64,000 bases of DNA. Source: Psammoneis japonica. Lineage: Eukaryota. This document shows, piece by piece, positions 1 to 64,000 of the stretch. The notes under the pieces are model-generated. The model worked only from the letters and a program-made list of their open reading frames with translations. It ran no database searches and was not told the origin of the DNA. The first letter of the stretch is position 1. Every line of letters begins with the position of its first letter. The position numbers were made by a program, and so were the translations under genes. The stretch lies in NCBI GenBank assembly GCA_008632985.1, contig QPGO01000045.1, positions 124,001-188,000 on the forward strand. The letters are read 5' to 3'.

Positions 1-429
1 GCCCTTTGTTTTCTTGTCATCAAACTTCTTCCTAAGACAAAGCCCCTTTCTTGTTGCAACTCTGGACAAAACCACATGAACCCAGTTGTCTCTGCAGTCA
101 AAGTTGTCAACAAAACCAGGCTCTCAATTGTCGTGCCCTGGAGCTTGTGTGCAGCTGTTGTGTTGTTGCACAAAACTGGGAACTGGGTCATCTGAATCCT
201 CTGACTGATTCTTGGAGTTTTTTTGTCAATGAAACCCATGACAGGAGCAGGAAAGTTGATGATGCATGACTCTCTCCTTTTGGCCACAAGAAACAGACCC
301 CCCATGCCTTCTTCTCATGCCTCAAGACAATGGGGGCTCAACTTGTGAAACACAGGCTGACCTCACCCAGCAACCAACAATCCTCATCAACTCCAAATTT
401 TTCAAAGAAATTCAAAGAAACACCTTCCT

Positions 430-1000
430 TCTTCAGCTCAACTCCATCAAAAAAGCCAACAGTGCAATTGGCCTCCTTTTCTCAACATCTTGGCCATGGC
501 AGAGCTTGAGAAGTGGGCTCACATGTCTGGTTTCATTGCCAGCTTGCTTGATGTGGGCATCTGGACAGACTGCAAACAAAATGTCCTTGGACAGCTCATC
601 TTGAAAATCCACATGCTTGTGCCTTGTGTTCAACTTTTTCCACTTGAGGTTGCTTGTTCCTTGGGTGACAATGGCGCAGGTTGGAGGAGGCTGTGCAAGA
701 GTTTTTGAGTGTGTTCCCTCTGGCACCTTCTTAAAAATGCCATCATTGGCAGCATTCCTGTCAAGATCAGTGGCAACAGCATGGGTTGCATTGCTTGGGA
801 TGTTGCTTTCCTTTGGCCCAGTGTCACCAGGCCTGCTTCCAAACATTGCTTGGTCTTGCTGATGGTGCTTTTGATGATGTGCCACTGCAAGCTGCACTTG
901 GCATTGCAGAGGGAAATGTCGAGGGCTCCACCAAAGATGGTTTCATCAGATGGCTTTGCTTCAATGGATGGCTTCCCCTTTTGTTCCAACTCTGGTCATT
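430..1000 (-). mobile_element. Degenerate Helitron-like PIF1 helicase fragment
   Basis: ORF 433..897 contains AVATDLDRNAANDGIF and HVSPLLKLCHG, resembling the 'N..R.aIN' and 'DPvLKLY.G' segments of Helitron PIF1 helicases; lies in TpA-depleted DNA; element ends not found. Confidence 0.35.
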
Positions 1001-1565
1001 GTCTCATTTGCCGCTCTCCTCTGTTTGGACTTTCCATTGTGCAAATTCTGAGTGCATTCTTCACAGAAAGCATTTCTTGATGGTGAGTCCTCCCATGGTG
1101 ATCCCTCATCCCCGATGACGACGGTGCCATGAATGTCACCACACTCAATTCAAATGGCCTGCAAGACAACCTCAAGCTTTGCTTGAGGAGGGAAAGACAA
1201 AAACAAAGCATGTTTGTCAGAGAGAGATGGAGACAGGGAGAATTTGACAAGAGAAGCATGGACAAATGCAACAGCAGCACAAGGAAATTGGCTCAACAGG
1301 TGGAAAGGACAATGGTTTTTTGGGTCGATTTCAAACTCAACACCAAATCTGAGCTGTGATTTGTCATTTGACACCTGACAGAGCATCGAGCATCTCCCAA
1401 CGTCACTCTACAAACAGAAGCGACACACGAGATGTGCGATGAGGACATCAAAAAATGCAACAACAAAAAGAAATGAGTGGCACAAGACCAACACTCGCTG
1501 CTTGCAAGCCAACATCCAAACAACAAAAAAAAAACAGCAACCAGAAACTGACGGCTTTGCTGAGT

Positions 1566-1949
1566 TGGTGTTCCCCAAGCAAGTGTGCATTTTGGTCTGA
1601 CCAAATTGGCATTTTGGTCAAACCAAAATGCTTTTGCTGACCAAATTGCCAGACTGACCAAATCAATTTGGTTGACCAAATTGACATTTGCAAAATCTTG
1701 AGCAAATTCATTTTCATGCACATTTCCACACAAACAATGCTGATGCAGCTTCTAAAAAATTTGCGCAGCATTTTGACATGCGCATTTTCCAAGGAAGATT
1801 TCCACCAAAAGCACACCAGATTCTGCCAACCAAAATGACATTTTCAGGAAGCAAAATCATTTTGGTTGAGAGCATCAATTTCATCAACAAATTTGCACCG
1901 ACCAAAATGGCAATTTGGGCAGACCAAAGTGCACATTCAGGAAACACCA
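1566..1949. mobile_element. Decayed MITE with ~50-bp imperfect TIRs, possibly hAT-like
   Basis: Left tggtgttcc..gtgtgcattttggtctgaccaaattggcattttggtc is the inverted repeat of right gaccaaaatggcaatttgggcagaccaaagtgcac..ggaaacacca; many internal gaccaaa motifs; flanks gctgagt/cctgagc are a partial TSD at best. Confidence 0.6.
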
Positions 1950-3005
1950 CCTGAGCACCATTGATTCTTTCCAAGTCCCTCTTCACATCACTCAGTTTTC
2001 TTTTTTTCCTTTCAGGTGAAATCTCCAAATGATCAGCTTGCCAATGAAATTGAAGCAATGCATTTGTGGCAATGACTTTGAAAGGAAGCTTTTGGTCTTC
2101 ATCTTGTTCAAACAAGCGGTGGTGCTCCACTTGTGTGACGATCTCAAGGCGCACATTGCCGGAACATCTTCCACACCATTTCTGACAACCCTGTGCATCA
2201 CTTGCACAGACAATTTGTGGAGTTTTGCTCTTGATGCTGTGCTTTTTTCTGGTGGACCCACTTGATTGGTTGGGCCACTGGACTGCTGCCCATTGTCTGA
2301 TCTGGACATTGTTCCCCAGAGTGTGGCAGGAAGATGGTCTCTCTTGGTTTCATCAACAGGTGGTTGCTTTGGAGCCAGTTCTGCTGTGACAGTGTTCAAC
2401 TTGAATGAACACAAGTTTCTCTTTCATCTTTCAGCAGCACTTCATTGTTTCTGTCCATCACCTGGGGCAGTTCCACCACAGTTTTGTCCAAGCCAGCGTC
2501 CCCAAAAGATGGATCCTGGCTCTTGTTGGGTCCTTCTTTGTCACCCACTTGCAGGGGCTCCGCATCTCTCTCCAGCGCATCAAGTGGCCAACCTGCACTC
2601 AAGCTGTTCTGACAATCTTGCAGATTCTGCAGAATTCGCTGACATTGGCCATTGATCTTCTCGGGCTGAACACGGCATTGAAAACTTGAAACATGGCTCC
2701 CGTTCTCTTGGAGGTCATCTGCAGACAGGAGTGGTGCGAACAATGGTGACGCCGGTGTCGACAAGTCATGGTTTGCCGGTGATGAACATCCAAACGAAGC
2801 CCAAGAGCAACGCGGACATCCTTCTCCCTAAGATTGGCCAAATGTGACATCATCAATCATTGTGATGCGCGCACAGTGGACAACGAGACAGCCGTTCACC
2901 GTTCAGCGAAGCCACACTCCAACTGCGGTACAGCAGGCCCTACAGCAACACGATCGGCTTCCGGCTTCTCATAATTTCGAACTTTGTGTCAACAATCAAC
3001 AACCA

Positions 3006-3540
3006 TCGTTTAGTCGTGGCGCCAGAACCCCGGGTGCGGCACCGGGGTTTTTTTAATTTTTTTAATAAGGAAATTATGCATTCGACCAAGAAATTACTGT
3101 TTTTAATACGGAACAATAGCCGTTGACAAATGACACATGCGTCCGTTGAATCGATAAGATGTCAACACGATTGTTTACAATCATTTCGGGCCTCATATAT
3201 GTACTCTTACTTAAATAATTGAAGATCAAAATGAGGTTGATATATCCAAAAATGAAAAACCCGGGCGCCACGCCCTATTTCTGGTGACAGCTGTATCTCT
3301 TGTAGAGTGCACACTTTGCCGTTGGTTTTCTATTGAGAAATCTTCAGAACTATACAGAGTATAAGAGGGTGGCGTTATGTTATATCGAAAGAGTGTTGGT
3401 AATGCCGAACAAAGTAGCCGAAAATATTAGTGCTCCGTATGAAAAAATCAATTTCTTGGTCGAATGCATAATTTCCGTATTAAAAAAATTAAAAAAAAAA
3501 CGGGTGCCGCACCCGGGGTTCTGGCGCCACGACTAAACGA
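3006..3540. mobile_element. Intact non-autonomous TIR element (MITE), ~90-bp TIRs
   Basis: 3006-~3095 (tcgtttagtcgtggcgccagaaccccgggtgcggcacc...gcattcgaccaagaaat) is a near-perfect inverted repeat of 3451-3540; AT-rich non-coding interior with normal TpA; no clear TSD. Confidence 0.85.
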
Positions 3541-3907
3541 CAACAGTGCCATTCGCATCACGCGTTCGCATCTATCCGCGACATGAGCACAGCAACACAG
3601 TTAGCGTGTACACGACCACGTGGAGCACATCATTCACTCATTGAACATTCCCACTGTATCCCCACAACACGTGAGTTGGCTCACACATTGGCGCCATGAG
3701 AACAATGGTTGATGTTGCTGCTCCCACGGCGGAATTGAAGAGTTCTCACAACATCTCAAAATTCGCCGGGTTTGCCTCTTCGCGGGATGGTGTTTCCTTC
3801 TGTGCACAGAACTCACGTTGCTTGTCTTCTTCTCTCTCTTTTCAAATCTTTTACTGCCCGCCGGCCACAGTGGGCAAATCAAGCAACCGAGAAGAACCAC
3901 CCGAGCC

Positions 3908-4710
3908 ATGATCTTCCGCTTCGTCTTTCTCGCTGTTTTTGCCTCCAAGGCTTCCCAACATGGTGCACTGGGACAGGTTTGCATGTCAGGGGCAAGAAGC
4001 TTCTTCAGGGCCCACAGAAACCTCAGAAGCAAGACATTGTCATTGATCCCTGTCCTGTTGATTTAAACTCACCCGATTTGGCTGCCTGTGTAAATGGGTG
4101 GGGGAATGCGAAGGGCACAGCACGTTGCACAGCCTGCAAATCGGAGAGGAAAAAAGAGGTGAACATCGCGATTGCTTTGGGTGCTTGTGCAGATGCATCA
4201 GCAGGAGATGCGGAACATTCTGGTGGTGGTTCTGGCAACATTGCCTTGGCAGCATGCCTTGGCAATTGCAGTGGCAGCAGCGGCTGCAAATTCCGCAATG
4301 CCCGTGCTGTCGCAGGCTCAATTGGTGGAAACAAGAACAACACAACTGCGATCAGGAGTGGTCTTCACTGTGGATCCAATGCTGATGCAGGAAGAGGGGG
4401 AGGCGACTTCAATTCTGCCTTTGCAGACTGTTCTGGTGCTGACACGGTCGCCGACGCAAAAGCAGGCACCACAGGGGGCTCCAGCAACACTGCCGAGGCC
4501 ATTGTCCAGGACACAGTTGGACCACATTGCAGAGCAGCTGCAGATGTGGGAGGAGGTCCAGATCGAGCGGAGGGCAGCAACAACAAAGCCAAAGCCACAA
4601 GCATCGTTGACACTGGTCATGCTGGCACTTTTGCCACTGCCATTGACGGTGGCTGTGGCACAGCAACAGCGACTGATTGCAGCTGCACGATTTCCTGCCA
4701 TTTTTTTTTT
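3908..4710 (+). pseudogene. Decayed secreted Gly/Ala/Cys-rich repetitive protein
   Basis: Signal-peptide-like MIFRFVFLAVFASKA starts at 3908 in one frame; GxxNxAxA-type repeats (GSGNIALA, GDFNSAFA, GSSNTAEA, GSNNKAKA) lie in the frame of ORF 3772..4857; no Tyr; TpA-depleted. Confidence 0.45.
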
Positions 4711-6241
4711 GCGTTTTCTTGGAGTGTGCAGCACCTGTGGTGGAGGCGAGGAGACATGTTCCTGCCCTTGGGTGTTCTTGACAGTTGGATTGGGTCTGCG
4801 TCCACAATGGTTGCACCAACAGTTCGAATGTGGACTCTTCATGCAGCGACACTCTAGCGGAGCAAATGTGAACGCATGTCATGTGTGCACAACCAGTGTC
4901 CATCGGAGCAGTCAGATGTTCCCTCACTCTGACACACTTTCTGCATTTGAGTTCATTCAGCTGCTGTTCAATGACATGGTCAACACTTTCATTCTCCTCA
5001 AGTTTCTCCAAATCTGCAAGGTCAAACAGAACAATGTTTTTCTCATGCAACCCAACGTGGCGCCACCGGACACAGCTCCTTTTGTGCTTTCGTCCTTTCG
5101 TTGCAAACCTGTTCAACTCATTTTTGATCGTGTCGAAGTGCTCATGGGGAAGGAAGCTGAAAGTTGTCAATTTCGCGTTGCGTCATTTCTTGTGCTTTTT
5201 GGTTGAACTCCTTTTTCGAAAGCGTTGGTTTGCTGTCATCATCAGTTCTCTTTGCACATCTCTTGATCACGCGCTCGGTCCCATGAGCATCCAGCGCATC
5301 AAACACCTTCGAAGTGTCACCGGCTCCAACAGCACCAGTCACGGCAGGAGGTGGGAGCATCTTTCTCCGTCCGTGTCATTCGCTCCCCTTCTTGTCCTTT
5401 CTTCGTTGTTCAGATGGGTCTGCCAACTTGAGCCTGCAACGTTCTCCACTCACAACGATCTGATTTCATCTTCAGTGCTCCACCTTTGTACCATTCACCA
5501 TCTTTAAGCGAGAGAATTGTATGTTTGCGCGGGTGGATGTCATTGTGCTCTTCTGGACAACAAAACGTCGGTCACGAGTTCCAGTCCCGAGTAACCCATC
5601 TTTGTTGCTGTTTTTATTACTCTATTACGTAGGGCCCTACCGGTACAGGGTACCTCTCTCTCTCCTCTACTTTTCTAGCTACTACTGTAGAGAGTAGGCC
5701 CTCCTCTACTTTACACAGCATAGCACTTTGGCATAGAAGCTACTGTAGCTACTGCTAGCGTCACCTTTTAGTGATGACACAGCAAGGATCCCGTGGCGCC
5801 TTGGAAAATCGATGATCGATGTCGTGCACCTTGATCTTTGTCCTGGTAAATGACTCGAGACCTTCTTTGGCTATGTTTTCCCCCCTTTCTCGAGCCATCT
5901 ATGGTAGCTTTATAGAAAGCACTGTTGTACTAACTACCAGTGCTCAAAATGGTGCGCGCGGTATCTTTTAAAAGCAATTCTAAAACCAACTTCGTTCCGG
6001 TCTCATTGGTTTCCAACCCACTACCATCATAGAAATCTAGATAGAGCCCGGTTCATTTTCGATAACCGAAACAACTAAAGTATGTGTCTCGATTGAAACA
6101 AGTCCAGTTCAGATGGCTCTGCGTGATCCCAGTTTGTAAGCGACTTTCTACAGTTTATATACAAATGTGCGACTTGGTTGGCAACGGGTTTGGGCTGTAG
6201 CCAACTATCTTCCCTTGATATGGTAATTGTCCAGGTAGAGA

Positions 6242-7757
6242 TCACAGCGCATCCGTAAAGAGCTCCTCTGGATCAGACATTTCTCTATTCTTGAGTTGAT
6301 ACGTCTCTTTGACGTTGTTGTCATTCGTGTATTGCAAGTATGGTGCCCACGTCGGATGTACTCGCTTTGGAAGCATCCGTCCAGCTACCGAGGCGAGGTG
6401 ATACTGAGTAGGGACAAAGGGCTCTCGTACCAACTTCATTCCAACTGAGCGAATTTCATCCAAAGGCAACGAGCCCTTTCTACCATTGCACCTTTTGCAT
6501 GCAGTCACTGCATTCTCCCTAGAGTTGACGAGAGGAACAAAAGAGCGATGAGGTTGCATTTGAAAGCAAACCAGCATAGTAGACACCAGGCATCATTTCC
6601 ACACAAAAGAATAACTTACCACTTGAGTACTCCGCCTCGGCATCGAGGAAGAACATGATCCAGGGACAGATCTTGTGTGTGAAAATGATCATTGCAGTAC
6701 TGGCATTTGTATTCATCCCGAAGAAAAACGTTTCGCTTCGTAAAGGCTGGTATCTACATGGGGAAACCATTTGTCAGAACCCGTTAGTCGACATAGCACT
6801 CCTTCCAAAAACAAAAAAGCGGTACAACAAACATTGTCAACTCACACTATTGAACTGAGGGACATACTCGTTGAGGGCAATGACACTTGGCAAGGGGATT
6901 TCCAAGTCGACTGCGCGAATCACCACGTCCGGATAGGTGTCGACCACTGTCACCTTTCCACTAAAGACAGCCTTGATGGCGTCTTGCCAATTCCAAACAC
7001 TTAGTGGCAAATAACTCATGGGCTTTATACAAAACGAGTACAGGAGTGAAGCGAAAAGGTAAGAATGGGCAAACGAGAATGGATTTAGCGGACCAAACCA
7101 AGCTTGTGCCTTAATCTGAGCATGGATATCGTGGCATGATTACCTGATAATCCGCATTGAGTACCAATGCGGGGTGTCTTTCCAGCCGTTTGAGATACTT
7201 GAGTTGCTTCTCGGTTGCAGGATCTACCATAGGAGACGGCAGCGGGGAGTTGTTTTTGAGTCTATTCTTGTGCAACCGTCCACCCGGACCGGTAACGTAT
7301 CGACACGCAACGTGATGGGCCAAATCCTTTTGGGATACAGGCTTGGTCGGATCCGGACGCCGACTGCTCTTCTTTTTTCGTTTCCGATGCTTACTTTTCC
7401 GGGTTGGGAGCGACGAGGCTATTTGTTCTTTCGCGGCTGCAGCCTTGGAGGCAGCCAAAGATCCGAGCCGTTCATCTGCAAACGAAGCAACGAATAGCGA
7501 GATGAGAAAAAAATTAACAAGCATATACGTCAATAAGCATATCTCTAAGAGATTTTTGTTTAATTTTCTCATGCTGTCGTTGAAAACAACTTACCTCGCA
7601 ATGCTATTGGCATGTTGCGGGACTGACCAACAGGACCAATCGGAAATGATCGGGGAGCAAAAGCATTGGCGGGAGAGCTCAGAGAGACCAACCCTACAAT
7701 ACCAAGCAGACATAGGCTCTCGCTTCGTCGAGTGGTCTTTCTTTGATTCTTGATCAT
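6242..7757 (-). CDS. HNH endonuclease (McrA-like) with predicted bipartite plastid-targeting presequence, 5 exons
   Basis: Exons 7757-7595, 7475-7144, 7022-6846, 6753-6620 and 6518-6242 are joined in frame by GT-AG introns. Motifs: LVLNADYQP, NVFLRDEYKCQYC, LDHVLPRCRGG, WENAVTACKRCNGRKG. N-terminal hydrophobic stretch followed by ANAFAP. Confidence 0.9.
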
Positions 7758-8607
7758 TTTTCTCAAGATTCTCGCTTGAATGTTCTGTGGAACAACGTCT
7801 TTTTGCGTTGAAAGGCAGGTTCAGTCTTGTTTCTTCCAGGAATACAAAAACAGGCTATTGGAAGACTAAGTCAACAAGCTTTGCAACTGGAAACTACTAA
7901 ACAATAATATGCGACAAGCCCTCCAAATCTCGAAATGCAACAACGCAACGAACGTGTGGAGCAATGACTTGAGAAGAATCTGTGAGAAAAGAAAATTGGA
8001 TGAAATTGAAATTTTGAGACTGCAGCCGACGTCACATACCACGAGAAAGCGTAGAATCTACCTGACAGATCTTTTCTGGTTGAAGTGGGCGCGACAAACA
8101 ATCGAAATCCATCCGGAATTCTCGCAACGAAAACGTGACATCACCATGCATTAGTTTCGCGCGAAATGCATTCAAAATATGCTCAGATACGTTTATGGAG
8201 GATAAAGTGATTGATTTGGGTTCGGCGAGCGGTCGTTATTTAGGTTCGAGGATACTAAGAAGATCATAGATGTATTCAGAATCTAAAATATTATAAATCT
8301 ATAAAATGGTTTGGTAGTAATAAAGGCTGGAGGCATAATTAATCGGACTCGCCCTTTGAGAACTCATTCGTATATTTGTACGCAAGAGTGGTACGACAAA
8401 AAGAAAAAATGCATTCGAATTAATGAGGATAAATCAGCTCTTTATATATGCTGAATATGTACTATATATTCAGCATTTAATGCTAAGGAATACGCACTAT
8501 AAAAATTTGTTCACGACCGCCTGTTCTCCCCAACCTGCCGTTCTGCAGCCAAAACGACAGATACCGGTATCGCATTGCACAAGAGGCAAAGGTGTTTATG
8601 CAACACC

Positions 8608-10547
8608 ATGGCGTTGCAAAGGGTTGTAACGGCATTGGCTGCTGCAAGCAGTCTTTGTGGAACGGCCAATGCTGGTAGTTCCAATAATGTCGCGTCTGTA
8701 CCTCTCGAGCAAGTGGTGGATGGCATACGAGGCTCGGTATCAAGCAACAACAACAAGCGCAGCAGCTTTAATTTCACTAAGTGGGCAGAACGACGCGGCC
8801 CATCCCAAGAGGAGAGACAACAAGAAGCCATTGCGCGTTCTAGACGCATGAAGGAACGAGCAGAGCGTGCAAGAGAGCGTCTCGCGTCCGTTGATCCTGA
8901 TCCGAGTACTCTGGAGCGCATGACAAAGGAACAAGTAGACAAAATGAACAGCGATCAACAGGACGAGGATGAGCATTCATGGGTGAGGAGAGCCGGGTGG
9001 GCGTGGGGAGGCGGTGGTGTCAGCGGTGACTATGAGCCTTATGATCTTCAAAACATGATGGATCCTAGTCAGGAATATGACAAGTGGGCACAGGCTTATC
9101 GTATGCTCGGTGGGTACATTGACTGTGATAACACGAAATCAGAAGGTGGAAGTCATGATTCTGGTGACAATAACAACGGTGACGGCGATGCCCAGGCATG
9201 CTCTCGTTGGATGATTTGGGCTGCGGTAAGTTGGGTGAAGAGAACTTGTTGCTATGTTATAGAGGGTGTGCTCTGGTACAGCTTACTGTACTAATGTGGT
9301 AGGCAGAACGTCAACTAACTACATCTTTCGCTTTGAATGCTTTGTTGCAGTATGTCAATCCAGACTACCAAGGAAACGAATACTACGAGTATTTCGGCGA
9401 CGATCCCACTAGTGTTTTAGACTGTCACAGTCCTGACTCAAACTGGAAGCTTCTTGGTATCTACCGCCAGGAGTTTTATCAGTACATTGAACAGATATCA
9501 AAGCATCTTTGGGCCATTGACGAGTACGAATACATTGTTGCTCTGGCCGGATTGGCCTACATGACAGACTATGACTGCTTTTACGTTGGAGCTTCCGGCA
9601 GCGGTGACTCGATTTACGCTGGAGTTGTACCAGAGGAAGGAGGAAAATTCAGAATGGGTCTCTACACGGATACCTATTGCATTTACGAAAACACAGACCT
9701 AGGCATGACCTACGATGACTTTGGAATGGAAAGTGACATCAGTTTGGGATCGGGTGACAATGGTTATTATGACGAGGAAGTGTACGAATGGTGGCAGGGG
9801 GCTCAGGAGTACAAGTTAGAATTATTGAATGAGGTATACGATTCCTTTCGTTATTGCACGTCGTGCGTTGATTACCCTACCTACCAAGACGGGTATTTCA
9901 TTGGAGATTACGGAACAGACGACGATGATTTGATCAATCAGTGCTGGAAATTTTGGTCTCACGACTCCTTTGTATGTGGAAGTGACTGCATTAGCAAGGC
10001 TCATTCTCAGGGAACGATTCTTTCCGTCAACTATGGAGGCGTCACGTGGGGTACAACCCCGAGTTCCTTTTACTCCTCAAGCGCTAGCGGCAGGCGCGAT
10101 TCTCGATGGAGCCGCCTTGCAGCCAACATCTTTTTGACCTTGTCATTTATGGTGTTTATTGCCACCTTTCTGGCCTTTGCCGTGGCGCGACGCTCGCGGA
10201 ACCGTGAGCGCAGGAGTTCCAAGCACCGCCGATTGTTGGGTGACGATTCCCGCCGCCGTCGTCGCCGCAAGGAGAGTGGCGACGGTGTCTATCGTTCCTC
10301 CAAGTCGCGCACTTCGAGCCGAGGCCGTCGAGAAGGTGATGGCGATGGAGTCTTTCGGTCGAGCCCGAAATCTCGTCGGAGCTCACGAGAACGGAGAAAG
10401 TCGAGATCTTCCTCTCGTCGACGTGAAAACGGTGATGGTGGATACCAGCCACCGTCTCTTCCCGAGAGAGGCGAAGAACGTAGGCGAGGTAGCTCTCGCA
10501 ACCGCAAGAATTCGTCATCCTCTGCTAGGCGCGATGACGAGTTTTAG
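8608..10547 (+). CDS. Diatom-type Cys/Tyr/Asp-rich single-pass membrane protein with Arg/Ser-rich tail, 2 exons
   Basis: Exons 8608-9225 and 9351-10547 (gtaag...ttgcag intron); signal peptide, acidic Cys-rich domain (AYRMLGGYIDC, CSRWMIWAAY), TM helix IFLTLSFMVFIATFLAFAV, basic tail. Confidence 0.85.
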
Positions 10548-10795
10548 AAGGAACACCTGCCTCATTTATCTATGTATCGAGTCTTTGAGAGTGCCTATCT
10601 CGTGCAGAATGTTAACCAATGGCATCGTACCTTGAAGACTCGCCTACCAAATATATGTCTTAATCAATTAGGTTCAGTGATTTTTCATGCAAGTTCAGTG
10701 CTCTGTCGCCGTCTACCAAGACAGTTGAATGAAGCGCTGAGTTTTCATTTCACAACGCGTGATGCGGTATGTTCAAGCGGTTCGCTATGATAAGT

Positions 10796-11455
10796 TTAGC
10801 TTTCAGAAGAAGCACGTCCTCTCCCACTACCCCCACGACCTCTTCCTCTCCCACCTCCTCGTCCACGGCCACCACGCCCTCCTCCACGACCACCGCCTCT
10901 ACCCCGTCCGCCACGTCCAGACGTTCTCGGCGCACTCTGGTATTGTTGTTCTTGTTCAGCCGCACGTTCCAACAAATCGGGTGGAAGACGAAAGTACTTG
11001 ATTGCAGATCCGCGTATATAACAAGAAGGAAGCTTCCAAAAGCGGTCGCCATCTTTGGACGTGCAAATGACGTCTCTCAAATTCATATTCATCCATGCAT
11101 CGCAAGATACCAACCGTCCATTGTACGTATCACCGCCTTTGAGTTCCACCAGCAATGGCGACCCTGTCGCTGCTCTCAGCAATGATAATGGTAACTTTAT
11201 GAAATTAAAAGATGAAGAAATCATAAATCAAAGGTAAGTGAGCTAAGATTTGACTGACAAGCCGAACAGCGGGCATGCAACAGGCAGTAGTGCGCCGCGA
11301 TTTCAGAAGATTTCTCACTATCATGTAAAACGAGGAAGATGTATCTGCTCGTCCGACTAACTTCTTGATGACAACAACCAAATATCGATGCTTCTACCGC
11401 AGCTTTTCATATTGCAAAAATATTAGATGCCCGCCGCTTCAACACAACTCACCAT
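10796..11455 (-). CDS. LSM4: U6 snRNA-associated Sm-like protein LSm4
   Basis: [44 protein letters not shown] plus RGG tail; main exon 11194-10796. The start micro-exon is either ATG|gtgag at 11455-11453 or ATGATA|gtgag at 11324-11319. Confidence 0.93.
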
Positions 11456-11574
11456 GGTGATTTCTTGTGTGCTGTCAACTACTCGTCAACACTCAATCAG
11501 CGACAACGGGCCCGAACGTGTGACGGACGGACTGTCGGATTCTCCAAATCTCTCACAATTTCAAGTGTGGCAAT

Positions 11575-11736
11575 GCTGCCAACTGTCATTGACCCTGTTG
11601 GTGGTGATGCCATTGTCATGTTTGACCAACAGTCAAGTCACAGTGGTCTCAGTTGGCTGCCAGCTGTCATTGACCCTGTTGGTGGTGATGCCATTGTCAT
11701 GTTTGACCAACAGTCAAGTCACAGTGGTCTCAGTTG
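11575..11736. repeat. Tandem duplication, 2 x 81 bp
   Basis: gctgcc(a/g)..tcattgaccctgttggtggtgatgccattgtcatgtttgaccaacagtcaagtcacagtggtctcagttg at 11575 and 11656; one mismatch. Confidence 0.95.
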
Positions 11737-13939
11737 AGAGTTGTTGCAGTTTCTTGAACTGCATGCCCCACATTTCAAAATGCTTGAGAGTCACTGCAGT
11801 TTGAGCCACAAGCCCTGCATTTTAAGAGACTGCTTTCTCCATCAACTGCAGTGGGTTGGCCAATTGCACTGCTGCTCACATGTGTTGCTGGTGCATGGGT
11901 GCCTCCATCAAAATGAGAGTCCTGCACAAGTGCTTTCCCCCGCGTCTTCCTTGCATTGTGAACAATCAACTGCTTTGCACGAGACAGCTGTGGATCAAGG
12001 ACTGTCTGGCATGCATTTGCAAGAATGTTCTGATGGACAATCAACCGCAGCGATGGCTTAACTGATTGGTTTTGAAAAGCAGCATTTGTCGTGACAATCG
12101 CTGTCATGCAAGCATCGTGCGTGGAAGAACCCTCGCCAACCAAAAGCGCAGCTGTTCCATTGCTGTTTCAGACTCACTTAAACCTGCTCTCAAGAGATCT
12201 GCACTCTAGCCACCAGCCATTCACATGCGCAGGCACTTCTCAGTTTTCATTGCGGAGCTGAAGTTTGCGTGCAGTCTGTGATAAAAACCACACTCATCGC
12301 AAACAGAATCAAGAACAACTGACAAAAGAATCTGGGTTTGAATCCCTTCTTCACAATTCCCGACAGGCAGGGTTCACAGGCCAGTCAAAGCACGAGATGT
12401 CACATTTGTCGATGAATTGTGGGCACACAAAAGTGCCTGTGAAAGAATTGCCGAAAAGACGTAAAAACTGGCTGCACACATTTTGAAACAAACCAGAAAA
12501 GGCGGGGGGACTTAGCTGCCAATGAATTCATGCAAACAATTTCCATTGTTTGAACTAACAAACTTTATGTCATGTGACACGTTTCTCACGACGCACTTAC
12601 CTGAACTTGTCAATGCAGCCATTTCACTGGGAACGGTGCCCGTGAGAGCATTGCAGCAAATGCTCACCCTTTCTGTAAATGTGGGAGAGAATTACCAGCA
12701 ATTTAGAATCATCACATTACATGCCAAAGAGGAATGAGACAATGCATCGCCTCAACGGATGTCGCACTCACCCAAACTTCTTAATGAGCCCAATTCACTT
12801 GGAAGAGTGCCTTCGAGACGATCATTGAAGTTAAGGCACAAATCATCTGTACAACCAGGAGAAAGAAAGAAAGAAAGAAAGAAAGCATCGCAAGGTCAGA
12901 ACCCACGGGGTAGAAAAACAAACAGTGCAACCCATGCGGCACTCACTTAATTTCGTCAGCAAACCAATTTCTGTGGGAATGGTGCCAGTGAGATCACCCA
13001 CTTCGAAGCTTAAAGAGGCTGTGAACATGAGAAAGCAATGAAGGCAGCGACCAAGTTAGAGGCCCATGCAGCAGGGACATGGCCCCATCATTTGCTCAAG
13101 CCAGCGACTTGACAGTTTACCTGAGTCGGAGAGCAAGCCAAGATCTCGCGGCATCGATCCCTGCACCTGGTTGTGACTCAAATCTAGTCTGCCAACATCC
13201 TGACCAAAACATGTTAAACCATGCCAAGCACACTCATCGCTGTCATTCAACCACTCCTCCTTGTTCTCCCAACCAATTCCATTGGTGCTGTAGCACAAAG
13301 TGGCCAGTGCAAAGCGCTGCATTTTTTGCTCATCTGAACAGTCGTCAAGAAATGCGTTTCCTTCTAGCCAAGACAAGGCCCGGGACTGAGGGGAGGAAGG
13401 ATCTTTGAGTGACTCACCAGCATCCAATGATGCAGTTGCAATCAGATCTTCCACCGCAGACATTGGCACTGGTGCTTGGGTTGCTGGTGCTTGGGTTGCT
13501 GGTGCTTGGGTTGATGGGCCGCTTGATTCCCGGAAAACCACAACAACTAACACAACTGCAGCAACAGCAGCAACCAACGCAAAGAGAAGAAGGAAAATGC
13601 CCATTCGTTTGTGTCTCACCAACCATGAAAGACATTTTTTGTTGTGACTGTCTCCATTGGCGGAAGAATGAACATCATCCGCAACATTCTGAGTTTGATT
13701 GTCAGCAGAATGAATGATTTCACCTTGCGGTGCATTTTCCATGGCGGCAACCCGTTCCCACAATTGATGGACTTCTTCAAGCATCTCGGTGCAGTTGTCA
13801 TTCTCCACTGACCTTGCTTCCAGAACTGGTGGCGCGGTTGCTGTTCTCTCGCTGTCACAATGGGGAGCAATGGGTGGGGCCCTCGTTTGCCTCATTGTTT
13901 TGTTTCCTGGGTCTCGTCCTGAGCCCCTCACAGTGACAG

Positions 13940-14146
13940 TGTTCGAGGGCTCCAAGGGCTGCATGCACTCTGTCTTGTTGCAAACTTTTGCTTTTCTGAC
14001 ATTGTGATCTTTCTGATCTGTTCTGTCTAAATTCAATCTTGTCAAATGTCTTGTGAGTCTTGCTGTTCTTCGAACTTCTTCATCTTCTAAGATCTTCTGC
14101 GGGATTCCCGACCAACCCGATTCAATCTCGGGAACTCCCTCCGACA
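13940..14146 (-). repeat. 3' LTR
   Basis: TG...CA termini; direct repeat of 18651-18859; preceded on the minus strand by a polypurine tract. Confidence 0.93.
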
Positions 14147-14160
14147 CTCTCCCCTCGGGA
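14147..14160 (-). promoter_or_regulatory. Polypurine tract of the Copia element
   Basis: Minus strand cccgaggggagag directly before the TG of the 3' LTR. Confidence 0.8.
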
Positions 14161-14169
14161 ATCTCGTGC

Positions 14170-17100
14170 GTCTCTGCAGCACTCGTCATGCATTCGTCAT
14201 TGCCAACAAACTTCGTTGCATGCTTTTCAAATGTGGGGCCAGACAAATTCTTCGTAAACATGTCCAAAGTCATGTCGTCTCCGCTAACCCAGATGCAATC
14301 AACAATGCCCGCCTCCTTCAGTTCTCTCAAAAAATGCTGCTTGACTTCAATGTGCCTCGTGCGTCCGCCCACACTCCAATTGTCGATCAAATCTTTGGCA
14401 CCCTTGTTGTCAACGCACAGCTTCACAGGTGGTTTCACTTTTAATCCCATGGAATTCAACACCCTCATTGCATGCATCATGTCTTGTGCACACAAAGTAG
14501 CACTGAACAGTTCTGCTTCTGCAACCAACAGTGCAACAATGGGCATCATTTTACTTCGCATCGAAATGGGCGCCTCGTGCAGACACGTGCTCCAACCATT
14601 CACGCTGCGCCTTGTCTCCTGATCCTTTGCATGTTCTGAATCACTCTTGCCCATGACAATAAATTCATGTTCCTTGGCTCCATTCCATTTGGCATTCGGT
14701 TTCAAAAATGATCCTCTCTTTGGTGTTCCGACGCAGCATCGCATCACGCGTTTCATTGCGGCCACATGAGCTCTCACAGCACCACTCATGCACCTTGATG
14801 GCTCCCTCACTGCATTCAAAATTTCGGGTCTCGTCCATCTCATCATGTGTGACAACTTTCCTGTTCCAGATCTGTAAATCTTTTGACCTTTGTGGTCCAT
14901 CATTTCTTTGTCGCTGCCTTTCACGAGTGATGAGCCACCTGGTGCTGGAGTCCTTGGACAAGTTTCTTTTCCCAAATCAAACTCGTCTTCAAAGCTCTGC
15001 ATCATCACTGGTTGAGCAAGTTTCACCCATCCTTTGTCTCTGTTGATGTCAACCTTGCATCCAACATGTTCTTTTAATTCTCCTAACTCGGTGCAGTCAA
15101 ACAGTCCTTTCATTTGATCTTTCACTTCTTTCACACGTTCTGTTGGTCCTGCCACCAAGCAATCATCAACCCAAGTGAGCCACATGACCAATCCTTCCTT
15201 AAACCACTTGAACTGTAAACAAGGATCAGCTCGGCTCCTCGCATGTTCCATCTTCTTGAATGCCTCCTGCGTTTTGCGCAAAATGACATCGCCGCTTGTT
15301 TCAGTCCACAAATTGTCCTCAACAACAACAACACGACGTTTTCTGGATAGAATCTCTCAAATCCTTGCGGCACTTTCACATGGAGTTTCTCTCCTTCAGC
15401 AAATCTTCCATTCAGAAATGCTCCTTGAACATCTGGCAGTTCGGCCCACAAATTTGCCACAACAATCAACACCAGTGCGATTCGCACTGTGATGTCATTC
15501 ACCACTGGTGCTGACTTGTCACTCTCCTTGTGGTGCTCTCCATCAATTTGCTCAAATCCACGAGCATCAATCCTTGCACGACAGGTTCCGTCTGCTTTCT
15601 TCTTCATGGCCCACGTCGAACTTAAAATTTTCGCGTCGCGCGGCACCTCATCTGCTGGCACTTCTTTCCAGGCCTTGCACCTCTGGAATTTGTTGTGCTC
15701 TTCCTCGACTGCATCATTCCATTCTTCCACATCATCAGTCTGCATGGCTTGGTTGTGCTTCACAACCTTCAGTTCCACAGCATTGTCGAATCCGCCTCCA
15801 ATCCCGGCTCCGACCAAAGACACTTCTGGTTCTTTCGACTCCAGTCCATGCATGGCCATCGGATCGAAACCATCTCCACAGAATGATGACAACTCATTCA
15901 GTTCCTTCACATGAGCATAAAATTTCTGCTCAGCAGGTGTCAATTTGACGTTTTCAATCTCCGCAATGAGTCCATCAGGCGGTTTCACGGCTCTTCCAGA
16001 TCGAGTCATTGGCGCATGTTTTGGCACAGAATCGGCAGATTCGCCCGATTCATTCATCTCTCCCCCGCCAACAGACTCGTTAGGCTCCTCGTCATCACTG
16101 TCTTCATTTTCACCAATGTCCACCTGATCTGCACTCTCCCCGACTTCCACATGGGGTTCCTGAGTCAACACTTCAGGTGTGATGTCTTCTCCGGGGTGCA
16201 CTGGCTCTCCAATCGCTTCCTGGCGTTGACAGCACATGCGCTTCAACCAGATGATGTCGCGCATCACGTAGATGGTCCCTGACTTTGGGTCCAACATTTC
16301 ACAACAGTCTCCGTCATGATCAATGGCGTGTCCCACCATCACACACTGAACACCTCGATCAGCAATCTCAGGTGCACTTTTCTTCTTGACAGTGACCGCA
16401 CCGGCCTCTCCCCATGTGCGCAGATGCTTCGCAAATTTTGGAATTTGACCCGACCAGTGCTCGCATCGCGTGGCCACTTTTCCGTCTAGCTCGACAGTCA
16501 TGAGTCCGTCCAACAATGTCACAGTTTCAAATGCCTTGGGAAATGCCTGACACCTCATGTCCAATGGCACATTGGCATGATGCATGACAGCTCTGCCTTC
16601 ATTTGCCAAACTTGCGAATCCCAATTCGGCCAAATGATTTTGTTGCGGCGTGTTTCTCGCGGTGAACTCAAATTGCAGATTCATCTTCCAATCACTGCTC
16701 TGAGCTCTGTCTCTCAACTTCTTGTTCTCACCAGCATTGTCAAGCCTCACACACTTGAGTTCCTTGCCTGCTTTAGTCCACTTGCTCCACTGTTCTAGTG
16801 CAGGCTCCACCATGCTGTTCTTCGTCTTGAAAAATTTTGAAAATTTCAACTGCGTGCGCTCGTCGACCACAATTCTCCAATGGCGCTTGGAGTTGACCTT
16901 GGGACCCTCCTTGAGTTGCTTGATGCTGGCAATGTCCAAAAGCACTCGATTGCCTGCACTCTTAGCTGGTTCGTGTTGACTCTCCTGTGGCACATTCTTC
17001 TGCTTGGCTTTTCCCGCCGCACACGATTCGCACGGCGCCATTCCGCCACGAGCAATTTCCCAACCCAAAATTTTTGCAATGCGTCTCGTCTCATCTTCAT

Positions 17101-18580
17101 TTGGATGTCCCAATTCACAATGAGCTTTCTCAATGCTGAGCTTCCTTGGCATCATTGTGTTGGCCACTTCACCTTGTCCTCGTTTCATGTGCATCGCGAA
17201 TGCCATGCCTCGATTCGTGCGCATCTTGACATCAAATTTTATCTCGACGCCATTCTTACAAATCCATGTTGCATTTTCGTCACCTCCAAGTGTCCATCCT
17301 TGCATCTGCATCTTGGCAATGCTGAATGGATTGAACTCATTGCTTGATGCAATGCTCACATCCTTCAGAGTGGCACCCACAAGCTCACATCCGTTCTTGT
17401 CGCACACGGTGCCCGGTGAGTCGACAACAGACTTTGCTCCTTCTTCTGCACCATTGCTGGCGGCCAACTTGTCATCAGCAGTTGCTTGTTTCACGTTCTT
17501 GGCACCTCTCATGCTTGCACAAGAATGAACCGATGATCCTGAATCCGCCACCCATGCTTCTTCTGACTCCAACAATTTCAGAGTCGCTGGAAATCCAATG
17601 GTCTCCGCACTCGTTGGCAACAGCTCGACTTTGGCTCCGGCATCAACATTTGACAATCCGGTCTCGTTGCTTTTCTTCTGTTTCTCTTTAAACCACGCTG
17701 GAACCTTGTCCGCATTGTCAGGATTCATCCAACAATCCTTGCTCCTGTGACCCGTTTTGCCACAGTTGAAGCACTTTCCTTTAAATTTCTTGTCACCACC
17801 TCCACCGCCTTTCTCAGGCTTCCTCGGCTTGGTGCACTCACAGGCCTCATGCCCTTTCTCTCCACAGTTGTGACACATGACACTCGACTCTGTCGCTGTC
17901 AAACTAACTTCGTTTGTGCTTTCTGACTCGGAATTGCCACTTGCATTCCTCCACAACTGTGTCATCGCTTCTTGCAAATGCTTCATCTTCAATCCGTTAC
18001 CTTGGATGCGTTGTTCAGTCATCACAACTGACTTGCACACCTTGGGCGCTTTCTCAAATGCGACGGCAATCAACTCATCATCGGGAATCTTGTGTGATGC
18101 CGCATTGAACTTATTCTCAATGCCCTTCAACTGCTCGAACAATTTTCGAGGTTCTTCGTTGTCCTTCAACGTCACCTTGTTCATTTCGCGACGTAACTCG
18201 ACCTTCGACATCAGGTCCTGCAGCATGCACATCTCGTGCAATGCCTCCACCATTTTCCATGCTAGCCCACTGGGCCATTCAGTTGTCTGAGATGCACGCA
18301 CAATGCCCGTCAGTCCTTCCGCAGCAAACACCATCGTGAAGTTTGCTGCTGCAACGGCACTTCGTTTCTTTGCTTCTTTCTTCTTCTTTCCATCATCAGC
18401 AGTTTCATCAATGACGTCCGTTTCAGCATTTGGCAAGTCCGCTTCAACTGTCTCATTCATTGCTCGCGCAAATCCGTGCACACTGGCATGCGCAACCATC
18501 CTCATCCACCAGACCTGAAAGTTCTCATGCTCACCATCAAAGCTTGGCAAGCACACCGATTTCTCTCCTGCAATCTCCAT
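14170..18580 (-). pseudogene. Copia gag-pol, frameshifted near 15280 and Tyr-depleted
   Basis: CHNCGEKGH and CFNCGKTGH knuckles, WVADSGSS protease, HxxLGH...CESC, RLDNAGEN, TPQQNHLAE integrase, DVQGAFLNG, WVDDCLV RT, DNKGA/RTRHIEVK RNase H; split across ORFs 15131..18592 and 13056..15311. Confidence 0.92.
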
Positions 18581-18629
18581 CTTGCTTGACACTCAATTGT
18601 CTTTCTTATCTCACAGCCTCTGGGGCCTT

Positions 18630-18650
18630 CGCCTGTCACACTTCGAAGTG
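18630..18650 (-). promoter_or_regulatory. Putative non-canonical primer-binding site (complementary to a tRNA-Asp anticodon arm)
   Basis: No TGG-type PBS after the 5' LTR; minus-strand gtgacaggcg, 11 nt from the LTR, is complementary to CGCCUGUCAC of eukaryotic tRNA-Asp(GUC). Confidence 0.45.
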
Positions 18651-18859
18651 TGTTCGAGGGCTCCAAGGGCTGTGCGCACCCTGTCTTGTTGCAAACTTTT
18701 GCTTTTCTAATGTTGTGATCTTTCTGATCTGTTCTGTCTAAATTCAATCTTGTCAAATGTCTTGTGAGTCTTGCTGTTCTTCGAACTTCTTCATCTTCTA
18801 AGATCTTCTACGGGATTCCCGACCAATCCGATTCAATCTCGGGAACTCCCTCCGACTCA
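18651..18859 (-). repeat. 5' LTR
   Basis: Direct repeat of 13940-14146 with about ten substitutions; outer end ccgactca has 2 nt more than the other LTR before the TSD. Confidence 0.92.
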
Positions 18860-19500
18860 GACAGCTCCGGGGTTCACATGTCCAGAGACACCGGTAGATT
18901 CGGAGGACCTGGAAGCAGTGGCAATGCCCACAATTTCAGGTCTTGAAGCAACAGTGCCTTCCGCATGTCTGCCCATGGGAGCCTCAGGCTTGGAATCGCC
19001 ACTGTCAACGTGTTTCTTTTTCCTGCCGGCTTTTCTTGAGTTGCCTTCGACAAATGAAGGAGTGACTGCAGCTTTTTCTCTATCCGTGAGCCATGGGACT
19101 TCGCTGGCAAACAAGGTCGGGCGCTGGGCGTCCTTCTCACTCTTGGTGTTGCTCATGCTTCTGTCCCAGCAGCAACACTCAGGTCACGAGCAACGCAAAA
19201 TAGCAGCAATTTGCCAATGAGTGGTCAATGAAAATGATTCAATCACGGATCGTATTTCGTTTCCTCGCGCGGGTTCCCGGTCGTGGTAAATGCAGTGGTC
19301 CTGCGATTCAAACTCGTGGTCATCGCTGTGTCGGCAGCTTGTGGCTACTCTGCTCCACTAGAGAGTCTGCCCGTGAGATCTTCGTTGCTGTCGGCATCCA
19401 TGCCGGTCACTCTCTCTGTTGGCTTTAGGTGGCAGCAGGCCCTTAGAGCTCACTGCCATCCTCTCGCCTCTCGCATCCTTCTGGCATCATCCCTCCTGTC

Positions 19501-20855
19501 ATGATGGCAAGGTTCTTTTTGCCACATCAACGGAAGGTCACGGTGCCTCTTTTCACAGCAATGATCCTCATGTTGACGTTTGCTTTTCTCATCCTCCCTG
19601 GACTCAACATGGACTTTCTTGAGCATCGTCAGACCAAGAGCGCCACTCGCGCTCAAAAGGTGTCAATGGAGTCGTCATTTCACGACAAGAGCATTGCATG
19701 GTCTCCGGATGTTCGCCAATGCTGGCTCAATGATGATCATGTTGGCAACTCTGAAAAACCTCCAGCCCAAGTGCTCTTGACTAACTACGGTTGGAACCAG
19801 GCAAATCAAAGCCATGCATTGAAATTCTTCAGGTCCCCACGACAGCGAGAGTTGCTTCGAGGAGTTGTCAATCACCCGTGGTTTCATCCAGCAACATGGG
19901 AGCAGCACTGCAACCGTTCAGCACCATTGAGCAACCAAACTCGGCATTGCGTCTTTCTTGACGTGGAAACTTGCTGTGAACGACTCTGGCCCTGGCATGG
20001 GGGCGAACAAGGAGCGAGCAATGCAACCTCTGACACAGGGGGGAATCGCACTGGCACAACAAGTCGCGATCATTGTGAAGTGATTGAGGATGCATTGAAC
20101 CAGCCAATTGTGAAGTTGCCGGGTTCCAGGTTGACAGTTTTTGACTGTGACCGTGCAGGACCCTCAAAATGTGCAAGACGAGACAGAAACAAGGACGAGA
20201 GATTAGCGCTGGTGTCCCTTTCGGCTCATTCCAGACAACACATTGCCTCGATCGACCAGGGCATGCCACCTCCGGCATGCAGACCTTTTGAGTTGAACCA
20301 AGAACAGTGGGAAGGCGTCACATCTTGCAATGAAACCTCGCGTCCAGTCCTGGCATCATTTGTTGGAAAATTCCGATCCAAAGTGAGGAACGACCTGAGG
20401 ACACTCCACAATTGCAAAGACCTTTTGATTGAACAACCGTCAGTTGTAGAGCATTGCTTTCCATGCAACAATTGCTCGCATGGAGAATTGTTCTTTCGTT
20501 CCAGGTTTGCACTGACACCCCGCGGCCAACACCTGTTTTCGCATCGTTTCACTGAGGCAATGTCGGTTGGGGCCATTCCCGTGGTGCATGCAGATGATCA
20601 TGTTGTGCCTTTTCAAAAGGAGCTTGTAGATTGGAGCAAATGTAGTGTGACAATCCCAGAAGCAGATTTCAACAAAACAAAGGGCATTTTGTTGAGCATC
20701 TGGCCGACGAGCAATGTCGCACGCGCCAAAACGCATTGGAGGTGCATGACAGGTTCATGAGGACAGGCGATGGCACCATTTCTGGGATCATTGAAGGATT
20801 GGAGCATGCATTCAGAGGAACCCACGCTGGTTGCTCATTTGGTCCATCATTGTGA
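19501..20855 (+). pseudogene. Exostosin-family (GT47) glycosyltransferase, hypermutated, frameshift near 20700
   Basis: N-terminal TM anchor; LASFVGK, SRFALTPRG, FSHRFTEAMSVGAIPVV, VPFQKELVDW motifs; one Tyr in 419 aa with family Tyr positions reading His/Cys; the C-terminus continues in another frame. Confidence 0.8.
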
Positions 20856-22199
20856 ATGCCGCGCACATTGAAACCAGCAACGAATTGAATCATGCATCAC
20901 CGTCATCAATGTCACCAGCCAGCTCAATTTAGAAGTGCATGCAAAGGCAGCAGTGGCCCCTTTGACAGCACCAAATTGGAGGATGCTCACCTTGTCCTGC
21001 TTGCAGGCTTTTTTGCGTTGATTTAACTATGAAAGCAAAGCAGTGATGAGCAAATCTTCTTTCTGCAGGTCTCACTCGCATGGCACCGTGAACTGTGAGG
21101 TGGCAAAAACTCTGCAGCGACTGGAGATCTCAGCAGGAGGCCTTCCAAGTTGACTCAGAGGACAATCAGCTGACCAACTTTGCACACCCAAGGATGCTTT
21201 AGCCAAAAGTCTGATCTAGCCTGAAGCATTGGGTCCAGACAGTTGGGAGCTGAAAAGAAGATTGAGAAAAAGTGCTGCTTGGCGGTTCTCCACAAAATCA
21301 CCTTCACTGCATGTTGCAAGATGCGCCAAACAGTGTTTGAGTGCATCATCTCTCATTGCACCCACGTTGTTTGGGCCCAACACAAACAAGCAGAAATTGT
21401 TCTTTGTCATTCCAAGAGCAACAAAAACACTCATCTTGGGAAAGCAGAGCTTCCCAAGGAGCCCCAGAGTTAAAGCAGAGCTTGCACAAAGAGAGCAGGA
21501 CACCTGGTTGGTTGACAGACAAGCCATGACTTTCCCTCTTTTGCATGTCCTCCAGCTGATGCTCTTTGACATGATCAAACAGCTCAAGAGCAAAAGATTT
21601 GACTCACACAAGTGACGCACATTTGGCGCTTCTCAGCCAATCCACAAAAGAACAAGAAACAGGCAGCACACCAATGCAAAAAGCTTCCCTTTTGGTGCTT
21701 TCTCAGCCAGCGCACAATGAGGAATCTCCACAGCACCAAGAAAGAGTGACCAGGACCTGCTGATGTGGCAAAAGAGAAATGTTGGCAGCAGGGCTTTTTT
21801 GGCCACTTTTGCGCGGCATTTTCAACTTCAGAGAAAGAGCTCAAAAAAAGACCCAGTGCTGTGGTTGCTCTTCATTTTTTGTCAACTTCACTGATGACCA
21901 AGCACCTCTTTTTTCTCTTGCTGCAGCTGCTGCCATGGCGCCATTGTTCTGGAGTGTGCTGACAGCTGCAGTGCTTTGAGTGCATGTGCAACACAGTGAG
22001 CACTTTGTTTGTCAATGACGAAGGTGACACAGCCACTGTCACGGCACAGCTGACAATGATGGAGAGGTGCTGGTGTGATTGCCAAGGTGCCCAACAGCGC
22101 TCTTCATCCCTTGACTTGTTCTGACCAGCACAAAAGAGTTTTTGTTCACTTTGTTTTCAGCCAAGGACCATCTTTGGAATTTTGGGGAGAAGATGACAG

Positions 22200-24990
22200 T
22201 GGCAAGTGAAAAGAAAAAGAGTCGAGCCAAACCAAGATCAACAAAGAACAAAACCCAAATTCTGTGTTCAAGGTGCTGCTGCACTTCCACCCTGGTGCAA
22301 CTCCGGCAACAAGCTGGCCCACACCCCCAGTGCACCAGCAGTGCGGCAAGGGCATGCAACGACTGGCCAACATTGGCACCACCACCAGGTGGTGCCAAGC
22401 CAAAACAACTGGTGACAGCGCAAGTGCCTTTTGCAGCAAGACGTTTTGCTTCGCCAACACTGGACTTGAAAACAGGTCGAACCACAGTCAACCAGTTTCT
22501 CAATCTGTGTGTTGAGTGCACCAGGTGTTCTTCAACTGAATCAAACAGGTGTGCCTTTTCTCTTGCCAAGTGGTTGTCAATGCTGGAGCATGTGGCCTTG
22601 ACTTCCACCTTGGCATCTTGTCATTGGGATGATTTCCCAGTCTTCGAATCGTGTCCGTGTGCTGCACAATTGTGCGAATCCCACAACTCCCACCATTGGG
22701 ACCACACGCAAGAGACCACTGTTGCTGCCCAGTCCAGTTGTCAACCTGTGTCCACATGTGCCTCACCACCACTGTGTGACAAGCAGGTTTGTTGAGCAAT
22801 GTTCCATTTGACTGAGAACCCACCATCAAAAATTTGATGCCACCACATCCTCTCTTGGGAACAGAAGACCAATTGCATGCTGTGATGAACACCATCAGAA
22901 CAAACAATTTCTTCATGGAACCAGGATTCCAAACACACTGACAGCATGCCTTGCAACAATGGTGAGGTGGAGATGTCATCACACTTCTTGCAGAGACCTT
23001 GAAGAAATGTCCGATGCCATTGTTCATTGTGGGGACATCAAAGAATGTGGTCTCCATCCTCCATGGGATGCTGGCAGTGAACACAACAATCCGGCCGAGT
23101 GGGGGGTGCATCTGTGGACAATCTCATTTGCAGGCAAAAGATCTTGAACCAGCTTCGCTGCACTGACTCGCTGGTGAATGTTTCTGGACATCAGCTTCAC
23201 ATGGACTTGCCAATCAATGGTTTTAAATGTCTCCACAGACCATCCACACTTCTCCATCATGTAATCTCGGAGAGCCAGAGATGATGCTTCATGGCGTGAC
23301 ACTGGTTTGAAGTTTGCATTGACCAACGAATCATTGACCACAAGTTCAGCTGCACAGCGAGGGAATTGCGGTGCCAGCTCCAGCTGCTCTGAGCACATGC
23401 CGTGGCACCTCCCCGCCAAGCAGTCCACATGAACACATGATTTTGCCGGCAACGACAACTGCTCATGCGGGATGGAATCGTCCTGGTGACTCTTCACCCA
23501 CTGCACCACCACTGGGGTGCCACCGGAATCATCAACTGAGTGTTCTGAAAGCTGTTGAAAGGAATGCATGATTTCATGTGGGACATCCCAGTCAGGGGCC
23601 AGTGCACTCACAACATGGTGTTGATGAGCGCAGTTGCTGACCGGATCAGGAGATGCTTCTTGGTCATCCAATGGAGGCAGCTTGTGAGACGACAAAGCAG
23701 CATTGCAAACCAGCAAGGAATTGTTGCAATGAGAATCAATCCCCCCAAAGAAAACCTGTCTGAATGCACTCCACAACTCGAAGAACAAAAATGGAGGACA
23801 GACAACAGTCTCCACATGCTTCAGCTCCACAAGAAGAAGGCCGTAAACCGAACACTGGGCCCGCACAATCAGCCAAGGGGTTCCCATCTATGGTCAAAGT
23901 CCATCCAAATGACCCATCGAAATCCACCACCAACCCATCACTCCCCACCACAGCCTCATTGGTTCACATGATGTCAGCCAGTTCAAAAATGGAAACAAGT
24001 GAGGTGAGGTCGTCAAATGAAGTGACCTCCCAAGGAGAAAGAGATTCCAACATTTCCACAAAGTCGTTGGGAATTGGCACAGCCCCAGGGACAGAAACGG
24101 CTGTTCCACAGTTGACAACATGCCATTTTCCATTGTCAATGGCATCCACAGTGATGGGTGCCGCCAATGGGGAAATGTCTGGTGCGGTTTCTAGAGAGTC
24201 GACAGAGTCAGCAATGTTGTCAGTCACTGGAAACACTTCAAATTGGTTGTTGGACCGAATGTGCAAATGCTCTTCAAATGGCTCATGGCATGCTGCAAAC
24301 TGCGAACATCATTCTCATTCTATCTGCAGACACCAGCCAATCACCCAGAGGCAATTGAAGCTCCAAAGCACCTTCTTCACACAAGAGGGAACAAACCTTG
24401 TGCCATTGAGTCCATGCACAAGCAGACGGGGGGGCTTGTTCAACTGGGTTCAGCACAGACACGCTGCTCAACAAAGAAGGATCTCCTTTCACTTTAGCAG
24501 CGTCCAGAAACCTGCCTTCCGGTGGGCTTCTTCAAACCACTGCAGCTGAGTTGCTCATTTCCTGGTGGAATTTTCCATCAAACTTTCCACAAGAAAACAC
24601 CGCCATCATGCATGCTGACTGCATGCTTGGCTGCTCTTGTCAATGCCAAGGGTTGTGCCCTGGCACTGGACAAGATGAGCCAGTGGGGAGATGTTCAAGC
24701 ATTTCTTTGTCAGAGCTGACCCACCATTTAACTTGGGAAGTGCCCGCATCAATCAAAGATGTGCAGCAACCCACACGAGACTCTGTTTTGTCGCTCTGCT
24801 GGGTCCTCAGCCAACAACGCGAGACTTTCTTGGCTCCTCCCACAGCGCCCATCACCTGGTGGTGTTTTCAACAGTGCACCGAACAAGAGGCAATGTGCAA
24901 AGCATCCCAGGGCACCGAGGTGATTGACAGCAAAGGGGGGTGAAATCAGACACTGGCATGGTTGAAGTTAGAGAGAACTCAGTGAAAAGC
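22200..24990 (-). mobile_element. 5'-truncated non-LTR retrotransposon with RNase H (Ambal-like), decayed
   Basis: Fragments GSDG..GSFGW..GPVFG.RPSSCGAEACG, QWVKSHQDD, TIDW, WHQIFDGGFSVKW and LRNWL in collinear order across frameshifts; boundaries approximate. Confidence 0.72.
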
Positions 24991-25119
24991 AGGGGCCGGT
25001 GCGCAAGATTCACGCGTTATCTTCTTTCCAGCTGCATGACACGTGTTCACAATTTGACGAAATTGACATCGATCCAGAACCGATCAAGCTCAAACGAGTT
25101 GCATAAACAAACGAAAACA

Positions 25120-25803
25120 ATGGCTCGCCCAATGTCACATTGCATCGTGTTGCTTTTTGGTGTCTTCTTCTTCGCGCCAAACCAATGCGCCGCATTTGCG
25201 CCGCAACAAGTGTCATCGACCACTCGACGACAACTCGACACTACTGCTTCTCGTGCATTGCACATGGCGGCCCCACCAATGGTGGGGGACAACGCTGATG
25301 AATCAAAGATGTCTTCACAAACTCGACGTGAGTCAATCAAGAAAATATTTGGAGGAGTTGGTTTGGCGTGGTTGTCCATATCAAACCCGGCATTTGCCGA
25401 AGAGGAGATGGAGCTCAAGCGTGCAAACAATGCCAAAGCGGCCTTTGACGACTTGCGTTTCGAACTCAATGATCCCAGCGGTGGTGTCGCATATCTTCAA
25501 TCTAAAATTGACAAGGAAGACTTTCCTGAAGTTATGGAGTTCACAAAGGGATATGATCTGGAACTACGAAAAAAGAAAATTGGACGAGCCAAGAAGCAAT
25601 TGACAGACGTTGCCTTTCGAGACACGGCTACGCTGACGGCGAATGCGATTACGTTTGATTTGATTGGGATTAACCGTAGTTCGAGACCGGGACAAGAAAA
25701 CAAGGAGCAAGCCAACAAGTATCTTAATGAGCTCCGGACTGACCTGAGTAACATGATTGACTTGGAAAAGACAATCGACTACGAAGACATCAATACGTTC
25801 TAG
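25120..25803 (+). CDS. Plastid thylakoid-lumen protein, PsbQ-like
   Basis: Signal peptide + AAFAP, twin-arginine TRRES + hydrophobic stretch + PAFA cleavage site, helical mature domain (YDLELRK, FDLIGINR); 227 aa. Confidence 0.8.
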   Translation: MARPMSHCIVLLFGVFFFAPNQCAAFAPQQVSSTTRRQLDTTASRALHMAAPPMVGDNADESKMSSQTRRESIKKIFGGVGLAWLSISNPAFAEEEMELKRANNAKAAFDDLRFELNDPSGGVAYLQSKIDKEDFPEVMEFTKGYDLELRKKKIGRAKKQLTDVAFRDTATLTANAITFDLIGINRSSRPGQENKEQANKYLNELRTDLSNMIDLEKTIDYEDINTF

Positions 25804-26044
25804 TCCAGCCTGCTACGCTACTTCGAACCAGACGTTGATTAGAAGCTAAGTTAGTGTGAATGTGGAAAACGAATCGATCGAGATTGAATCAACGCTACAA
25901 ATAGCAATGTATCAGTAACTACGGAGAGATCTGCATCATGCGATGTTTGTAATGATGTGAGATTCATACCATTTTGCAGGCTTTCGTTTTCATTGTCTTT
26001 ATTTGTTCGGTGGTATTGTATCCATTTGAATTATAGGCATGCAC

Positions 26045-26734
26045 TCAGAAGTTTGGTCCTAGCCACTTATGGAATACGCTCTCCATGGAGACAAAATCAG
26101 TTGGCGCAACTCCAGTCTTTTCGTTGTTTTCTCCGCCTATTCCTCGGACGTAGGCTTGCACCACTAGCTTCTCGCTAAACATTTTGGAAATGTTCTGTCC
26201 CTTGGAATTTCGCTTGACAACTACATCAATACCCTCTTGTGTTTCATCCCACTGAACCAAGAACACAAGCCCGCCATCAACGCTGCCCTTTTCTTTTGTC
26301 TTTTTACGAAGAAATGTCAAGTCAACACCACCCTCTGGGGTTGGAATGTATTGCAATGGCTGAACCGGAAGCACTGCCGAAAATGGAAATGATTGAGTGT
26401 ATTTTTGAACCTTGGCCAAGGCTTCATCCTTGTCAACTCCGTCATTCACAGACAAGTGAACTCGTAGCAGCGTTTCTTCCTCTCCACCCTGAGACGGCAC
26501 CGGAGCTTCCCATGGAAAGCCTCCACCGGTACTAGACAAATACAATCGTGTGGATCCAACGAATCGGTCACGAAAAATAGCTTTTCCATCGAAAAATAGC
26601 TCTGTCGTTGTGTGTCTCGGAATGAACGAAAAAGATTCAAAACCCGTGCTAACAGTCCGGCCCTTGGATAACGGTATAAGCGCAGCCTGTTCCCTCACAA
26701 ACATCAACAGAAGCAACAACCTCTGGACAATCAT
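26045..26734 (-). CDS. Hypothetical protein with N-terminal signal/presequence
   Basis: 229-aa ATG-initiated ORF of normal composition; globular C-terminal part (FPFSAVLPVQPL, FLRKKT.EKGSVDGG, MFSEKLV). Confidence 0.75.
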   Translation of the reverse strand: MIVQRLLLLLMFVREQAALIPLSKGRTVSTGFESFSFIPRHTTTELFFDGKAIFRDRFVGSTRLYLSSTGGGFPWEAPVPSQGGEEETLLRVHLSVNDGVDKDEALAKVQKYTQSFPFSAVLPVQPLQYIPTPEGGVDLTFLRKKTKEKGSVDGGLVFLVQWDETQEGIDVVVKRNSKGQNISKMFSEKLVVQAYVRGIGGENNEKTGVAPTDFVSMESVFHKWLGPNF

Positions 26735-29200
26735 GTTTTTAGCGATTTCGCGAAACGGTGGGATGTCGTGAGAGAAACAACATGGGAATCACTCCCAACA
26801 CCATGATTAGTAATTCACACGGCACAGCAGGAGCACTGTCGATGTCGGCATTTCCTCTGTGCAATGCCGTCGTCAGCTTTTTTTGACTTGCTCGATCAAA
26901 CAAAAAAATGAGACTTTTGAAAAATCATCATCCATTTTTACTATCGAAAAATATGGGCAATAGAGTAGCTTAAAAGTCATTGTTACCTAATGACAAATCA
27001 ATTATTGGGACATTCGATCATAAAATTTAGTTCATGTTTGAATAAATTAATTAAATTATTATAAACATTAACAATGTCTTCATTTACATTGAAATATATT
27101 TTCGCCGGCAAGGATTTGGCGAAGGATAACATCCGTTTGGCATAAATCAACTTTTCGCATCCGCATTTTTGATTTATTGAAATATATGTCTCAACGTAAT
27201 AACATACAGGCTTCACGTAGAGCCTGCGTCATGATTACTATGCAGAATGTCTTTTCTACGTATGCATGAGAGTGAAGTTGATCAAAACACAACAACGCGA
27301 AATTTTGAGACAAGCGATAAGCAAGCGCGTCGTCGCATCACTCCCCCCCGTGTTGTTGTTGCCTGTATTCCTTTCTCCTCAGTTAGCGAAGCAACTTAGC
27401 CTGAATCTAAAGGAACCCGCCTCCACTTGGGTGAGTGATAATCTTGTGGGTAGTGTATGCTGGAAGGATATGTCTCGAAGGGAAATATTGTTGCGCTGGG
27501 CGCGTGCCTCACATCTTGCTGTTGTTGTCTTCATTCCTTCTTTTTTTGCAGAACTTTTGACTTTGTCGATACACTCGGATTTTGCACGATGGATTCCCTA
27601 CCACCCAACGACCCCAACCGCAACAATAACAACAACCGCCGTCGCCTGAAGCAAGAACCCCATGATGGGAGGAGGAGACAACGCGACGGAAGTGTCAACG
27701 AAAACGGTGACATGGATATGGTGGGAGACCTTCAAGACCAAGGAATTGTCGTGGCCATGTTCCTTGTAGGCGTCGCAAGCTGGTTCCTCCGTGAACGCTG
27801 CGTGTGTTAAGCGAGAAGGTCACATCCGTTTTCATGTAGCACTTTGAGAATGGCCGCTTGCTCAAGCATTCAGCCCATTCTCCGTTGTAGGGAGTAGGTA
27901 GGGTCACGCTGTGCGACGACGAAGCAAGAAGTGTTGAGTCGTAGACTGCAGGGTTAGTACATAACATTATTAGATTATCTCAAGTTTTTGTGGCTTTTAA
28001 GTGTTGTAGAACCGTCTCGCTTCATTTCATCGTCATGTCGCTTGCTGCCAGAAGAGAATGACCACGATGACTAGCTCGTAGTAGAGTATTATAGAAGCAA
28101 TGTAAAATTTGAAGACAATACTTCTATATACAAGAGAAAAGTATAATTTTCGTTGATACCAACCGCCTCAAAAGTGACGAGCGAGACGTGCCCAGAGCTT
28201 TAGATTGAACGGAAGATCCCCTCCCATGACTACCAGCAGTTTCCTCGGAAATCCTAGGTTTCGATACGTCCGCAGTCTAGATTTCTAGCTTTTCGGGTTG
28301 TTGACCAATGTCGCGGCTTGCCGTATGAGAGATACATCAGTGGCTAATTTTGAGCAATACAAGTCAACAGATAGAGGACGGTTGTTCTTATGAGGGACTA
28401 AAGTGAATTATGAAGAATGACAAGGTCCTAAACTACGTTGAGACCGGTTGGAGAAAAAATAGGTATGGTATGTCGCAACACGAATTGCCTCAACATTGTA
28501 GATGCATGCCTGGTGGTTCAGAAAGCAGTGTGACTTTGGTCTTAGCCTAATTACGACTAGTCTACAGTAGAATGAAAGTTGTGAAGTTGAGGATGATTCC
28601 AAAGTGCCACTATCTCGCCGGCGATTCGCCTTTGTAGAGACTTTATAGCTAGGTATTTAATGGGAAAGATGCACCTCTCAGAACTCTACTTTATCAACAA
28701 AGGTGGTTTTCTTTAGCGTTCATCCTTTCCACTTCTACTGTAGAGAATATAAGCCAAGTTGTAGAAGGGATAGGGATAGGAATGATGGCTGGTTCTCTGG
28801 AGAAGCGAATTGGCCGGGCAAGAACAACATGAGACAAGATACTCTGCCAATCATTGTGAACGATATTTCGGCCAGCTTTGTGTAATAGCTGGGTCCTTGT
28901 AATGGTGCCGGGTACAAGTATCGGAGATCCCGACTTTCTAGCTACAGCTTCTCTCTATCTGGGAGTCGCTGAGGGATCAAGTGGGCCACGCTGCTCTACT
29001 TCTAGCTGGAAGAAAACTCTAGCTAGCTAGAGTTCCCCGACACGGCTGCCAAGACGAGAAGGCACTAGGTCCGACTGGACGCTCCAGCTTCAAACTCTTC
29101 TCCAGTAGCTACTAGAGTACACCTGCTAGACTACCTGCCTACTTTCGCAAGTCAAACTGAATTGTGCTCTGAGCCTTTATTTCACTCTTACGACTATTTT

Positions 29201-29485
29201 TTACGCATTCTCGGATTGAATCTTTCTCAAACGTCCAATGGTACTCCTCACAGTCACAGCACTGGCAGTAGACATGGTGTAGGCACCTCCGGCAACAACC
29301 TTGCGGCAAGACCTGCAGTTCCAGATTCCAGCGCATTCACGCTTTACAGAGTCCTTCCCGCAGAAGGCACACCTGTATTTAGAGTGCTGCGAAACCTCGA
29401 TCTTACGCATCAACTTACGGAGTGTGGAACCGTAACGAGTTCCATACTTTCCCGTGATACCAACCTTCTTGGTGCGCTTTCCCAT
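29201..29485 (-). CDS. RPL37A: 60S ribosomal protein L37a (eL43)
   Basis: [23 protein letters not shown]4 zinc ribbon CAFCGK..WNCRSC, AGGAY. Confidence 0.98.
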
Positions 29486-30216
29486 GTTGCATTAAATGTG
29501 CACTGAGAGACAAGAAAACAGAGAGGCATCAAAAGTGAGACGGTTGATCAAGGTATCCACTGGGTTCGCACAATGACACAAACGCCAGTTTCGCACGAAA
29601 GTGCCCCGAGAGCTCGAAATTGTCAAACGGACTTCAATATAATGCTCCACCCTCGTGCAAACACTCAAGAAGCACCAGAGAGCACAGCCACAACAACAAA
29701 AGAAGTCTGGCGCAACTTCACCATCCCGCATCGAATCGTCGTTCCCTGGTTCGCTCATTGCTACTAATCTCCCATAAACGCATTAATCCCGCCAATTTTG
29801 GTTACGATTCAGTAATACAAAAAGATAGGAAACAAAGAAACGCGCCATTGTCATCGTCACACACCTTGCCTTCCCGAAGTGTGCCGCTCTGCTGCCATGA
29901 GCTTTCTACGAGGATCATGTACGAGGATCACGTAGAAGCTGGATTAGTAAAGCGATATCCTGTAAAGCGCGCAATCCGCGCGTACATTCCTGAACCGCGA
30001 CCAAAACCCAGAGTTCAGTCAAGGTTGAGTCCCGGCGAGCACCTACCATACCTTACCGGTGCCGATGGATGCACAAGCATTCTTCCGGGACATGTAAATC
30101 ACGAACGATGTTTACGTCAGCTCTCGACTCTTGTCGTATCCCTTTTCATTTTCTTCATACAAATTATTGTGTTACGCCGTTTTAAAAGTGATCACCGAAT
30201 CCTCGACACCATAAAG

Positions 30217-30729
30217 ATGCAGTCCGACTCGCTAGATTTAGAAGATTCTTGTTTTCAAGGCATTCACCTCATGATGATCCCACCAGAGGACGAAGAGATT
30301 GATACACAGGAAGAGGTGGACACATTTCCTTCTCAGTACCGCCAACAACTACGACCCCAGTACAAGAAAAGCAAGTCGAAGAAAGTGCGGTTCTCTACGG
30401 TAGAAATCCGCGAGTACAAACTCATCGTCAATGACAGCACAAGCTGTCCAGATCGACTGGCACTTGGTCTCGATTGGAAATACACGGCCACGCAAGTACA
30501 TAATTTCGATAACTACACGTCGTTACGAGAACACAAACGCTTGCTAAAAGCAAGATCGGGAAAGCTAAAGAAACTTGGAGCCTTTCAAAGAAAGCAGCGT
30601 CTCAAAAACGTTGGATACAGCGAACGCTACCTCAGTCAAGTCTATCACGGACATGACTTCCATCGATCGAGACTGACATACAACTGGAAACATTCACTCA
30701 TACTTCCACGTAGATTCTCTGCTAAATAA
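30217..30729 (+). CDS. Diatom-family hypothetical protein with RVxF-like motif (paralogue 1)
   Basis: KKVRFSTVEIREY..SCPD.LALGLDW..AFQRK.RLK; ATG at 30217 preferred to the upstream extension. Confidence 0.7.
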   Translation: MQSDSLDLEDSCFQGIHLMMIPPEDEEIDTQEEVDTFPSQYRQQLRPQYKKSKSKKVRFSTVEIREYKLIVNDSTSCPDRLALGLDWKYTATQVHNFDNYTSLREHKRLLKARSGKLKKLGAFQRKQRLKNVGYSERYLSQVYHGHDFHRSRLTYNWKHSLILPRRFSAK

Positions 30730-31262
30730 CTCTTGCTAAAACTATAAAACTGCGAATAGAGAGTAGAGAACCTGTCCTATTTTTCATACCCTCATTTTAA
30801 AAAATGAGAGACAGGAACACTGCTTGCTGAAGTGACATCAATGAATTCAAAATAGATTTCAAAAACGCACGAAGGAGCGGTTCCATCCGGTAGAGGGCCC
30901 TCTAGCTAGTCCTCCTCGACGCCATGGTATGATAGTAGACTAGAAGTACTTCCGATGGGTAACGTGAGACACGTGTCGGACGGAGAACGGACAAAAGGTG
31001 AGGCTCTAAACATGCACCATGACGTTTCATTGAAGAAAGGTGTCGTCAGGCCGTTAAAGGCTCAAAATGTCTTTCTGTGTAGATTTCTACAAAGCATGGT
31101 ACTGTCATCTGCGAATTCGATATAGTTCTCACTGACGTGGCGGCAGAACGTGTGTCAATGCAAGCCATGGAACCACTTTTTCCGCTCTCCGTCCAGCCAT
31201 CATCACACAACATTTCGAACCCCATCTCAACCTACGTATCTCCTTGACCAGCAAACACATCA

Positions 31263-31940
31263 ATGCACTCATTAGACTATCATTTGGAGGATCCACACCT
31301 TCTGGATACCCATGTGGAAGAAAAAGCGGATATTTCTGACCGTGATATCATGAAGCTGGAGAGGAATGGTCATAAATCACAAACAGAAACAGCCTTGGAG
31401 CAAGAAACGAACGAAAAACTCGTGCTGGAAGACACGGATAGGAGTGCTGACGATGCGGAGGGGCTTCAAAGACGGGACAATATCAACGAGCCTCCGAGTC
31501 CAGTTTCGGTCAAAGACATTGCGTTGAGTTCATCCCATGAAAGCCACACGCAGCAGGCTCGAGCGAGGAAGAAGGCGACAAGAAAAGTTTCGTTTTCTCA
31601 TGTTGAAATTCGTGATTACGCCCTTATAGTCATTGATCACCCATCATGCCCCGATGGGTTGGGTTTGAGTCTAGACTGGAAGCATACCGCAAGTCGAATG
31701 CATTACGTTGAAGAATACACACAAGTGAGGGATATCGAACGGTCGACGGGTAGAACGTTTCAGGCTCTAAATGCGTTTCAAAGGAAAGTGCGTCTGAAAC
31801 AGGTTGGAGGATACAGAGATAGCTTCCTCAAAAAAGCTTACCTTCGAGAAGACATGCACAAAACGCGACGCTGGAGAGACGTGAAGTTGTTTTCACCCAA
31901 GAAGTTGTCAACTCCGAAAATTGTCAAGATTCAACGGTAG
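31263..31940 (+). CDS. Diatom-family hypothetical protein with RVxF-like motif (paralogue 2)
   Basis: RKVSFSHVEIRDY..DHPSCPDGLGLSLDW..AFQRK.RLK; homologous to 30217..30729. Confidence 0.78.
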   Translation: MHSLDYHLEDPHLLDTHVEEKADISDRDIMKLERNGHKSQTETALEQETNEKLVLEDTDRSADDAEGLQRRDNINEPPSPVSVKDIALSSSHESHTQQARARKKATRKVSFSHVEIRDYALIVIDHPSCPDGLGLSLDWKHTASRMHYVEEYTQVRDIERSTGRTFQALNAFQRKVRLKQVGGYRDSFLKKAYLREDMHKTRRWRDVKLFSPKKLSTPKIVKIQR

Positions 31941-32407
31941 AATAACGATGATTTGCGATCTCGACAGGTCACAATGATCTCGTCGTTCAACAAAATGGGA
32001 TTTTTGAAATAGAGAAGCTCGACATTGGGTAAATTCAATTGTGCAGGGAAGGTCTACGGTACAGTAGCAGTGGCCCGAGGCACCTGATTCGACTGTCTAC
32101 CACACTTCGTGAAGCTATTACTTAGAGTCTGTATGGTACTCTCTACACGTAGATAGAGAGAGTCGCACAACATATGAACTGATATTCTCTATCTTATCTC
32201 TATCGATCGGTACTGTTTGATCCAGCAAGAAGCGTGAGTGAAATGAGATCGAATCTTACGCAAGAGAAACACGACTTGCGTAGCGCGTGGTACAATTTCT
32301 ACGGTAGGGGTAGGAGCAGGAATCCGCGTGAGTCAAACGGGTCATTTCTGAGAGGCGGCGATGGCGCTGGTCACCAGCAAAACATACCGCAACGCAAGAA
32401 CGCAACC

Positions 32408-33853
32408 ATGGCGGACAGCAACGACCCTCCAGAAGGCGCAGAACGAGAAGCACCTGTAAATGAGAGCTCCAGAACAAGTTTTCTGCCCTTGGCAACGACG
32501 TCGGAGCCAGATATGAACGATGATGGACTGCTTCTTGAAGACACCCTGGCCACGAGCCTGCTACCTCCATCCGCAGAGCCCTCAAGGCACTCTTCCGCAG
32601 AGAGCCGCCTTCAGAGAGCGTCAGAAGCAATGAGAAGATTGGGTCATTTCCTCGCTTATTTCACACTGCTTGGTATTTTGATATTCGTTCCGTGGGTCAC
32701 GTATGACGCCTTTCGAGCAAAGCGGACCGATCTTGCTGCGTTTCATTCGGCAGGCGTGATGGTGCTGGGAACCGTCATTTTGTCAACGCGGTTGGTATAC
32801 TTGCACCTGACACATTGGTATATGCCCGATGTTCAGAAGTACGTGGTGCGAATCCTCTGGATGGTGCCTCTTTATGCTGTACAGAGTTGGCTGAGCCTGC
32901 GATTTCATGGAGCACGCATTTATATTGATACAATTCGTGATCTCTATGAAGCCTATGTCATTTGCAGCTTTCTCTATTACCTGATTGAGTTATTGGGTGG
33001 TCAAGAGGCTCTTGCTCGCACATTGCAGACAAAGGACGAGAGCATAGGCTATCATGGACCTTTTCTCAACTTTATTTTCAAGCCATGGGAGCTAGGTGTC
33101 GACTTTATGCTGCAATGTAAACATGGGGTTCTCCAATATGTTGTTGTGAAGACTATAGCCACAGTGCTGACAACCATATTGGAGCCATTAGGAATGTACG
33201 GAGAGGGGGAGTTTAACTGGCGACGAGGGTATCCGTACATTGCCTTTTTCTTGAACATGTCGGTCATGTATGCGCTTTATTGCCTCGTCAAATTGTTTCA
33301 CGCGGTTCGTCACGAGCTGTACCACCCCATCAATTGGCATCCACTAGGAAAGTTCCTTTGTATCAAGGGTGTTGTATTCTTTACGTGGTGGCAAGGCGTT
33401 GCCATCTTTTACCTCAGGTCCAAAGGTCTGGTTGACGATGTCGGGAGCTGGACTTCCGATGACATTGCTAATGGATTACAGGACTACTTGGTTTGCGTGG
33501 AAATGCTTTTGTTTGCAATTGCTCATTCTTATACATTTACTTACAAGGAGTACCTACCCGGCTATCTGGATCAAATACCTCAGGACGAACCGTCGGAGGA
33601 GGAAAATGAAAACTACTTGCCGCCACCGAGTATTCGAACACTCGATCATCCCATGCGATTTCGCGATGCGTTGTGGAGTAGCACGGTTCCAAAAGAGACA
33701 CTCAATGATATCAAGAGACTGAGGAATGGGATTTCTCCTGCAAAGAGACAAACAATGAGCCCGGGATCCATTAGCCTACCTGAGGCTTCGGACGAAATGC
33801 GAGATCTAGTCGACAGTGCACCTCCGGCTCCGGATATCAACGATTTGCCATAG
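32408..33853 (+). CDS. OSTA/TMEM184-family membrane protein
   Basis: QKYVVRILWMVPLYAV.SWLSL, RDLYEAYVI..F, GVLQYVVVK, KFLCIKGVVFFTWWQG, LQDYLVCVEM..FAIAH.YTF. Confidence 0.93.
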   Translation: MADSNDPPEGAEREAPVNESSRTSFLPLATTSEPDMNDDGLLLEDTLATSLLPPSAEPSRHSSAESRLQRASEAMRRLGHFLAYFTLLGILIFVPWVTYDAFRAKRTDLAAFHSAGVMVLGTVILSTRLVYLHLTHWYMPDVQKYVVRILWMVPLYAVQSWLSLRFHGARIYIDTIRDLYEAYVICSFLYYLIELLGGQEALARTLQTKDESIGYHGPFLNFIFKPWELGVDFMLQCKHGVLQYVVVKTIATVLTTILEPLGMYGEGEFNWRRGYPYIAFFLNMSVMYALYCLVKLFHAVRHELYHPINWHPLGKFLCIKGVVFFTWWQGVAIFYLRSKGLVDDVGSWTSDDIANGLQDYLVCVEMLLFAIAHSYTFTYKEYLPGYLDQIPQDEPSEEENENYLPPPSIRTLDHPMRFRDALWSSTVPKETLNDIKRLRNGISPAKRQTMSPGSISLPEASDEMRDLVDSAPPAPDINDLP

Positions 33854-34421
33854 CGGTGCATCTTTTCTTATCACCTTTTAGTTCACCCAATGGAGTACCG
33901 GTAGTTTCGTGCAATGACGAGGAGAAGGCGCTCCTTCGCTCGTCAATTTTTAGACATGATTATCTGTTCGTATTCACGATTACTGCAGAGGAGACCCTCT
34001 CTCTACCGGTGTGTAGAAGTAGTCTCTGGAGATGCACACGGTTCTCTCTACTCTAGCTCGTGTAGGTGGAGAGAGAGCCTAATAGTCACTTTGAGCTTCA
34101 CATTTCACTCTTTCTACTCTCTGTTTCTCTAAACCCTCCTGTTCCTATAGCTACTAGGTACCGTAGAGTAGAGGAGTAGGATCGATATGTGAGCTTTCGA
34201 GGAGGAGGAGGAGTCGTCGCGTGCGCCACATGGGGGCCACGTACCCGCTGTATGCGGTTTTACGTAGACTCGGCGAATTTCTCAGTACAATTAGCACGTA
34301 GCTTCTACGTATGGTAAACCCCAAAATTCTGGGCCGAATCCCACGCGCACACAAGAACGACTGCAACAGCAACGCATTGCTTTCGTTTGTTTTCGACGTC
34401 TCGTCCTTACAAACCATCAAA

Positions 34422-35356
34422 ATGTTTAACCTCTTTGGGAAGAAGACGAAAGCAGCGTCGACGGTTTCAGCAACGTCGACAACGACACCAACAGATCCCC
34501 AACAAACAATTGTCCAACTCCGGGAAACGATAGCAACCCAGGAAAAAAGGTACGAAATTTTTTTCAATTTCCGTATTCGTTAGACCTGTCGAATAAGCAA
34601 TTTCCCCCATCTCTGTTTAGTCCCGCTTTGGAAGCGTGAACGAATCGCCATGATGTAGTTGTTGCGTTGAAACTGGTTTCTTGCTAATGGTTTGCTTGCA
34701 TTATTTCGTGTCAACAGGGAAGAGCATATCGCAAGGAAGATAGATGGTATGGTGAAAGAAGCTAAGGCGAAGATGGCGAAGGGGGACAAGAAAGGTTAGT
34801 GACGTCGTTCCCGTTGTTTGTCGCGCGACTATTGTTGGAGTAGTTTTGTTTTCGCTGATGATTCTCTTCTGCGGTTGCCGGCGACAGGAGCTTTATTTGC
34901 AATGAAACGAAAGAAGATGTACGAACAGGAGATAGACAAGATTCAAAACGTGAAAATGACGCTTGAGACTCAGGTAATGAACCTAGAATCTGCAGCTCAG
35001 AACGCGGATACTTTCAAAGCTCTCGACCAGGGACAAAGACCATGAAAAAGATACGACAGGATGTTGGAATTGAAAAGGTGGACGATGTTATGGACGAAAT
35101 TAAGGACGAGATGGAGATGGCGAACGAAATTAATGCAGCAATTTCTCAGCCGGTTGATCCTATTCTCGCGGACGAGGATGAGTTGTTGGCTGAACTCAAT
35201 GAATTGGAGGAGCAGGATTTGGAAGCAGAATTGTTGAAACCGACTCCGGCTGCATCAATTTCACTCCCAGATGTTCCAGACGCAAAGTTGCCAGCGCTAA
35301 AGAAGAAAGAGGAAGAGGATTTGAAGCAGTTGGAAGCTGAACTTGCTGGGTTGTAG
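34422..35356 (+). CDS. VPS32: ESCRT-III subunit Snf7/Vps32 (CHMP4), 3 exons, apparent 1-nt frameshift at ~35035
   Basis: Exons 34422-34549, 34718-34794 and 34888-35356; ALFAMKRKKMYE, TLETQ..NLESA, EKVDDVMDEI, DEDELLAEL.ELE; ggacaaagaccatg is one A short of GQKTM. Confidence 0.92.
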
Positions 35357-35460
35357 CTCGAAACTAGCCTCTTCTTGGATTATCTAATAATCTATATTGT
35401 GAAGAGTTGTAGAACCGAGACGAGTAAATCAATCCAATCTTATCCCACACCTCTTTGTCT

Positions 35461-36872
35461 TCATTGTCTATTGCAGTGGCTCTTTCGAGCATAGTTAACA
35501 GACCGTATGATAGCACAAACTGTCAGAGTCGTCCAGTTTTGGTCCCTTCCGGCTATTCTTTCGGTTTCGTTTGACGCAAAGGGCGTCAAAGATTTCGTTG
35601 GGTTGTCACAATCGAGAATGTCATGAGGCACACGTCGCTTTGCAACAAAGTAATACGAACTGCTGGCGTTAATGGTTTCAAACGCATACCGCTGGCAGTA
35701 ATGAAGCAAAGGAGGCGGCTTAAACGGAGGAAGAAAGCAAGATGCGGGGCCATCCCATACAGGGTGTTCGATATCAGCTCCGGCTTCGACAAATGCTTCC
35801 GCCGATGGACCAGAGTCTCCGACTTTCTTTTTCCCGGGCCAACCAACCATACACCCCGTGAACAGTCCATTGTAAAGGTTGTGCTTTAGTCCCAGATGTG
35901 CCGACGCCATCGAGTAGGCAAACATTTCAGCATAAAGCAAGGGGTATTGATCGTAGGTTGGAGGCACAAACTTTGACCACACTGTTGCAAGTGCCAACAC
36001 ATCATGAGAATGAATAACATAGGGCGGCCAGCTGAAAAATGGCGTCGGTTTTCTTCCAAGGTTACTCTGCTACACGGAGAGCCGTCGCCGCAAATGGCAG
36101 AGATGTTAAAATCAAGCCATTGGCCACCGAGACCATACGACGCCCCAGCGGGCACTCCCGGAGACGCTTGCTTGGGAAGCGCGAATCGTGACATGAAAAG
36201 AAAATCGGGATCAATAAGCACTATCGCTTCATTGCGATTTTGTAATTCAGACTCGTGTTCCTCAGCCCAGTGTCGTAGGCCATTAGGCTTGTTGTTGAAG
36301 TGATAGTTGTTTCCATAAGTGCTAGGCTGTACCTTCCCTTGACGATTCAAGAACGTGCGTTTTGCTCTTCCGTCCGCAAAAGGTCCGCCATACACCGACA
36401 TGTTGGAATAATCTGGTGTAAAATGTATATCATGAATCAGCAGATCTTCTTGGGAAGAGGCATGAAAATGCGATTCAAAGACCTTGGTAAGCTGATCTTC
36501 CATTCCGGATTCCGCGCTGTCATTTTTCTCTTGATCACACCCCGAAACGATCCAAGTGTACTTTCCTTCTTGTCCAACAGATCTTGCAGAGTGAATCTGC
36601 GTAAGGACTTGCCACCACTGATACGGGCGGCAACCAGAACTCACTACAAAATGAAAAATTGTTGTGTTTGTCTCATTAGATCCGTCAAAAATACCGCGTG
36701 TTTGCTTTGATGTAGCCTGTTTCGATCCTGAATGAGAACTCTTAATTTTGGTATTTTTTCTGACTTTTTCGGCGCCACTCACTTCATCTTGAACGGGAGA
36801 AAAGAACAATGGTAACAAGCTACATACGAATATAAGACCTATAAGAACAGAGAGCACCACATTGTGTTTCAT
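35461..36872 (-). CDS. HPAT/SRGT1-like glycosyltransferase, copy 1 (one frameshift at ~36025)
   Basis: TM anchor, SSGC.PYQ.WQ, GQ.G.YTWIVSGC, HFTPDYS, NKPNGL.HW, LIDPDF, LYAEMFAYS, LHYCQRY. Confidence 0.85.
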
Positions 36873-37443
36873 CGTCGCCGTCTACTCCAGGCGTCATTGC
36901 GCCGAAGATACAGTAACCCGATCGCGTCGTTAGACTATGATACACTGTATCGTTGTGTGCGCGTTCAGCGTTCAACGCAGCCACACCCGAACATTCGGAC
37001 AAACTCTCTATTGTACTAGAGTAGAGCGAGAGTAGACTACGACAGGCTTCATATGCACTCTATTATAGCTCTCTAGAGTAGACTCTTGTAGATGCATCTT
37101 TTGCAAGGGATATCAAGGATAGGAGAAAAAGAGTTCGGGAGAGAGAGAGCGCGATGGGCTTCCTGCACTCTAGCTAGCTCTAGAGACTCGATCTAATAGA
37201 TCACCTTTTGCATCAAACCCTTAATATATGGTATGGTAGTGCTACGTTGGACTAGATTTTGCAAGGGATATCAAGGATAGGAGAAAAGAGAGTTGTGACA
37301 CCTCAATTACCTGCCGCCAATTGCTGTTACAGAAGAGTTCCTCAATGACGGTTGAGAAAAGCGTCACACCTGAAAGAAATGCGACGTCCAGTGCTGCAAG
37401 TTTTGGGTCAGGTGACATTATTCTGCCTGCAAAGACCCAGTTC

Positions 37444-38930
37444 TCAGTATTCGTCGTGAATACATCGAGGCGCTGCTTTTCTGCAGTGTTCATTGATTCG
37501 AAGTTCATGCATCATTGCACAGTGGCTATTTCGAGCGTAGTTCACGGCCCTCAAAACGGCACAGACCACTAAAGCTGTCCAGTCCTCGTTGCCTCCATAG
37601 ATCCTTTCGTTTTGGTTCGATGATGAGAAAGGAGATAAGAACTTTGTTGGGCTATCGCAGTTGAGAATGTCATGGGCACAAGTCGCTTGGCAACAAAGGA
37701 GTATGAAGCGTTCGTGTCCTCGGGTTTGAAAGCATATCTTGGCAGTAATGCAGCAATGGAGGTGGTTTTAATGGAAGAAGAAAGCAAGAAGATGGTCCAT
37801 CCCATACAGGGTTTTCGGAATCCGCGCCAGCCGCGACAAATGCCTTGGCAGAAGGACCAGCGTCGCCACATTCTCTGCCATCGGGCCATGGAACCATACA
37901 TCCAGCAACAAGTCCTTCGACGAGAGTGTGCCGCAATTCTAGATGCGCTGACGCTATTGAGTATGCAAACATCTCAGCATAGAGCGTCGGGTATTGGTCG
38001 TATGTAGGCGGGACAAACTTGGACCACCAAGCGGCAAGTGCAAGCACGTCATGAGCATGGATTACGTAGGGTGGGCCAGCTGAATAGTGCTGTCTGTGTT
38101 CCTCAACGGTTACATTGGTACATGGGGAGTCCCCCCCACATATTGAAGAGACATTGAGATCCATCCACTCTATGGCATCAAAATTAAGGGCGTGCAGTGC
38201 GCCAACGGGGGATCCAGTGAGGCCATTGCTTCCAAAGGAAGGGAAAAGTGGGCCACGAAAAGAAAGTCGGGGTCAATAAGGACGATCAAATCATTACTTT
38301 TCTGAAGTTCGGCATCGTGTGCCTCGGCCCAGTGTCGAAGACCATTAGGCTTGTTGTTGAAATGGTAGTGATTTCCATAACCGTAATTCAAGATTTCCCC
38401 TTGTGCATTTACGAATGTGCGCTTCGTTTTTCCGTCCGCAAAAGGTCCGCCATACACCGACATGTCGGAATAATCAGGCGTAAAGTGAACATCAGTGATG
38501 AGCATGGCTTCCCTTGAGAACGAAGCAAAATGCGATTCAAAGACCTCGACTAGTTGGTCTTCCATTCTGGAGTCGGTGTCGCTATGTTTCGTTTGATCAC
38601 ACCCCGAAACGATCCAAGTGTACTTTCCTTCTTGCCCAACCGACCTTGCAGAGTGAATCTGAGTGATGATTTGCCAAAACTGATACGGGCTACAACCAGA
38701 GCTCACTAAAAATGAAAAGTTGCTGTGTTTGTCGCGTTCGACCCGTCAAAATAAGATCGATCGCGTGCCATTCCGGAACGAGGAGGATTCTCTTTGGCGT
38801 GTTTTTTGATCTTGTTGGTACCCGCTATTTTATCATGATTGGGAGATAGGAACAACGGTAGAACGCTGCAGAAGAATATTAGACCTATCAGGACCGTTCG
38901 CACCGCATAACCATGAACATTTCGTTCCAT
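37444..38930 (-). pseudogene. HPAT/SRGT1-like glycosyltransferase, copy 2 (several frameshifts; pseudogene or assembly errors)
   Basis: Same motifs split over ORFs 38706..38930, 38170..38706, 37670..38164 and 37569..37901; 3' end approximate. Confidence 0.75.
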
Positions 38931-39458
38931 TTTTCATTGTCGACTGACTCCTTTTCATATTGAGATTCGCGGTCGTTTTCGGGCCAATTGGGCTTCTCGT
39001 CTGCTGCAGCACACGGATGGCGGGTGGACAAAGAGGATCAGTAGGCTGAGCGATAGTCTACTAGTAGGTATACAGTACGAATGAATGAGCGAGCCTTTGA
39101 GAGGATGGTCCTTCTGTACTGTACAGGCTGTAAGCAGGGAGTGCAGTTCAGTTGATAATCTCTCTGCTCTAAGATGTTACTTCTACGGCACCAGAGGCCC
39201 TATCGTGAGAGACGAAATGCTCCACCGGACTAGTTGCTCAAGTTGTGACAACTTAGCGCAAAACTGCTATGTCCCTGTGTCTTGAGGTCTCTACGGTAGC
39301 TAAGTATCCATGACTTGTGGCGGAGAACGCACGGTGTTTCTCTACTGTAGAGACATGGGTAGGAATAACAAAATGAGGAAGTCCCACAGCCAATTTTGTC
39401 TTTGTCTTCGTCTTAGAGATGTTTCGGACTTAGTCCTTTCCACAACCAGCATTCTTGT

Positions 39459-40861
39459 TCACTGACTAGGAGTAGCATTTTCACAGTGCTCCCTTCTTGC
39501 ATAGTTTACAGCCCTCAAGATCGCACACGTTGTCAGAGCTGTCCACTTTTGGTTATCTCCGACAATAACTTCAGAATTATTTGACGCAAAGGGCGTCAGG
39601 AATTTCTTTGGGTTCTCGCATTCGAGAATGGCGTGAGGCACACGCCGTTTTACAACGTAGTAGTACGAACTGCTGGCGTTAGTGGCTTCAAACGCGTAAC
39701 GCTGGCAGTAATGAAGCAAAGGAGGCGGCTTAAACGGAGGAAGAAAGCAGGATGATGGTCCATCCCAAACAGGGTTATCCATATCTGCGCCACCGGTTAC
39801 AAATGCCTCTGCAGACGGGCCAGCGTCTCCAATGTCTTTGCGCAGAGGCCAGGGAACCATGCAGCCAGCCTGCAGCCTTTTAACAAGGTTGTGCCGTAGC
39901 TCCAGGTGAGCCGATGCCATTGAGTATGCAAACATTTCGGCATAGAGAGAGGGATACTGGTCGTAAGTTGGAGGCACAAACTTTGACCACACGGTTGAAA
40001 GTGCTAGGACATCATGAGAGTGCATAACGTAGGGTGGGCCTGCTGAATAGTGCCGTCTGTGTTCCTCAAGGGTTACATTGGTACACGGAGAGTCCTCTCC
40101 ACATATTACTGACACATTGAGATCTACCCACTCTATTCCATCTCCATTGAGGGCATACCAAGCCCCAGCGGGTGTTCCGGGAGAAGCTTTGGCTTCCAGA
40201 GGAAGCGAAAAGCGAGAAACGAAAAGAAAGTCGGGGTCGAGAAGCACAATCAAATCATTGCGATTCGGTAATTCATCTTTGTGCTTCTCAGCCCAATGAC
40301 GGAGACCGTTGGGCTTGTTGTTAAAATGGTAACGATTTCCATAACTGCCACGTTGTATCTTTCCGAGTCGGTTCAGGAAGGTGCGCGTTGCTTTGCCGTC
40401 AGCGAAAGGTCCGCCATACACTGACATGTTGGAATAATCTGGTGTTATGTGCAAATCTGTAACAACCAGATCTTCTTGGGAAGGGGGGTGAAAATGTGAT
40501 TCAAAGACCTTCACTAGTTGGTCTTCCATCTCTCGATCGCACCCGGATACAATCCAAGTGTACTTTCCTTCCTGCCCAACGGACTTTGCTGAGTAGATTT
40601 GCGTCACGACCTGCCACCATTGGTCTCTATTGCATCAGAACTCACTAAAAAATGAAAAATGTCCGAGCTTGTCTTATTCGATCCGACGTAAGCAACGGAG
40701 GCACGAATTGATGTTTCATGTGAAGAAGCTTGACTCGTGGAAGGTTCTCTGCTTCTGTTGCCGCCCGATATCTCATCGTGCTTGGGAATAAGAACCCACG
40801 GTAACAAAGTTGATGAGACAATAAGCCAAAAGAGAAGCGAGAGTACCACTTTCTGTTTCAT
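39459..40861 (-). CDS. HPAT/SRGT1-like glycosyltransferase, copy 3 (frameshift at ~40610-40640)
   Basis: N-terminus in ORF 40604..40861; full catalytic region in 39459..40607 (NKPNGLRHW, DPDF, SAGPPY, YAEMFAY, HYCQRY). Confidence 0.85.
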
Positions 40862-41081
40862 CGGAATTCATTGTCGACTTCCTTCTGCTACTACATAGAG
40901 TAGCTGCCATTCATTGTGTCATGTCATTTTTTGGCGATGGCGATGCATGGATGATGGATGGATGTCGATACCTAGCGACAGGGTTTTCGCACGAGAAGGT
41001 CACACCCGCTTTCGGACAAAGCTTTGCTCAAGGGTCACTCTCTACTGCAGATGTCTGCAATGCAAGCAAGCATCATGATAG

Positions 41082-41304
41082 AGTCTCCCTCACCCTCGAA
41101 ACACATGCAAAGACTATGGTATAGCTGGAGCAAGTTCATGCGGCACCATCAAGAGAGTGCACTGATGTGCTGACTGCACTCGAAAACATTTCACACCGGG
41201 TGTCAGCTGCACACCACCACCAAGCTCTCGCCCTGAACAACCAAACAAGTCAAGGGATTTGCAGATGAACTTCAGCCACCCAGGCTGTTTGCTGCTGTTG
41301 CCAC
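41082..41304 (-). pseudogene. Diverged duplicate of the 3' end and 3' flank of the RPH1-like gene
   Basis: Direct repeat of 63403-63613; encodes SSKQPGWLKFICKSLD versus SSKQPGWLKFIYKSLD in the gene. Confidence 0.85.
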
Positions 41305-44073
41305 GGCAAATGAGCTTGTGGTGGACCCCCACTCCAAGTTCTGAACCTCTGCTCCATTGTTGTCATGCACTTCATCGTCTGCACAAACATGGCAACACAC
41401 GTTGATTTCTTCATTTTCTGTTGTCTCTGGAATTTCCACATCAATGATCTTGCAGCCTGGATCTTCAATGCAACCCCACTCCTTGGGCCAGTTTGGGTGC
41501 TTGGTGAAGTCTTCATGAAACACCTTGATTGATGTTTCAAATTTGAGCTTCTTTTCTCCTTCTTCGTGTGGCAGCCATGTGGTGGCACATGTGGCTTCAT
41601 CCGCTGGCCCCTGTCTTCGGACTCGAGGCATTTTTTCATCCTGGCAGAGTGCTCTTCATTCAAATTAGAGATGTGTTTGTTGTGCTTGTCCACTCAAAGT
41701 GTGCAAGCCAGAGAACTTTAAAAGTGATCACAAGACTGATTTAGAGATCAAAGTGATTTTGAGTTGATCCAAATGACGACAAACTGCACAGAGGACAGTT
41801 GTTGCTCTCACCAACAGAGACATTGCAGCATCGCGCCCCTTGAGTCAGAACTTTCATCTCCTTCCTAAATCCGCCAATGCTGGTGTGCTTTCCACAGCAC
41901 CTCTGGTTGTGTCCCTCCAACCCAGTCACAATTGTGCAGAAACTGCCCTCATTCTTGGCAGTGGCTTCAATCCAAGCCTCGCAATTTCTGCAAAACGCAC
42001 CGCTGCCATTGCAACCATGCCACACAAAAAGATGAGCACATTCTCTCCAACATTGAGCTCCACTTCTCTTGTGAATGTGCAGATGCAGTCAAGAGTTTTG
42101 TCCTCTCCAGAAGAGTGCCTGTTTTTCTCTTCTTGTTGAATCTCCCGTCTGCCAATTCTTTGGGGAGCTCTTGACCAGGGTTTTCTGAAAGGAGCTCCAC
42201 TTGCTTTTTTTTTCATCCATGGCATTTCATTTCCTTTCATGAGTTTTTGCCCTGCTTTCTTCAGATTGACACATTGTGGGAACAGCATGTGGCACACAAT
42301 GGCAAGCAAGCGTCAGTTGAGTTGGAAGAAAATTTTCACATGTCTCTTTGAAAAAAAAAAACAGCAGAGCCAGGAATCATCTTCTTTTTCAACCCATGAC
42401 AATTTCAGAAAGAACTGATCTTGTGATTCTCATTGGGTTGAGTGGGTGAGGCAATGCTTCCATGTCAAAGCCCAAAGACTTGAGTGTTTCATTGGCAACA
42501 TCTCCAATGCTGCAGACACCTGGCATCTTTGGTCCCTTTGTTTCTTCTGGAGCCAGCATCTCCCTGCCCCCTTTCATGCTGTCATGAAGGCAGGTGGTGC
42601 AATGAACTCTGGCTGGCTCCTTTGCTCATCAAGCAAGCAGCACACTCCACAAGGTCATGGCACTGTGGAGCCATGTGCACTGCACCATTTTTGCACTTGC
42701 AAAGCATTCCCCCCGTCCGTGGGCAGCACCAAATCTGGACTTGGGTGCTTTTCTTAAGATCATGGATGGACACGCACCAGGCTCCTTTTTGCACTTTTTG
42801 TGGAAACTCTTGTGGGATCATTTGCTTGTGCTCATCAGACAAAAAGTGGAACACAAGATGGGAGAATTCACTTCTTTGTTGCTGTGGCATGCCGGGGTTT
42901 TTCTTTTCTTGTTGTTTTCCACATCTGCCAGTGGACTCCTGATGTCCCTCTTCTTGATGACAGGTGCAGCGACCATTCAGCCCTCATTCCCCTCAGCTTC
43001 ATCCTCATCTTAAACTTCCAAATCTGAGTGATGCATGAAATGGGCTTGAGCATCAGTGTCAGTCTAAAGCACCACAATGAGAAACACCAAAGACAAACGT
43101 GCGGCTGTGACATGCCATGTCCATTGTTGCCATCATCAGCTTTGCCTTTTTCTTCATCCTCACTCTCCTCAGCTTTGTCCTTGCACTCATCCTCTTCCTC
43201 CCCAGCATCTGAATCTGGACAAAGTGCTGCAAAAGAGAAATTGTTGTCATGAAGTGACAGGATTTGAACAGGATTTAGGTGCGCGCGAAATGTCGTGCGC
43301 TGTTCAGTTTACCGCGCACAGTTTTGTGTGCTTTGGTTCCGCGCGTTCGCGCGCGATGTAGTTTGCTTTCAAGCCACAAGGCTCACAAGAAAACAACGTC
43401 TTGCACGTCTTTCGGCTCCTGTGACGGTCTCTGAGCAGAGACTCATCTGCTGTTCAGACAGCAGCAAGGAGTCATTGTTTGAATTCTTGCCATTTGCCTT
43501 CAATTTCTGTCAGATTGACAGTCTTGCTCATTGTCAACCCATTGAGCAACCGCCATCGTCGTCGTTGATTTACCAACGATGCCACGCTCAATTCTGCCTG
43601 GACCTCCGTGTGTGTTCTATGCACATTGGCAAGTCTGCGTGCATTCAATGCCAGGCATCGGCAGGAAGTTAACGTCACCGTCAAGTCTCCTTGCCGCTGC
43701 ATGTCTGGATTGATTGTGCTGCCTTTTGTCGCTGAAGACATGCACTCAACGGTCACATCCAAGTCTGTCCTTGATCCTCATCCCTTGACATGCCCACTCA
43801 ACGGTTAACGGTCAAGAACCCTGCATGTTCAAGGAACTTCATCGCTGAAGACATGTGTGTGTCTGCATCTTCACGGCCAAGAACTTGCACCCACTCTTTG
43901 GACTGCAGCTTTGCCACCACTCTACAAGCACACCGAGTCCATTGTGCCTGATCTACCCCGGACCACTGGTGCTCTGCAGTTCCACCAGTTCTGCGAGGAC
44001 GACTGTGAGAGCAAGCAGCCATGATTGCAGCCTGCGTTGGGGCGAGGGTGTTTTCCGGTGTTTTCCCACGTTT

Positions 44074-44469
44074 GATGGGTTCCAGTCCCAGGTGGGACTT
44101 TTTGTGACATTGGGCCCGCAGAATTCTACGTGCGAGCTCTGTGGTAAAATTGTCAAGCAATGGACACATGAATGATCGCCAACAGAAAAAGAGACAATTT
44201 TGCGAACGCATCTCCTCCTCCACACTTGAAGCACATTCTTTGCAGCATGCCCGGGTGTGTTCTTCAGACATTGAAGAATGTGCCCAGCGCATTTTTGTTG
44301 ACACAAGTGTGGATGACAGAAAGCCTTTGGCTTCGCAAAACAGGCAGTGTGGAACAATTTTTTGTGACAGAACACGCAGAAATGTGCGCGCGAAACATGC
44401 GACGGATGACAAAAAACAATTGTGCCACAGTTCAGCAGTGCAAGGTCCCACCTGGAGCTGGAACGCGTC
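44074..44469 (+). mobile_element. GACGCG-MITE copy 1 (396 bp, TSD GTTT)
   Basis: TIR gatgggttccagtcccaggtggga / tcccacctggagctggaacgcgtc; gttt on both sides. Confidence 0.88.
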
Positions 44470-45221
44470 GTTTGTTCATTCGTCCACAGCGCCCAATGCC
44501 TGCGTCAACTGGCCAGCCTGATCGGGAAATCCAACCGACACAAAATGAGAACGGTTTGGGGATCTTGTCCACCTCTGGTCAGCTTGCCTGCAGGGGCTCA
44601 CAACCCACTCTGCTCCGCTCGCAAGCAACCCAAAGCACCGCCAGCTGCGGGTTCGGACGTGCCGGCACAACTCTGCGGACCGGATGGGAAGTTTGGCACT
44701 TGACAATGAACGGGACAGCACAACCCGGCGACTTCTGATTTTAAGACAGTTCAAGATTTCAAGCCAAGTCTGTTTCAAGTCAAGTCTGTTCCCACCCAAG
44801 TTTCAAGCCCATCTCCCAACAAGAATCGCTTGTCCTGACACCGCTTTTGTCTGCCATGGTTCTCACTCGTCAGCAACAAACCGATGGTTTTGAGCACATT
44901 GTTGGAACCGCACTTGCCCAAGGTGCTGGAAGCCCTCTTCGTTTGGCTTTGACCCATGACGACACGGACTCGTGCCAAGAACTGTTCACATTCACACCTT
45001 CCCAAATCGACTCACTTGAGTGCCACAATGGCACTGATGTGATCCCATTGCCCCGAGGTCATGAGAACATGTTAGCAGCTCCAGCCAGTCTGCACATTGT
45101 CAAAGCACACGAAGGCCTTGATGTTGCCAATGACTCCTCGTTGTTCACGCATGAGGAGTTCCTTGCCTGCCGCCCCAGTCCCGACTGCATGTCTTCTGTG
45201 TCCGTCGGCAGCTCACCTCTC

Positions 45222-45617
45222 GACACGTTCCAGACGCAGGTGGGAATCCGCGTGACATTGGGCCCGCAGACTTCTGCGTGCGAGCTCCGCAGCAAAATTG
45301 TGCGGCAATTAAAATGTCAATGATCGCCAACAGAAAATGAGGCAATTTTGCGAACGCACAAACTCACACATGATTGAAGCACATCATTTTTTACTTGGCC
45401 AGTTACATTCTTCAGACATTGAAGAATGCAACTGGCGCATCATTGTTTCTATAAATTTGTCATGTGAAACATCTGGGGCTTCGCAAAACAGCGAGTCTGG
45501 ACAATTTTTTTTAAATGTCACACGCAGAAATCTGCGCACGAAACATGCGACGGATGACAAAAATTGTTGTTGTCACATGTCAGCACTGCGAGCTCCCACC
45601 CAGGGCTGGAACGCGTC
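45222..45617 (+). mobile_element. GACGCG-MITE copy 2 (396 bp, TSD TCTC), hypermutated
   Basis: TIR gacacgttccagacgcaggtggga / tcccacccagggctggaacgcgtc; gap-free alignment to the reverse complement of 51889-52284. Confidence 0.93.
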
Positions 45618-45952
45618 TCTCGCACCCCCACATGTCACCAACCCGACCAAGGCACGCGACCCGGTGCAAGACTTCAAGCGCGGCATCAAGCGTGACCCCA
45701 CTGCTTTCACGGCTCTCAAATCCAACAAGCAGTGGCACACTTGGCAAACCTCACTTGTGGCACAAGCCCGTGCCCAAGACGTCGAGTGCATTCTAGACTC
45801 GTCGCACAAACCGACCAGCCCCGAAGACAAACTGCTCTTTGCTGAACAGCAAAAGTGCGTGTTCGCCGTCTTTGAACACATCCTTCTCACCGACAAGGGC
45901 AAGGCTCTCATTTGCGAAAATGCAGGGTCTTCTGATGCCCAGACCGTCTGCC

Positions 45953-46336
45953 GACGCAGTCCAGGTCTGGGTGGGACCTCGTGCTGCTGAACTGTGACAT
46001 CGACAGTTTTTTTGAATCACGTCGCATGTCGTGCACGTAGATTTCTACATGATTTTTTTGATGTTTTGTGTCATTTTACGGTGCACTTGTTGAGCGATCC
46101 GTCCAACAACTTTTGACATTTTTTGTTACAGCGCGATTCTATGATGTCTTGAGAATCGCGCAGGGCAGGTGCATTTGCAAAAACGTCGAGTGGCAAGAGG
46201 CATGATTGTGCCACAAACTTGGCCGTTTGTTTGATGTTGAAGACAAACATGTCCATCAATTAAATTCTCGCACTACGGAGCTCGCACTCTGCGGGCCCAA
46301 TGTCACACGGAGTCCCACCTGGGGCTGGAACGCGTC
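45953..46336 (-). mobile_element. GACGCG-MITE copy 3 (384 bp, TSD TGCC)
   Basis: Same TIR family; tgcc on both sides; interior closest to copy 4. Confidence 0.9.
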
Positions 46337-46479
46337 TGCCGCGCATTGTCCGAGTGCGCGCTTGCCTCCACCTGCGCATCTGTCGAGTCCTCCACCTTGC
46401 TCACGCACCTCACCACCGCACCCCTTGGTGATGGCACTTGGAAAGGTCCGACCCACGGGCTCATCCTTCATTGGCAGGA

Positions 46480-46868
46480 GACGCGTTCCAGGTCCAGGTG
46501 GGACCTCGCACTGCTGAACTGTGACATCGACAGTTTTTTGAATCTCGTCGCATGTCGCGCACGTAGAATTCTACGTGATTTTTTGACATTTTGTGTCATT
46601 TTACGGTACACTCATTGAGCGATCCGTCCAAAAACTTTTGACATTTTTTGTTGCAGCGCGATTCTGTGCTGTCTTAAGAATCGCGCAGGGCAGGTGCAAT
46701 TGCAAAAACGTCGAGTGGTGAGAGGCACAATTGCACCACAAACTTGGCCATTTGTTTGATGTTGAAGACAAATGTGTCCATCAATTAAATTCTTGTGCTG
46801 CGGAGCTCGCACGTAGAATTCTATGGGCCCAATGTCACACGGAGTCCCACCTGGGGCTGGAACGCATC
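46480..46868 (-). mobile_element. GACGCG-MITE copy 4 (389 bp, TSD AGGA)
   Basis: gacgcgttccaggtccaggtggga / tcccacctggggctggaacgcatc; agga on both sides. Confidence 0.92.
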
Positions 46869-47479
46869 AGGATCAGTTGCGCAAGTGCGAGGCACTCATC
46901 CCGGCCAGTGGCCACTTCTCTGAAGGACAGAAGCGCATCATGCTCGAGAATGCCGCACATCCTGTCGAGGAACTCCGCGCCATCAAGAACCAAGCTGATC
47001 AGCATCGCACGCAGAGTGGCAAAAGCCTCACACACGATCAACATTGTGGCTTGCTCCTCTCCACGGCGGCTCAATGCGACAGTGCATTTCAACCCAAGAC
47101 GACACCGAAGTGCAAGTCTTGTGCATCATGACAAGCAGTGCAATGCTGCAACTCATCAAAGCAGACATGCACATTCATTGTTTCTTTGTGCGCATCTGAC
47201 AACATTGCCAACCATTGCTTCACTCAATGGCACTGCTGTCTGTTTGTTGCCGGGCCTTGCCCAGCTGGGAACAAGCCTGTCAGGGTGGGCCCTTCTGTGG
47301 CAAAAACTTGTGCAGTTGCAGCAGAACCTTGGGAGCAACATCCACATGTTGAGCAGCAATTGTGGCTGCATGCCACCATGAGAGAGGAGTGGTGATTGAC
47401 AGAAAAGATTGGCATGAGATCCAGGTTGTGCAGTGTGTGAGCAATGCACATTTCTGCTCATGTCATTTGCCATGCATTT

Positions 47480-50400
47480 TCACATGAATTAAATTTCATG
47501 TGAAAAAAAGAAACATCCTCCTTCATGTTGCCAGCTGGCCCAATGCTCCGCCCACCCCATTCCCCATTCTGGGTGCCTCTGTCACCATCATTCCCTTTCC
47601 TGCTCCCGTTGCCTTCATCCCCACCTGCAATGCTCTTGCAGAGCTCTCTCTGCTTGCCAAGGCAAGATGGCCATGGTCATTGCTGACCATCTCAAGCTGC
47701 CCCTTGTGGACCCCACCAGTGTCAACCATCTCTGAACCTTTGGCCCCTCATCCCCATGTCTTCTGTGCCCATGATGCTCAGCCAATCAAGTGCAAGCCTC
47801 TCTTCTTTCCATCTCCATGCAGTGTCACCCTTGCAAATGCCAACCTGCACAACTGAGCCAGCTTCCCCTCCAACCTCCTCACTTCTGCCTTGGCCTCTTC
47901 TTTCAATGCTGAAGCAGCCTCTCAACATCCTGTGCCTCTGCTGCTGTCCAGCTGCCTGTGCCTTCATGTGATTCTTTTTCCTGTCACACCGTTGAGCTGC
48001 TTGCTCAAGATTGGCAGCTGCCTGAGGCTCTAGACCAAGCTCCATTCCCTGCAGCCCAACCTCCACCTTTGTCTTGGGCTCAGGTGGCTGCTTGCTCCTT
48101 GCCTGCCAAGCCCCCTCCATCCAAGCATCCCTGTCCTTCTCCAAACATCTCTGCTCATCCAGTCAAGGTCCCCAATCAGGTGATGCAGACCAAGTCTGAC
48201 AACTCCACTGCTCTTTGGCAGCCCCAATGCAACACTGAGCTCTTGGAAGCTCTCAATGCCTTTGTCACTGCCCGTTGCCCCACCCACATTTCTGACAGGA
48301 CACCTCGTGGAATCCGTCAGCACCCGCACCCTGCTGACTTGCCCCTTTCACTCTTGGTCTCCTCCATCCTCAGATTTGTTGTCTCTCCTCTCTGCTGCAG
48401 TTTGCAGCCACCTTTGCCAACAGCATCTCCATCAATCTCCATCTCAAGCAGCTGCAGAGTTTGTTGAAGCAGCTGGTTTGCATCACATCTGCAGACATTG
48501 CAGTCACAGCCAACATGCCCACCTCCCTCCTGTGCACCTCCACAATCACTTGCAAAACAAGCACTTTGCTCCCCACACCACCCCAATGCCAACATCATCA
48601 CCTCCACCCTCCAAGATGCCAGGCAATGGCACTCATCTTTTCAGTGTCTCCACTCCCTTGAGCTTGGTCCTCCTCCCTCCTTTCACACCTCCTCTTGCTT
48701 GCTGCAAGAAGCTCTCCTCCTCTGCTCACAAGGAACTTTGCACTGCTCTCCACCATGTGGTCCAGTGGGATCTTGCCACTTCTTGGCCCTTCTCTGACCC
48801 CACTCATCTCCCTCCTCAGTGACAAAGTGACTCTGCTCCTTTTTGGAAGCTCCTGCTGCTCTTCAAGGCCATTCTTCTCACTCCCATTTCTTGGCATTCT
48901 AAATTTGGCCCTGCAATTGCCTCTTGCCTCTTGCCTTGCTCTCTTCCATTCTGGCTGCGTTCATCTGCTTTGTCCTTGGGTTCAGTCAAAGCCCAGATGA
49001 GCTCTCAAAACATTGCTCAATCCATCAGCAGCAAAACTCCCTTTCTGCACATGCCACCAACATCAGCTCATGCACCTGGAGCACTGAAAAGTGTCACATG
49101 TGGAAACTTGCAACGGTTCTGGCTGCAAAATTCAGGTGTGCATGATTTCATAAAAGTCACAAAAAACTTTGCAGACTGTCTTGCTGACTGAGGACACGAC
49201 ACCAGGACATGCTGCGCGAGCTGTTCATGGAAGCTGCCAACTGTCTTGACAACCCCTGTCAGCACTCCAGCTCCAACAATGCCGCAGACCCAAGCTCTGC
49301 CCTGTTTTTCCACAGTGAATTCCACCCCCGTGGGGCATCACATGCCTCTGTTTGACATGTTGGATGGGTGCAATGGTTTCAAGCATCTTGCACTTGCTTG
49401 CTTGTGACCTCGAAACTTGAGAGACACTTTGTTGCAAACTCAAATGCAAGAACCAGAGGGCAAGCATGCATCCAACTACATCGAGCAATTAGAACCAGAG
49501 CTCTGAGTTGGCGACTCCATCGTGATGACACACCTCCAGCAAAAAACTCCAATGGGCTGCCTTCTGCACCTGCGGAGCTTCAGCTTGTGCCCATTGGAGT
49601 TTTTTTGGGGTTGTGCCAAACCCTGACCCTGTTTTTTGCACGCAGTTGATCTGTTCTTTTTGGTCTTTGGCAGGCGTTCACAACACACCATTGAGAACGC
49701 CAATGCCCACTTTTTCTCCAATGGAGTTTTGGGCCAAAGACATGCACGCTTCACACGCATCGGCACTTTCAATGGTCACATCCAAGCTGTGACGGCAACG
49801 GCCATTAAAAATTGCCAATCTTGATCTTTTTGGCTCATGAGAAAACATGCCAACCTTACATCATCAAGCTTTGTGGGTTTGGCAAGACTGATCTAAAGTC
49901 TTTTCAGTGCCAAAGGCACTCTGCACATTGAAGAACCCCAATGGCAGCCACACTCAAGCTCCATCCTCCCCGTCTCCACCCTCCTGACATGCCCACTGCT
50001 CCTTCCACCCACTCCACTTCCTCTCCCAACAAGGAGCCCATTGAGCTCTCCACCAATGCTCTTCTTCCTGCTCTCTCCAAGTGCAAGCCCGGCACCACTG
50101 CCCAGGTCTTTGCTGACTCTGCTGGCCTCTTTAAGTCCCACACTCTCTTCATTCCACCAAAACTCCCTCTGACACAACTCACAACATCACTGCTTGGTGC
50201 CTTCCTTCCACAAGCTCACACTTCTTCTCCTTCATGGCTCTGCCTCCCCACCCATCCTTCCTTTGCCCACCTCCAATCATTTTGTTGCTCTTCACAAGGA
50301 TCCTGCTGATCTGAACAAGCTGCACCCCATTGGTGTCAGCACAGCCCTTTGCCCCTCTGTCATTGTGACCCTTTTTGTCTCTGATTTTGCCAAGTGCTTG

Positions 50401-51400
50401 CTCCCTGATGGCCAATTTGGCACTGGTGTCAAGGGCGGCCTTGATTGCCTCATCCACTCTGCCCATGCCAACATTGAGCACAACCTGCCCTCTGCTGACC
50501 CTGCCAAGGCTCTCATGCTTCTTGACCTTGTCAACATGTTCAATGAAGTCTCCCATGATGCTTGTCACCACCTTCTGGCTTCCGCTGATGCCCTTTGCCC
50601 ACTCCTTCCTTTCTTTGACTTGGTGTGCCAAAACTCCAATGCCTGTTGGCACTGCCACCCTGACTCCACCTGGGATTCTTTCATTCAATGAGAACACTTT
50701 GCCCAAGGCTGTCGTCTTGGCCCTGTCTTCACCAGCCTTGTTGCCTCTCTTGCAGTTTGCCTGCTCAACCAGGAACTCCTTCAGCACTTCCCCAGCCACT
50801 CTCCCACCACTTCTGTTGGGTGCTGCTCTCTTGATGATGCGCATGTCTTTTTGTCTCACTCTGACCTCTTGTGGTTCCTTTGGCACTTCTCAACCCTTGG
50901 CAACCCTTGTGACATCGCCCTTGACCTCCACACAAAACCAAGATCCTCCTTGCATTCATCTCTGACAACAGCCCCATCCCCACTCTCCCTCATTCTCAGG
51001 CTGACTCTCTCCACACTGCTCTCTCATCTCACACCTCAGTCCTGCTGACAACCCTTCCTGCAACCCTGAGCCCACCTCTGGTGTCTGCTTTCTTGGCTGG
51101 CCTCTTGGCTCCCCCAAGGCTTTGCCAACTCCTTCCTCTCTGACACCTCCTCTTCCCTCTCTGCTCTTTCTGACAAAGTTGGCATGCTTCTCACATGTCT
51201 CCATGACAAGCAAACTCAAGATCAGCTCTTCAAGCACTGTTTCACACCCTCCTCTGTGCACCTTCTTGGTGCTGACTTCTGTCATGACTTCGGTCCCATC
51301 TGGGATGCCAACAACCCAGTTCTGACTGCCTGTCATGATCTGGGCATTTCTTGACTTCAATCCCAAATTGTTGCAAACTCATGAGCCAAGTCTTCCTTTG
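47480..51400 (+). mobile_element. Decayed CRE-like non-LTR retrotransposon (RT), probably with an unrelated insert at ~49000-49900
   Basis: FVALHKD..KLHPIG, QFG.GVKGGLD, LLDLVNMFNEVS, FAQGCRLGP and LDD RT motifs at ~50270-50850; pyrimidine-rich plus strand; boundaries approximate. Confidence 0.72.
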
Positions 51401-51888
51401 AACACCAGTTCAGAACCAACTGAGTTTACAAGCTTCTTGATTCTAAATTGCACCCCACTTTGAAGTGCGAACATTCTTGTCCACAATTTTAATCTCAACC
51501 CTTTTAAACATTTGCTGTTCCTTGTTCCTTCATCACATCTCTTTCCAATTGCAATCCACCATCCTTGCCTGCAACATCCTTCTACATTTTGTCTCTTTGC
51601 ACTGTTGTTTTAAAAGCAAATGTTGCAACTGCCATTTGTGCTTTGCTGGCAATTGTCTTGGAGCTTGCCTCTTTGTTTTTGCTGTGATCTGGATTTTGTT
51701 GTTTGCTGCAGTTTACATTCACATGCCAGTTTGGTTTGTTGCCATGACTGCAATTGCTTCCATGCCATCAGTGGCAGCCACTGTCTGCAAGGGCAGGTCC
51801 TCTCCCACTGGTGTGGCCCATCCATCCTCTCTCTCCTTCCTCTTCTCCTCTTTGCCTTCCATTGCCTCTGTTCCTTGAAGAACCATGC

Positions 51889-52284
51889 GACGCGTTCCAG
51901 CCCTAGGTGGGAGCTCGTAGTGCTGACGTGTGACAACAATAATTTTTATCATCCGTCGTATGTTTCGTACGTAGATTTCTACGTGTGATATTTAAAAAAA
52001 ATTGTCCAGACTCGCTGTTTCGCGAAGCCCCAGACGTTTTATATAACAAATTTATAGAAACAATAATGCGCCAGTTACATTCTTCAATGTCTGAAGAATG
52101 TAACTGGCTAAGTAAAAAATGATGTACTTCAATCATGTGCGAGTTTGTGCGTTCGCAAAATTGCCTCATTTTCTGTTGGCGATCATTGACATTTTAATTA
52201 CCGTATAATTTTACTACGGAGCTCGCACGTAGAAGTCTACGGGCCCAATGTCACACGGATTCCCACCTACGTCTGGAACGCGTC
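51889..52284 (-). mobile_element. GACGCG-MITE copy 5 (396 bp, TSD ATGC), unmutated
   Basis: gacgcgttccagccctaggtggga / tcccacctacgtctggaacgcgtc; atgc on both sides; full TpA content; perfect 17-bp-stem hairpin at 52070-52108. Confidence 0.95.
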
Positions 52285-53299
52285 ATGCACCAAATCCTTT
52301 GTTCTCCTCTTGGTCTTTCATCACCCACTTGCTCAGTTCATTGTGCTTCTTGACCCCCTCTTTGCTCCATCCTTGGCTCCTCTTGGCCAATCCCCCCACA
52401 GCTGTTGCTGTGTGCTTTGCAGCTGTGGCATCTTCTGCCATCAGCTTTCTTCACCTTGCAATGTTGTTGTCCTTCTCCAATTTTTCCACCATGTCAACCA
52501 CCTTGCCACAACAGTTTGAGCATGCCAGCAGAGCAAAGGCCTCCAATGACATGGCAGACCACTCTTGGAGCAAATTGGTTGTGCTTCTGCCAGACTGCAC
52601 TTGGCCCACCACAGTTGGTGCTGCCACTTTCAAGTTTCAAGAACCACTGTGCGTGTCTTTGTCAGCCCTGTCCTTGACCCAATCTTTGCACTCAACCAGC
52701 AACCCCTCCAAAGCAGCCTGTCCATGACTGTCAAACACATGCACCGTGTTGCTTGCCTGTCATCCTTCTCCTTATGTTGTCCTGCATGTTGTTCCTTTTG
52801 CAGCTGCATTTTTCCCTGAACACCTCTTTGTGTGTGTCCCAGAGTGCCTCTGGCACATGTTCCATGCTCCTCAACTCTTGCAAAAACACCAAAAGTTCTC
52901 GGTCAAAGATTGTGAACTTGTGCCATGGCTGCAGGCTTTCATTGGCCACCTTTGTCAACACAGACCCTGTCAATTTCTTGCTGACTGCTGGAGCTTGATC
53001 CATCACATGACATCCCTCCGTGGGAGTCACAACAGAACTTGAAAGAATTGGCTCAATTCCCTGCACTCATTTGTTTGTGCATTGAACAATCCCATCACCA
53101 CCACAGGAGGGCTCATGGCAACTGCAAAGCATGCCAAAGCGGCCAACTCTAACTTGTCAGTGCAGCTGTTGGCCTTTGTCCTGCCCTCCTCAACCCAACT
53201 TGCTGTTTGATGTTGCACTCCCACCATCTTGCATTGTCTCACTCCTGTGACAACCTTTTCCTCCATGTTCTTTCCCATTCTGACAGGCGGCTCTTGTGT

Positions 53300-55500
53300 T
53301 GCAATGTTTGCTGCTTTCTGTCTGGTTTGTGACATGAGAAGTCATGAAATGAGCACACTTTGCAAGTGTTCTTCTCCATTTTGCCATTGCTTGCTTCTCT
53401 CAGATTGATTCAAACAGGTGTTCTTTGCATTGTTTTTGAGTGCACATTTTTGACTCAACATTTGAATTTTTCAAAACCTTCTGCTGTTTTGAATTGCTGT
53501 GTTCCATTGCAAACAATTCATGCACGCAACTGCAGATTTGTGCAGTTTAAAAATTTTCTCCCAGCCCTGCAATTTGTCACTCATGAATGTGTTGGCCATT
53601 CCATTTTCTTTTCTGACACAACTGCAGATTCATGTGGTTTTAAAATTTGCTCCTGACCCCACAATCATTCACTCACAACTCAATTGACCATTCCCTCTTC
53701 TTTGGTTGTTCACAATTGAATTGACTGTTCCCTCTTCTTTTCCAATGCCCTCCCTCTCCAACTGCTTCAGCTGTCACCCAAACAGAGCAATTCTGTGTTT
53801 TGACAATGGACATCTGCATGCATTCAACACAAATTTGCTCATTCTCTGTTCTCATCCAATGGTGGAATGCTGCGCCATTGTCATGCAAATGTGGCAGCAG
53901 CAAACTGCAGCAATTGCCAGGATGCACGTTCCCTTTGCTGCCGACACATGCCGGCAATCAAGCATCAATTTGGTCATGTTGCTGATGGTGGCATGGAATC
54001 ACATGGAGGGGCAGCAAGTTTTGATTTTTGCCAAGGTCATTGTCACCCCACCCATTTTGGTGCTCAGCTTTGCAGCCTGTTTGTGTTTGGTGTGCTGGGA
54101 TCAGGCCTGACACTCCTTGCAGTTGTCCTGCTTTGGTCAATCAGCCATTCCTTGCCAAAGATGATGCTGTGCGCAGTTTGTGCCATGAGAACAAGAATGC
54201 CAAGATTTTCTTTGACAACTGCAATGGGCAGATGCTGTTGGACAAAAATGTGACACAGAATTGCTTTGAGGAGATCTTGTTCACTGAGTGCACAGAAGGA
54301 ACAGCTGTGGCTTCACTCAACATGATGATGTTCTGTGGTCACACCCACAAATGGACTCATGAACCCTTTTTTGTTCCTGCCTGTGAAACCAATCTGTCAT
54401 GGGGTGGTGAGGTTGACAGGCACTTTTTTCACAAGCACACCCAAAAACCATCATGCACCCGCAGTGTGCGGCAACTGAGTTGCTGGTTAAACAGCAAATG
54501 TCATTTTGGAAACAGTCCCGTGAACTGTCACAAGAAGGCGGCATTGTGGCTCCAACATGCTGATGCTCCTGTCCTGTGATTGCACAAACAATGGGCAGAT
54601 TGGTCTGGCAATGAAGCAGCCCATGAAGAACCACCTGTGGAGTGTGGCAACAATTGGCAGCAGCAACAAGGCACCCAGACTTGTCCTTCTTGTTTTTCTT
54701 GTCCATGTTTGGGATGAAGCCAAGAGGATGCCAGCAGCGACAATCATGACAAGCCTCTTCTTGAATCATTGCAAGTGAGTGCATGAGATGCTCCACCCCA
54801 TGTTGATTGACTGCATTGACTCCAGTCTTGTTGGAACAATTGACAAGGCAAACACAAAAATTGGGTGCAGTTTCCTTGGCATTGGAGCAACATTGCAACC
54901 ACTTTGAGCCAACAATTGACAGTCACCAGGATGGCCCAGAAACTGAATGCCACCACCCTTGAAGCTGGCACCAGGATCTAAATCACTGTCAAAAGGAGGC
55001 AGCTCACAAGGTGACCAAATGTCACCGGGGCTCACCCGCAACTTTGAAAGATTGTAGAAATCTGGCTTGGTGAACAGATCCTGTGGGGAGTCTCAGTGAA
55101 ACTGCAAACTGGGTGGGAAAGGTGGGGAATGGCAACATTTGGGACCATCCTGCTGTTGTTGTGTGTTGGATTGTTGCACTCAAGAAACTCCACAGCAGCA
55201 GTGTGGGGGAGAGGGGCATTGGGGAACAACTCCAGAAGTTGCTTCGTTGCTGCAGCAGTTGCAATGGGAGGCTTTTTCAAACCCAATCTTTTTTCTGTGC
55301 ATGCTCTTTGTGGACTGTTCTCATGACTTTGTCAATGAAGTCAATTGCAGCACCTGACTGCCAACAGAGATGATGGAGAAGCCAAACCATCTGTGCAATG
55401 CTGGGTGAGCAGCAGACTGGAGGGACATCAAAGTCCTCATCAGGGGCAAGGTTGCGTGCTGGTCCCAGTGAGTTCTTGAGGTCAAACAAGGAAACTGCGG
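53300..55500 (-). mobile_element. Decayed Plavaka-like transposase relic
   Basis: Fragments GSWCQ, NKTG.....VEHLMHSL..I.EEA....CWHPLGFIPNM resemble the 'G.WY / DKT...EP.MFTL...R....WRPLGYIP' pattern; heavily frameshifted. Confidence 0.45.
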
Positions 55501-58500
55501 CTGAGTCAACACAGACAGGAGGAGGAGCTGTGTCTTCCACCAGATGTGACATCAAGGGTGGACCATGGGCCCAAAGCACCGTGGAGAGAATCCACTGCAA
55601 TGAACTCAGGAACATCCACAGGGCTGTCCTCTTCAAGGGCAGATGCATTTGCAGTGGCTGCATTGGTGGTGGCTGCATTGGCAGTTGTGGCATGCAAGCA
55701 ACCAGAGCATTCAACAGAAGGGGGGGGGGCACAGACCATTTCCAGCAGAGGGGGAGGGGGGGCAACAGGAGAAGCATTGTCGGAGTGCATGGGAGGAGGT
55801 GGATCTGGACTCAAGCAGACTGTGGGAAGGGGGGCTGGGGTTCATCATCAGCAAAACCAAACATTGAGTCATTGTCATTGTTGCCAAATGTGTCATTGGC
55901 TGTCTGGAGGGGGAAATGAGTTGATGGCATTTGAGACAGCAGCAACAGAGTGTCAAAGGGCTTCCTCCTTCTCACGGCAGGGTGCATGCTTCTGGAGATC
56001 ATGCAGGGCAGTGTTGGAAAAGGGAGCCAGGCAATGCAGACATTTGGGTCTGTCAGCATTGGACCCAAGAGAGGCAACAGAGGCAGCATCCTGAGGAAGT
56101 GAAGAAACCGATTTCCAGCCAGAGAGGGAAGATGTTCAGTTCTTGAGTGTGTGGCTGTGTTGCAGGCGAAGGGAGAAAACAGTGGAAGTGGTGCAGCAAC
56201 AAAAAAGGTGACACTGCACCTGGTTTTCCAAGACAAGAAAACCATGTTGTCCACAACACAGACAACCAAAAGAGGTTGGACCAATGGAACAGAGGCAATT
56301 GGCAGCAATGTGCCAACTGAGACCGTGCTCAGAAAGAAATCCAGAGCCTTTGCACCAAGGACAAACAAGCAAATGCAAAATTGAGTGATGTGACAACATG
56401 CAAAAAATTCATGATGTCAACATTGCATCACCATGACATCAAAACCACATTCTCCACTTGCGAAGGGGTGGTTGAAGCAGATCGCGAAAACAACCCCTCA
56501 AGTGGTGCAACAACGAAACAATTTAACAAGTGTGTTTGAAGAAGACAATGTAGATGCTGAGCATGCAACCATTTTGCATGATGCAGCAGACAAGCGATTG
56601 GAAGAATCTGTGCCAGTTGCAGTGAATGCCTCTGAAGAGGGAATGCCTCCATTTCGAACAGGTGATGCTGACAACAGCTGCATTGTTGAAGAAGATGCTG
56701 ATTCAGAAGCAATGGATGAAGATGATTTTTCTTTCCCAACAACAGATGCAGCATGTGATCCTTTGTCATGCACAGCTTTGAACATTTCCACAGTTGGATC
56801 GCATGTGACATTTAACACAAGCACTGATGAATGCTGGTGCGAGAATTGTCTCGATGAAAGGATCTCAGAATCAGAAAAAATTGTTGCAGTCTGTTGTTGC
56901 AAAAGGAGGAGGAAAGAAAACTGTCTTGGCTTTGGTGATTCCATGAATCAACATGACAATGGCAAGCAGCAGGCCTTTCAAAACTTGCCGGGATGCCTGT
57001 TGGGCACAGCAGATTTCTTTTTCAACAACATCAACCAGAAAGGCAACAACGACAAAGCTCGAGAATGAGCAGGAGCACAGAAAGCATTTGCTTGGCCATT
57101 TCCAAAAGCGGCCGCTGTGGCTTCAAAATTAAAGATCAAAGGCAGCTCCAGTGCCGCCATGGGGACTGCGCCAGATGTGTGGAACGACATGCTGGGAACA
57201 CTGGTGCGAGTGGTGCCACGTCCGCGGCGGCATTCCAAGAAGTTCTCCAAATTCATGGCAGACTTTTCCAGCCTCTGGTCCTCTTGATGGATGCCTTTTT
57301 GTGCAAATTCTCTCCCAACAATGCAGGCATGACCCACGCCATGCGTGTTGATGTCATGTTGTCAGACAATGCCATGATGTTGATTGCACAGGCCCGCGAA
57401 TCCTTCCAGCAATGTGCGGGACAATCATGCACAGAATTTGTGTTGGCCTTGTGGAGGCATCCACATCTGGGTGTTTCACTGCCTGAACAGTGCTGTCAGA
57501 ATGCAAGCGACAGGCAACAAATCATTGAAAAGCTGACCAGCATGCCCAGAACATTCTGTTTTGTGCTGGTCCGGTGGAACTCGATTCTTCATGCGGGGTT
57601 CCTGCGCATCCAACACGAAAATGGAGGAAGCATTGGTGCCCGCAAAAGCCGACAAAGTTGAGCAGCAGCTTAAATTCTGATGTTGGTGCTGCTCTCTCCG
57701 GGACGACTGCCCTCTCTTGTGAGCTGGGAATGCACCTCCAACTCTGAGCCAGACACGTTTCGCATTCAGACTGAACAATTGATTCTTTTTTTGCAAAAGG
57801 TGGCATTGCAATGTGGCCATGAACATCAGAGCACTTGTGATCAATGCCTCCGATGCACAGCTGCTGACGATTGGCAATCGCCATCGTGACAATCTGAAAA
57901 TCTTAGAAATGGCACCGCACACACATTGAGGTTGGCCAGGTCCATGCACAGTGGGACTCCCACTGCTAGAGTGTGGGTGGGCCCAAGTAATTCAAAAAAC
58001 CGTCAACGGCCATTGCTGTGTAATTTGGCAGCATTTTGGTGCTCTGTGCATGAGGCATTTATGTAGAAATTACGTGCGCACAATTGACAGGGGAAGCGAG
58101 CGTGGAGAAGAGACGACGCGAGCGAAGCACGAGCGAAGAGACCGACAATGATGCAAGTGCCGGAGAGAGACGCAAAGACAGCAATCCAACGATGTTGCAA
58201 GAGGGCGCAAAAGAGAGAAAAGATCCATTTGAGTTAGCACCACATCTTCAATAAAAAGAACAAAGCAAGACAACATTGGTGTGCACAAAAACTTGCACAG
58301 AGAAGCACGGCACCAGCGCCTGAAAAATGACCACATCTGCGGTGAGGTGGAACAACACAAGGAGGTGAGAACACACTTTTCTACAAGTGCAAAGCAACAA
58401 CGAGCAAACAACCAATGTAAACTCACCAGCAGGGTCAAAACTTGGGGTGCCTGGATCGTCAACGGTGGGCAGGGAGGACAGATGGAAGAGAGGCAGTCTG

Positions 58501-60202
58501 GTGGTTCCACGGAGCAGGACGACAAAAGCAGGCAGCAAATCGGCATGAGCAATGGTGGAAAGTCGGAGCTTGGGATCGAGTGACTGGTCCGGTCCATGCA
58601 AATCGTGGTAGAAGCTTGGAGAACGGAGGCAGCACCATGGTGGTGTGGCATGGACCGGGGAGAGAAGAAGTGCCGCGGCGGAACGGCATCGAACGGCGAC
58701 GGAGCCAAAAATGGTGACGGCGACGGCGCAGACCTGTGGACTTAGACATCCCCATCTTCGATTCCTGTGCATCAAGATGCGGGACAAGGAGGTTCAAGGT
58801 GAGCGCCATTGCGAACGAGAACGGGGAAAAAGACGCATGATTCCACGAGAATCAGAACTCACCACATTTTGAGTCATTCTGACCCATTCCAGAGCCAGGG
58901 CTCACTCACATGGCACGACCCAATGGCTCACAACACTGTCAAGCAAGGCAGGGGTCGGGAGGCGGTGTCGTACCGGTCAAATCGGCCAAAAGCGCCATTG
59001 TCGGAGGGAGCGGTGGTTGTCGATCGGCCGCTCGGAAAAATTATGAGCCATCAACCCGACCGCGCACCGTTCGGAGTCGCACAGAATTTCTCGGTACAAA
59101 ATGTACACAAGTGTACGTCAGTATAAAAATCGTGTAGAATGGGTGTAAGTAGAAACATACTGTCTCTCTGTGGACTACGAGGATTCTGCCGTTAAACTAT
59201 ACCAGTATGTATAATTCTACGTGGTGGATTTGAATCAATCCCACCAACGTTTTTAAATTTCGATCGTAATAACGGCTTTAGGTGCTATGATGATTATATA
59301 TATAAGTTTGAATCAAATATCATATATAGCGTTAATAATTTTGAATGATTGCGCGACTGCCAGTCGGCACCAAAAACCGTCGCCAATAAGTAAACCTGCA
59401 GTACAAAAGTACTCTTTTGCAATACTTTGGTACTTCAGTCTTGCACATGAAAGCGCTCCCTAAGTAGTTAACGGTCGAATTATATATATAAAATCCTCAC
59501 AGCGGGAGACCCTATATACGCTCCCGTGTGCACTCAACGCGCCTCGGTTACGACCTTCTCGTTGGGTTGCACAATGGCGAGAACGACCCGGCCGAACCCT
59601 CCTCGTCGGGCTCCATGAGTGCACAGGGCGCGCACCTACAGCACTGTACAGCAGTGCAGTTATGCACTTTATGAAGAAAGAGTCTTAAAAATAAAAAGCT
59701 CCACCTGGAAAACAGACATCGTTTTGCAATGGCCTCCAGCAAACAGAGAACACGTGGCAGCGGAAAAGACACAACAGGAAATGTTGAACTTCCCTGAACC
59801 ACAGAAACATCCATCAAAGCGTCAAAAAGCAACCGAATTGATCGATCGCAACACCATGATGTCGGAACATGTTTGCCGGCAGTGACCATGACGCCAGAGG
59901 TCGGTTTCGGCCAATGCATGCATCCAGCCCGATGTTGGCATGCCGCATGGTGAAACGGTTCCAAGACGTTCTTTTTGCCGGGATTCCTCGTGCATTCTAT
60001 GTGTCTTTGTACTGACGACTGTCCGAGCGCCCTTCGAAAGGCATCGATTCAAGCTGCCACAATTTCTTTGAAGCTGCAAGCAACAAAGACATTGCATCGC
60101 CATCATCACCATGTTGTCCTCTGTCCTCTTTGTGAATGCCGTGATCAATGTCAGCCACTGTGACTTGATTGCAGTTGTGATTCAACGCAAGAGCGCAAGC
60201 GA

Positions 60203-61036
60203 TTGGCTTGTTTTGCTCTTTGGGTCGGCTGTTGTGCCTTGCTGCAAGATCTCGATGTTGTTTCCATCACGACATTCTCGACGTTTGTCTGTGGATTGCA
60301 CCAGGGGTTGTTGGGGCTCATGGAGGACTTTTTGCATGTCAAGCAGCAGTGGTTTCCGAACGTTGCTGTCAAATCGATTTGGTCCTCCATCATCGGGTCT
60401 CCCATCTGGAGCCAACTCCATTTCGTTGCCATCAAGATCAAAACCATCTCATTGAAGTGCACGGGAATCGTTGTTGGCATGTCCAAGGGGTGCATCAAGC
60501 GTGTCGACTTTGCGAGCGCAGCAGCCGTCTTGAAGTGCTTCGATTTGACTGCTGCGGTTGTCGTGTTTCACATCGGCATGGCTTTCAAGAATTTTGATGT
60601 CAGCAGCCTCATGGGATTTCTCTTGCGTCTCATGTTGGTGGCAGCACTGGTCTTTCTCATTCACGTGCACTTGGCGGGATTGTTTTTACCATCAACCGAG
60701 GACGATCTGTCGGGCCATTGCGACGACCGTGTCAAGAAGCCTTGGAAGGAGCCAACGTCCAAATTCAAGAAGGGACAGCACGTGCATTGTCGCCATTCAA
60801 ACAAGACGTGGAGAGCAAAGATTTTAAGGGTCCATTTTGACGATGACCTTGACCCGTTCTACGACGTGAAATTGGGCGATGCACGCGAGAAGCAGATGAC
60901 CGAGGACCACCTGACGGACCAGCTCGGCTCAGGTCACATTCAGGTTTTCATTGACATCTTTGACGATGATCCGGATTGCGACTTGTTGCAAGGTGCTCAA
61001 TGGGGGGAAGGGGATGTCGTCAGTGCAATCTTGTGA
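60203..61036 (+). pseudogene. Hypermutated membrane-protein ORF with a diatom SH3/Tudor-like module
   Basis: Hydrophobic segments followed by FKKGQHVHC...AKILRVHFDDDLDPFYDVKLGDAREKQ; TpA-depleted; start uncertain. Confidence 0.45.
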
Positions 61037-63521
61037 CGATCATTCCAACAAGATGTTCGACAGGGGAGGATTGCCGAGTGTTGTGTGCGGATGCAGTTGT
61101 GACGAGTTTTCGTGTTGAATTCTTTGTTCAATTCGGGCTCTCTTTTTCTGAAAAAAAAGGCCTTTGCTGTCGAGATCAGAGGGCAACCATCTTCACACTT
61201 TTGAATGAGAGTTTGATTGATTGCATTGTGTCTTGAATTCAAGCTCGCATTGGATGCACATTTGGTTCGAGCTGATTCCGAAACATGTCATTGTTTCCGA
61301 ACAGAGCATGTGAACGAGAACAAGAGATTCACGCGGCACTCAAACTCAAATTCACACCGGCATGAAGGTGGTGCCTTCTTTTTCGAAAGCAGAGGGGTGG
61401 CTGTTAAATGATCGAGAAAGGAAAGTTGAAGTCAAGGAAACCACTCAACACAAGAAACTCTTGCTCCCTCTGCAGGAGACGCTTTGCCATTCTAATTCAG
61501 TTGGGCAATCTATTTTGGTTTCATTCAATCAAGATGAGTGGAGTCTTGTACAATGAAAAGACCAAACAAACAAGAAAATTTAATTGACACTTCTCTATCT
61601 TGTCGCAAACTAGACAAAAAGCACTGTGCGTCGTTCGTGTCACAGCCTGCACTCGCAATCAATCAATCCAAGGCTGAGGACGTCACTGTTGGCGGACCAG
61701 TGTGGCAACCTTTAGACTGGCTAAAACTTGTCTCTTGTTCAGCACAGATTGACAGTGGCCACACTCTCCCACTGGTCATCAAGAACAAATGCCAACGAAC
61801 CATGCAGTGTCTCTGGTTGCAGTCAGGCCAAGTGGATCCATTCCACCTGCACATCCCCTTAGATTGAAACCACAAGAGAGTGAACGCCTCAATGCTCGAA
61901 ACATTTTGTGTGGAAGCTGGAAAGAACACAGCTTGATTGTGAAACTCGAGGCACCAAGAGAGACATTTTCAATGCACTTTGCACGAATCGCCTTGGAGGC
62001 GAGAATTGCAGCAGTTTCTGGTTGATCCAGCACCCAGCGAGCAAGGTCGTGGGTCTTTTCTGTCACTGATTTGGCCTGCTTCATGTCTTCCCTTTTGCTG
62101 CGGCAGGCCAACAGGGCGAAGATCCTTGAAAAGATGTCGCCAAGCATGCCTCCTCCGCCTTCTGTTTTGATGCTTCCTGGAATGAGTGTGCACGGCAAAT
62201 GGACTTGCTTTTGTTCTGCATTGAACATGTCCGCCATGAGGAGACGTCTCTTTCCAGAGTGCATTGGAGGGCTTCGCCCACTGATGCAGAAACGTACGAA
62301 TGCCAAGAGGGCAAAGGGCTCTCCCAACCAACGATGACCGTGCTGGCCTTCCAATCGAAAAAGAAATCATCTCCTTCCTCTACGTTGTCGTCATGCTTCA
62401 TGGCAAGTGAAAAGGCCAAGTGAATCAGATTCGAATGTCGTCGCTGAGCCACCGTGTGGAACAGCAGTTCACCACACCAACGATCCGTCAACCAATTAAA
62501 GTTAGAGATGTCGAAAGACATCAGAACTTTCTCTCGCGTTCCCATGCCAAGAGGCGCTTCGGGTCCCGCCAACTTGAGCGCTTCCTCCTTCGACTGTCAA
62601 CTTCTCCTTCAATCTCCTCCACACTTTTCCCAGACACAATGAGTCGCCCAATCCCCCCCTTGACATGATTCATTGTGACTTTCGCACTTCCCTGACACGA
62701 TCAAGGCGAGCTAGAAGTGGAGCGAAAACGCACACCTTCCCCAGCTCCTCGGTAACAGGTCGAAGAGTAAACCCAGCCAGCCAAAGGAAGGAGCCCCGGT
62801 CTGCTTCTGTTGCATGTAAATCAAACCTGCTTCGACCACATTCACTACAAAATGCTTCCAAGGTTGAAAACGCAGTGACAACATCGACCCGATCACACTC
62901 AATGACGGCAAACATCTTGTCGCGGATCCAACCGATCAGTGCGGTTTCCATGATTTTTTTGGCATTGCGAAGATGCCACTTGCCACAGTAGTTTGCAGGA
63001 TCCACCGAAAACAACGATGGCGGAGCCTTCCAATAACGCATCCCGAGCCGACGGATGTGTCAAGTAAATAAAAATGCACGCTTCTTTCCGGAAATAATTT
63101 CAAAGGCCTCCACATCAATTTCCTCCGTACAGCATCCGACATTCACCCAAGATCCAGAGACATACGTGAGTTATGTCCTCGATGAAACACAACAACTCGG
63201 CGAGATGGATCCTCGCAGTGCGGGGTACTGTTCGACAATGGCTCTGACAGAAAGATCAACCTGCATAGCACCATCCGCGGCCAAAAAGTCCATGAGAGCA
63301 AAAACAACCGACTTGGCAAAACTGGGGAATCGCACAGCGCATCATTCTCTAGTAGCTACAATCCAAGCATCATGCTTCTACAAGTGCTATTCTCTTTTAG
63401 AAAGTCTCTCTCACGCTAAAATTCATACGAAGACTGCAGTTGGAGCGAGTTCTTACCATCAAGAGAGTGCGCTGATGTGTAGTCAAAACGTTTCACACGG
63501 GATTAGTTAGACTTGTAAGTG

Positions 63522-64000
63522 TTAGCTGCGCGCCCCACGTTCTCGTCCTGAACCAAAATCTAGGGATTTGTAGATAAACTTCAGCCATCCAGGCTGTTTG
63601 CTGCTCTCGCCACCGTCGTCGTCATCATCGTTGTCAACCAAAAATGCGTACCCATAGGCAGCTGCCACCACAACAAGGTTGGCTATTTTCGCAAAAGTAA
63701 AAATTTGAGTGAGATTTCACAAAGAGTGAGGTGAGCCACGCATGAAAAAAAATAAAACCTTACCTCCCCAGATCAAAGCCGTGTCTTTTGTGGCGATCGG
63801 CGCAAGAATTGAAATGAGCGGAGTTCCCAAAAAAGCAATGTCAAGTGCTGCTTTCTCGGCACCAGATGGTCGTCTGGATCGCAGTGATGGCACAATGAAC
63901 AGCCACCACCACCAGAATCCAAGAACTCGTATCGATTGGTCCCTATTGATCACAGTCAAGTTATGATATAGTGAGAACCGAAACGACTTACTGAATATGC
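63522..64000 (-). CDS. RPH1-like plastid membrane protein, 3' part (runs off the window)
   Basis: WWLFIVPSLRSRR..AEKAALDIAFL.TPLI resembles plant RPH1; intron 63763-63683; last exon 63682-63522 ends GSGRERGARS-TAA. Confidence 0.72.

Follow-up and report, generated by a model that had tools for sequence, protein, structure and literature searches.

Hypermutation that turns TpA into TpG or CpA has been described de novo in the integrated giant-virus and virophage DNA of the chlorarachniophyte Bigelowiella natans (Mettrop et al. 2026, preprint, bioRxiv 10.64898/2026.01.13.699255). As far as the available text of this preprint goes, 230 of the 231 single-nucleotide mutations in two viral regions of Illumina-sequenced MA lines were A->G or T->C, every one of them on TpA. 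They arose at ~6e-7 per site per generation, only in some lines, and the authors also cite the DNA activity of amphioxus ADAT2. The window analyzed here, a stretch of 64,000 nucleotides from a nuclear chromosome of the diatom Psammoneis japonica, carries blocks that we regard as a real, near-saturated new case of this very recently described kind. The initial annotation had considered the phenomenon undescribed, a claim that the B. natans work overturns; in the literature we found no report of TpA hypermutation in a diatom, and the signature has been reported once, in that unrelated alga.

On the account given in the available part of the preprint, the two cases share changes that are almost exclusively A->G or T->C, fall only on TpA and give TpG and CpA. 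In both, the changes are limited to particular foreign or silent regions, exceed the background by orders of magnitude and are seemingly episodic, and both show clusters poor in TpA and rich in CpA+TpG, as well as low-TpA coding sequences enriched in reverse-transcriptase and DDE domains. They differ in that B. natans belongs to the Rhizaria and its mutations were measured de novo in MA lines, whereas the diatom case is read from a sequence footprint. Depletion in the main viral region of B. natans is moderate (rho TpA 0.45), whereas the diatom TE islands are near saturation (0.08), and the main text of the preprint, in its available part, does not treat a flanking-base preference, LTR or MITE evidence, or diatoms (Mettrop et al. 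2026).

Ascomycete RIP likewise acts in place on DNA through dinucleotide-specific transitions on both strands; it knocks out transposons, can extend into single-copy DNA beside them and leaves blocks of aberrant composition with sharp boundaries. The contrast with RIP that had been drawn at the outset holds: TpA erasure is its mirror image. RIP changes CpA to TpA, raising TpA and AT and making stop codons, whereas the diatom process erases TpA, raises GC (49.4% in the pooled blocks vs 46.6% in the pooled gene islands) and removes TAA and TAG stops. RIP depends on a premeiotic stage and on the cytosine methyltransferases RID/DIM-2, and it is triggered by duplication, unlike the process here, which left a tandem gene triplication untouched. 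Decay of 5-methylcytosine at CpG gives the same products, TG and CA, in silent TEs and co-occurs here (CpG O/E 0.47), but removal of TpA by 5-methylcytosine deamination is impossible. Editing by ADAR and APOBEC3 is also deaminase-driven hypermutation against selfish nucleic acids, in the case of ADAR through A->G changes that favor a 5' U. However, these enzymes act during replication on RNA or single-stranded cDNA, strand-asymmetrically and on retro-copied sequences only, whereas the diatom footprint is strand-symmetric and post-integration and takes in gene remnants as well as DNA transposons.

The depletion is confined to gene-free, transposon-rich blocks. In dinucleotide counts over the pooled blocks (38,696 bp), TA occurs 205 times vs 2455 expected (O/E 0.08), CG stands at O/E 0.47, and TG and CA stand at 1.62, which bears out the TG/CA richness first annotated. 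In the pooled gene islands (22,403 bp), TA occurs 1071 times vs 1596 expected (O/E 0.67), with CG at 0.98 and TG/CA at 1.11. A per-kb table and a 250-bp map place TpA O/E at 0.00-0.37 across 1-2928, 3658-5488, 11481-~25100, 41123-59041 (one 400-bp island left out) and 59693-62988, and at 0.43-0.89 in the gene islands. The three blocks of the initial annotation were thus placed correctly to a few hundred bases; its description of gene-island TpA as normal fits the ordinary value of 0.67, but the excess it also mentioned does not exist. Block A comprises A1 (1..2928; TA 5 vs 209 expected and CG 41 vs 154 in 1-2900) and A2 (3658..5488; TA 4 vs 104 in 3700-5480), and A1 continues past the window start. 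Block B (11481..25100) holds 65 TA vs 499 expected in 11500-19200 and 21 vs 348 in 19450-25000. Block C is divided into C1 (41123..51888; 59 vs 648 in 41150-51880), C2 (52285..59041; 26 vs 434 in 52290-59030) and C3 (59693..62988; 25 vs 213 in 59700-62990). Sharp edges appear as TA-free runs at 11480->11823 and 41122->41666; the far edge of block B (24300-25500) is gradual.

The mutated domain occupies whole gene-free intervals and ends a few hundred bp from the flanking genes: block B begins ~250 bp past the ORF of an LSM gene (10799-11227, LSM domain), and C1 begins ~500 bp past an HPAT-like ORF ending at 40634. The HPAT-like gene, whose match to HPAT is weak, forms a tandem triplication (35464..40634, minus strand; repeat families D1-D4 and D8) that serves as an internal control. 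Its copies are 73-80% identical and are not TpA-depleted (O/E 0.54-0.82 per kb), which leaves the proposed repeat-targeted, homology-guided action unsupported. As far as sequence can tell, targeting looks regional, that is, directed at silent TE islands.

Protein-coding remnants give the direction of change. An exostosin/GT47 glycosyltransferase gene copy (19447..20853, plus strand; PF03016, E 1.4e-19) is readable throughout, with its tyrosines converted: where the closest homologue, P0121 (64% identity), has 15 Tyr, the copy has His 9, Cys 5 and Tyr 1, and it keeps none of 5 consensus-Tyr columns. A frame break of 1 nt lies near 20701, with the C-terminal homology picking up in the next frame; a read-derived contig of public run X1 carries, at full depth, one more C after 20701. 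What remains of a diatom-type gene for a leucine-rich-repeat protein (12569..13523, minus strand, placed by tblastn of homologues) is TpA-depleted; its homologues, at E 1e-16, have LRR Pfam domains, and those with names are from Nitzschia and Seminavis. Their tyrosines are mostly matched by Cys (25) or by His (8), and one Tyr site is retained, in counts from overlapping HSPs that are not independent. A full-length, heavily TpA-mutated Ty1/copia LTR retrotransposon (13940..18859, minus strand; RVT_2, zf-CCHC and SH3_retrovirus domains), traced by tblastn with 5 full-length relatives, has LTRs at 13940-14148 and 18651-18859, a 5-bp target-site duplication (GACAG) and one frame break near 15146-15332. 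Its Tyr content is 0.3%. Among 11 consensus-Tyr columns of its polyprotein, 1 Tyr is kept and the others have become Cys (5), His (4) or Phe (1), compared with 57-95% kept in all other residue classes with at least 7 columns.

Judged from these alignments and from the MITE pair described below, the polarity is TA->TG/CA, that is, A:T->G:C at TpA on both strands, the direction originally proposed. Both strands are affected, since His (CAY) is about as frequent as Cys (TGY) and the MITE pair has 13 CA vs 11 TG. Most genomes are mildly poor in TpA, and one could suppose that no hypermutation took place and that the blocks are ancient low-TpA DNA kept by selection or composition, or that the gene islands underwent a reverse, RIP-like CA/TG->TA change. 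This is extremely improbable: invariant Tyr became His or Cys in two protein families, which means loss of function and not selection, gene-island TpA is ordinary at 0.67, and related Copia elements elsewhere have a median TpA O/E of 0.58 (79 environmental relatives, range 0.24-0.87). Low TpA is, by comparison with these relatives, not intrinsic to this Copia family.

The mutation acted on genomic DNA in place and whatever the element type, as the initial annotation had held, and it did so after insertion. The Copia LTR pair has 9 differences within the first 205 nt, all of them transitions and six of them CA-vs-TG or TG-vs-TA pairs, so that the LTRs diverged at TA sites after insertion; MITEs, which are DNA transposons and retain their 4-bp TSDs intact, and the host-type GT47 and LRR copies are affected; and block edges differ from element ends. 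Of the classes listed as affected, the LTR element, MITEs and host-type genes are borne out and the LINEs are not, as none of 141 open frames scanned had LINE-type domains. RNA editing of the ADAR type (A-to-I, on double-stranded TE transcripts), with the edited copies then reverse-transcribed and integrated, would explain an A->G change with a 5' U/T preference and the presence of a Copia retroelement among the mutated sequences. Its chance is nonetheless negligible: the strands are equally affected, the targets include host-type gene copies and DNA transposons whose TSDs are intact, a single integrated element has LTRs that came to differ at TA after insertion, the mutation covers an unbroken interval and not a set of elements, and the 3' preference is T>C>G>A, unlike the G that ADAR prefers.

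A pair of MITEs gives the spectrum of changes. Copy y (51889..52284, minus strand; 24-nt terminal inverted repeats, 4-bp TSD ATGC) has normal TpA within a depleted block, with 30 TA in 396 bp and a TA-dense island at 51904-52268 that coincides with the element. Copy x (45222..45617, plus strand; 4-bp TSD TCTC) is 92% identical to y and TpA-mutated, and a more diverged copy lies at 44073-44481. At y's 30 TA sites, x has CA 13, TG 11, TA 6 and CG 0; 24 of 30 TA were converted, vs 5 of 27 CpG and 1 of 282 other sites changed, a rate at TA far above background. In somatic hypermutation, the A:T->G:C errors of Pol eta show a WA preference, and locally error-prone synthesis or repair, for example by a Y-family polymerase misincorporating opposite T or A at TA steps in silent or late-replicating chromatin, would require no dedicated base-modifying enzyme. 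The confinement of mutation to regions suits this explanation. We nevertheless find it very unlikely, given that 281 of 282 non-TA, non-CpG sites are unchanged against 80% of TA converted, that AA steps in the blocks are undepleted (O/E 1.24) and that a strong 3'-neighbor rule applies; to our knowledge, polymerase error spectra are looser than the observed TpA specificity.

Conversion favors TAY, then TAG, and nearly spares TAA. Among surviving TA, ATAT is found 0 times vs 124 expected, ATAC 0 vs 275, GTAC 6 vs 124, CTAG 14 vs 98 and TTAA 48 vs 69, the baseline being gene-island density, which may differ from the pre-mutation sequence of the blocks. A per-strand multiplicative model with survival of 0.05 for TAT, 0.17 for TAC, 0.45 for TAG and 0.84 for TAA fits the 10 tetranucleotide classes with an R2 of 0.86. 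At the 24 converted MITE sites, the product predicted from the context order agreed in 14 cases, with 5 against and 5 ties; GTAG became GCAG (4/4), CTAC became CTGC (3/3) and GTAA became GCAA (3/3). The order of TAT and TAC is inconsistent between tests: survivors are fewer for TAT, but ATAC became ATGC in both MITE cases and likewise in bulk tetranucleotide gains.

A sequencing or assembly artefact, in which modified TA in heterochromatin is misread as TG or CA while the true TA is intact, had already been considered in the initial annotation and gains some room from the unrecorded platforms of the assembly and of run X1. In accurate-read contigs from this public run (k-mer depth 56-71), the depleted block has the same TA-poor sequence, each 0.8-3.5 kb piece disagreeing at 0-4 letters, which makes a consensus artefact unlikely; X1 is possibly the window's own assembly sample, and the check is strong, not fully independent. 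A MITE and other islands within the same blocks read normal TA, and CG occurs at 0 of 30 TA sites, though mixed-strand miscalls would sometimes yield it. In the first 2.5 kb of an unrelated metagenome contig, L032, TA is found 7 times where 141 would be expected, and normal DNA follows; among 150 Copia representatives from public metagenome proteins, Tyr falls below 1% in 4. The same changes also arose de novo in the Illumina-sequenced B. natans MA lines, as the available text reports (bioRxiv 10.64898/2026.01.13.699255). Taken with these points, an artefact is highly improbable.

Within low-TpA windows, TpA and CpG depletion are correlated (Spearman 0.69, n=37), and the two losses may be mechanistically linked via cytosine methylation rather than by shared age. 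Ordinary CpG decay would run alongside TpA loss, yet be separable from it: in the Copia region CpG O/E is 0.7-0.8 but TpA O/E is 0.10-0.15, and 6 of the 79 environmental Copia relatives have CpG O/E <=0.25 with TpA still at 0.45-0.64.

We think it probable that gene-free, TE-rich intervals of this diatom nuclear chromosome underwent targeted, in-place, DNA-level hypermutation at TA. The A of 5'-TA-3' on either strand would become G, giving TG or CA, at a rate set by the 3' neighbor (TAT and TAC fastest, TAG slower, TAA almost refractory). The process would run to near-saturation over an entire silent interval regardless of content, be it LTR retrotransposon, MITEs or remnants of ordinary genes, and would end a few hundred bases short of neighboring genes. 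Coding capacity would be lost by missense, Tyr->His/Cys, and not by stops, and ATA, TTA, GTA and CTA codons and TA-rich promoter motifs would go as well. As the agent, our leading inference is a DNA-active polynucleotide adenine deaminase (dA->dI, read as G) that silent foreign DNA would attract through its chromatin or small-RNA state and that would be active episodically. The natural target of TadA/ADAT2-ADAT3, A34, always follows U33 and is thus a 5'-UA-3' step; in single-stranded DNA, evolved TadA, the basis of adenine base editors, can deaminate dA and mildly prefers a 5' pyrimidine. Natural TadA/ADAT enzymes work on tRNA and have no known link to chromatin targeting.

The same in-place, TpA-specific process could instead attack thymine. 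A TET/JBP-type dioxygenase or other thymine-modifying enzyme would mark the T of 5'-RTA-3' in silent chromatin, and a product such as 5-formyluracil would mispair with G to give T->C. Strand symmetry makes all observations fit a T-directed as well as an A-directed agent (TAY = RTA); in dinoflagellates, TpA and TpC are the preferred sites of 5-hydroxymethyluracil, and 5-formyluracil induces T->C mutations. However, 5hmU itself pairs with A, and we hold thymine attack to be unlikely, if less so than the other alternatives. Adenine deamination is also what the sole paper on the signature proposes, without proof, in its available text (bioRxiv 10.64898/2026.01.13.699255).

A 650-bp island inside the depleted blocks (59042..59692), delimited by TA positions, has normal TpA and CpG; a search for terminal repeats gave none that were convincing, and tRNA and Rfam searches gave no match. 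Within block A, a MITE-like element with normal TpA (3006..3540) has two terminal inverted repeats (58 and 56 nt) that are 91-93% complementary, and its target-site duplication is indistinct. Dense TAs at 3011-3534 coincide with this element, which we take to have inserted later or to have escaped. For the two MITEs and the 650-bp island to be unmutated, very recent insertion, episodic activity or escape would be needed.

TpA is almost erased from the stretches between genes. Across the pooled depleted blocks (1-2928 together with 3658-5488, 11481-25100 and 41123-62988 less its two TA-normal islands; 38,696 bp), 205 TA dinucleotides were observed where base composition predicts 2455, an observed-to-expected ratio (O/E) of 0.08, with CG at 0.47, TG and CA at 1.62 and a GC content of 49.4%. 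The corresponding values for the gene islands (22,403 bp) are 0.67 for TA, 0.98 for CG, 1.11 for TG/CA and 46.6% GC. Dinucleotide ratios per kb, a map at 250-bp resolution and the positions of the window's 1433 TA steps all bear out the TpA-poor blocks reported in the initial annotation. Some edges are abrupt, with zero TA across 11480-11823 and across 41122-41666, and the edge at 24300-25500 is gradual. Blocks begin ~250 bp past the ORF of the LSM gene and ~500 bp past the ORF of a gene with a weak match to hydroxyproline O-arabinosyltransferase (HPAT), occupy the entire intergenic space and do not track individual elements. Within this window, the depletion is thus confined to regions (0.08 vs 0.67, sharp edges), as in the hypermutation described for Bigelowiella (see below). 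At the very start of the second block, 11575-11736 holds two tandem 81-nt units that are 99% identical. Inside the third block lies a 650-bp island of normal TpA and normal CpG with (TA)n runs (59042-59692), in which searches for tRNAs, Rfam families and clear terminal repeats came back empty; either a recent insertion or a segment shielded from the process would fit.

The TA-poor sequence is unlikely to be a consensus artefact. The public sequencing run X1, which is possibly the source sample and whose platform is not on record, contains 96% of sampled words of 19000-28999, and its contigs (k-mer depth 56-71) span the depleted block in pieces of 0.8-3.5 kb, each of which departs from the window at 0-4 letters, a strong though not fully independent check against an artefact of base modification. 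The 12 differences seen in single contigs between window and X1 in the block are few and include 5 CpG transitions and 4 exchanges between TA and TG or CA; the 10 differences counted over 9.7 kb of block, and the 1 over 5.5 kb of gene island, are too few to use. In the same run, the summed k-mer depth over 21672-22338 is ~830, against ~56-70 in the flanks, and many contigs end there: this segment is a high-copy repeat inside the depleted block. A second public run, X2, which we guess to be of DNA, covered 9 of 30 bins, all of them in gene islands and none in the block, and a third, X3, gave no coverage; neither serves here as evidence on expression.

The direction of change, proposed earlier as TA to TG or CA, is borne out by tyrosine, which in relatives of the affected proteins stands where the window has His or Cys. 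At 19447-20853, a copy of a GT47 glycosyltransferase gene encodes a single Tyr among 469 residues. Its closest homologue (64% identity) has 15 Tyr, which are aligned with 9 His, 5 Cys and 1 Tyr, and none of five columns with Tyr in the consensus of ten homologues is retained. Only 20 of the 159 amino-acid differences between the GT47 copy and this homologue would be undone by reverting one TA to TG/CA change; the two proteins are too distant for a full spectrum. In the Copia polyprotein, the 11 consensus-Tyr columns now hold Cys in 5 cases, His in 4 and Phe in 1, with Tyr kept in 1, while other residue classes with at least 7 columns are retained at 57-95%. The remnant of an LRR-protein gene (12569-13523) follows the same Tyr trend as GT47 and Copia, with counts that are not independent. 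Judged by sequence comparison, these three outgroup-anchored tests agree on the TA to TG/CA polarity. TAY to CAY and TAY to TGY changes are roughly equal in frequency, and therefore both strands are hit. Position 20701 lacks one C that is present at full depth in an X1 contig; with this extra C the GT47 copy is a single uninterrupted frame, and its absence reflects either an indel in the assembly or a different allele.

Specificity, rate and timing can be read from two MITE copies, 92% identical and ~6 kb apart, that carry separate 4-bp target-site duplications. The copy at 51889-52284 (reverse strand) has 30 TA, and its extent coincides exactly with a TA-normal island in the depleted block. 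In the mutated copy at 45222-45617 (forward strand), these 30 sites read CA (13), TG (11), TA (6) and CG (0), so that every one of the 24 changes is T to C or A to G. The mutated copy retains 22 of 27 CpG sites, and outside TA and CpG the two copies are identical at 281 of 282 sites. With 24/30 TA sites changed against 1/282 others, TA sites have changed faster by about two orders of magnitude. Since dipyrimidine and other sites of the pair are unchanged, we reject UV and other generic damage as the cause. The unmutated, still TA-rich MITEs (3006-3540 and 51889-52284) suggest either that the activity is episodic or that those insertions are very recent.

The two LTRs of one element are identical at insertion. 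The Copia element at 13940-18859, flanked by a 5-bp duplication (GACAG), carries LTRs that now differ from each other at 9 of the first 205 nt; each of these differences is a transition, and 6 are of the type CA versus TG or TG versus TA. Editing of an RNA intermediate (ADAR-type, fixed by retrotransposition) predicts a strand-asymmetric footprint in retro-copies only. It is excluded because the process also struck DNA transposons and gene copies that are not mobile: MITEs with target-site duplications are hit, the LTRs diverged after insertion, and His and Cys, like CA and TG, occur in about equal numbers. Two features of the Bigelowiella type are found here: near-exclusive A:T to G:C transitions, in the MITE pair and the LTRs, and restriction to TpA giving TpG or CpA by strand, in the MITE pair, the Tyr changes and the excess of TG and CA.

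Is the depletion a trait of the Copia family or a by-product of CpG decay? Among 79 environmental relatives of the window's Copia family, TpA O/E ranges from 0.24 to 0.87 (median 0.58), and 6 of them have a CpG O/E of at most 0.25 yet a TpA of 0.45-0.64; therefore, the depletion is neither. The Copia region of the window has a CpG of 0.7-0.8 with a TpA of 0.10-0.15. Decay driven by 5mC would confine the loss to CpG, and here the loss of TpA is far stronger than that of CpG (0.47). Among depleted windows the two losses do correlate (Spearman 0.69, n=37), as expected if both accumulate over time in silent, methylated DNA, and a mechanistic link between them is possible. Fungal RIP changes C to T at CpA and leaves an excess of TpA with a deficit of CpA/TpG, whereas the window has the opposite (TpA 0.08, CpA/TpG 1.62). 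The "repeat-targeted" part of the original proposal found no support: an HPAT-like gene triplicated in tandem (35464-40634, reverse strand; ~2 kb period, copies 73-80% identical) has normal TpA, which tends to argue against simple targeting triggered by duplication, and a TA-normal MITE lies ~6 kb from its 92% identical mutated copy.

Surviving TA sites obey a sequence rule. Counted by tetranucleotide class and compared with expectations from gene-island density, survivors in the blocks were absent for ATAT (124 expected) and ATAC/GTAT (275 expected), rare for GTAC (6 vs 124), ATAA/TTAT (12 vs 233), ATAG/CTAT (12 vs 228) and CTAC/GTAG (31 vs 325), and more frequent for CTAG (14 vs 98), GTAA/TTAC (36 vs 204), CTAA/TTAG (45 vs 169) and TTAA (48 vs 69). 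A survival model in which the A of each strand is hit independently, at a rate set by its 3' neighbour, fits with an R2 of 0.86 and gives 0.05 for TAT, 0.17 for TAC, 0.45 for TAG and 0.84 for TAA, with a tentative order of TAT and TAC. At the 24 converted MITE sites, the product predicted by the model agrees at 14, disagrees at 5 and is tied at 5; GTAG became GCAG in 4/4 cases, CTAC became CTGC in 3/3 and GTAA became GCAA in 3/3. Bulk tetranucleotide gains agree with TAY > TAG > TAA and, confounded by CpG decay and differing source sequence, serve as support only. Because the two strands mirror each other, a T to C change in 5'-RTA-3' is an equally valid statement of the rule. The per-strand order TAY > TAG >> TAA is a constraint that any candidate enzyme must reproduce.

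The gene content points to a diatom. The best relatives of the organic-solute-transporter ORF (32183-33853) are ~63% identical, among marine eukaryote proteins, and its named matches are all diatoms (Nitzschia, Asterionellopsis, Attheya and Pseudo-nitzschia); relatives of GT47, the LRR protein and Copia likewise point to diatoms. Pfam scans of 20 + 121 open frames of the window returned Copia, GT47, LSM, Snf7, Ostalpha and the weak HPAT match only, and no LINE-type domain. Thus, of the targets named in the initial annotation, the LTR element, the MITEs and non-mobile gene copies are confirmed as affected, and LINEs are not. A tblastn search with 5 Copia relatives found one Copia in the window and no further copy, so that most of the first and third blocks is without an assigned class of sequence.

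The process had been thought undescribed, and its signature has in fact already been reported, in 2026, for the unrelated alga Bigelowiella natans (Mettrop et al., bioRxiv 10.64898/2026.01.13.699255). According to the preprint's main text, two viral regions integrated in the genome acquired 231 single-nucleotide mutations in mutation accumulation lines, of which 230 were A to G or T to C; these 230 all fell on TpA. The rate was ~6e-7 per site per generation, and some lines only showed them. Reverse-transcriptase and DDE domains are enriched in low-TpA coding sequences of that genome, and the authors propose, without proof, an ADAT2-like DNA adenine deaminase. The main text mentions neither diatoms nor a flanking-base preference. 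In the openly accessible full-text literature searched, this preprint is the sole description of the signature, and we found no account from a diatom or stramenopile. The diatom case has the same signature, is near saturation and is read from its footprint in the sequence; it belongs with the very recently described Bigelowiella kind and is not categorically new. Relative to the preprint's main text, it adds (i) near-saturation across whole transposon islands, (ii) sharp limits at neighbouring genes, (iii) action after insertion on LTR elements, MITEs and gene remnants and (iv) the TAY > TAG >> TAA rule.

We regard a DNA-level, strand-symmetric, TpA-specific A:T to G:C hypermutation of silent transposon islands in a diatom as real; the enzyme and the targeting signal we infer. 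It is conceivable, though we would not count on it, that diatoms and chlorarachniophytes share an old arm of genome defence, perhaps SAR-wide, built on a DNA adenine deaminase guided by chromatin or small RNA. Such a deaminase would recognise 5'-TAY-3' in silent foreign DNA, on either strand, and would rewrite that DNA to the point where tyrosine codons, TATA elements and TAA/TAG stops have all gone; it would be an A:T-side counterpart of RIP and APOBEC. Candidate enzymes would be a TadA/ADAT2 derivative or a Tudor-linked deaminase of stramenopiles; the stramenopile-specific deaminases, some with Tudor-domain fusions, listed by Iyer et al. 2011 (PMC3239186) are leads only. Should the diatom hypermutation be confirmed, it would mean that one of the main groups of primary producers in the sea disables its transposons through erasure of one dinucleotide, with the defence logic of fungal RIP and the opposite chemistry. 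A natural sequence-specific A to G mutator of DNA would also be of interest to base-editing work.

Hints of independent evidence come from elsewhere. A metagenome contig (L032, 1-4018) has 7 TA against 141 expected over 2.5 kb and normal DNA beyond; the switch, near nt 2500, falls in a Copia ORF, where Tyr goes from replaced to present. It is either an edge of hypermutation within the element or a chimeric assembly of mutated and unmutated copies. Among 150 Copia representatives (median Tyr 2.4%), 4 have less than 1% Tyr, and the two lowest are from ENA metagenome assemblies. The Copia-like metagenome proteins P0170 (0.18% Tyr) and P0147 (0.72%) suggest that the process also occurs in other organisms that were sampled.

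Within such regions, dating of transposons by LTR divergence in its standard form will be wrong, and gene finders will be misled by an inflated number of open frames. Per kb and strand, TAA stops number 9.6 in gene islands but 2.4 in the blocks, and TAG stops 11.9 but 1.5. TA-poor DNA, being short of these stops, therefore has more long open frames: those of at least 110 aa reach a density of 31.8 per 10 kb in the blocks and 14.3 in gene islands (123 vs 32 frames).

Follow-up and report, generated by a model that had tools for sequence, protein, structure and literature searches.

Erased blocks and the elements within them

The window, by which we mean the whole stretch of DNA that was analysed, comprises 64,000 nucleotides of one strand from Psammoneis japonica (GCA_008632985.1 QPGO01000045.1:124001-188000). 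It is a mosaic of six normal stretches and six blocks from which TpA has been erased: the observed/expected ratio (O/E) of TpA is 0.67 in normal DNA (mostly 0.43-0.89 per kb) and 0.09 in the erased blocks, and that of CpA/TpG is 1.62 in the erased blocks versus 1.12 in normal DNA. The block that holds the main finding, at 11501-25250, with limits set by eye from 250-base TA counts, has a TpA O/E of 0.00-0.25 per kb and CpA and TpG at 1.3-2.0; 51 of its 96 residual TA are YTAR and 2 are RTAY. TpA counts place two further erased blocks at 1-2750 and 3751-5500. Those at 41001-51750, 52251-59000, and 59751-62750 retain 64 TA (29 YTAR, 2 RTAY), 27 TA (13 YTAR, 1 RTAY), and 20 TA (11 YTAR, 3 RTAY), respectively; the first contains four MITE copies, M2 to M5, and the second is very poor in CpG as well. 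Erasure extends over whole blocks of up to 13.7 kb, and the 1652 TA and 951 CG lost from erased DNA are about balanced by the 1071 TG and 1368 CA gained.

Erased DNA includes a Copia element, MITEs, a GT47 gene copy, and unclassifiable DNA, while the Ostalpha gene (Pfam match, 3e-90) sits in normal DNA and is spared. With regard to duplication as a trigger, the affected DNA is repeat-derived, yet three tandem gene copies at 35474-40685 (72-74% identity) and one MITE copy are untouched.

The Ty1/copia-type element lies on the minus strand of the main block. Its LTRs, at 13939-14145 (3′ in element orientation) and 18650-18856 (5′), form a 207-base direct repeat with 95.7% identity and enclose a hypermutated gag-pol region in two frames (14146-18649, minus strand; ORFs 15131-18592 and 13056-15356), with Pfam matches to RVT_2, zf-CCHC, and SH3_retrovirus that are each weak. 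The LTRs differ by 2 single TA-type differences and 2 CA-versus-TG doublets, changes made after insertion. Within the coding region, protein conservation sets the direction of change, from Tyr to Cys (TGY) or His (CAY). The element has 298 relatives, the best being 52% identical, and its Tyr content is 0.35%, versus a median of 2.7% in 120 of them. At the 23 columns with a conserved Tyr (Tyr in at least 60% of at least 35 relatives), the window has 9 Cys, 8 His, 3 Tyr, 2 Phe, and 1 Gln. Conserved codon-initial A now reads G in 25 of 29 cases after T, in 2 of 30 after A, in 2 of 71 after G, and in 1 of 48 after C (5 of 149 for the non-T bases combined). The same pattern is seen in a hypermutated exostosin/GT47-like ORF at 19447-20760 on the plus strand, also in the main block (Pfam PF03016, E 1.4e-19). 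It has 1 Tyr in 437 residues, compared with 15 in 447 for its closest relative, P0243, and at 11 positions where P0243 has Tyr the ORF has Cys or His, the polarity here being taken from this one relative, at 62% identity.

The MITE copies provide a before and an after state. M1, at 51889-52284 (plus strand), is unmutated, lies in a small TA-normal island, and has 30 TpA; M2, at 45222-45617 (minus strand), is mutated and 92.4% identical to it. Over 396 aligned columns there are 30 differences, every one a transition, of which 24 fall at TpA, 5 at CpG, and 1 elsewhere (another A/G change). Thus, 24 of the 30 TpA of M1 were converted in M2, 13 to TG and 11 to CA. Sorted by the 5′ base, the A sites changed number 24 of 60 half-sites for TA, 0 of 77 for AA, 0 of 45 for GA, and 1 of 49 for CA. 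Repeat comparison identified a more diverged, mutated copy, M3 (44073-44470, minus strand), and two plus-strand copies of one subfamily, M4 (45953-46336) and M5 (46480-46868), which differ by 6 single TA-type differences and 9 CA-versus-TG doublets (doublets counted by eye).

That MITEs, a gene copy, and LTRs after their insertion were all affected implicates a process at the DNA level. Repeat-derived and silent DNA in P. japonica has undergone hypermutation of TpA to TpG or CpA, each TpA taking a single hit on either of its two strands.

As a separate observation, CpG loss accompanies TpA loss in the erased blocks; it is slower, and its context dependence is different and weak. This loss is compatible with deamination of methylated cytosine.

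Flanks of lost and surviving TpA

The TpA that survive in erased blocks are not a random remainder. Among 216 residual sites, 109 are YTAR (50%), 57 YTAY, 41 RTAR, and 9 RTAY (4%); among 1217 in normal DNA, the counts are 218 (18%), 318, 328, and 353 (29%), respectively (window-wide chi2 134.5, df 3, p 5.8e-29). Between 13000 and 25000, 74 residual sites comprise 41 YTAR (55%), 14 YTAY, 18 RTAR, and 1 RTAY (Fisher test against normal DNA, p 3.8e-12 for YTAR and 1.2e-9 for RTAY). An earlier note on this DNA had described residual TpA as mainly TTAA, CTAG, CTAA, or TTAG, as these counts bear out, and the four examples it cited (cttctagcc at ~13365, tctaaatt at ~14027, tctagc at ~16485, and tttaaa at ~17780) are all present. 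YTAR makes up 45-55% in each of the four erased blocks having at least 20 residual TpA and 46 of 70 sites in a strict core (at most 3 TA within ±250 bases), where RTAY accounts for 1 of 70. The claim that YTAR sites survive is correct in the relative sense of enrichment among residual sites; their density in erased DNA is 17-58% of that in normal DNA, and CTAG and CTAA sites are among those hit in the MITE. The preference is therefore graded, with YTAR also hit, more slowly.

The proposed check of NTAN survival found it to be nonuniform across flanks (16-cell test, chi2 175, p 2e-29). An additive model of the two half-sites is adequate (Pearson X2 20.2, df 12, p 0.064; LRT 198 over a uniform model) and, against a baseline of genic DNA rather than the true ancestors of the repeats, gives rates of 0.32 for TAA, 0.82 for TAG, 1.49 for TAC, and 2.44 for TAT. 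TpA with purines 3′ on both strands (YTAR, above all TTAA; TAAA/TAGA) is hit least and so persists. By survival, the signal is strong at +1 (chi2 154) and +2 (chi2 86) and weak at +3 to +5; from +6 to +10, just +8 is nominally significant (chi2 10.3, p 0.016). The fitted rates for the +2 base after TAC are 1.36 for TACG, 1.55 for TACC, 1.09 for TACA, and 2.41 for TACT, so that G at +2 is not favoured.

Strand choice and the MITE half-site counts are independent of any baseline. We collected 64 polarised events from the clean/mutated MITE pair, other repeat pairs, conserved Tyr codons, and read differences; 48 are informative for strand competition, and the MITE, which is rich in CGTA/TACG, supplies 24 of the 64. 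At mixed sites, where one half is TAY and the other TAR, 25 hits fell on TAY and 9 on TAR (p 0.009). TAC beats all other contexts 26:4 (p 6e-5), winning 10:2 over TAT and 16:2 over TAR, while TAT versus TAR, at 9:7 in the same competition, is not significant. Taken by source, strand choice is weak in the Copia Tyr codons (2:2), the GT47 Tyr codons (4:2), and the read differences (1:2). In the MITE, 19 TAY half-sites were hit and 13 were not, compared with 5 and 23 for TAR (Fisher p 0.0015); 19 of the 24 events are thus TAY>TGY on the hit strand, exactly the count that had been given as approximate. Tyr codons of the Copia element had changed in 13 of 13 cases for RTAY and in 4 of 7 for YTAY (contexts sorted by hand). 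These data support the view that the choice of strand is set by the base next to the one that changes, and C is the clear winner at +1 in direct competition between strands.

The T-A-Y motif of the earlier note thus stands as a preference of TAY over TAR, owed most clearly to TAC; as a three-base rule it calls for refinement, given that the second flanking base appears to matter and a 5′ A may also. A joint model with both flanks beats one with +1 only (LRT 17.9, p 4.6e-4). In it, a pyrimidine 3′ of A (reading the change as A>G) raises the rate about 2.6-2.9 fold; tentatively, an A 5′ of T adds a further 2-3 fold, with few events behind this term, and the second 3′ base appears to influence the rate too.

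TAT presents a conflict of its own. It is the most depleted context by survival, yet in competition it stands at near parity with TAR and loses 2:10 to TAC. An A 5′ of T on the hit strand may account for part of the heavy TAT/ATA depletion seen by survival.

A candidate agent and its rivals

We infer that the agent is an enzyme reading about 4-5 bases of one strand. The most likely cause is a strand-reading deaminase of the TadA/ADAT kind that attacks adenine in DNA, converting A to inosine, which would be copied as G. Its substrate would be DNA that is transiently single-stranded or flipped out, with silenced or repeated sequences as the targets. For the explanation as a whole, context-dependent TpA hypermutation by this type of enzyme with CpG loss alongside, we put the probability at roughly 0.55.

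The rival that survives best has the thymine changed rather than the adenine: T in R-T-A would be modified (for example to 5-hydroxymethyluracil or a base-J-like base) in silenced DNA, and faulty copying or repair would later turn it into C. A>G with a 3′ Y and T>C with a 5′ R describe one and the same change, and the sequence does not fix the chemistry; as the earlier note had recognised, TAY>TGY and RTA>RCA are inseparable, all tests being strand-symmetric. Dinoflagellate hydroxymethyluracil and kinetoplastid base J do occur at T before A, and 5-formyluracil mispairs with G. Repair of a modified T normally gives T back, however, and we know of no such modification in diatoms. The sole experimental precedent for TpA hypermutation, in Bigelowiella natans, was itself read as adenine deamination by its authors, by inference, in the parts of that paper covered here. 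On balance, we consider a thymine route unlikely.

Much less probable, and largely refuted, is the absence of any enzyme preference, with the YTAR excess reflecting ancestral repeat composition or TpA regenerated by ordinary transitions. The genic baseline of the survival data, the reduction of TAR in genes by in-frame stop codons, and the chance that old blocks approach mutational equilibrium all give it some room. The baseline-free results speak against it, namely the MITE half-sites, the 25:9 and 26:4 strand choices, and the complete loss of RTAY among the Copia Tyr codons. In addition, YTAR makes up 12-23% of TpA in unmutated repeat-like islands, similar to genes. TAR rises from 44% of half-sites in normal DNA to 73% in erased DNA, more than the avoidance of stop codons could account for. 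Finally, a first-order Markov expectation within erased blocks gives O/E of 1.62 for YTAR and 0.22 for RTAY, the reverse of normal DNA (0.64 and 1.30).

Error-prone repair synthesis of the Pol eta kind (WA>WG) in silenced DNA is slightly less probable again. Somatic hypermutation strikes TA more than any other WA site, and Pol eta errs chiefly by A>G; the polymerase shares with the diatom pattern both A>G and the preference for T 5′ of A. It also hits ApA and makes transversions. Here ApA is spared, as had been claimed in setting this pattern apart from the WA motif: none of 77 changed in the MITE and 2 of 30 in the Copia element, compared with 25 of 29 for TpA, and AA O/E is not lowered (1.24 in erased versus 1.12 in normal DNA). 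The sparing of ApA counts against a WA motif of this type, as does the near-exclusive occurrence of transitions (30 of 30 in the MITE pair); a 3′ base effect is, to our knowledge, not a feature of Pol eta.

We give still less credence to ADAR-like editing of transposon transcripts fixed through reverse transcription. ADAR likewise makes A>G changes; its substrate is double-stranded RNA and its preferred +1 base is G, whereas the diatom target is DNA and TAG is among the contexts hit least. The Copia element does replicate via RNA, and ADAR preferentially edits an A that is preceded by U, according to the portion of the Bigelowiella paper covered (10.64898/2026.01.13.699255). The targets that are not retroelements, including MITEs (DNA transposons), the GT47 copy, and unclassifiable DNA, contradict it, as do the post-insertion TA-type changes between the LTRs, the erasure of entire blocks, and the near equality of strands (13 TG and 11 CA in the MITE; 9 and 8 in the Copia Tyr codons).

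That the pattern is an artefact of sequencing or assembly, with modified bases misread block by block, is hardly credible: base modifications could in principle disturb base calling in blocks, but contigs of 1.5-3.6 kb from a public DNA run, possibly the assembly's own sample and so no independent proof, agree with the window in erased and normal parts, each contig having 0-4 differences and the word depth being similar (56-71), and diverged repeat copies show CA versus TG at one site, as expected of real independent mutations. The 13 listed differences between window and run, at 11898-23570, include 4 of TpA type and 5 of CpG type (classed by hand).

Relation to known systems

RIP, in Neurospora and other ascomycetes, shares with the diatom pattern dense, context-specific transitions in repeated and mobile DNA, sharp limits, and ruined coding. 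Its chemistry is the opposite, C>T mainly at CpA, which creates TpA, whereas the diatom process destroys TpA and creates CpA/TpG. In place of C>T at CpN and TpA enrichment, we found TpA at 0.09, CpA at 1.62, and Tyr replaced by Cys or His.

TadA, ADAT2-ADAT3, and adenine base editors resemble the diatom process in having U or T precede the target A. The bacterial TadA substrate is U-A-C-G; its C at +1 has a counterpart in the success of TAC, not an exclusive one, with survival placing TAT at or above TAC, while its G at +2 has none. The U-A-C parallel drawn in the earlier note is therefore an apt analogy, strengthened by the TAC preference, that does not extend to the +2 base. Unlike natural TadA/ADAT, the diatom process tolerates or favours T at +1, and we know of no eukaryotic ADAT2/3 tRNA substrate with U at that position, a point against a deaminase. 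In nature these enzymes work on the anticodon loop of tRNA, while the target here is DNA. Within the parts of the two reports covered, the TadA-8e A48E editor prefers YAC (PMC13109818), and amphioxus ADAT2, one eukaryotic ADAT2 tested on DNA (in E. coli), prefers GAA rather than TA for adenine and TCG for cytosine, which counts against an ADAT reading (PMC10354150).

The closest likeness is to the chlorarachniophyte B. natans, the only organism for which TpA hypermutation is in print, as far as is known. According to the parts of that paper covered, mutation-accumulation lines showed A>G/T>C hypermutation at TpA alone, the target is integrated giant-virus and virophage DNA, and the agent suggested by the authors is an ADAT-like DNA adenine deaminase (Mettrop et al., bioRxiv 10.64898/2026.01.13.699255). 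In both organisms the changes, as described there, are almost solely A>G/T>C, are restricted to TpA, yield TpG or CpA, and are confined to foreign or repeat DNA with the remainder spared, leaving a product poor in TpA and rich in CpA and TpG. The diatom window likewise shows almost only transitions, restriction to TpA, and confinement to repeats with genes spared, the GT47 copy being erased. By the same account the two differ in that the B. natans process was measured directly on viral inserts, while that of the diatom is deduced from sequence in transposons, MITEs, and a gene copy, and is accompanied by CpG loss, unlike that of B. natans. The main text of the B. natans paper lacks the terms context, flanking, trinucleotide, and tetranucleotide, and no flank analysis was found in the parts covered (10.64898/2026.01.13.699255).

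The dependence of TA hits on their flanks is a sequence fingerprint of the presumed enzyme. One can envision, tentatively and with the odds somewhat against it, a RIP-like defence by adenine deamination in diatoms and perhaps, in view of the B. natans work, in SAR-clade algae generally, in which an enzyme of the TadA/ADAT lineage would read single strands of silenced repeats and leave the footprint (A)-T-A-(C≥T), with TTAA/TAAA-type sites protected. If true, this would be a natural counterpart of laboratory adenine base editors.

Extent and setting of the TpA loss

The change studied here is made at the DNA level, is specific to TpA, depends on the flanking bases and is limited to repeat or silent blocks. 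We take the window to be diatom nuclear DNA, since the top named relatives of its Ostalpha-type gene (32183-33853; Pfam E 3e-90) are proteins of the diatoms Asterionellopsis, Nitzschia, Pseudo-nitzschia and Attheya, at 52-69% identity. The erased blocks, in which TpA is nearly absent, having turned to TpG or CpA, occupy 1-2750, 3751-5500, 11501-25250, 41001-51750, 52251-59000 and 59751-62750; their limits were placed by eye, with 250-base counts, and these 38,750 bases are compared below with the other 25,250, taken as normal. Per kb, the observed/expected ratio (O/E) of TpA is mostly 0.43-0.89 in normal DNA, where CpG is about 1, and 0.00-0.32 in the erased blocks, where CpG is variably low (0.05-1.02) and CpA and TpG are raised (mostly 1.3-2.1). 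Strand-symmetrised ratios, erased against normal, are 0.09 and 0.67 for TA, 0.48 and 1.00 for CG, 1.62 and 1.12 for CA, and 1.24 and 1.12 for AA. With normal DNA as the baseline, the lost TA and CG (1652 + 951) are about equal to the gained TG and CA (1071 + 1368). The excess of the products TGY and RCA lies in the expected direction (for RTAR, CA +325 and TG -2). Since CpG-derived products and strand composition confound this excess, it serves as mass balance only.

The loss of TAA and TAG leaves long spurious ORFs in all frames of the erased blocks, and the 66 ORFs of at least 150 aa are spread over the frames. A further 22 ORFs from the erased blocks were compared with Pfam; none carries a family, and they therefore give no extra protein-polarised sets. 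Two small TA-normal islands lie amid the erased DNA, one (51751-52250) carrying an untouched MITE copy, M1, and the other (2751-3750) a 113-base inverted repeat (3006-3118 / 3428-3540, 90% identical); each may have inserted recently or be shielded from the change. Three tandem paralogues with a weak HPAT-like Pfam match (35474-40685; 72-74% identical over 1.1-1.4 kb) sit unerased within normal DNA, so duplication of such divergence is probably not sufficient alone to draw TpA erasure.

An artefact as the cause is contradicted. In the sole public run containing this DNA, which is possibly the assembly's own sample, contigs match the erased and normal parts alike, with a word depth of 56-71 and 0-4 differences per 1.5-3.6-kb contig. 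In a listing of 40 of 490 differences, those in 8001-28000 all fall within the erased block, and none in 8001-11500 or 25251-28000; the 13 listed for 11898-23570 include five of CpG type and four of TpA type, as classed by hand. A high-copy repeat at 22008-24675 reaches a summed word depth of 874 per bin, compared with about 56-71 elsewhere, and 3474 at one site; many contigs of the run terminate or join there.

CpG is also lost from the erased blocks, and across 34 erased 1-kb bins its loss follows that of TpA (Spearman 0.67). A flank rule common to both is ruled out: NCGN sites survive at 0.34-0.82, context has a weak effect (chi2 34.8, p 0.0026), and there is no preference for TCG. We take CpG loss, the milder of the two, to be a distinct process that runs more slowly in this silent DNA. 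CpG is nearly gone along with TpA at 47001-57000 (O/E mostly 0.08-0.39) and far less reduced at 13001-21000 (0.46-0.82), despite similar TpA loss.

Flanking bases of the surviving TpA

The earlier note had proposed, for 13000-25000, that the TpA left in mutated DNA is mostly YTAR. The four residual sites that it quoted (cttctagcc, tctaaatt, tctagc and tttaaa) are all present, and the 74 residual TpA of that interval divide into 41 YTAR, 14 YTAY, 18 RTAR and 1 RTAY. Over all erased blocks the 216 residual sites comprise 109 YTAR, 57 YTAY, 41 RTAR and 9 RTAY, compared with 218, 318, 328 and 353 among the 1217 TpA of normal DNA (chi2 134.5, p 5.8e-29), and the full NTAN comparison over 16 cells confirms that survival is not uniform (chi2 175, p 2e-29). 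YTAR makes up 45-55% in each of the four erased blocks holding at least 20 residual TpA (the two small blocks hold only 4 and 5), and 12-23% in six normal stretches, three small repeat-like islands among them. In the strict core of erased DNA, 46 of 70 sites are YTAR and one is RTAY. Composition as the cause of this bias is contradicted. Markov O/E for YTAR and RTAY is 1.62 and 0.22 in the erased blocks, with an expectation derived from those blocks themselves, and the order is reversed in normal DNA (0.64 and 1.30).

Relative to the density in normal DNA, survival is 0.58 for TTAA, 0.29 for CTAA, 0.28 for TTAG and 0.17 for CTAG, and 0.00-0.05 for ATAN, GTAT and GTAC. Thus, YTAR persists best, as proposed, but the statement that these sites survive is too strong, since they too are depleted. 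An additive model, in which each strand of a TpA (a half-site, T-A plus the +1 base, with A>G on the hit strand) is assumed to have a rate fixed by the base that follows its A, fits acceptably (Pearson X2 20.2, df 12, p 0.064; LRT 198 against a uniform rate) and gives rates of 0.32 for TAA, 0.82 for TAG, 1.49 for TAC and 2.44 for TAT. Between residual and normal half-sites the contrast is strong at +1 (chi2 154) and +2 (chi2 86) and weak at +3 to +5 (chi2 14-18); from +6 to +10 it is nominally significant at +8 only (chi2 10.3, p 0.016). At +2, A is protective (TAAA, TAGA) and T exposing. A 16-parameter survival fit improves on the 4-parameter one by an LRT of 115, with many sparse cells. A special role of TACG, suggested by a hand count of 10 of 14 MITE TAC events, is unsupported by the hexamer fit. 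Survival data are strand-symmetric, the 3' flank of one strand being the 5' flank of the other, and the two are inseparable in them.

Direction of change and choice of strand

Five copies of a MITE of about 395 bases lie in the window. The unmutated M1 (51889-52284, in its TA-normal island) and the mutated M2 (45222-45617, minus strand, 92% identical) differ at 30 of 396 aligned columns: 24 changes fall at M1's 30 TpA (13 to TG, 11 to CA), 5 at its 27 CpG and 1 elsewhere. None of 77 ApA changed, in keeping with the earlier remark that ApA appears untouched, and our recount likewise gives 19 of the 24 events as TAY on the hit strand. By half-site, 19 TAY were hit and 13 unhit, compared with 5 and 23 TAR (Fisher p 0.0015). 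By eye, CA faces TG at the same dinucleotide nine times between copies M4 and M5 (45953-46336 and 46480-46868) and twice between the long terminal repeats (LTRs) of the Copia element. These doublets are independent hits on opposite strands of the same ancestral TpA (or CpG); each TpA site takes one hit, on either strand.

Proteins give a second view of direction. The erased block 11501-25250 carries, on its minus strand, a Ty1/copia-type element with an LTR pair (13939-14145 and 18650-18856, 95.7% identical) and weak Pfam matches. The element encodes a polyprotein with 298 relatives, the nearest 52% identical. Tyr is 0.35% of its residues, compared with a median of 2.7% across 120 listed relatives. 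In an alignment with 55 relatives of at least 1300 aa each, drawn from the first 60, there are 23 columns in which at least 60% of at least 35 aligned relatives have Tyr; the element has Cys (TGY) at 9, His (CAY) at 8, Tyr at 3, Phe at 2 and Gln at 1. A family-conserved codon-initial A has become G in 25 of 29 cases after T, 2 of 30 after A, 2 of 71 after G and 1 of 48 after C. Similarly, a hypermutated exostosin/GT47-like ORF of host-gene type within an erased block (19447-20760, plus strand) has 1 Tyr in 437 residues, compared with 15 in 447 for its closest relative (P0243, 62% identical), and 11 of those 15 face Cys or His. The ORF is either a gene copy that has died or a gene into which erasure has spread. 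Together, the Tyr losses and the codon-initial changes after T indicate that TA is ancestral and that the change is specific to TpA. A metagenome contig scan for relatives of the Copia protein, sought as DNA-level outgroups, gave 18 pattern matches, none of them confirmed.

The reading frame of Copia pol (13056-15356, minus strand) stays open across the LTR and for some 880 bases further because TA-containing stop codons are missing, an example of a spurious ORF. One relative of the polyprotein, P0050, from another public assembly, has 0.72% Tyr, below the 2.7% median of the 120 relatives, and could come from a copy in another organism that has lost part of its TpA to erasure.

For strand choice we pooled only events with both outcomes visible: 24 from M1 to M2, 6 from M4/M5, 2 from the LTR pair, 17 and 11 from Copia and GT47 Tyr codons and 4 from differences between window and run, 64 in total, 48 of them at non-palindromic sites. 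T|A at codon boundaries and non-Tyr GT47 events were left out, since the protein shows one outcome only; M3 was tabulated but not pooled, since its history and that of M2 may overlap, and the pair 63403-63613 / 41082-41304 (67.5% identical) was excluded as too divergent. Of the hits at sites that pair a TAY half with a TAR half, 25 fell on TAY and 9 on TAR (p 0.009; 24:7, p 0.003, without read differences). By source, the ratios are 13:3 for the MITE pair, 4:0 for M4/M5, 1:0 for the LTRs, 2:2 for Copia Tyr, 4:2 for GT47 Tyr and 1:2 for reads. TAC won 26:4 overall (10:2 against TAT, 16:2 against TAR), and TAT against TAR was 9:7, not significant. These baseline-free data thus single out TAC rather than, as in the T-A-Y motif of the earlier note, TAY as a class. 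The choice of strand is thus steered by the base adjoining the changed one, which favors strand-wise reading and argues against symmetric duplex recognition.

When survival and strand choice are fitted jointly by likelihood, a model with both flanks of the hit strand improves on +1 alone (LRT 17.9, df 3, p 4.6e-4) and on -1 alone (LRT 36.1). With A set to 0, its log effects at +1 are 1.08 for C, 0.94 for T and 0.10 for G; for the base 5' of T they are -0.75 for C, -1.07 for G and -1.08 for T, giving a working motif of (A>C>G~T)-T-A-(C~T>G~A). That A 5' of T favors a hit is tentative, with few events behind the term.

Candidate agents and significance

The flank preference limits the candidates to agents that read a few bases of one strand. 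The most likely one is a DNA adenine deaminase that would read them in this way. The tRNA substrate of TadA contains U-A-C, and the TAC preference in the window parallels it, as the earlier note had suggested; however, G at +2 is not favored in the fit. A TadA-8e variant is described as preferring YAC (PMC13109818), resembling the TAC preference seen here, whereas amphioxus ADAT2 acting on DNA is described as preferring GAA (PMC10354150), unlike it. A less probable agent, which would leave the same sequence pattern, is one directed at thymine, changing T to C in R-T-A. Error by Pol eta and editing by ADAR followed by reverse transcription are both contradicted: the preference for TAC, the sparing of ApA and the poor showing of G at +1 speak against them.

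TpA-only hypermutation has been measured in integrated viral DNA of Bigelowiella natans, and a term search of the main text of that preprint found none of the words context, flanking, trinucleotide or tetranucleotide (10.64898/2026.01.13.699255). Among the titles and abstracts listed by literature searches, none describes such erasure for a diatom. The flank preference therefore adds a detail to a kind of process reported only recently, and does so in a new lineage. So far, the description of that process comes from a single 2026 preprint, which deals with an unrelated alga.

Flank-preference fingerprints are what identified the APOBEC, AID and RIP-type mutators, and the preference in the window is the same sort of fingerprint. 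It predicts that, in oligonucleotide assays, ATAC or GTAC would be hit and TTAA spared, and such predictions are equally applicable to the published Bigelowiella mutation list. For annotation, the erasure means that the Tyr codons of real genes in erased blocks appear as Cys or His.

Follow-up and report, generated by a model that had tools for sequence, protein, structure and literature searches.

The loss of tyrosine from a Ty1/Copia retrotransposon of the diatom Psammoneis japonica is, as we hold with good confidence, the coding read-out of a process that erases the dinucleotide TpA from DNA by turning it into TpG or CpA, and it is specific neither to tyrosine nor to Copia. The element lies in a window of 64,000 nucleotides, by which we mean the whole stretch of DNA analysed (contig QPGO01000045.1, positions 124,001 to 188,000). 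The footprint found there belongs to a targeted process of DNA mutation that has hardly been described and is opposite to fungal RIP. Altogether, the evidence makes it very likely that the change of TpA to TpG or CpA was regionally targeted, acted on DNA after integration, preferred TAY words, killed proteins by missense change, deleted stop words and ran faster than CpG decay.

A 1-kb profile and a two-state segmentation of the 64 kb revealed that TA is lost and CA/TG gained across much of the window. The segmentation assigned 39.6 kb to six sharply bounded TpA-erased blocks (Table 1), with observed-to-expected ratios (o/e) of 0.02-0.11 for TA and 1.4-1.8 for CA/TG, whereas the TA o/e of the gene blocks outside them is 0.57-1.09. 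The CG o/e, about 1 in the gene blocks, is down to 0.28-0.80 in the erased ones. The loss of TA is equal in LTRs, in non-coding flanks and in all reading frames. The Ostalpha gene and a tandem gene triplet sit in normal blocks, and the three tandem copies, which share 73-80% identity, show no erasure. In the mutated blocks the stop words TAA and TAG fall 4- to 7-fold, from 10.4 to 2.4 and from 11.6 to 1.6 per kb per strand, respectively. Terminal repeats were sought for an island at 58971-59692 and none was found, and a Pfam scan of the 29 window ORFs returned no deaminase domain.

Table 1. Features of the 64,000-nucleotide window, in window positions.
Feature	Position	Strand	Description and basis
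TpA-erased block around Copia	11428..25490		14,064 nt, 99 TA remaining; TA o/e 0.11, CG o/e 0.58, CA 1.63, TG 1.55; segmentation and 1-kb profile
Mutated block	7..2924		TA o/e 0.02, CG o/e 0.28; segmentation
Mutated block	3611..5487		TA o/e 0.05; segmentation
Mutated block	41126..51898		TA o/e 0.09, CG o/e 0.43; segmentation
Mutated block	52274..58966		TA o/e 0.06, CG o/e 0.32; segmentation
Mutated block	59702..62986		TA o/e 0.11, CG o/e 0.80; segmentation
Ty1/Copia LTR retrotransposon (CoDi-like)	13940..18859	-	4920 nt; LTR pair, target-site duplication, Pfam, relatives
5' LTR	18651..18859	-	207-nt direct repeat; alignment of ends
3' LTR	13940..14148	-	Direct repeat; alignment of ends
ORF A	15131-18592	-	1153 aa, 4 Tyr; gag, zinc knuckle, protease/integrase, first half of RT
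ORF B	13056-15356	-	766 aa stop to stop, 2 Tyr; ORF limits
Copia part of ORF B	14172..15356	-	Second half of RT and RNase H region; relatives' alignment stops at 14172
Sole frameshift, ORF A/ORF B	15278..15284	-	Switch of frame mapped between 15278 and 15146
Exostosin (GT47)-like gene copy	19447..20760	+	Pfam PF03016, E = 1.4e-19; adjoins Copia, opposite strand
String SCGAEACG	23811-23834	-	Other mutated sequence; originally read as LINE RNase H
String LTHDQHC	47027-47047	+	Other mutated block; originally read as second gag
TIR element copy X	51889..52284	-	396 nt; unmutated island within mutated DNA, 30 TA, 27 CG
TIR element copy Y	45222..45617	+	Same element as X, mutated
TIR element copy Z	44073..44481	+	Older, 73% identity to X, 2 TA remaining

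The Copia element (TA o/e 0.12, CG o/e 0.76) is bordered by a 5-bp target-site duplication, CTGTC, at 13935-13939 and 18860-18864, and its LTRs have TG..CA ends and are 96% identical over the 207-nt repeat. Pfam matches comprise RVT_2, zf-CCHC, SH3_retrovirus and a weak Retrotran_gag_2, and the domains follow the expected order of gag, zinc knuckle, integrase and RT (RVT_2). A search at E<=0.001 gave 211 relatives with the same domains, the best at 56% identity; two carry the names of diatoms (Amphora, Leptocylindrus). The clade is presumably the one known as CoDi. The element contains no in-frame stop and a single frameshift, at which a paralogous contig has one additional letter behind 15281. 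ORF B does not end with the coding part of the element: as no in-frame stop is left, it continues across the 3' LTR and some 880 nt of flank. Pfam matches in this flank part (13056-13934) are all sub-threshold, and a candidate reading is that it looks like a fragment of a leucine-rich-repeat receptor. In this regard, the nearly intact appearance of the element is in part a by-product of the removal of stops.

The original prediction of about four tyrosines in ORF A and about two in ORF B is exact in both counts, and only the length of the latter, given as 751 aa, had to be corrected. The median tyrosine content of 120 Copia relatives is 2.7%, and at the relatives' level the probability of four or fewer tyrosines in 1153 aa is 6e-10. 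A column test was run with 114 of these relatives, the six with less than 2% tyrosine having been removed, over 1466 aligned codons. At the 23 columns where at least 50% of the relatives have Tyr, the window reads Cys at nine, His at eight, Tyr at three, Phe at two and Gln at one, so that 17 of the 20 changed columns became Cys or His and the two outcomes, which report on the strand hit, are balanced. This is the enrichment of Tyr to Cys or His that the prediction had proposed to seek by alignment. The six columns with Tyr in at least 90% of relatives give one Y, three C and two H, and the other residue classes are each retained in 54-94% of columns. In a like-for-like control with 40 relatives as queries and 70 environmental Copia loci, C and H occupy 20 of 30 Tyr columns in the window compared with 54 of 1673 (3.2%) in the control loci (Fisher p = 8e-22).

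Among the motifs originally listed, tyrosine loss is clear at TIYGLKQA, EYVGC and DSDYAKD (Tyr in 100%, 95% and 74% of relatives, respectively) and at VGYA..GDCYRM (96% and 94%), whereas GTCRAR and KQHFLRE are weak cases, with Tyr in 43% and 21% of relatives. The codons themselves point to the dinucleotide. Where A was replaced by G at the first codon base, a T precedes it in 23 of 32 cases, in comparison with 4 of 150 kept A-first codons (Fisher p = 4.5e-18). Among 86 replaced columns at a consensus of at least 70%, 32 are explained by a single TA-type step, six are CpG-type and four are the same transitions elsewhere; the other 44, about half, represent ordinary lineage divergence. A relative with only 0.7% Tyr (P0089) was considered as a further TpA-mutated sequence and rejected: its 18 Tyr columns read F 8, Y 7, C 1, H 1 and L 1, and its low tyrosine is, to judge from these residues, ordinary Tyr/Phe exchange.

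The same change is found in other sequences of the window. The exostosin-like gene copy retains one Tyr in 437 aa; the 12 tyrosines of its closest relative (P0241, 63% identity) read H at seven positions, C at four and Y at one, and its seven consensus-Tyr columns read Y 1, H 4, C 1 and W 1. The strings SCGAEACG and LTHDQHC, originally cited as parallel cases, do exist and lie inside other mutated sequence, but their assignment to a LINE RNase H and a second gag found no confirmation, as the two ORFs match no Pfam family at E<=1; a feature search pointed to RNase H clusters with a score of 0.87, under its threshold of 0.9, which is a lead only. A detailed view of the process is provided by the 396-nt TIR element, whose copies X and Y differ at 30 positions, 24 of them TA to CA or TG and six CpG-type, with no other kind of difference and no transversions. 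From the 30 TA of X, 24 are changed in Y (13 to CA, 11 to TG) and six are kept; at the same time 5 of 27 CpG were changed and no other site of the element was. Strand-coordinated clusters such as those of RIP or APOBEC events were not seen between X and Y (15 runs, with 12.9 expected). Copy X is unmutated within mutated DNA, and therefore position in a block alone does not bring mutation.

The timing of the erasure can be read from the LTR pair. Its alignment has nine differences, which are six of TA versus CA/TG, one CpG-type and two other A/G; at two ancestral TA sites the LTRs have diverged, one to TG and its partner to CA. Moreover, a second Copia copy, found in the contigs of a public sequencing run, has four such CA|TG double sites among 35 classified differences. 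TpA erasure thus acted on DNA, after integration of Copia and on both strands, a conclusion of which we are largely certain. With similar assurance, TpA loss outpaced CpG decay and, by a wide margin, background substitution. The survival of ten NTAN words fits a product of half-sites, with values of 0.10 for TAT, 0.17 for TAC, 0.37 for TAG and 0.68 for TAA. The rank order is the same when 48 Copia relatives serve as baseline (0.06, 0.09, 0.29 and 0.32, respectively), and 13 of the 16 informative changes from X to Y took place on the strand with TAY.

The sequence of the locus is reproduced by contigs of that public run, which is probably of the sample behind the assembly. Built from exact 31-letter words at a word depth of 58-77, they match 11707-14031 with two differences and both 16049-17525 and 17912-18742 with none; a second run covers only 10000-11194 of the window and a third none of it. 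Between the window and the full-depth contigs five differences were found, four CpG-type and one other and none of TA type, so the comparison gives no sign of present TA polymorphism or activity at the Copia locus.

We propose a regional transition process at the level of DNA in which 5'-TpA-3' becomes TpG or CpA (A:T to G:C), the A of either strand being hit independently. It reaches over the element, its LTRs and the surrounding 14-kb block, including the host-type gene copy, and stops sharply at the neighbouring genes. Its preference is for A before a pyrimidine, TAT and TAC more than TAG and TAG more than TAA, which makes the Tyr codons (TAY) its best substrate, giving TGY (Cys) or CAY (His). 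TA across a codon boundary yields Thr to Ala, Ile to Val, Met to Val and Asn to Asp, and stop words can change from TAA only to TGA or CAA and from TAG only to TGG or CAG. A change of TA to TG or CA cannot make stops and removes TAA and TAG, and for this reason ORFs look intact and dead ORFs stay open, although some stops may still come from the slower CpG decay (CGA to TGA). The original prediction that proteins were disabled by missense change and not by new stops, as in RIP, is borne out by the fall of TAA and TAG; its framing as a process of tyrosine and Copia holds for the missense outcome and gives way to TpA in the DNA of whole blocks as the target. As for the chemistry, the footprint by itself suggests enzymatic deamination of adenine to hypoxanthine, read as G, a plausible step to which we would give somewhat less than an even chance. 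Targeting would follow the silenced, CpG-methylated state of mobile DNA, and the process might act in bursts, as genome defence.

The closest competitor of adenine deamination is a chemistry of thymine, by which an enzyme such as a TET/JBP-like dioxygenase would oxidise T in R-T-A to 5-hydroxymethyl- or 5-formyl-uracil. Oxidised thymines mispair with G, so T would be replaced by C with the same targeting and the same consequences. The context data fit this chemistry equally well, given that a T-A-Y word reads R-T-A on the complementary strand. We nonetheless consider it unlikely, since no feature of the window favours it in particular and the sole publication on the signature puts forward deamination of adenine, itself without proof (bioRxiv 10.64898/2026.01.13.699255). 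Editing of the retrotransposon RNA before reverse transcription, with an ADAR-like enzyme converting A to I and the copy already hypermutated at integration, deserves very little credence. The U that ADARs favour before the edited A would agree with TpA (bioRxiv 10.64898/2026.01.13.699255, Discussion). Hypermutation of A to G by these enzymes is known for retroelements and viruses in animals. But editing of the sense RNA should leave A to G on the sense strand only, that is, Tyr to Cys, and eight of the 17 changes are Tyr to His; the LTRs, identical at integration, have since become unlike at TA sites; and the same footprint is present in a DNA transposon copy, in the flanks and in a host-type gene on the other strand. 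On the 3' side, ADARs favour G, while the order here is T and C, then G, then A.

A loss of TA that is absent from the DNA itself, caused by a systematic misreading of the modified bases of silenced sequence, is also very improbable. Long-read base callers do err at modified bases, the blocks look CpG-methylated because CpG is depleted in them, and the platform of the assembly and of the run is not on record. Nevertheless, the contigs match the window with 0-2 differences per 0.8-2.3 kb, and the word depth that they reach means that the reads were not noisy. If miscalls were systematic, a given context would always yield one and the same letter, yet in the LTR pair and in the pair of Copia copies a single site reads TG in one member and CA in its partner, and copies X and Y of one element had unlike fates. 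Furthermore, the signature of Tyr to Cys or His is carried by an unrelated, partly erased environmental contig from a metagenome (L026), at 17 of 28 columns. Scarcely any weight is left for the view that Cys and His are natural to this Copia lineage, or that an active element has low TA through its codon usage or under selection. An environmental relative (L060) with a TA o/e of 0.18 has kept 18 of 29 tyrosines, which demonstrates that TA avoidance without loss of Tyr exists. Against this, the 114 relatives mostly have Tyr at the positions concerned, up to 100% at YGLKQ, which is not the pattern of Cys and His in active relatives that would have spoken against erasure; in a 17-sequence alignment the 16 relatives retain 13-17 of 17-18 Tyr columns, with C or H at two at most; TA is lost regardless of coding, and the Copia has a frameshift.

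Genome defence by targeted hypermutation is well established where cytosine is the base attacked (RIP, APOBEC); for DNA adenine the description so far is that of one preprint on one alga. What the window adds to TpA erasure is the same TpA-specific signature in a diatom, from a different supergroup lineage that is ecologically dominant, at saturation on transposons; two internal natural experiments, the LTR pair and the TIR element with its mutated and untouched copies; a fingerprint at the level of trinucleotides, in the order TAY > TAG > TAA, which every proposed enzyme must be able to reproduce; and an order of rates, with TpA loss above CpG decay and this above background. For annotation it is a warning, as erased DNA keeps long ORFs that may pass as intact genes, and Tyr-poor, Cys/His-rich 'proteins' are fossils. 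It is possible, though we would put it forward only tentatively, that an enzymatic defence by a DNA adenine deaminase is common to diatoms and chlorarachniophytes and perhaps widespread in SAR; it would target new or silenced mobile DNA in bursts, on either strand and at T-A-pyrimidine, and would outpace background. Such a defence would mirror RIP and would be the first natural editor to act on DNA adenine for the protection of a genome, and the TAY fingerprint and contig L026 could then guide the search for the enzyme and for the organisms that have it. Should the enzyme indeed be a natural deaminase of adenine in DNA, base-editing work would have an interest in it as well.

The nearest known case is that of Bigelowiella natans, the only one to emerge from a full-text literature search, which found no paper on TpA erasure in diatoms and matching terms only in this preprint (Mettrop et al., bioRxiv 10.64898/2026.01.13.699255). 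Of the 302 new mutations in its mutation-accumulation lines, 231 lay in two integrated viral regions, of giant-virus and virophage DNA, and the remainder of the genome stayed at baseline; all but one of the 231 were A to G or T to C, and all of these were at TpA. The preprint further describes a long-term signature of TpA depletion with CpA and TpG enrichment in clustered 1-kb windows, an enrichment of reverse transcriptase and DDE domains among TpA-depleted CDS, and an ADAT2-like adenine deaminase as a proposed, unproven enzyme. The window shares with it the near-exclusive A to G or T to C change at TpA, giving TpG or CpA by strand, and the clustered tracts of foreign or mobile DNA beside genes at baseline. 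Both also look episodic, with only some lines affected there, as the preprint has it, while here one copy was mutated and another left untouched. However, the host there is a chlorarachniophyte (rhizarian) and here a diatom (stramenopile), and in the window it is an LTR retrotransposon, a TIR element and gene copies next to them that were hit. Erasure has come close to saturation in the window (TA o/e 0.02-0.12, compared with the 0.45 given for the viral region) and is coupled with CpG decay; its preference for TAY over TAG and TAA is a context that the main text of the preprint does not report; and it is a fossil footprint where the lines of B. natans yielded new pedigree mutations.

Other systems are alike in kind and differ in target, direction or strand. 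The methylation of diatom TEs depends on DNMT5a (PMC9998398). CpG decay of methylated transposons operates in the same blocks of the window, which lose CpG to TpG and CpA, but it is slower than TpA loss, as the young Copia illustrates with a CG o/e that is still far above that of TA. APOBEC3 enzymes deaminate cytosine on minus-strand cDNA during reverse transcription and are therefore strand-specific, with stops arising from TGG to TAG; they share with the window a deaminase-type, context-specific hypermutation that kills retroelements, whereas cytosine target, strand specificity and stop creation are all absent from it. ADARs resemble the process in the A to G outcome and, as described in the B. 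natans preprint, in the preference for U/T before A, and they differ in acting on one RNA strand and on retro-copied sequence only, where here both strands, a DNA transposon and flanks are affected and LTRs differ from each other. In RIP, as found in Neurospora and other fungi, C is changed to T mainly at CpA, which makes TpA and many stops and lowers GC, and both copies of a duplicate are mutated. The likeness to the window is considerable, since in both cases transition hypermutation at the level of DNA inactivates mobile or duplicated sequence in sharply bounded tracts with shifted dinucleotides. The direction is nonetheless the opposite one: TpA is destroyed in the window and CpA and TpG are created, no stops arise, GC rises, and one copy of the 396-nt pair was left untouched, with its 30 TA next to the six that survive in the other.

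The loss of tyrosine in the Copia element of the window is one of the coding effects of a hypermutation that erases TpA throughout whole blocks. Along the window, 1-kb bins fall into two compositional states, and a two-state segmentation delimited six erased blocks (39.6 kb in total) in which the observed/expected ratio (o/e) of TA is 0.02-0.11, that of CA and TG 1.4-1.8 and that of CG 0.28-0.80, as against a TA o/e of 0.57-1.09 and a CG o/e of about 1 in the other 24.4 kb. A normal block holds a tandem gene triplet free of hypermutation (35400-40650, ~2 kb spacing, 73-80% identity), one member of which weakly matches hydroxyproline O-arabinosyltransferase-like proteins.

The Copia element carries 207-nt LTRs that are 96% identical to each other, flanked at either end by the 5-bp target-site duplication CTGTC, and encodes RVT_2, zinc knuckle and integrase-associated SH3 domains together with a weak gag match (Pfam). 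Its 211 relatives at E ≤ 0.001 reach at most 56% identity, and two of the named ones are diatoms, as are all named relatives of the Ostalpha host gene at 32183-33853 (identity up to 69%). The polyprotein is read from stop to stop as two ORFs of 1153 and 766 aa, separated by a lone frameshift near 15281 and without an in-frame stop. The shorter of them (ORF B) overruns its homology, which ends at 14172; it stays open across the LTR and a further 880 nt or so of flanking DNA, as far as 13056. The stretch read through past the 3' LTR (13056-13934, minus strand) encodes a transmembrane segment; by eye this tail may be the first part of a leucine-rich-repeat receptor, with Pfam hits below threshold, so that Copia may have landed within or next to a receptor-like gene copy of this kind. 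Just within the left edge of the mutated block, a tandem pair of 81-nt units with 99% identity occupies 11575-11736.

Coordinates of the mobile elements and of the erased block enclosing Copia
Feature	Position	Strand	Description
Erased block enclosing Copia	11428-25490		Two-state segmentation
Ty1/Copia LTR retrotransposon	13940-18859	minus	LTRs, target-site duplication, domains
Copy X of the 396-nt element	51889-52284		Unmutated island with 30 TA between two mutated blocks; youngest copy
Copy Y of the 396-nt element	45222-45617		30 differences from X
Copy Z of the 396-nt element	44073-44481		Third copy
Second untouched TIR element, ~535 nt	3006-3540		Within island 2929-3609

The original observation of tyrosine-poor Copia ORFs was borne out, with 4 residues in the 1153-aa ORF and 2 in the 766-aa ORF in comparison with a median of 2.7% among 120 relatives (P = 6e-10 for 4 or fewer in 1153 aa). 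When 114 of these relatives were aligned onto Copia by tblastn (six with less than 2% Tyr being left out) and the 1466 codon columns covered by at least 20 relatives were kept, the anticipated replacements appeared at 17 of the 23 columns with Tyr in at least 50% of relatives, where the window has nine Cys, eight His, three Tyr, two Phe and one Gln; the six columns in which 90% or more of the relatives have Tyr hold three Cys, two His and one Tyr in the window. Non-Tyr residues, for their part, are retained in 54-94% of their columns. Among the six motifs initially singled out, four are clear (Tyr in 74-100% of relatives), while GTCRAR (43%) and KQHFLRE (21%) proved weak. As a control, the first 40 of the 114 relatives were taken through a like procedure on 73 metagenome-derived Copia loci: Cys or His occupied 54 of 1673 Tyr columns (3.2%) pooled over 70 control loci, with a single-locus maximum of 12.5%, versus 20 of 30 in the window under the same 40-relative procedure (p = 8e-22).

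Tyrosine itself is not the target of the process; its loss is a dinucleotide effect. The TA o/e of Copia (0.12) lies below those of all 73 environmental relatives (0.18-0.88). Erasure of TA across codon boundaries is expected to yield Thr->Ala, Ile->Val, Met->Val and Asn->Asp, among others, and such first-position A->G changes are indeed seen, preceded by T in 23 of 32 cases as compared with only 4 of 150 retained A-first codons (p = 4.5e-18). Of 86 replaced columns at 70% consensus or more, 32 are accounted for by one TA-type step and 6 by a CpG-type one, 4 show the same transitions in a different context and 44 reflect ordinary divergence.

The neighbouring bases modulate the erasure. Measured against normal blocks, the ten NTAN words survive in mutated ones at fractions from 0.01 (ATAT, ATAC/GTAT) up to 0.46 (TTAA), and all ten values fit the product of half-site survivals of 0.10 (TAT), 0.17 (TAC), 0.37 (TAG) and 0.68 (TAA), which indicates that the A on each strand is struck independently, with a 3' neighbour preference of T, C > G > A. 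For Copia, taking as baseline the 48 of 73 Copia relatives with a TA o/e of at least 0.55, the survivals follow the same order (0.06, 0.09, 0.29 and 0.32). Such a preference for TAY makes Tyr, encoded by TAY codons, the most affected residue, and a pyrimidine precedes the T in all three surviving conserved Tyr codons.

A direct view of the process comes from a non-autonomous element of 396 nt. Its terminal inverted repeats (TIRs) begin GACGCGTTCCAG, and it is present in three copies of differing age with 4-bp duplications GCAT, TCTC and GTTT. The differences between copies X and Y comprise 13 TA->CA, 11 TA->TG and 5 CG->CA/TG changes in Y and one CG->TG change in X, and none outside the TA and CG classes was found over all 396 nt; that is, from X to Y 80% of TA, 19% of CG and zero other sites changed. 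In this polarised comparison the TAY-bearing strand was struck in 13 of 16 informative events (p = 0.02), and mutated TA sites amounted to 6/6 with two TAY half-sites, 16/20 with one and 2/4 with none. Runs of strand choice were looked for along the X/Y changes and none was found. The second untouched element has TIRs of about 100 nt (91-93% complementarity) in an island with TA o/e 0.8, CG o/e 1.4 and GC 0.42, and probably also entered already erased DNA only recently. A third unmutated island flanked by mutated blocks (58971-59692; TA o/e 1.09, CG o/e 1.36) was searched for terminal repeats, and none was found.

Copy X and the second untouched element lie inside mutated DNA and so show that erasure is not constant within a domain, being either episodic or aimed at individual copies. 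Within the block enclosing Copia, CG o/e is 0.7-0.8 in Copia and an adjoining exostosin-like copy and 0.23-0.39 at 21-25 kb, and CpG decay is uneven between erased blocks too, whereas TA is gone uniformly; TpA erasure is thus quick to saturate, with CpG decay as a slower clock. As for reading frames, TAA/TAG occur at 2.4/1.6 per kb per strand in erased blocks versus 10.4/11.6 outside, and TGA at 23.6 versus 18.2. Since TA->TG/CA makes no stops and deletes TAA and TAG, the dead Copia lacks in-frame stops and ORF B overruns its end, in agreement with the earlier proposal that proteins are disabled through missense changes rather than new stops.

Editing of RNA before reverse transcription could also have given A->G changes, and here the LTRs are informative because both are identical at the moment of integration. 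Their 9 differences comprise 6 of TA versus CA/TG, 1 of CpG type and 2 other A/G, and two ancestral TA sites became TG in one LTR and CA in its partner. A second Copia copy, ~87% identical, exists among contigs of a public sequencing run; the 35 of 395 differences that were classified, all within 15763-16014, include 4 CA|TG double sites, 1 TA|CA site, 10 CpG-type rows and 16 others. The exostosin-like ORF, on the opposite strand to Copia, retains 1 Tyr in 437 aa, and at the 12 Tyr of its closest relative (63% identity, 60 of 150 listed relatives used) it reads His 7, Cys 4 and Tyr 1. Moreover, in Copia Tyr->Cys (A of the sense strand, 9) and Tyr->His (A of the antisense strand, 8) are equal. 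The LTR differences, the X/Y pair, the exostosin-like ORF and the changes on both strands altogether exclude, as the cause, RNA editing that precedes reverse transcription: erasure took place on DNA, after insertion and on both strands. ADAR-type and APOBEC-type editing of retroelement intermediates were also rejected.

Systematic miscalling is argued against by the LTR and paralogue sites of differing outcome and by the fact that X and Y fared differently. Contigs of the public run, at a word depth of 58-77, depart from the window at 2 positions over 11707-14031 and are identical to it over 16049-17525 and 17912-18742; the run probably derives from the source sample, its match being read-level, non-independent support. 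Window and contigs differ at five positions of full depth, four of which (12052, 15025, 17754 and 17912) are CpG versus CpA, which suggests ongoing CpG-type variation in the erased block between assembly and reads.

The signature is also found in other DNA. The metagenome contig L026 (3829 nt, with a normal CG o/e of 0.92), ~65% identical in nucleotides to Copia, has nine Cys and eight His but still ten Tyr among 28 Tyr columns (p = 7e-18), with TAY-first loss, and is a Copia of another family at an earlier stage. A weaker signal occurs in locus L013 (Cys or His at 5 of 25 Tyr columns). Locus L060 (4602 nt) differs in pattern: at a TA o/e of 0.18 and a CG o/e of 0.07 it yet keeps Tyr at 18 of 29 conserved columns, with a strong TG>CA asymmetry on its coding strand, and might represent TA/CpG avoidance in a living element or some other process.

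The process is therefore DNA-level, TpA-specific, strand-independent, TAY-preferring, post-integration and fast, and for it we infer an adenine deaminase, a defence role and a targeting signal. Methylation of diatom transposable elements depends on DNMT5a (PMC9998398), which fits the CpG decay in erased blocks. Full-text literature searches turned up no account of TpA erasure in diatoms. Repeat-induced point mutation (RIP) runs in the opposite direction with opposite consequences and was discarded as the cause. On the other hand, the TpA hypermutation of Bigelowiella natans has a signature that matches the one in the window: 231 of 302 new mutations lie inside two integrated viral regions, where all but one are A->G or T->C, those all at TpA; hypermutation is limited to some lines, TpA-depleted coding sequences are enriched in reverse transcriptase and DDE domains, and an ADAT2-like adenine deaminase is proposed without proof (Mettrop et al., bioRxiv 10.64898/2026.01.13.699255). 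The main text of that preprint mentions neither diatoms nor CpG nor trinucleotide context.

What the first reader, a model, noticed from the sequence alone, without database searches (positions are those of the whole stretch)
45222..52284. Before/after pair of one MITE: nearly every difference is a TpA transition
Copy 2 (45222-45617) aligns without gaps to the reverse complement of copy 5 (51889-52284). Hand count: ~30 substitutions, ~24 TA->CA/TG (e.g. attatacggtaa->attgtgcggcaa, gttatataaa->gtcatgtgaa, ctacgtacg->ctgcgcacg), ~6 at CpG, none in other contexts. About 24 of ~30 TpA are lost while most CpG survive. A MITE has no RNA intermediate, so RNA editing and RT error are excluded.
Basis: seen in the sequence. 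Interest (0 to 1): 0.9.

Follow-up and report, generated by a model that had tools for sequence, protein, structure and literature searches.

The report
TpA-erasing hypermutation in diatom-like repeats
Two copies of one small transposon differ almost only because one has had its TA dinucleotides turned into CA or TG, and the same erasure covers over half of this window, pointing to an undescribed DNA-level mutation process aimed at repeats.

Summary
Copy 2 (45222-45617) and the reverse complement of copy 5 (51889-52284) align without gaps over 396 nt. They show 30 differences, all transitions: 24 are TA (copy 5) against CA/TG (copy 2), and 6 are at CpG.

Four results support this:
- Seven tracts, 37 of 64 kb, have TpA o/e 0.02-0.10.
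- A Copia element and a GT47 gene copy inside these tracts carry His/Cys (CAT/TGC) where relatives have conserved Tyr.
- The Copia LTR pair and MITE copies 3 and 4 differ by CA-versus-TG double mismatches.
- At all six MITE sites where copies show CA, TG and TA, copy 5 holds the TA.

The preferred target is the A of 5'-TAY-3' on either strand. Copy 5 is a young, unmutated insertion into a repeat that was already erased.

The chemistry is inferred, not shown: most likely enzymatic adenine deamination in DNA. I could not obtain the MITE family consensus because no genome is held. Seven paper searches found no report of such a process.

The parts
51889..52284 (-). MITE copy 5: unmutated ('before') copy. 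30 TpA, TpA o/e 0.89, CpG o/e 1.57. TSD gcat.
   Evidence: Flanks are TpA-poor: 7 TpA in 51400-51888 and 1 in 52285-52800. Contigs of paralogous flank copies skip the MITE (table 5).
45222..45617 (+). MITE copy 2: mutated ('after') copy. 24 of 30 TpA converted to CpA/TpG and 5 CpG lost. TSD tctc.
44074..44469 (+). MITE copy 1: diverged subfamily, 2 TpA. TSD gttt.
45953..46336 (-). MITE copy 3: 7 TpA. TSD ggca. Differs from copy 4 by 9 CA<>TG double mismatches.
46480..46868 (-). MITE copy 4: 8 TpA. TSD tcct.
41251..51500 (.). TpA-free tract that holds copies 1-4 and ends at copy 5. TpA o/e 0.09, CpG o/e 0.44.
52501..58750 (.). TpA-free tract on the other side of copy 5. TpA o/e 0.06, CpG o/e 0.31.
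13001..25250 (.). TpA-free tract (TpA o/e 0.10). Holds the Copia element, an LRR gene fragment and a GT47 gene copy.
1..2750 (.). TpA-free tract: 4 TpA in 2750 nt, TpA o/e 0.02, CpG o/e 0.21.
13939..18856 (-). Copia LTR retrotransposon (LTRs 13939-14145 and 18650-18856). Tyr 0.25-0.35%. 4 of 6 conserved Tyr positions are now His/Cys.
19447..20757 (+). Exostosin/GT47 gene copy inside a TpA-free tract. 1 Tyr in 437 aa. 5 of 6 conserved Tyr positions are now His/Cys.
3006..3540 (.). A second TIR element of an unrelated family, with normal TpA content, sitting in a TpA-poor tract. This parallels copy 5.

Best explanation
The window comes from a diatom-like nuclear genome. In this genome, repeat-rich tracts undergo a DNA-level hypermutation that converts the dinucleotide TpA into CpA or TpG. 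These are A:T-to-G:C transitions.

The preferred target is the A of 5'-TAY-3', TAC above all, and both strands are hit about equally. Ordinary CpG decay runs alongside it at a slower rate.

Copy 5 is a recent, still unmutated insertion of a very high-copy 396-nt MITE into a repeat that had already been erased. Copy 2 is the same element after the process: 24 of 30 TpA are converted, 5 CpG are lost, and nothing else has changed.

Shown here: the signature, its direction, its action in place on DNA, its restriction to tracts, and its sequence context.

Inferred only:
- The chemistry is enzymatic deamination of adenine to hypoxanthine, which is read as G, in DNA. The TAC preference recalls the U-A-C target of TadA/ADAT-type deaminases; that is recalled, not tested. 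I give this chemistry about 0.35.
- The process serves, like fungal RIP, as irreversible inactivation of repeats.

The process destroys Tyr codons and TA-containing signals. It cannot create in-frame stop codons.
For: Pair: all 30 of 30 differences are YpR transitions, 24 at TpA and 6 at CpG.

Tracts: seven tracts totalling 37,000 of 64,000 nt have TpA o/e 0.02-0.10. The 6.25-kb and 16-kb gene-bearing tracts have 0.69 and 0.65. TpA frequency is 0.0052 against 0.046, and CA/TG is 1.42-fold higher in the TpA-free tracts.

Direction:
- Copia RT/RNase H has Tyr 0.25% against 3.15% in 120 homologs. Its 6 Tyr-conserved columns now read H, C, H, C, L, Y.
- GT47 has Tyr 0.23% against 3.45% in 48 homologs. 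Its 6 Tyr-conserved columns read H, C, W, H, H, H. Against its nearest relative it shows Y>H 7 times and Y>C 4 times.
- ORFs in normal tracts have Tyr 1.8-7.7%.

Action in place: the Copia LTR pair has 2 CA<>TG doubles, 2 TA<>TG, 1 CG<>TG, 2 other transitions and 0 transversions. Copies 3 and 4 have 9 CA<>TG doubles. Control gene paralogs have 2-4 doubles among more than 300 ordinary differences.

MITE sites: 6 sites show CA+TG+TA without CG, and copy 5 holds TA at all 6.

Context: residual TpA, TpA-free tracts relative to normal tracts, is ATAT 0, ATAC/GTAT 0.004, GTAC 0.03, CTAG 0.19, TTAA 0.53. In the pair, mutated adenines are TAC 14/18, TAT 5/14, TAA 3/17, TAG 2/11.

Strands: no strand bias.

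Reads: a contig of run X1 with word depth about 70 matches the flank 51608-51845 with 0 differences.

Elsewhere: 1 of 79 metagenomic Copia loci (L026) has a 2.8-kb tract with TpA o/e 0.07.
Against: The family consensus at the 24 sites was not obtained. No genome is held, and one search printed only 40 of 392 variant places.

Run X1 may be the sample the window was assembled from, so it is not independent support.

L026 may be a chimeric metagenome assembly. Its few residual TpA do not clearly follow the TAY rule, and 78 of 79 loci show no such tract.

Copy 5 also passes the usual RIP indices: TpA/ApT 0.94 and (CpA+TpG)/(ApC+GpT) 0.88.

No enzyme, modified base or trigger was seen. No natural DNA adenine deaminase of eukaryotes is known to me (recalled). 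Two high-copy MITEs sit unmutated inside erased tracts, so being repeated is not sufficient at any one time.
Confidence: 0.72

Rival explanations
1. The signature and direction are the same, but the damaged base is the thymine. A TET/JBP-type dioxygenase would oxidise T in R-T-A to 5hmU/5fU, which mispairs with G and gives T-to-C. Alternatively, an over-active T:G mismatch repair would fix T-to-C.
For: RTA>RCA is the strand complement of TAY>TGY, so fit both readings equally. Base J and 5hmU sit preferentially at TpA steps in kinetoplastids and dinoflagellates (recalled, not tested).
Against: Near-complete conversion (TpA o/e 0.02-0.10) asks for a strongly miscoding lesion, and 5fU mispairs only weakly (recalled). 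No enzyme or modification was examined here.
Confidence: 0.12
2. The direction is reversed. Copy 5 was hit by a RIP-like C-to-T process at CpA, and copy 2 is the ancestral state.
For: Copy 5 passes the RIP indices. The change stops exactly at the repeat ends. Diatoms carry RID-related DNMT4 enzymes of unknown function (PMC9998398, passages read).
Against: Conserved Tyr>His/Cys in two coding sequences. CA<>TG doubles between LTRs and between copies 3 and 4. Six CA+TG+TA sites without CG. TpA o/e 0.02-0.10 over 37 kb. Copy 2 is unmutated under this reading although it is 92% identical to copy 5. In one search, only 1 of the 40 printed high-share variant places lies inside the MITE.
Confidence: 0.05
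3. A-to-I editing of double-stranded RNA, followed by reverse transcription or RNA-templated conversion back into DNA.
For: The changes are A-to-G with a 5' T on both strands. The MITE can fold back on itself.
Against: The MITE is a TIR/TSD class II element. The LTRs diverged after integration. A GT47 gene copy and whole multi-kb tracts are affected. The 3' neighbour preferred is C/T, not the G that ADAR prefers (the ADAR preference is recalled).
Confidence: 0.04
4. An artefact of sequencing, base calling at modified bases, or assembly.
For: Tract-wise loss of both CpG and TpA could mimic miscalls at modified bases. The only run that holds the region may be the source sample.
Against: A contig with word depth about 70 reproduces the flank exactly. 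Each site is consistently CA or TG, and coding frames stay open. Strand-wise chemical conversion would give two read populations. An unrelated metagenome contig shows the same kind of tract.
Confidence: 0.04
5. The cause is selection or compositional avoidance of TpA in these tracts, not a mutation bias.
For: TpA is under-represented in most genomes (recalled).
Against: Conserved Tyr of Copia and GT47 are destroyed. The change is 24 of 30 TpA with 0 background substitutions in the pair. Tract borders are sharp.
Confidence: 0.03

Closest known systems
Repeat-induced point mutation (RIP) of fungi
   Same: Dense transitions with a dinucleotide context wreck transposons and duplicated genes in place on DNA. 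Composition becomes bimodal along the chromosome. The edges at a repeat are sharp.
   Different: RIP turns CpA into TpA (C:G to T:A), raises AT content and creates stop codons. Here TpA becomes CpA/TpG (A:T to G:C), GC rises slightly (0.49-0.51 against 0.47), and no in-frame stop can arise. The organism is diatom-like, not a fungus. Dependence on homology and on the sexual phase is untested.
ADAR hyper-editing of repeat RNA
   Same: A-to-G changes on both strands with a 5' U/T neighbour.
   Different: ADAR acts on RNA. Here the change is fixed in DNA of a class II MITE, of LTRs after integration and of a gene copy. The 3' neighbour preference here is C/T, whereas ADAR prefers G (recalled).
TadA/ADAT2-3 tRNA adenosine deaminases and the adenine base editors derived from them
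   Same: The natural target is the A in U-A-C of the anticodon loop (recalled). TAC is the most mutated context here, 14 of 18.
   Different: The natural enzymes act on tRNA; DNA activity is known to me only from engineered variants (recalled). No such gene could be looked for because no genome is held.
Methylation-driven CpG decay
   Same: It also funnels a palindromic YpR step into CpA/TpG. It is present in the same tracts (CpG o/e 0.21-0.80) and explains 6 of the 30 differences.
   Different: It cannot touch TpA. In copy 2 it is slower (5 of 27 CpG against 24 of 30 TpA).
Thymine hypermodification at TpA (base J, 5hmU)
   Same: It is aimed at T of TpA steps in silenced or repetitive DNA (recalled).
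   Different: It is known as an epigenetic mark, not as a source of fixed T-to-C change. It is not known from diatoms (recalled).

Membership tests
MITE (non-autonomous class II TIR element) | Terminal inverted repeats | tested here: met
   All five copies start GAYRNG TTCCAG..YRGGTGGGA and end with its complement.
MITE (non-autonomous class II TIR element) | Target-site duplication of fixed length | tested here: met
   5 of 5 copies have perfect 4-bp TSDs of different sequence.
MITE (non-autonomous class II TIR element) | Short, non-coding, high copy number | tested here: met
   Length 384-396 nt. No Pfam hit in overlapping ORFs. Summed word depth is 27,000-283,000 over the MITE against 370-5,600 in the flanking bins, with single contigs at about 65.
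Fungal RIP | C:G to T:A transitions, CpA to TpA | tested here: not met
   Polarity tests give TpA to CpA/TpG.
Fungal RIP | Confined to duplicated sequence (homology-dependent) | tested here: inconclusive
   The flanks of copy 5 are themselves roughly 10-20-copy repeats, and the erased tracts hold TEs and gene-family copies. Copy number along the rest of the window could not be measured. Gene paralogs at 72-74% identity are spared.
Fungal RIP | RID-type enzyme, premeiotic timing | not testable with these tools
   No genome is held. Diatom DNMT4 is RID-related, with function unknown (PMC9998398, passages).
ADAR-type RNA hyper-editing | Passage through an RNA intermediate | tested here: not met
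   TIR/TSD element. LTR-LTR CA<>TG discordance arose after integration.
ADAR-type RNA hyper-editing | Neighbour preference 5' U, 3' G | tested here: not met
   5' T is met by definition of the signature. At the 3' side: C 14/18, T 5/14, G 2/11, A 3/17. The ADAR preference itself is recalled.
CpG methylation decay | CpG to TpG/CpA only | tested here: not met
   It explains 6 of 30 differences; the other 24 are at TpA.

The most novel reading that the evidence does not exclude
Diatom-like algae have their own counterpart of RIP built on a different chemistry. A natural deaminase would convert adenine in 5'-TAY-3' of genomic DNA. It would be directed to repeats or silenced chromatin, perhaps at rare sexual episodes, and would erase nearly every TpA of a transposon within a time too short for a single background substitution. 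Such an enzyme would be the first natural eukaryotic DNA adenine mutator.
Probability: 0.35. Interest if true: 0.95.

Novelty: categorically new. Interest (0 to 1): 0.9.

Why it matters
Every programmed or defence-type DNA hypermutation I know of deaminates cytosine (RIP, AID/APOBEC, bacterial DddA-type toxins); this statement is recalled. A tract-wide A:T-to-G:C process aimed at TpA would be a new class of genome defence outside fungi.

It would explain strongly bimodal dinucleotide composition and the spurious long ORFs that mislead gene callers: 49 ORFs of 150 aa or more in the 37 kb of TpA-free tracts against 17 in the 27 kb of normal tracts.

It would give a clock-free way to tell young from old insertions.

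It would also point to a natural DNA adenine-modifying enzyme with a defined context.

The MITE pair is a clean before/after example that makes the process directly measurable.

Tried and rejected
- Whole genome of the window: none is held, so there is no family-wide alignment and no search for deaminase or TET/JBP genes.
- Read laying for a family site table: only 40 of 392 variant places were printed, one of them inside the MITE. By my arithmetic every printed row has an other/all share of at least 0.69. If rows are ranked by share, which the tool does not state, then the copy-2 letter is not an overwhelming family majority at any of the 24 sites. I treat this as a hint only.
- No RNA holder was listed.
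- TIR pattern scans of metagenome, genome and viral contigs: 0 hits each.
- Earlier findings of this scan: nothing.
- Rfam and tRNA scans of the window: 0. The TpA-normal island at 59042-59692 is therefore not explained by an RNA gene.
- Strand asymmetry of the process: none, CA o/e is about equal to TG o/e in every tract.
- Spread among relatives: 78 of 79 metagenomic Copia loci have TpA o/e 0.34-0.90 and no TpA-free kilobase.
- (alignment) timed out. It was repeated as with 48 of the 150 listed homologs (P0121-P0171 shorter than 700 aa).
- Paper searches (listings and abstract starts only, plus passages of PMC9998398): no report of TpA-loss hypermutation. Subscription journals are not covered.
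Full report
**1. The observation**

Window 45222-45617 (copy 2, + strand) and the reverse complement of 51889-52284 (copy 5) align without a gap over 396 nt. They differ at 30 places, all transitions.

A self-BLAST with context sorting gives TA<>CA 13, TA<>TG 11, CG<>CA 4 and CG<>TG 2. There are no transversions, no other transitions and no gaps.

Copy 5 has 30 TpA and copy 2 has 6. No TpA is private to copy 2. CpG count is 27 and 23, with 22 shared.

The TpA bases of copy 5 are 15% of the element but hold 24 of the 30 differences, P = 5e-15.

**2. The element**

Five copies lie in the window: 44074-44469 (+), 45222-45617 (+), 45953-46336 (-), 46480-46868 (-) and 51889-52284 (-).

All have ~24-nt terminal inverted repeats. 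All 5 of 5 have perfect 4-bp target-site duplications of different sequence. No Pfam domain lies in any overlapping ORF.

I laid the contigs of the only run that holds the region on 51400-52800. Summed word depth was 27,000-283,000 across the MITE, 370-5,600 in the flanking bins, and about 65 for single contigs. The family therefore has hundreds to thousands of copies.

The flanks of copy 5 are themselves a repeat of roughly 10-20 copies. Several paralogous flank contigs skip the MITE (table 5). Copy 5 therefore entered a repeat that already existed.

**3. The surroundings change the picture**

The window is sharply bimodal.
- Seven tracts, together 37,000 of 64,000 nt, have TpA o/e 0.02-0.10, CpG o/e 0.21-0.80 and CA/TG o/e about 1.3-2.0.
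- The two large gene-bearing tracts (5251-11500 and 25251-41250) have TpA o/e 0.69 and 0.65 and CpG o/e about 1.
- Some 500-nt bins have 0-1 TpA where normal bins have 17-48.

Copy 5 is a TpA-normal island with TpA-poor flanks: 7 TpA in 489 nt on one side and 1 in 516 nt on the other. A second, unrelated TIR element at 3006-3540 is a similar island.

The TpA-free tracts hold a Copia element, an LRR gene fragment, a GT47 gene copy and MITE copies 1-4.

The organism is a eukaryote. One Copia homolog is labelled by its source as from the diatom Ditylum brightwellii. The LRR and presequence motifs look diatom-like to me; that is recalled.

**4. Direction of change**

(a) Copia. I compared the Copia RT/RNase H frame (14157-15356, -) with the 120 best of 459 homologs. 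Tyr is 0.25% against 3.15%. The six columns with Tyr conserved at 70% or more now read His (CAT), Cys (TGC), His (CAT), Cys (TGC), Leu and Tyr.

(b) GT47. I compared the GT47 frame (19447-20757) with 48 of the 150 listed homologs. Tyr is 0.23% against 3.45%. The six Tyr-conserved columns read H, C, W, H, H, H. Against its nearest relative (63% identity) it shows Y>H 7 times and Y>C 4 times.

ORFs in normal tracts have Tyr 1.8-7.7%.

(c) Repeat pairs within the window.
- The two LTRs of the Copia element were identical at integration. They now differ by 2 CA<>TG double mismatches, 2 TA<>TG, 1 CG<>TG, 2 other transitions and 0 transversions.
- MITE copies 3 and 4 differ by 9 CA<>TG doubles, 6 TA<>TG, 7 CpG changes and 6 transversions.
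- CA cannot become TG in one step. Such doubles need a TA or CG ancestor that was resolved separately in each copy.
- CpG is well kept in these copies (o/e about 1.07), with only 7 single CpG changes. By my estimate, CG ancestors would give fewer than one such double.
- Control gene paralogs (72-74% identity) show 2-4 doubles among 129-175 transversions and 72-105 other transitions.

(d) MITE sites. In the five-copy alignment, 57 columns are YpR in all copies. Six of them show CA, TG and TA without CG, and copy 5 holds the TA in all six.

Together these results make TpA the ancestral state and CpA/TpG the product. They also show that the change happens in place on DNA.

**5. The signature**

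Residual TpA in the TpA-free tracts, relative to normal tracts, by tetranucleotide:

| Context | Ratio |
|---|---|
| ATAT | 0 |
| ATAC/GTAT | 0.004 |
| GTAC | 0.03 |
| ATAA/TTAT | 0.06 |
| ATAG/CTAT | 0.07 |
| GTAG/CTAC | 0.10 |
| GTAA/TTAC | 0.15 |
| CTAG | 0.19 |
| CTAA/TTAG | 0.29 |
| TTAA | 0.53 |

This fits one rule: the A of 5'-TAY-3' is hit, on either strand.

The MITE pair, which is independent data, agrees. Of the 60 TpA adenines of copy 5, the mutated fractions are TAC 14/18, TAT 5/14, TAA 3/17 and TAG 2/11.

There is no strand bias.

The process is faster than CpG decay: 24 of 30 TpA against 5 of 27 CpG in copy 2. It is far faster than background, since none of the 30 differences lies outside TpA or CpG.

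It cannot make an in-frame stop codon. It only removes TAA and TAG. The TpA-free tracts have 171 TAA, 116 TAG and 1,748 TGA on both strands, and 49 of the window's 66 ORFs of 150 aa or more.

**6. Artefact check and spread**

A contig with word depth about 70 from run X1 matches 51608-51845 with 0 differences. The erased flank is therefore read directly. X1 may be the source sample, however.

Chemical or base-calling conversion would not give one consistent CA or TG per site with open reading frames.

Among 79 metagenomic Copia loci, TpA o/e is 0.24-0.90. Only one locus, L026, has a TpA-free tract: nt 1-2800 with TpA o/e 0.07, CpG o/e 0.35 and CA/TG o/e 1.71, followed by a normal 1.2 kb.
- L026 is a single Copia frame that is erased only in its 5' part.
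- It is not close to the window at nucleotide level.
- It may be a chimeric assembly.

**7. Mechanism**

Shown: a tract-restricted, context-specific, DNA-level TA>CA/TG hypermutation.

Inferred: the chemistry. My first choice (about 0.35) is enzymatic deamination of adenine to hypoxanthine. The TAC preference recalls the U-A-C target of TadA/ADAT enzymes (recalled).

The strand complement is equally compatible with the data: thymine oxidation or biased T:G repair at R-T-A.

What aims the process is open. It could be repetition, as in RIP, or silenced chromatin. The two unmutated MITEs inside erased tracts suggest that it acts episodically or slowly relative to transposition.

**8. Comparison and novelty**

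The process works like RIP in outcome but fails RIP's defining feature, since the base change runs the opposite way.

It is not ADAR-type editing. The MITE has no RNA intermediate, the LTRs diverged after integration, and the 3' neighbour preference is C/T.

CpG decay explains only 6 of the 30 differences.

Seven full-text searches found no report of TpA-loss hypermutation (listings and abstract starts only). PMC9998398 (passages read) reports RID-related DNMT4 enzymes of unknown function in diatoms. Those would predict C-to-T, not this signature.

**9. Limits**

- No genome was available, so there is no family consensus, no copy-number map and no enzyme search.
- Only one run holds the region.
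- Organism identity is known only at the level of 'diatom-like'.

Noticed in passing
window 3006-3540: A second, unrelated TIR element (arms 3006-3103 and 3442-3540, 91-93% complementary) with normal TpA content inside a TpA-poor tract. This is the same situation as copy 5.
   Followed up: partly
L026 1-4018: A metagenome contig with one Copia polyprotein frame. Its 5' 2.8 kb is TpA-free (o/e 0.07) and its 3' 1.2 kb is normal (0.55). It is either a border of the process inside one element or a chimeric assembly.
   Followed up: partly
window 59042-59692: A TpA-rich island with (TA)n runs between TpA-free tracts. It has no TIR, no Rfam hit and no tRNA. What it is remains unexplained.
   Followed up: partly
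window 35474-40685: Three tandem paralogs (72-74% identity) with a weak HPAT-like glycosyltransferase match. They lie in a normal-TpA tract and show an ordinary substitution spectrum. I used them as the control.
   Followed up: yes
window 13059-15356 (-): One open frame runs from the Copia RNase H through the LTR into an LRR gene fragment, because no TAA or TAG is left. TpA-free tracts hold 49 of the 66 ORFs of 150 aa or more and would mislead gene callers.
   Followed up: yes
window 47000-54000: Strong pyrimidine excess on the + strand (GC skew down to -0.40, AT skew to -0.28), together with the lowest CpG o/e (0.16-0.29 in 2-kb windows). This is not explained by the TpA process, which shows no strand bias.
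   Followed up: partly
window 53524-53703: Two adjacent 88-nt direct repeats, 73% identical, inside a TpA-free tract.
   Followed up: no
window 25120-25800 (+): An ORF with a signal-peptide-like start and an 'AAFAP' motif. It resembles a plastid-targeted lumen protein (recalled). A TpA-free tract ends at its 5' side.
   Followed up: no
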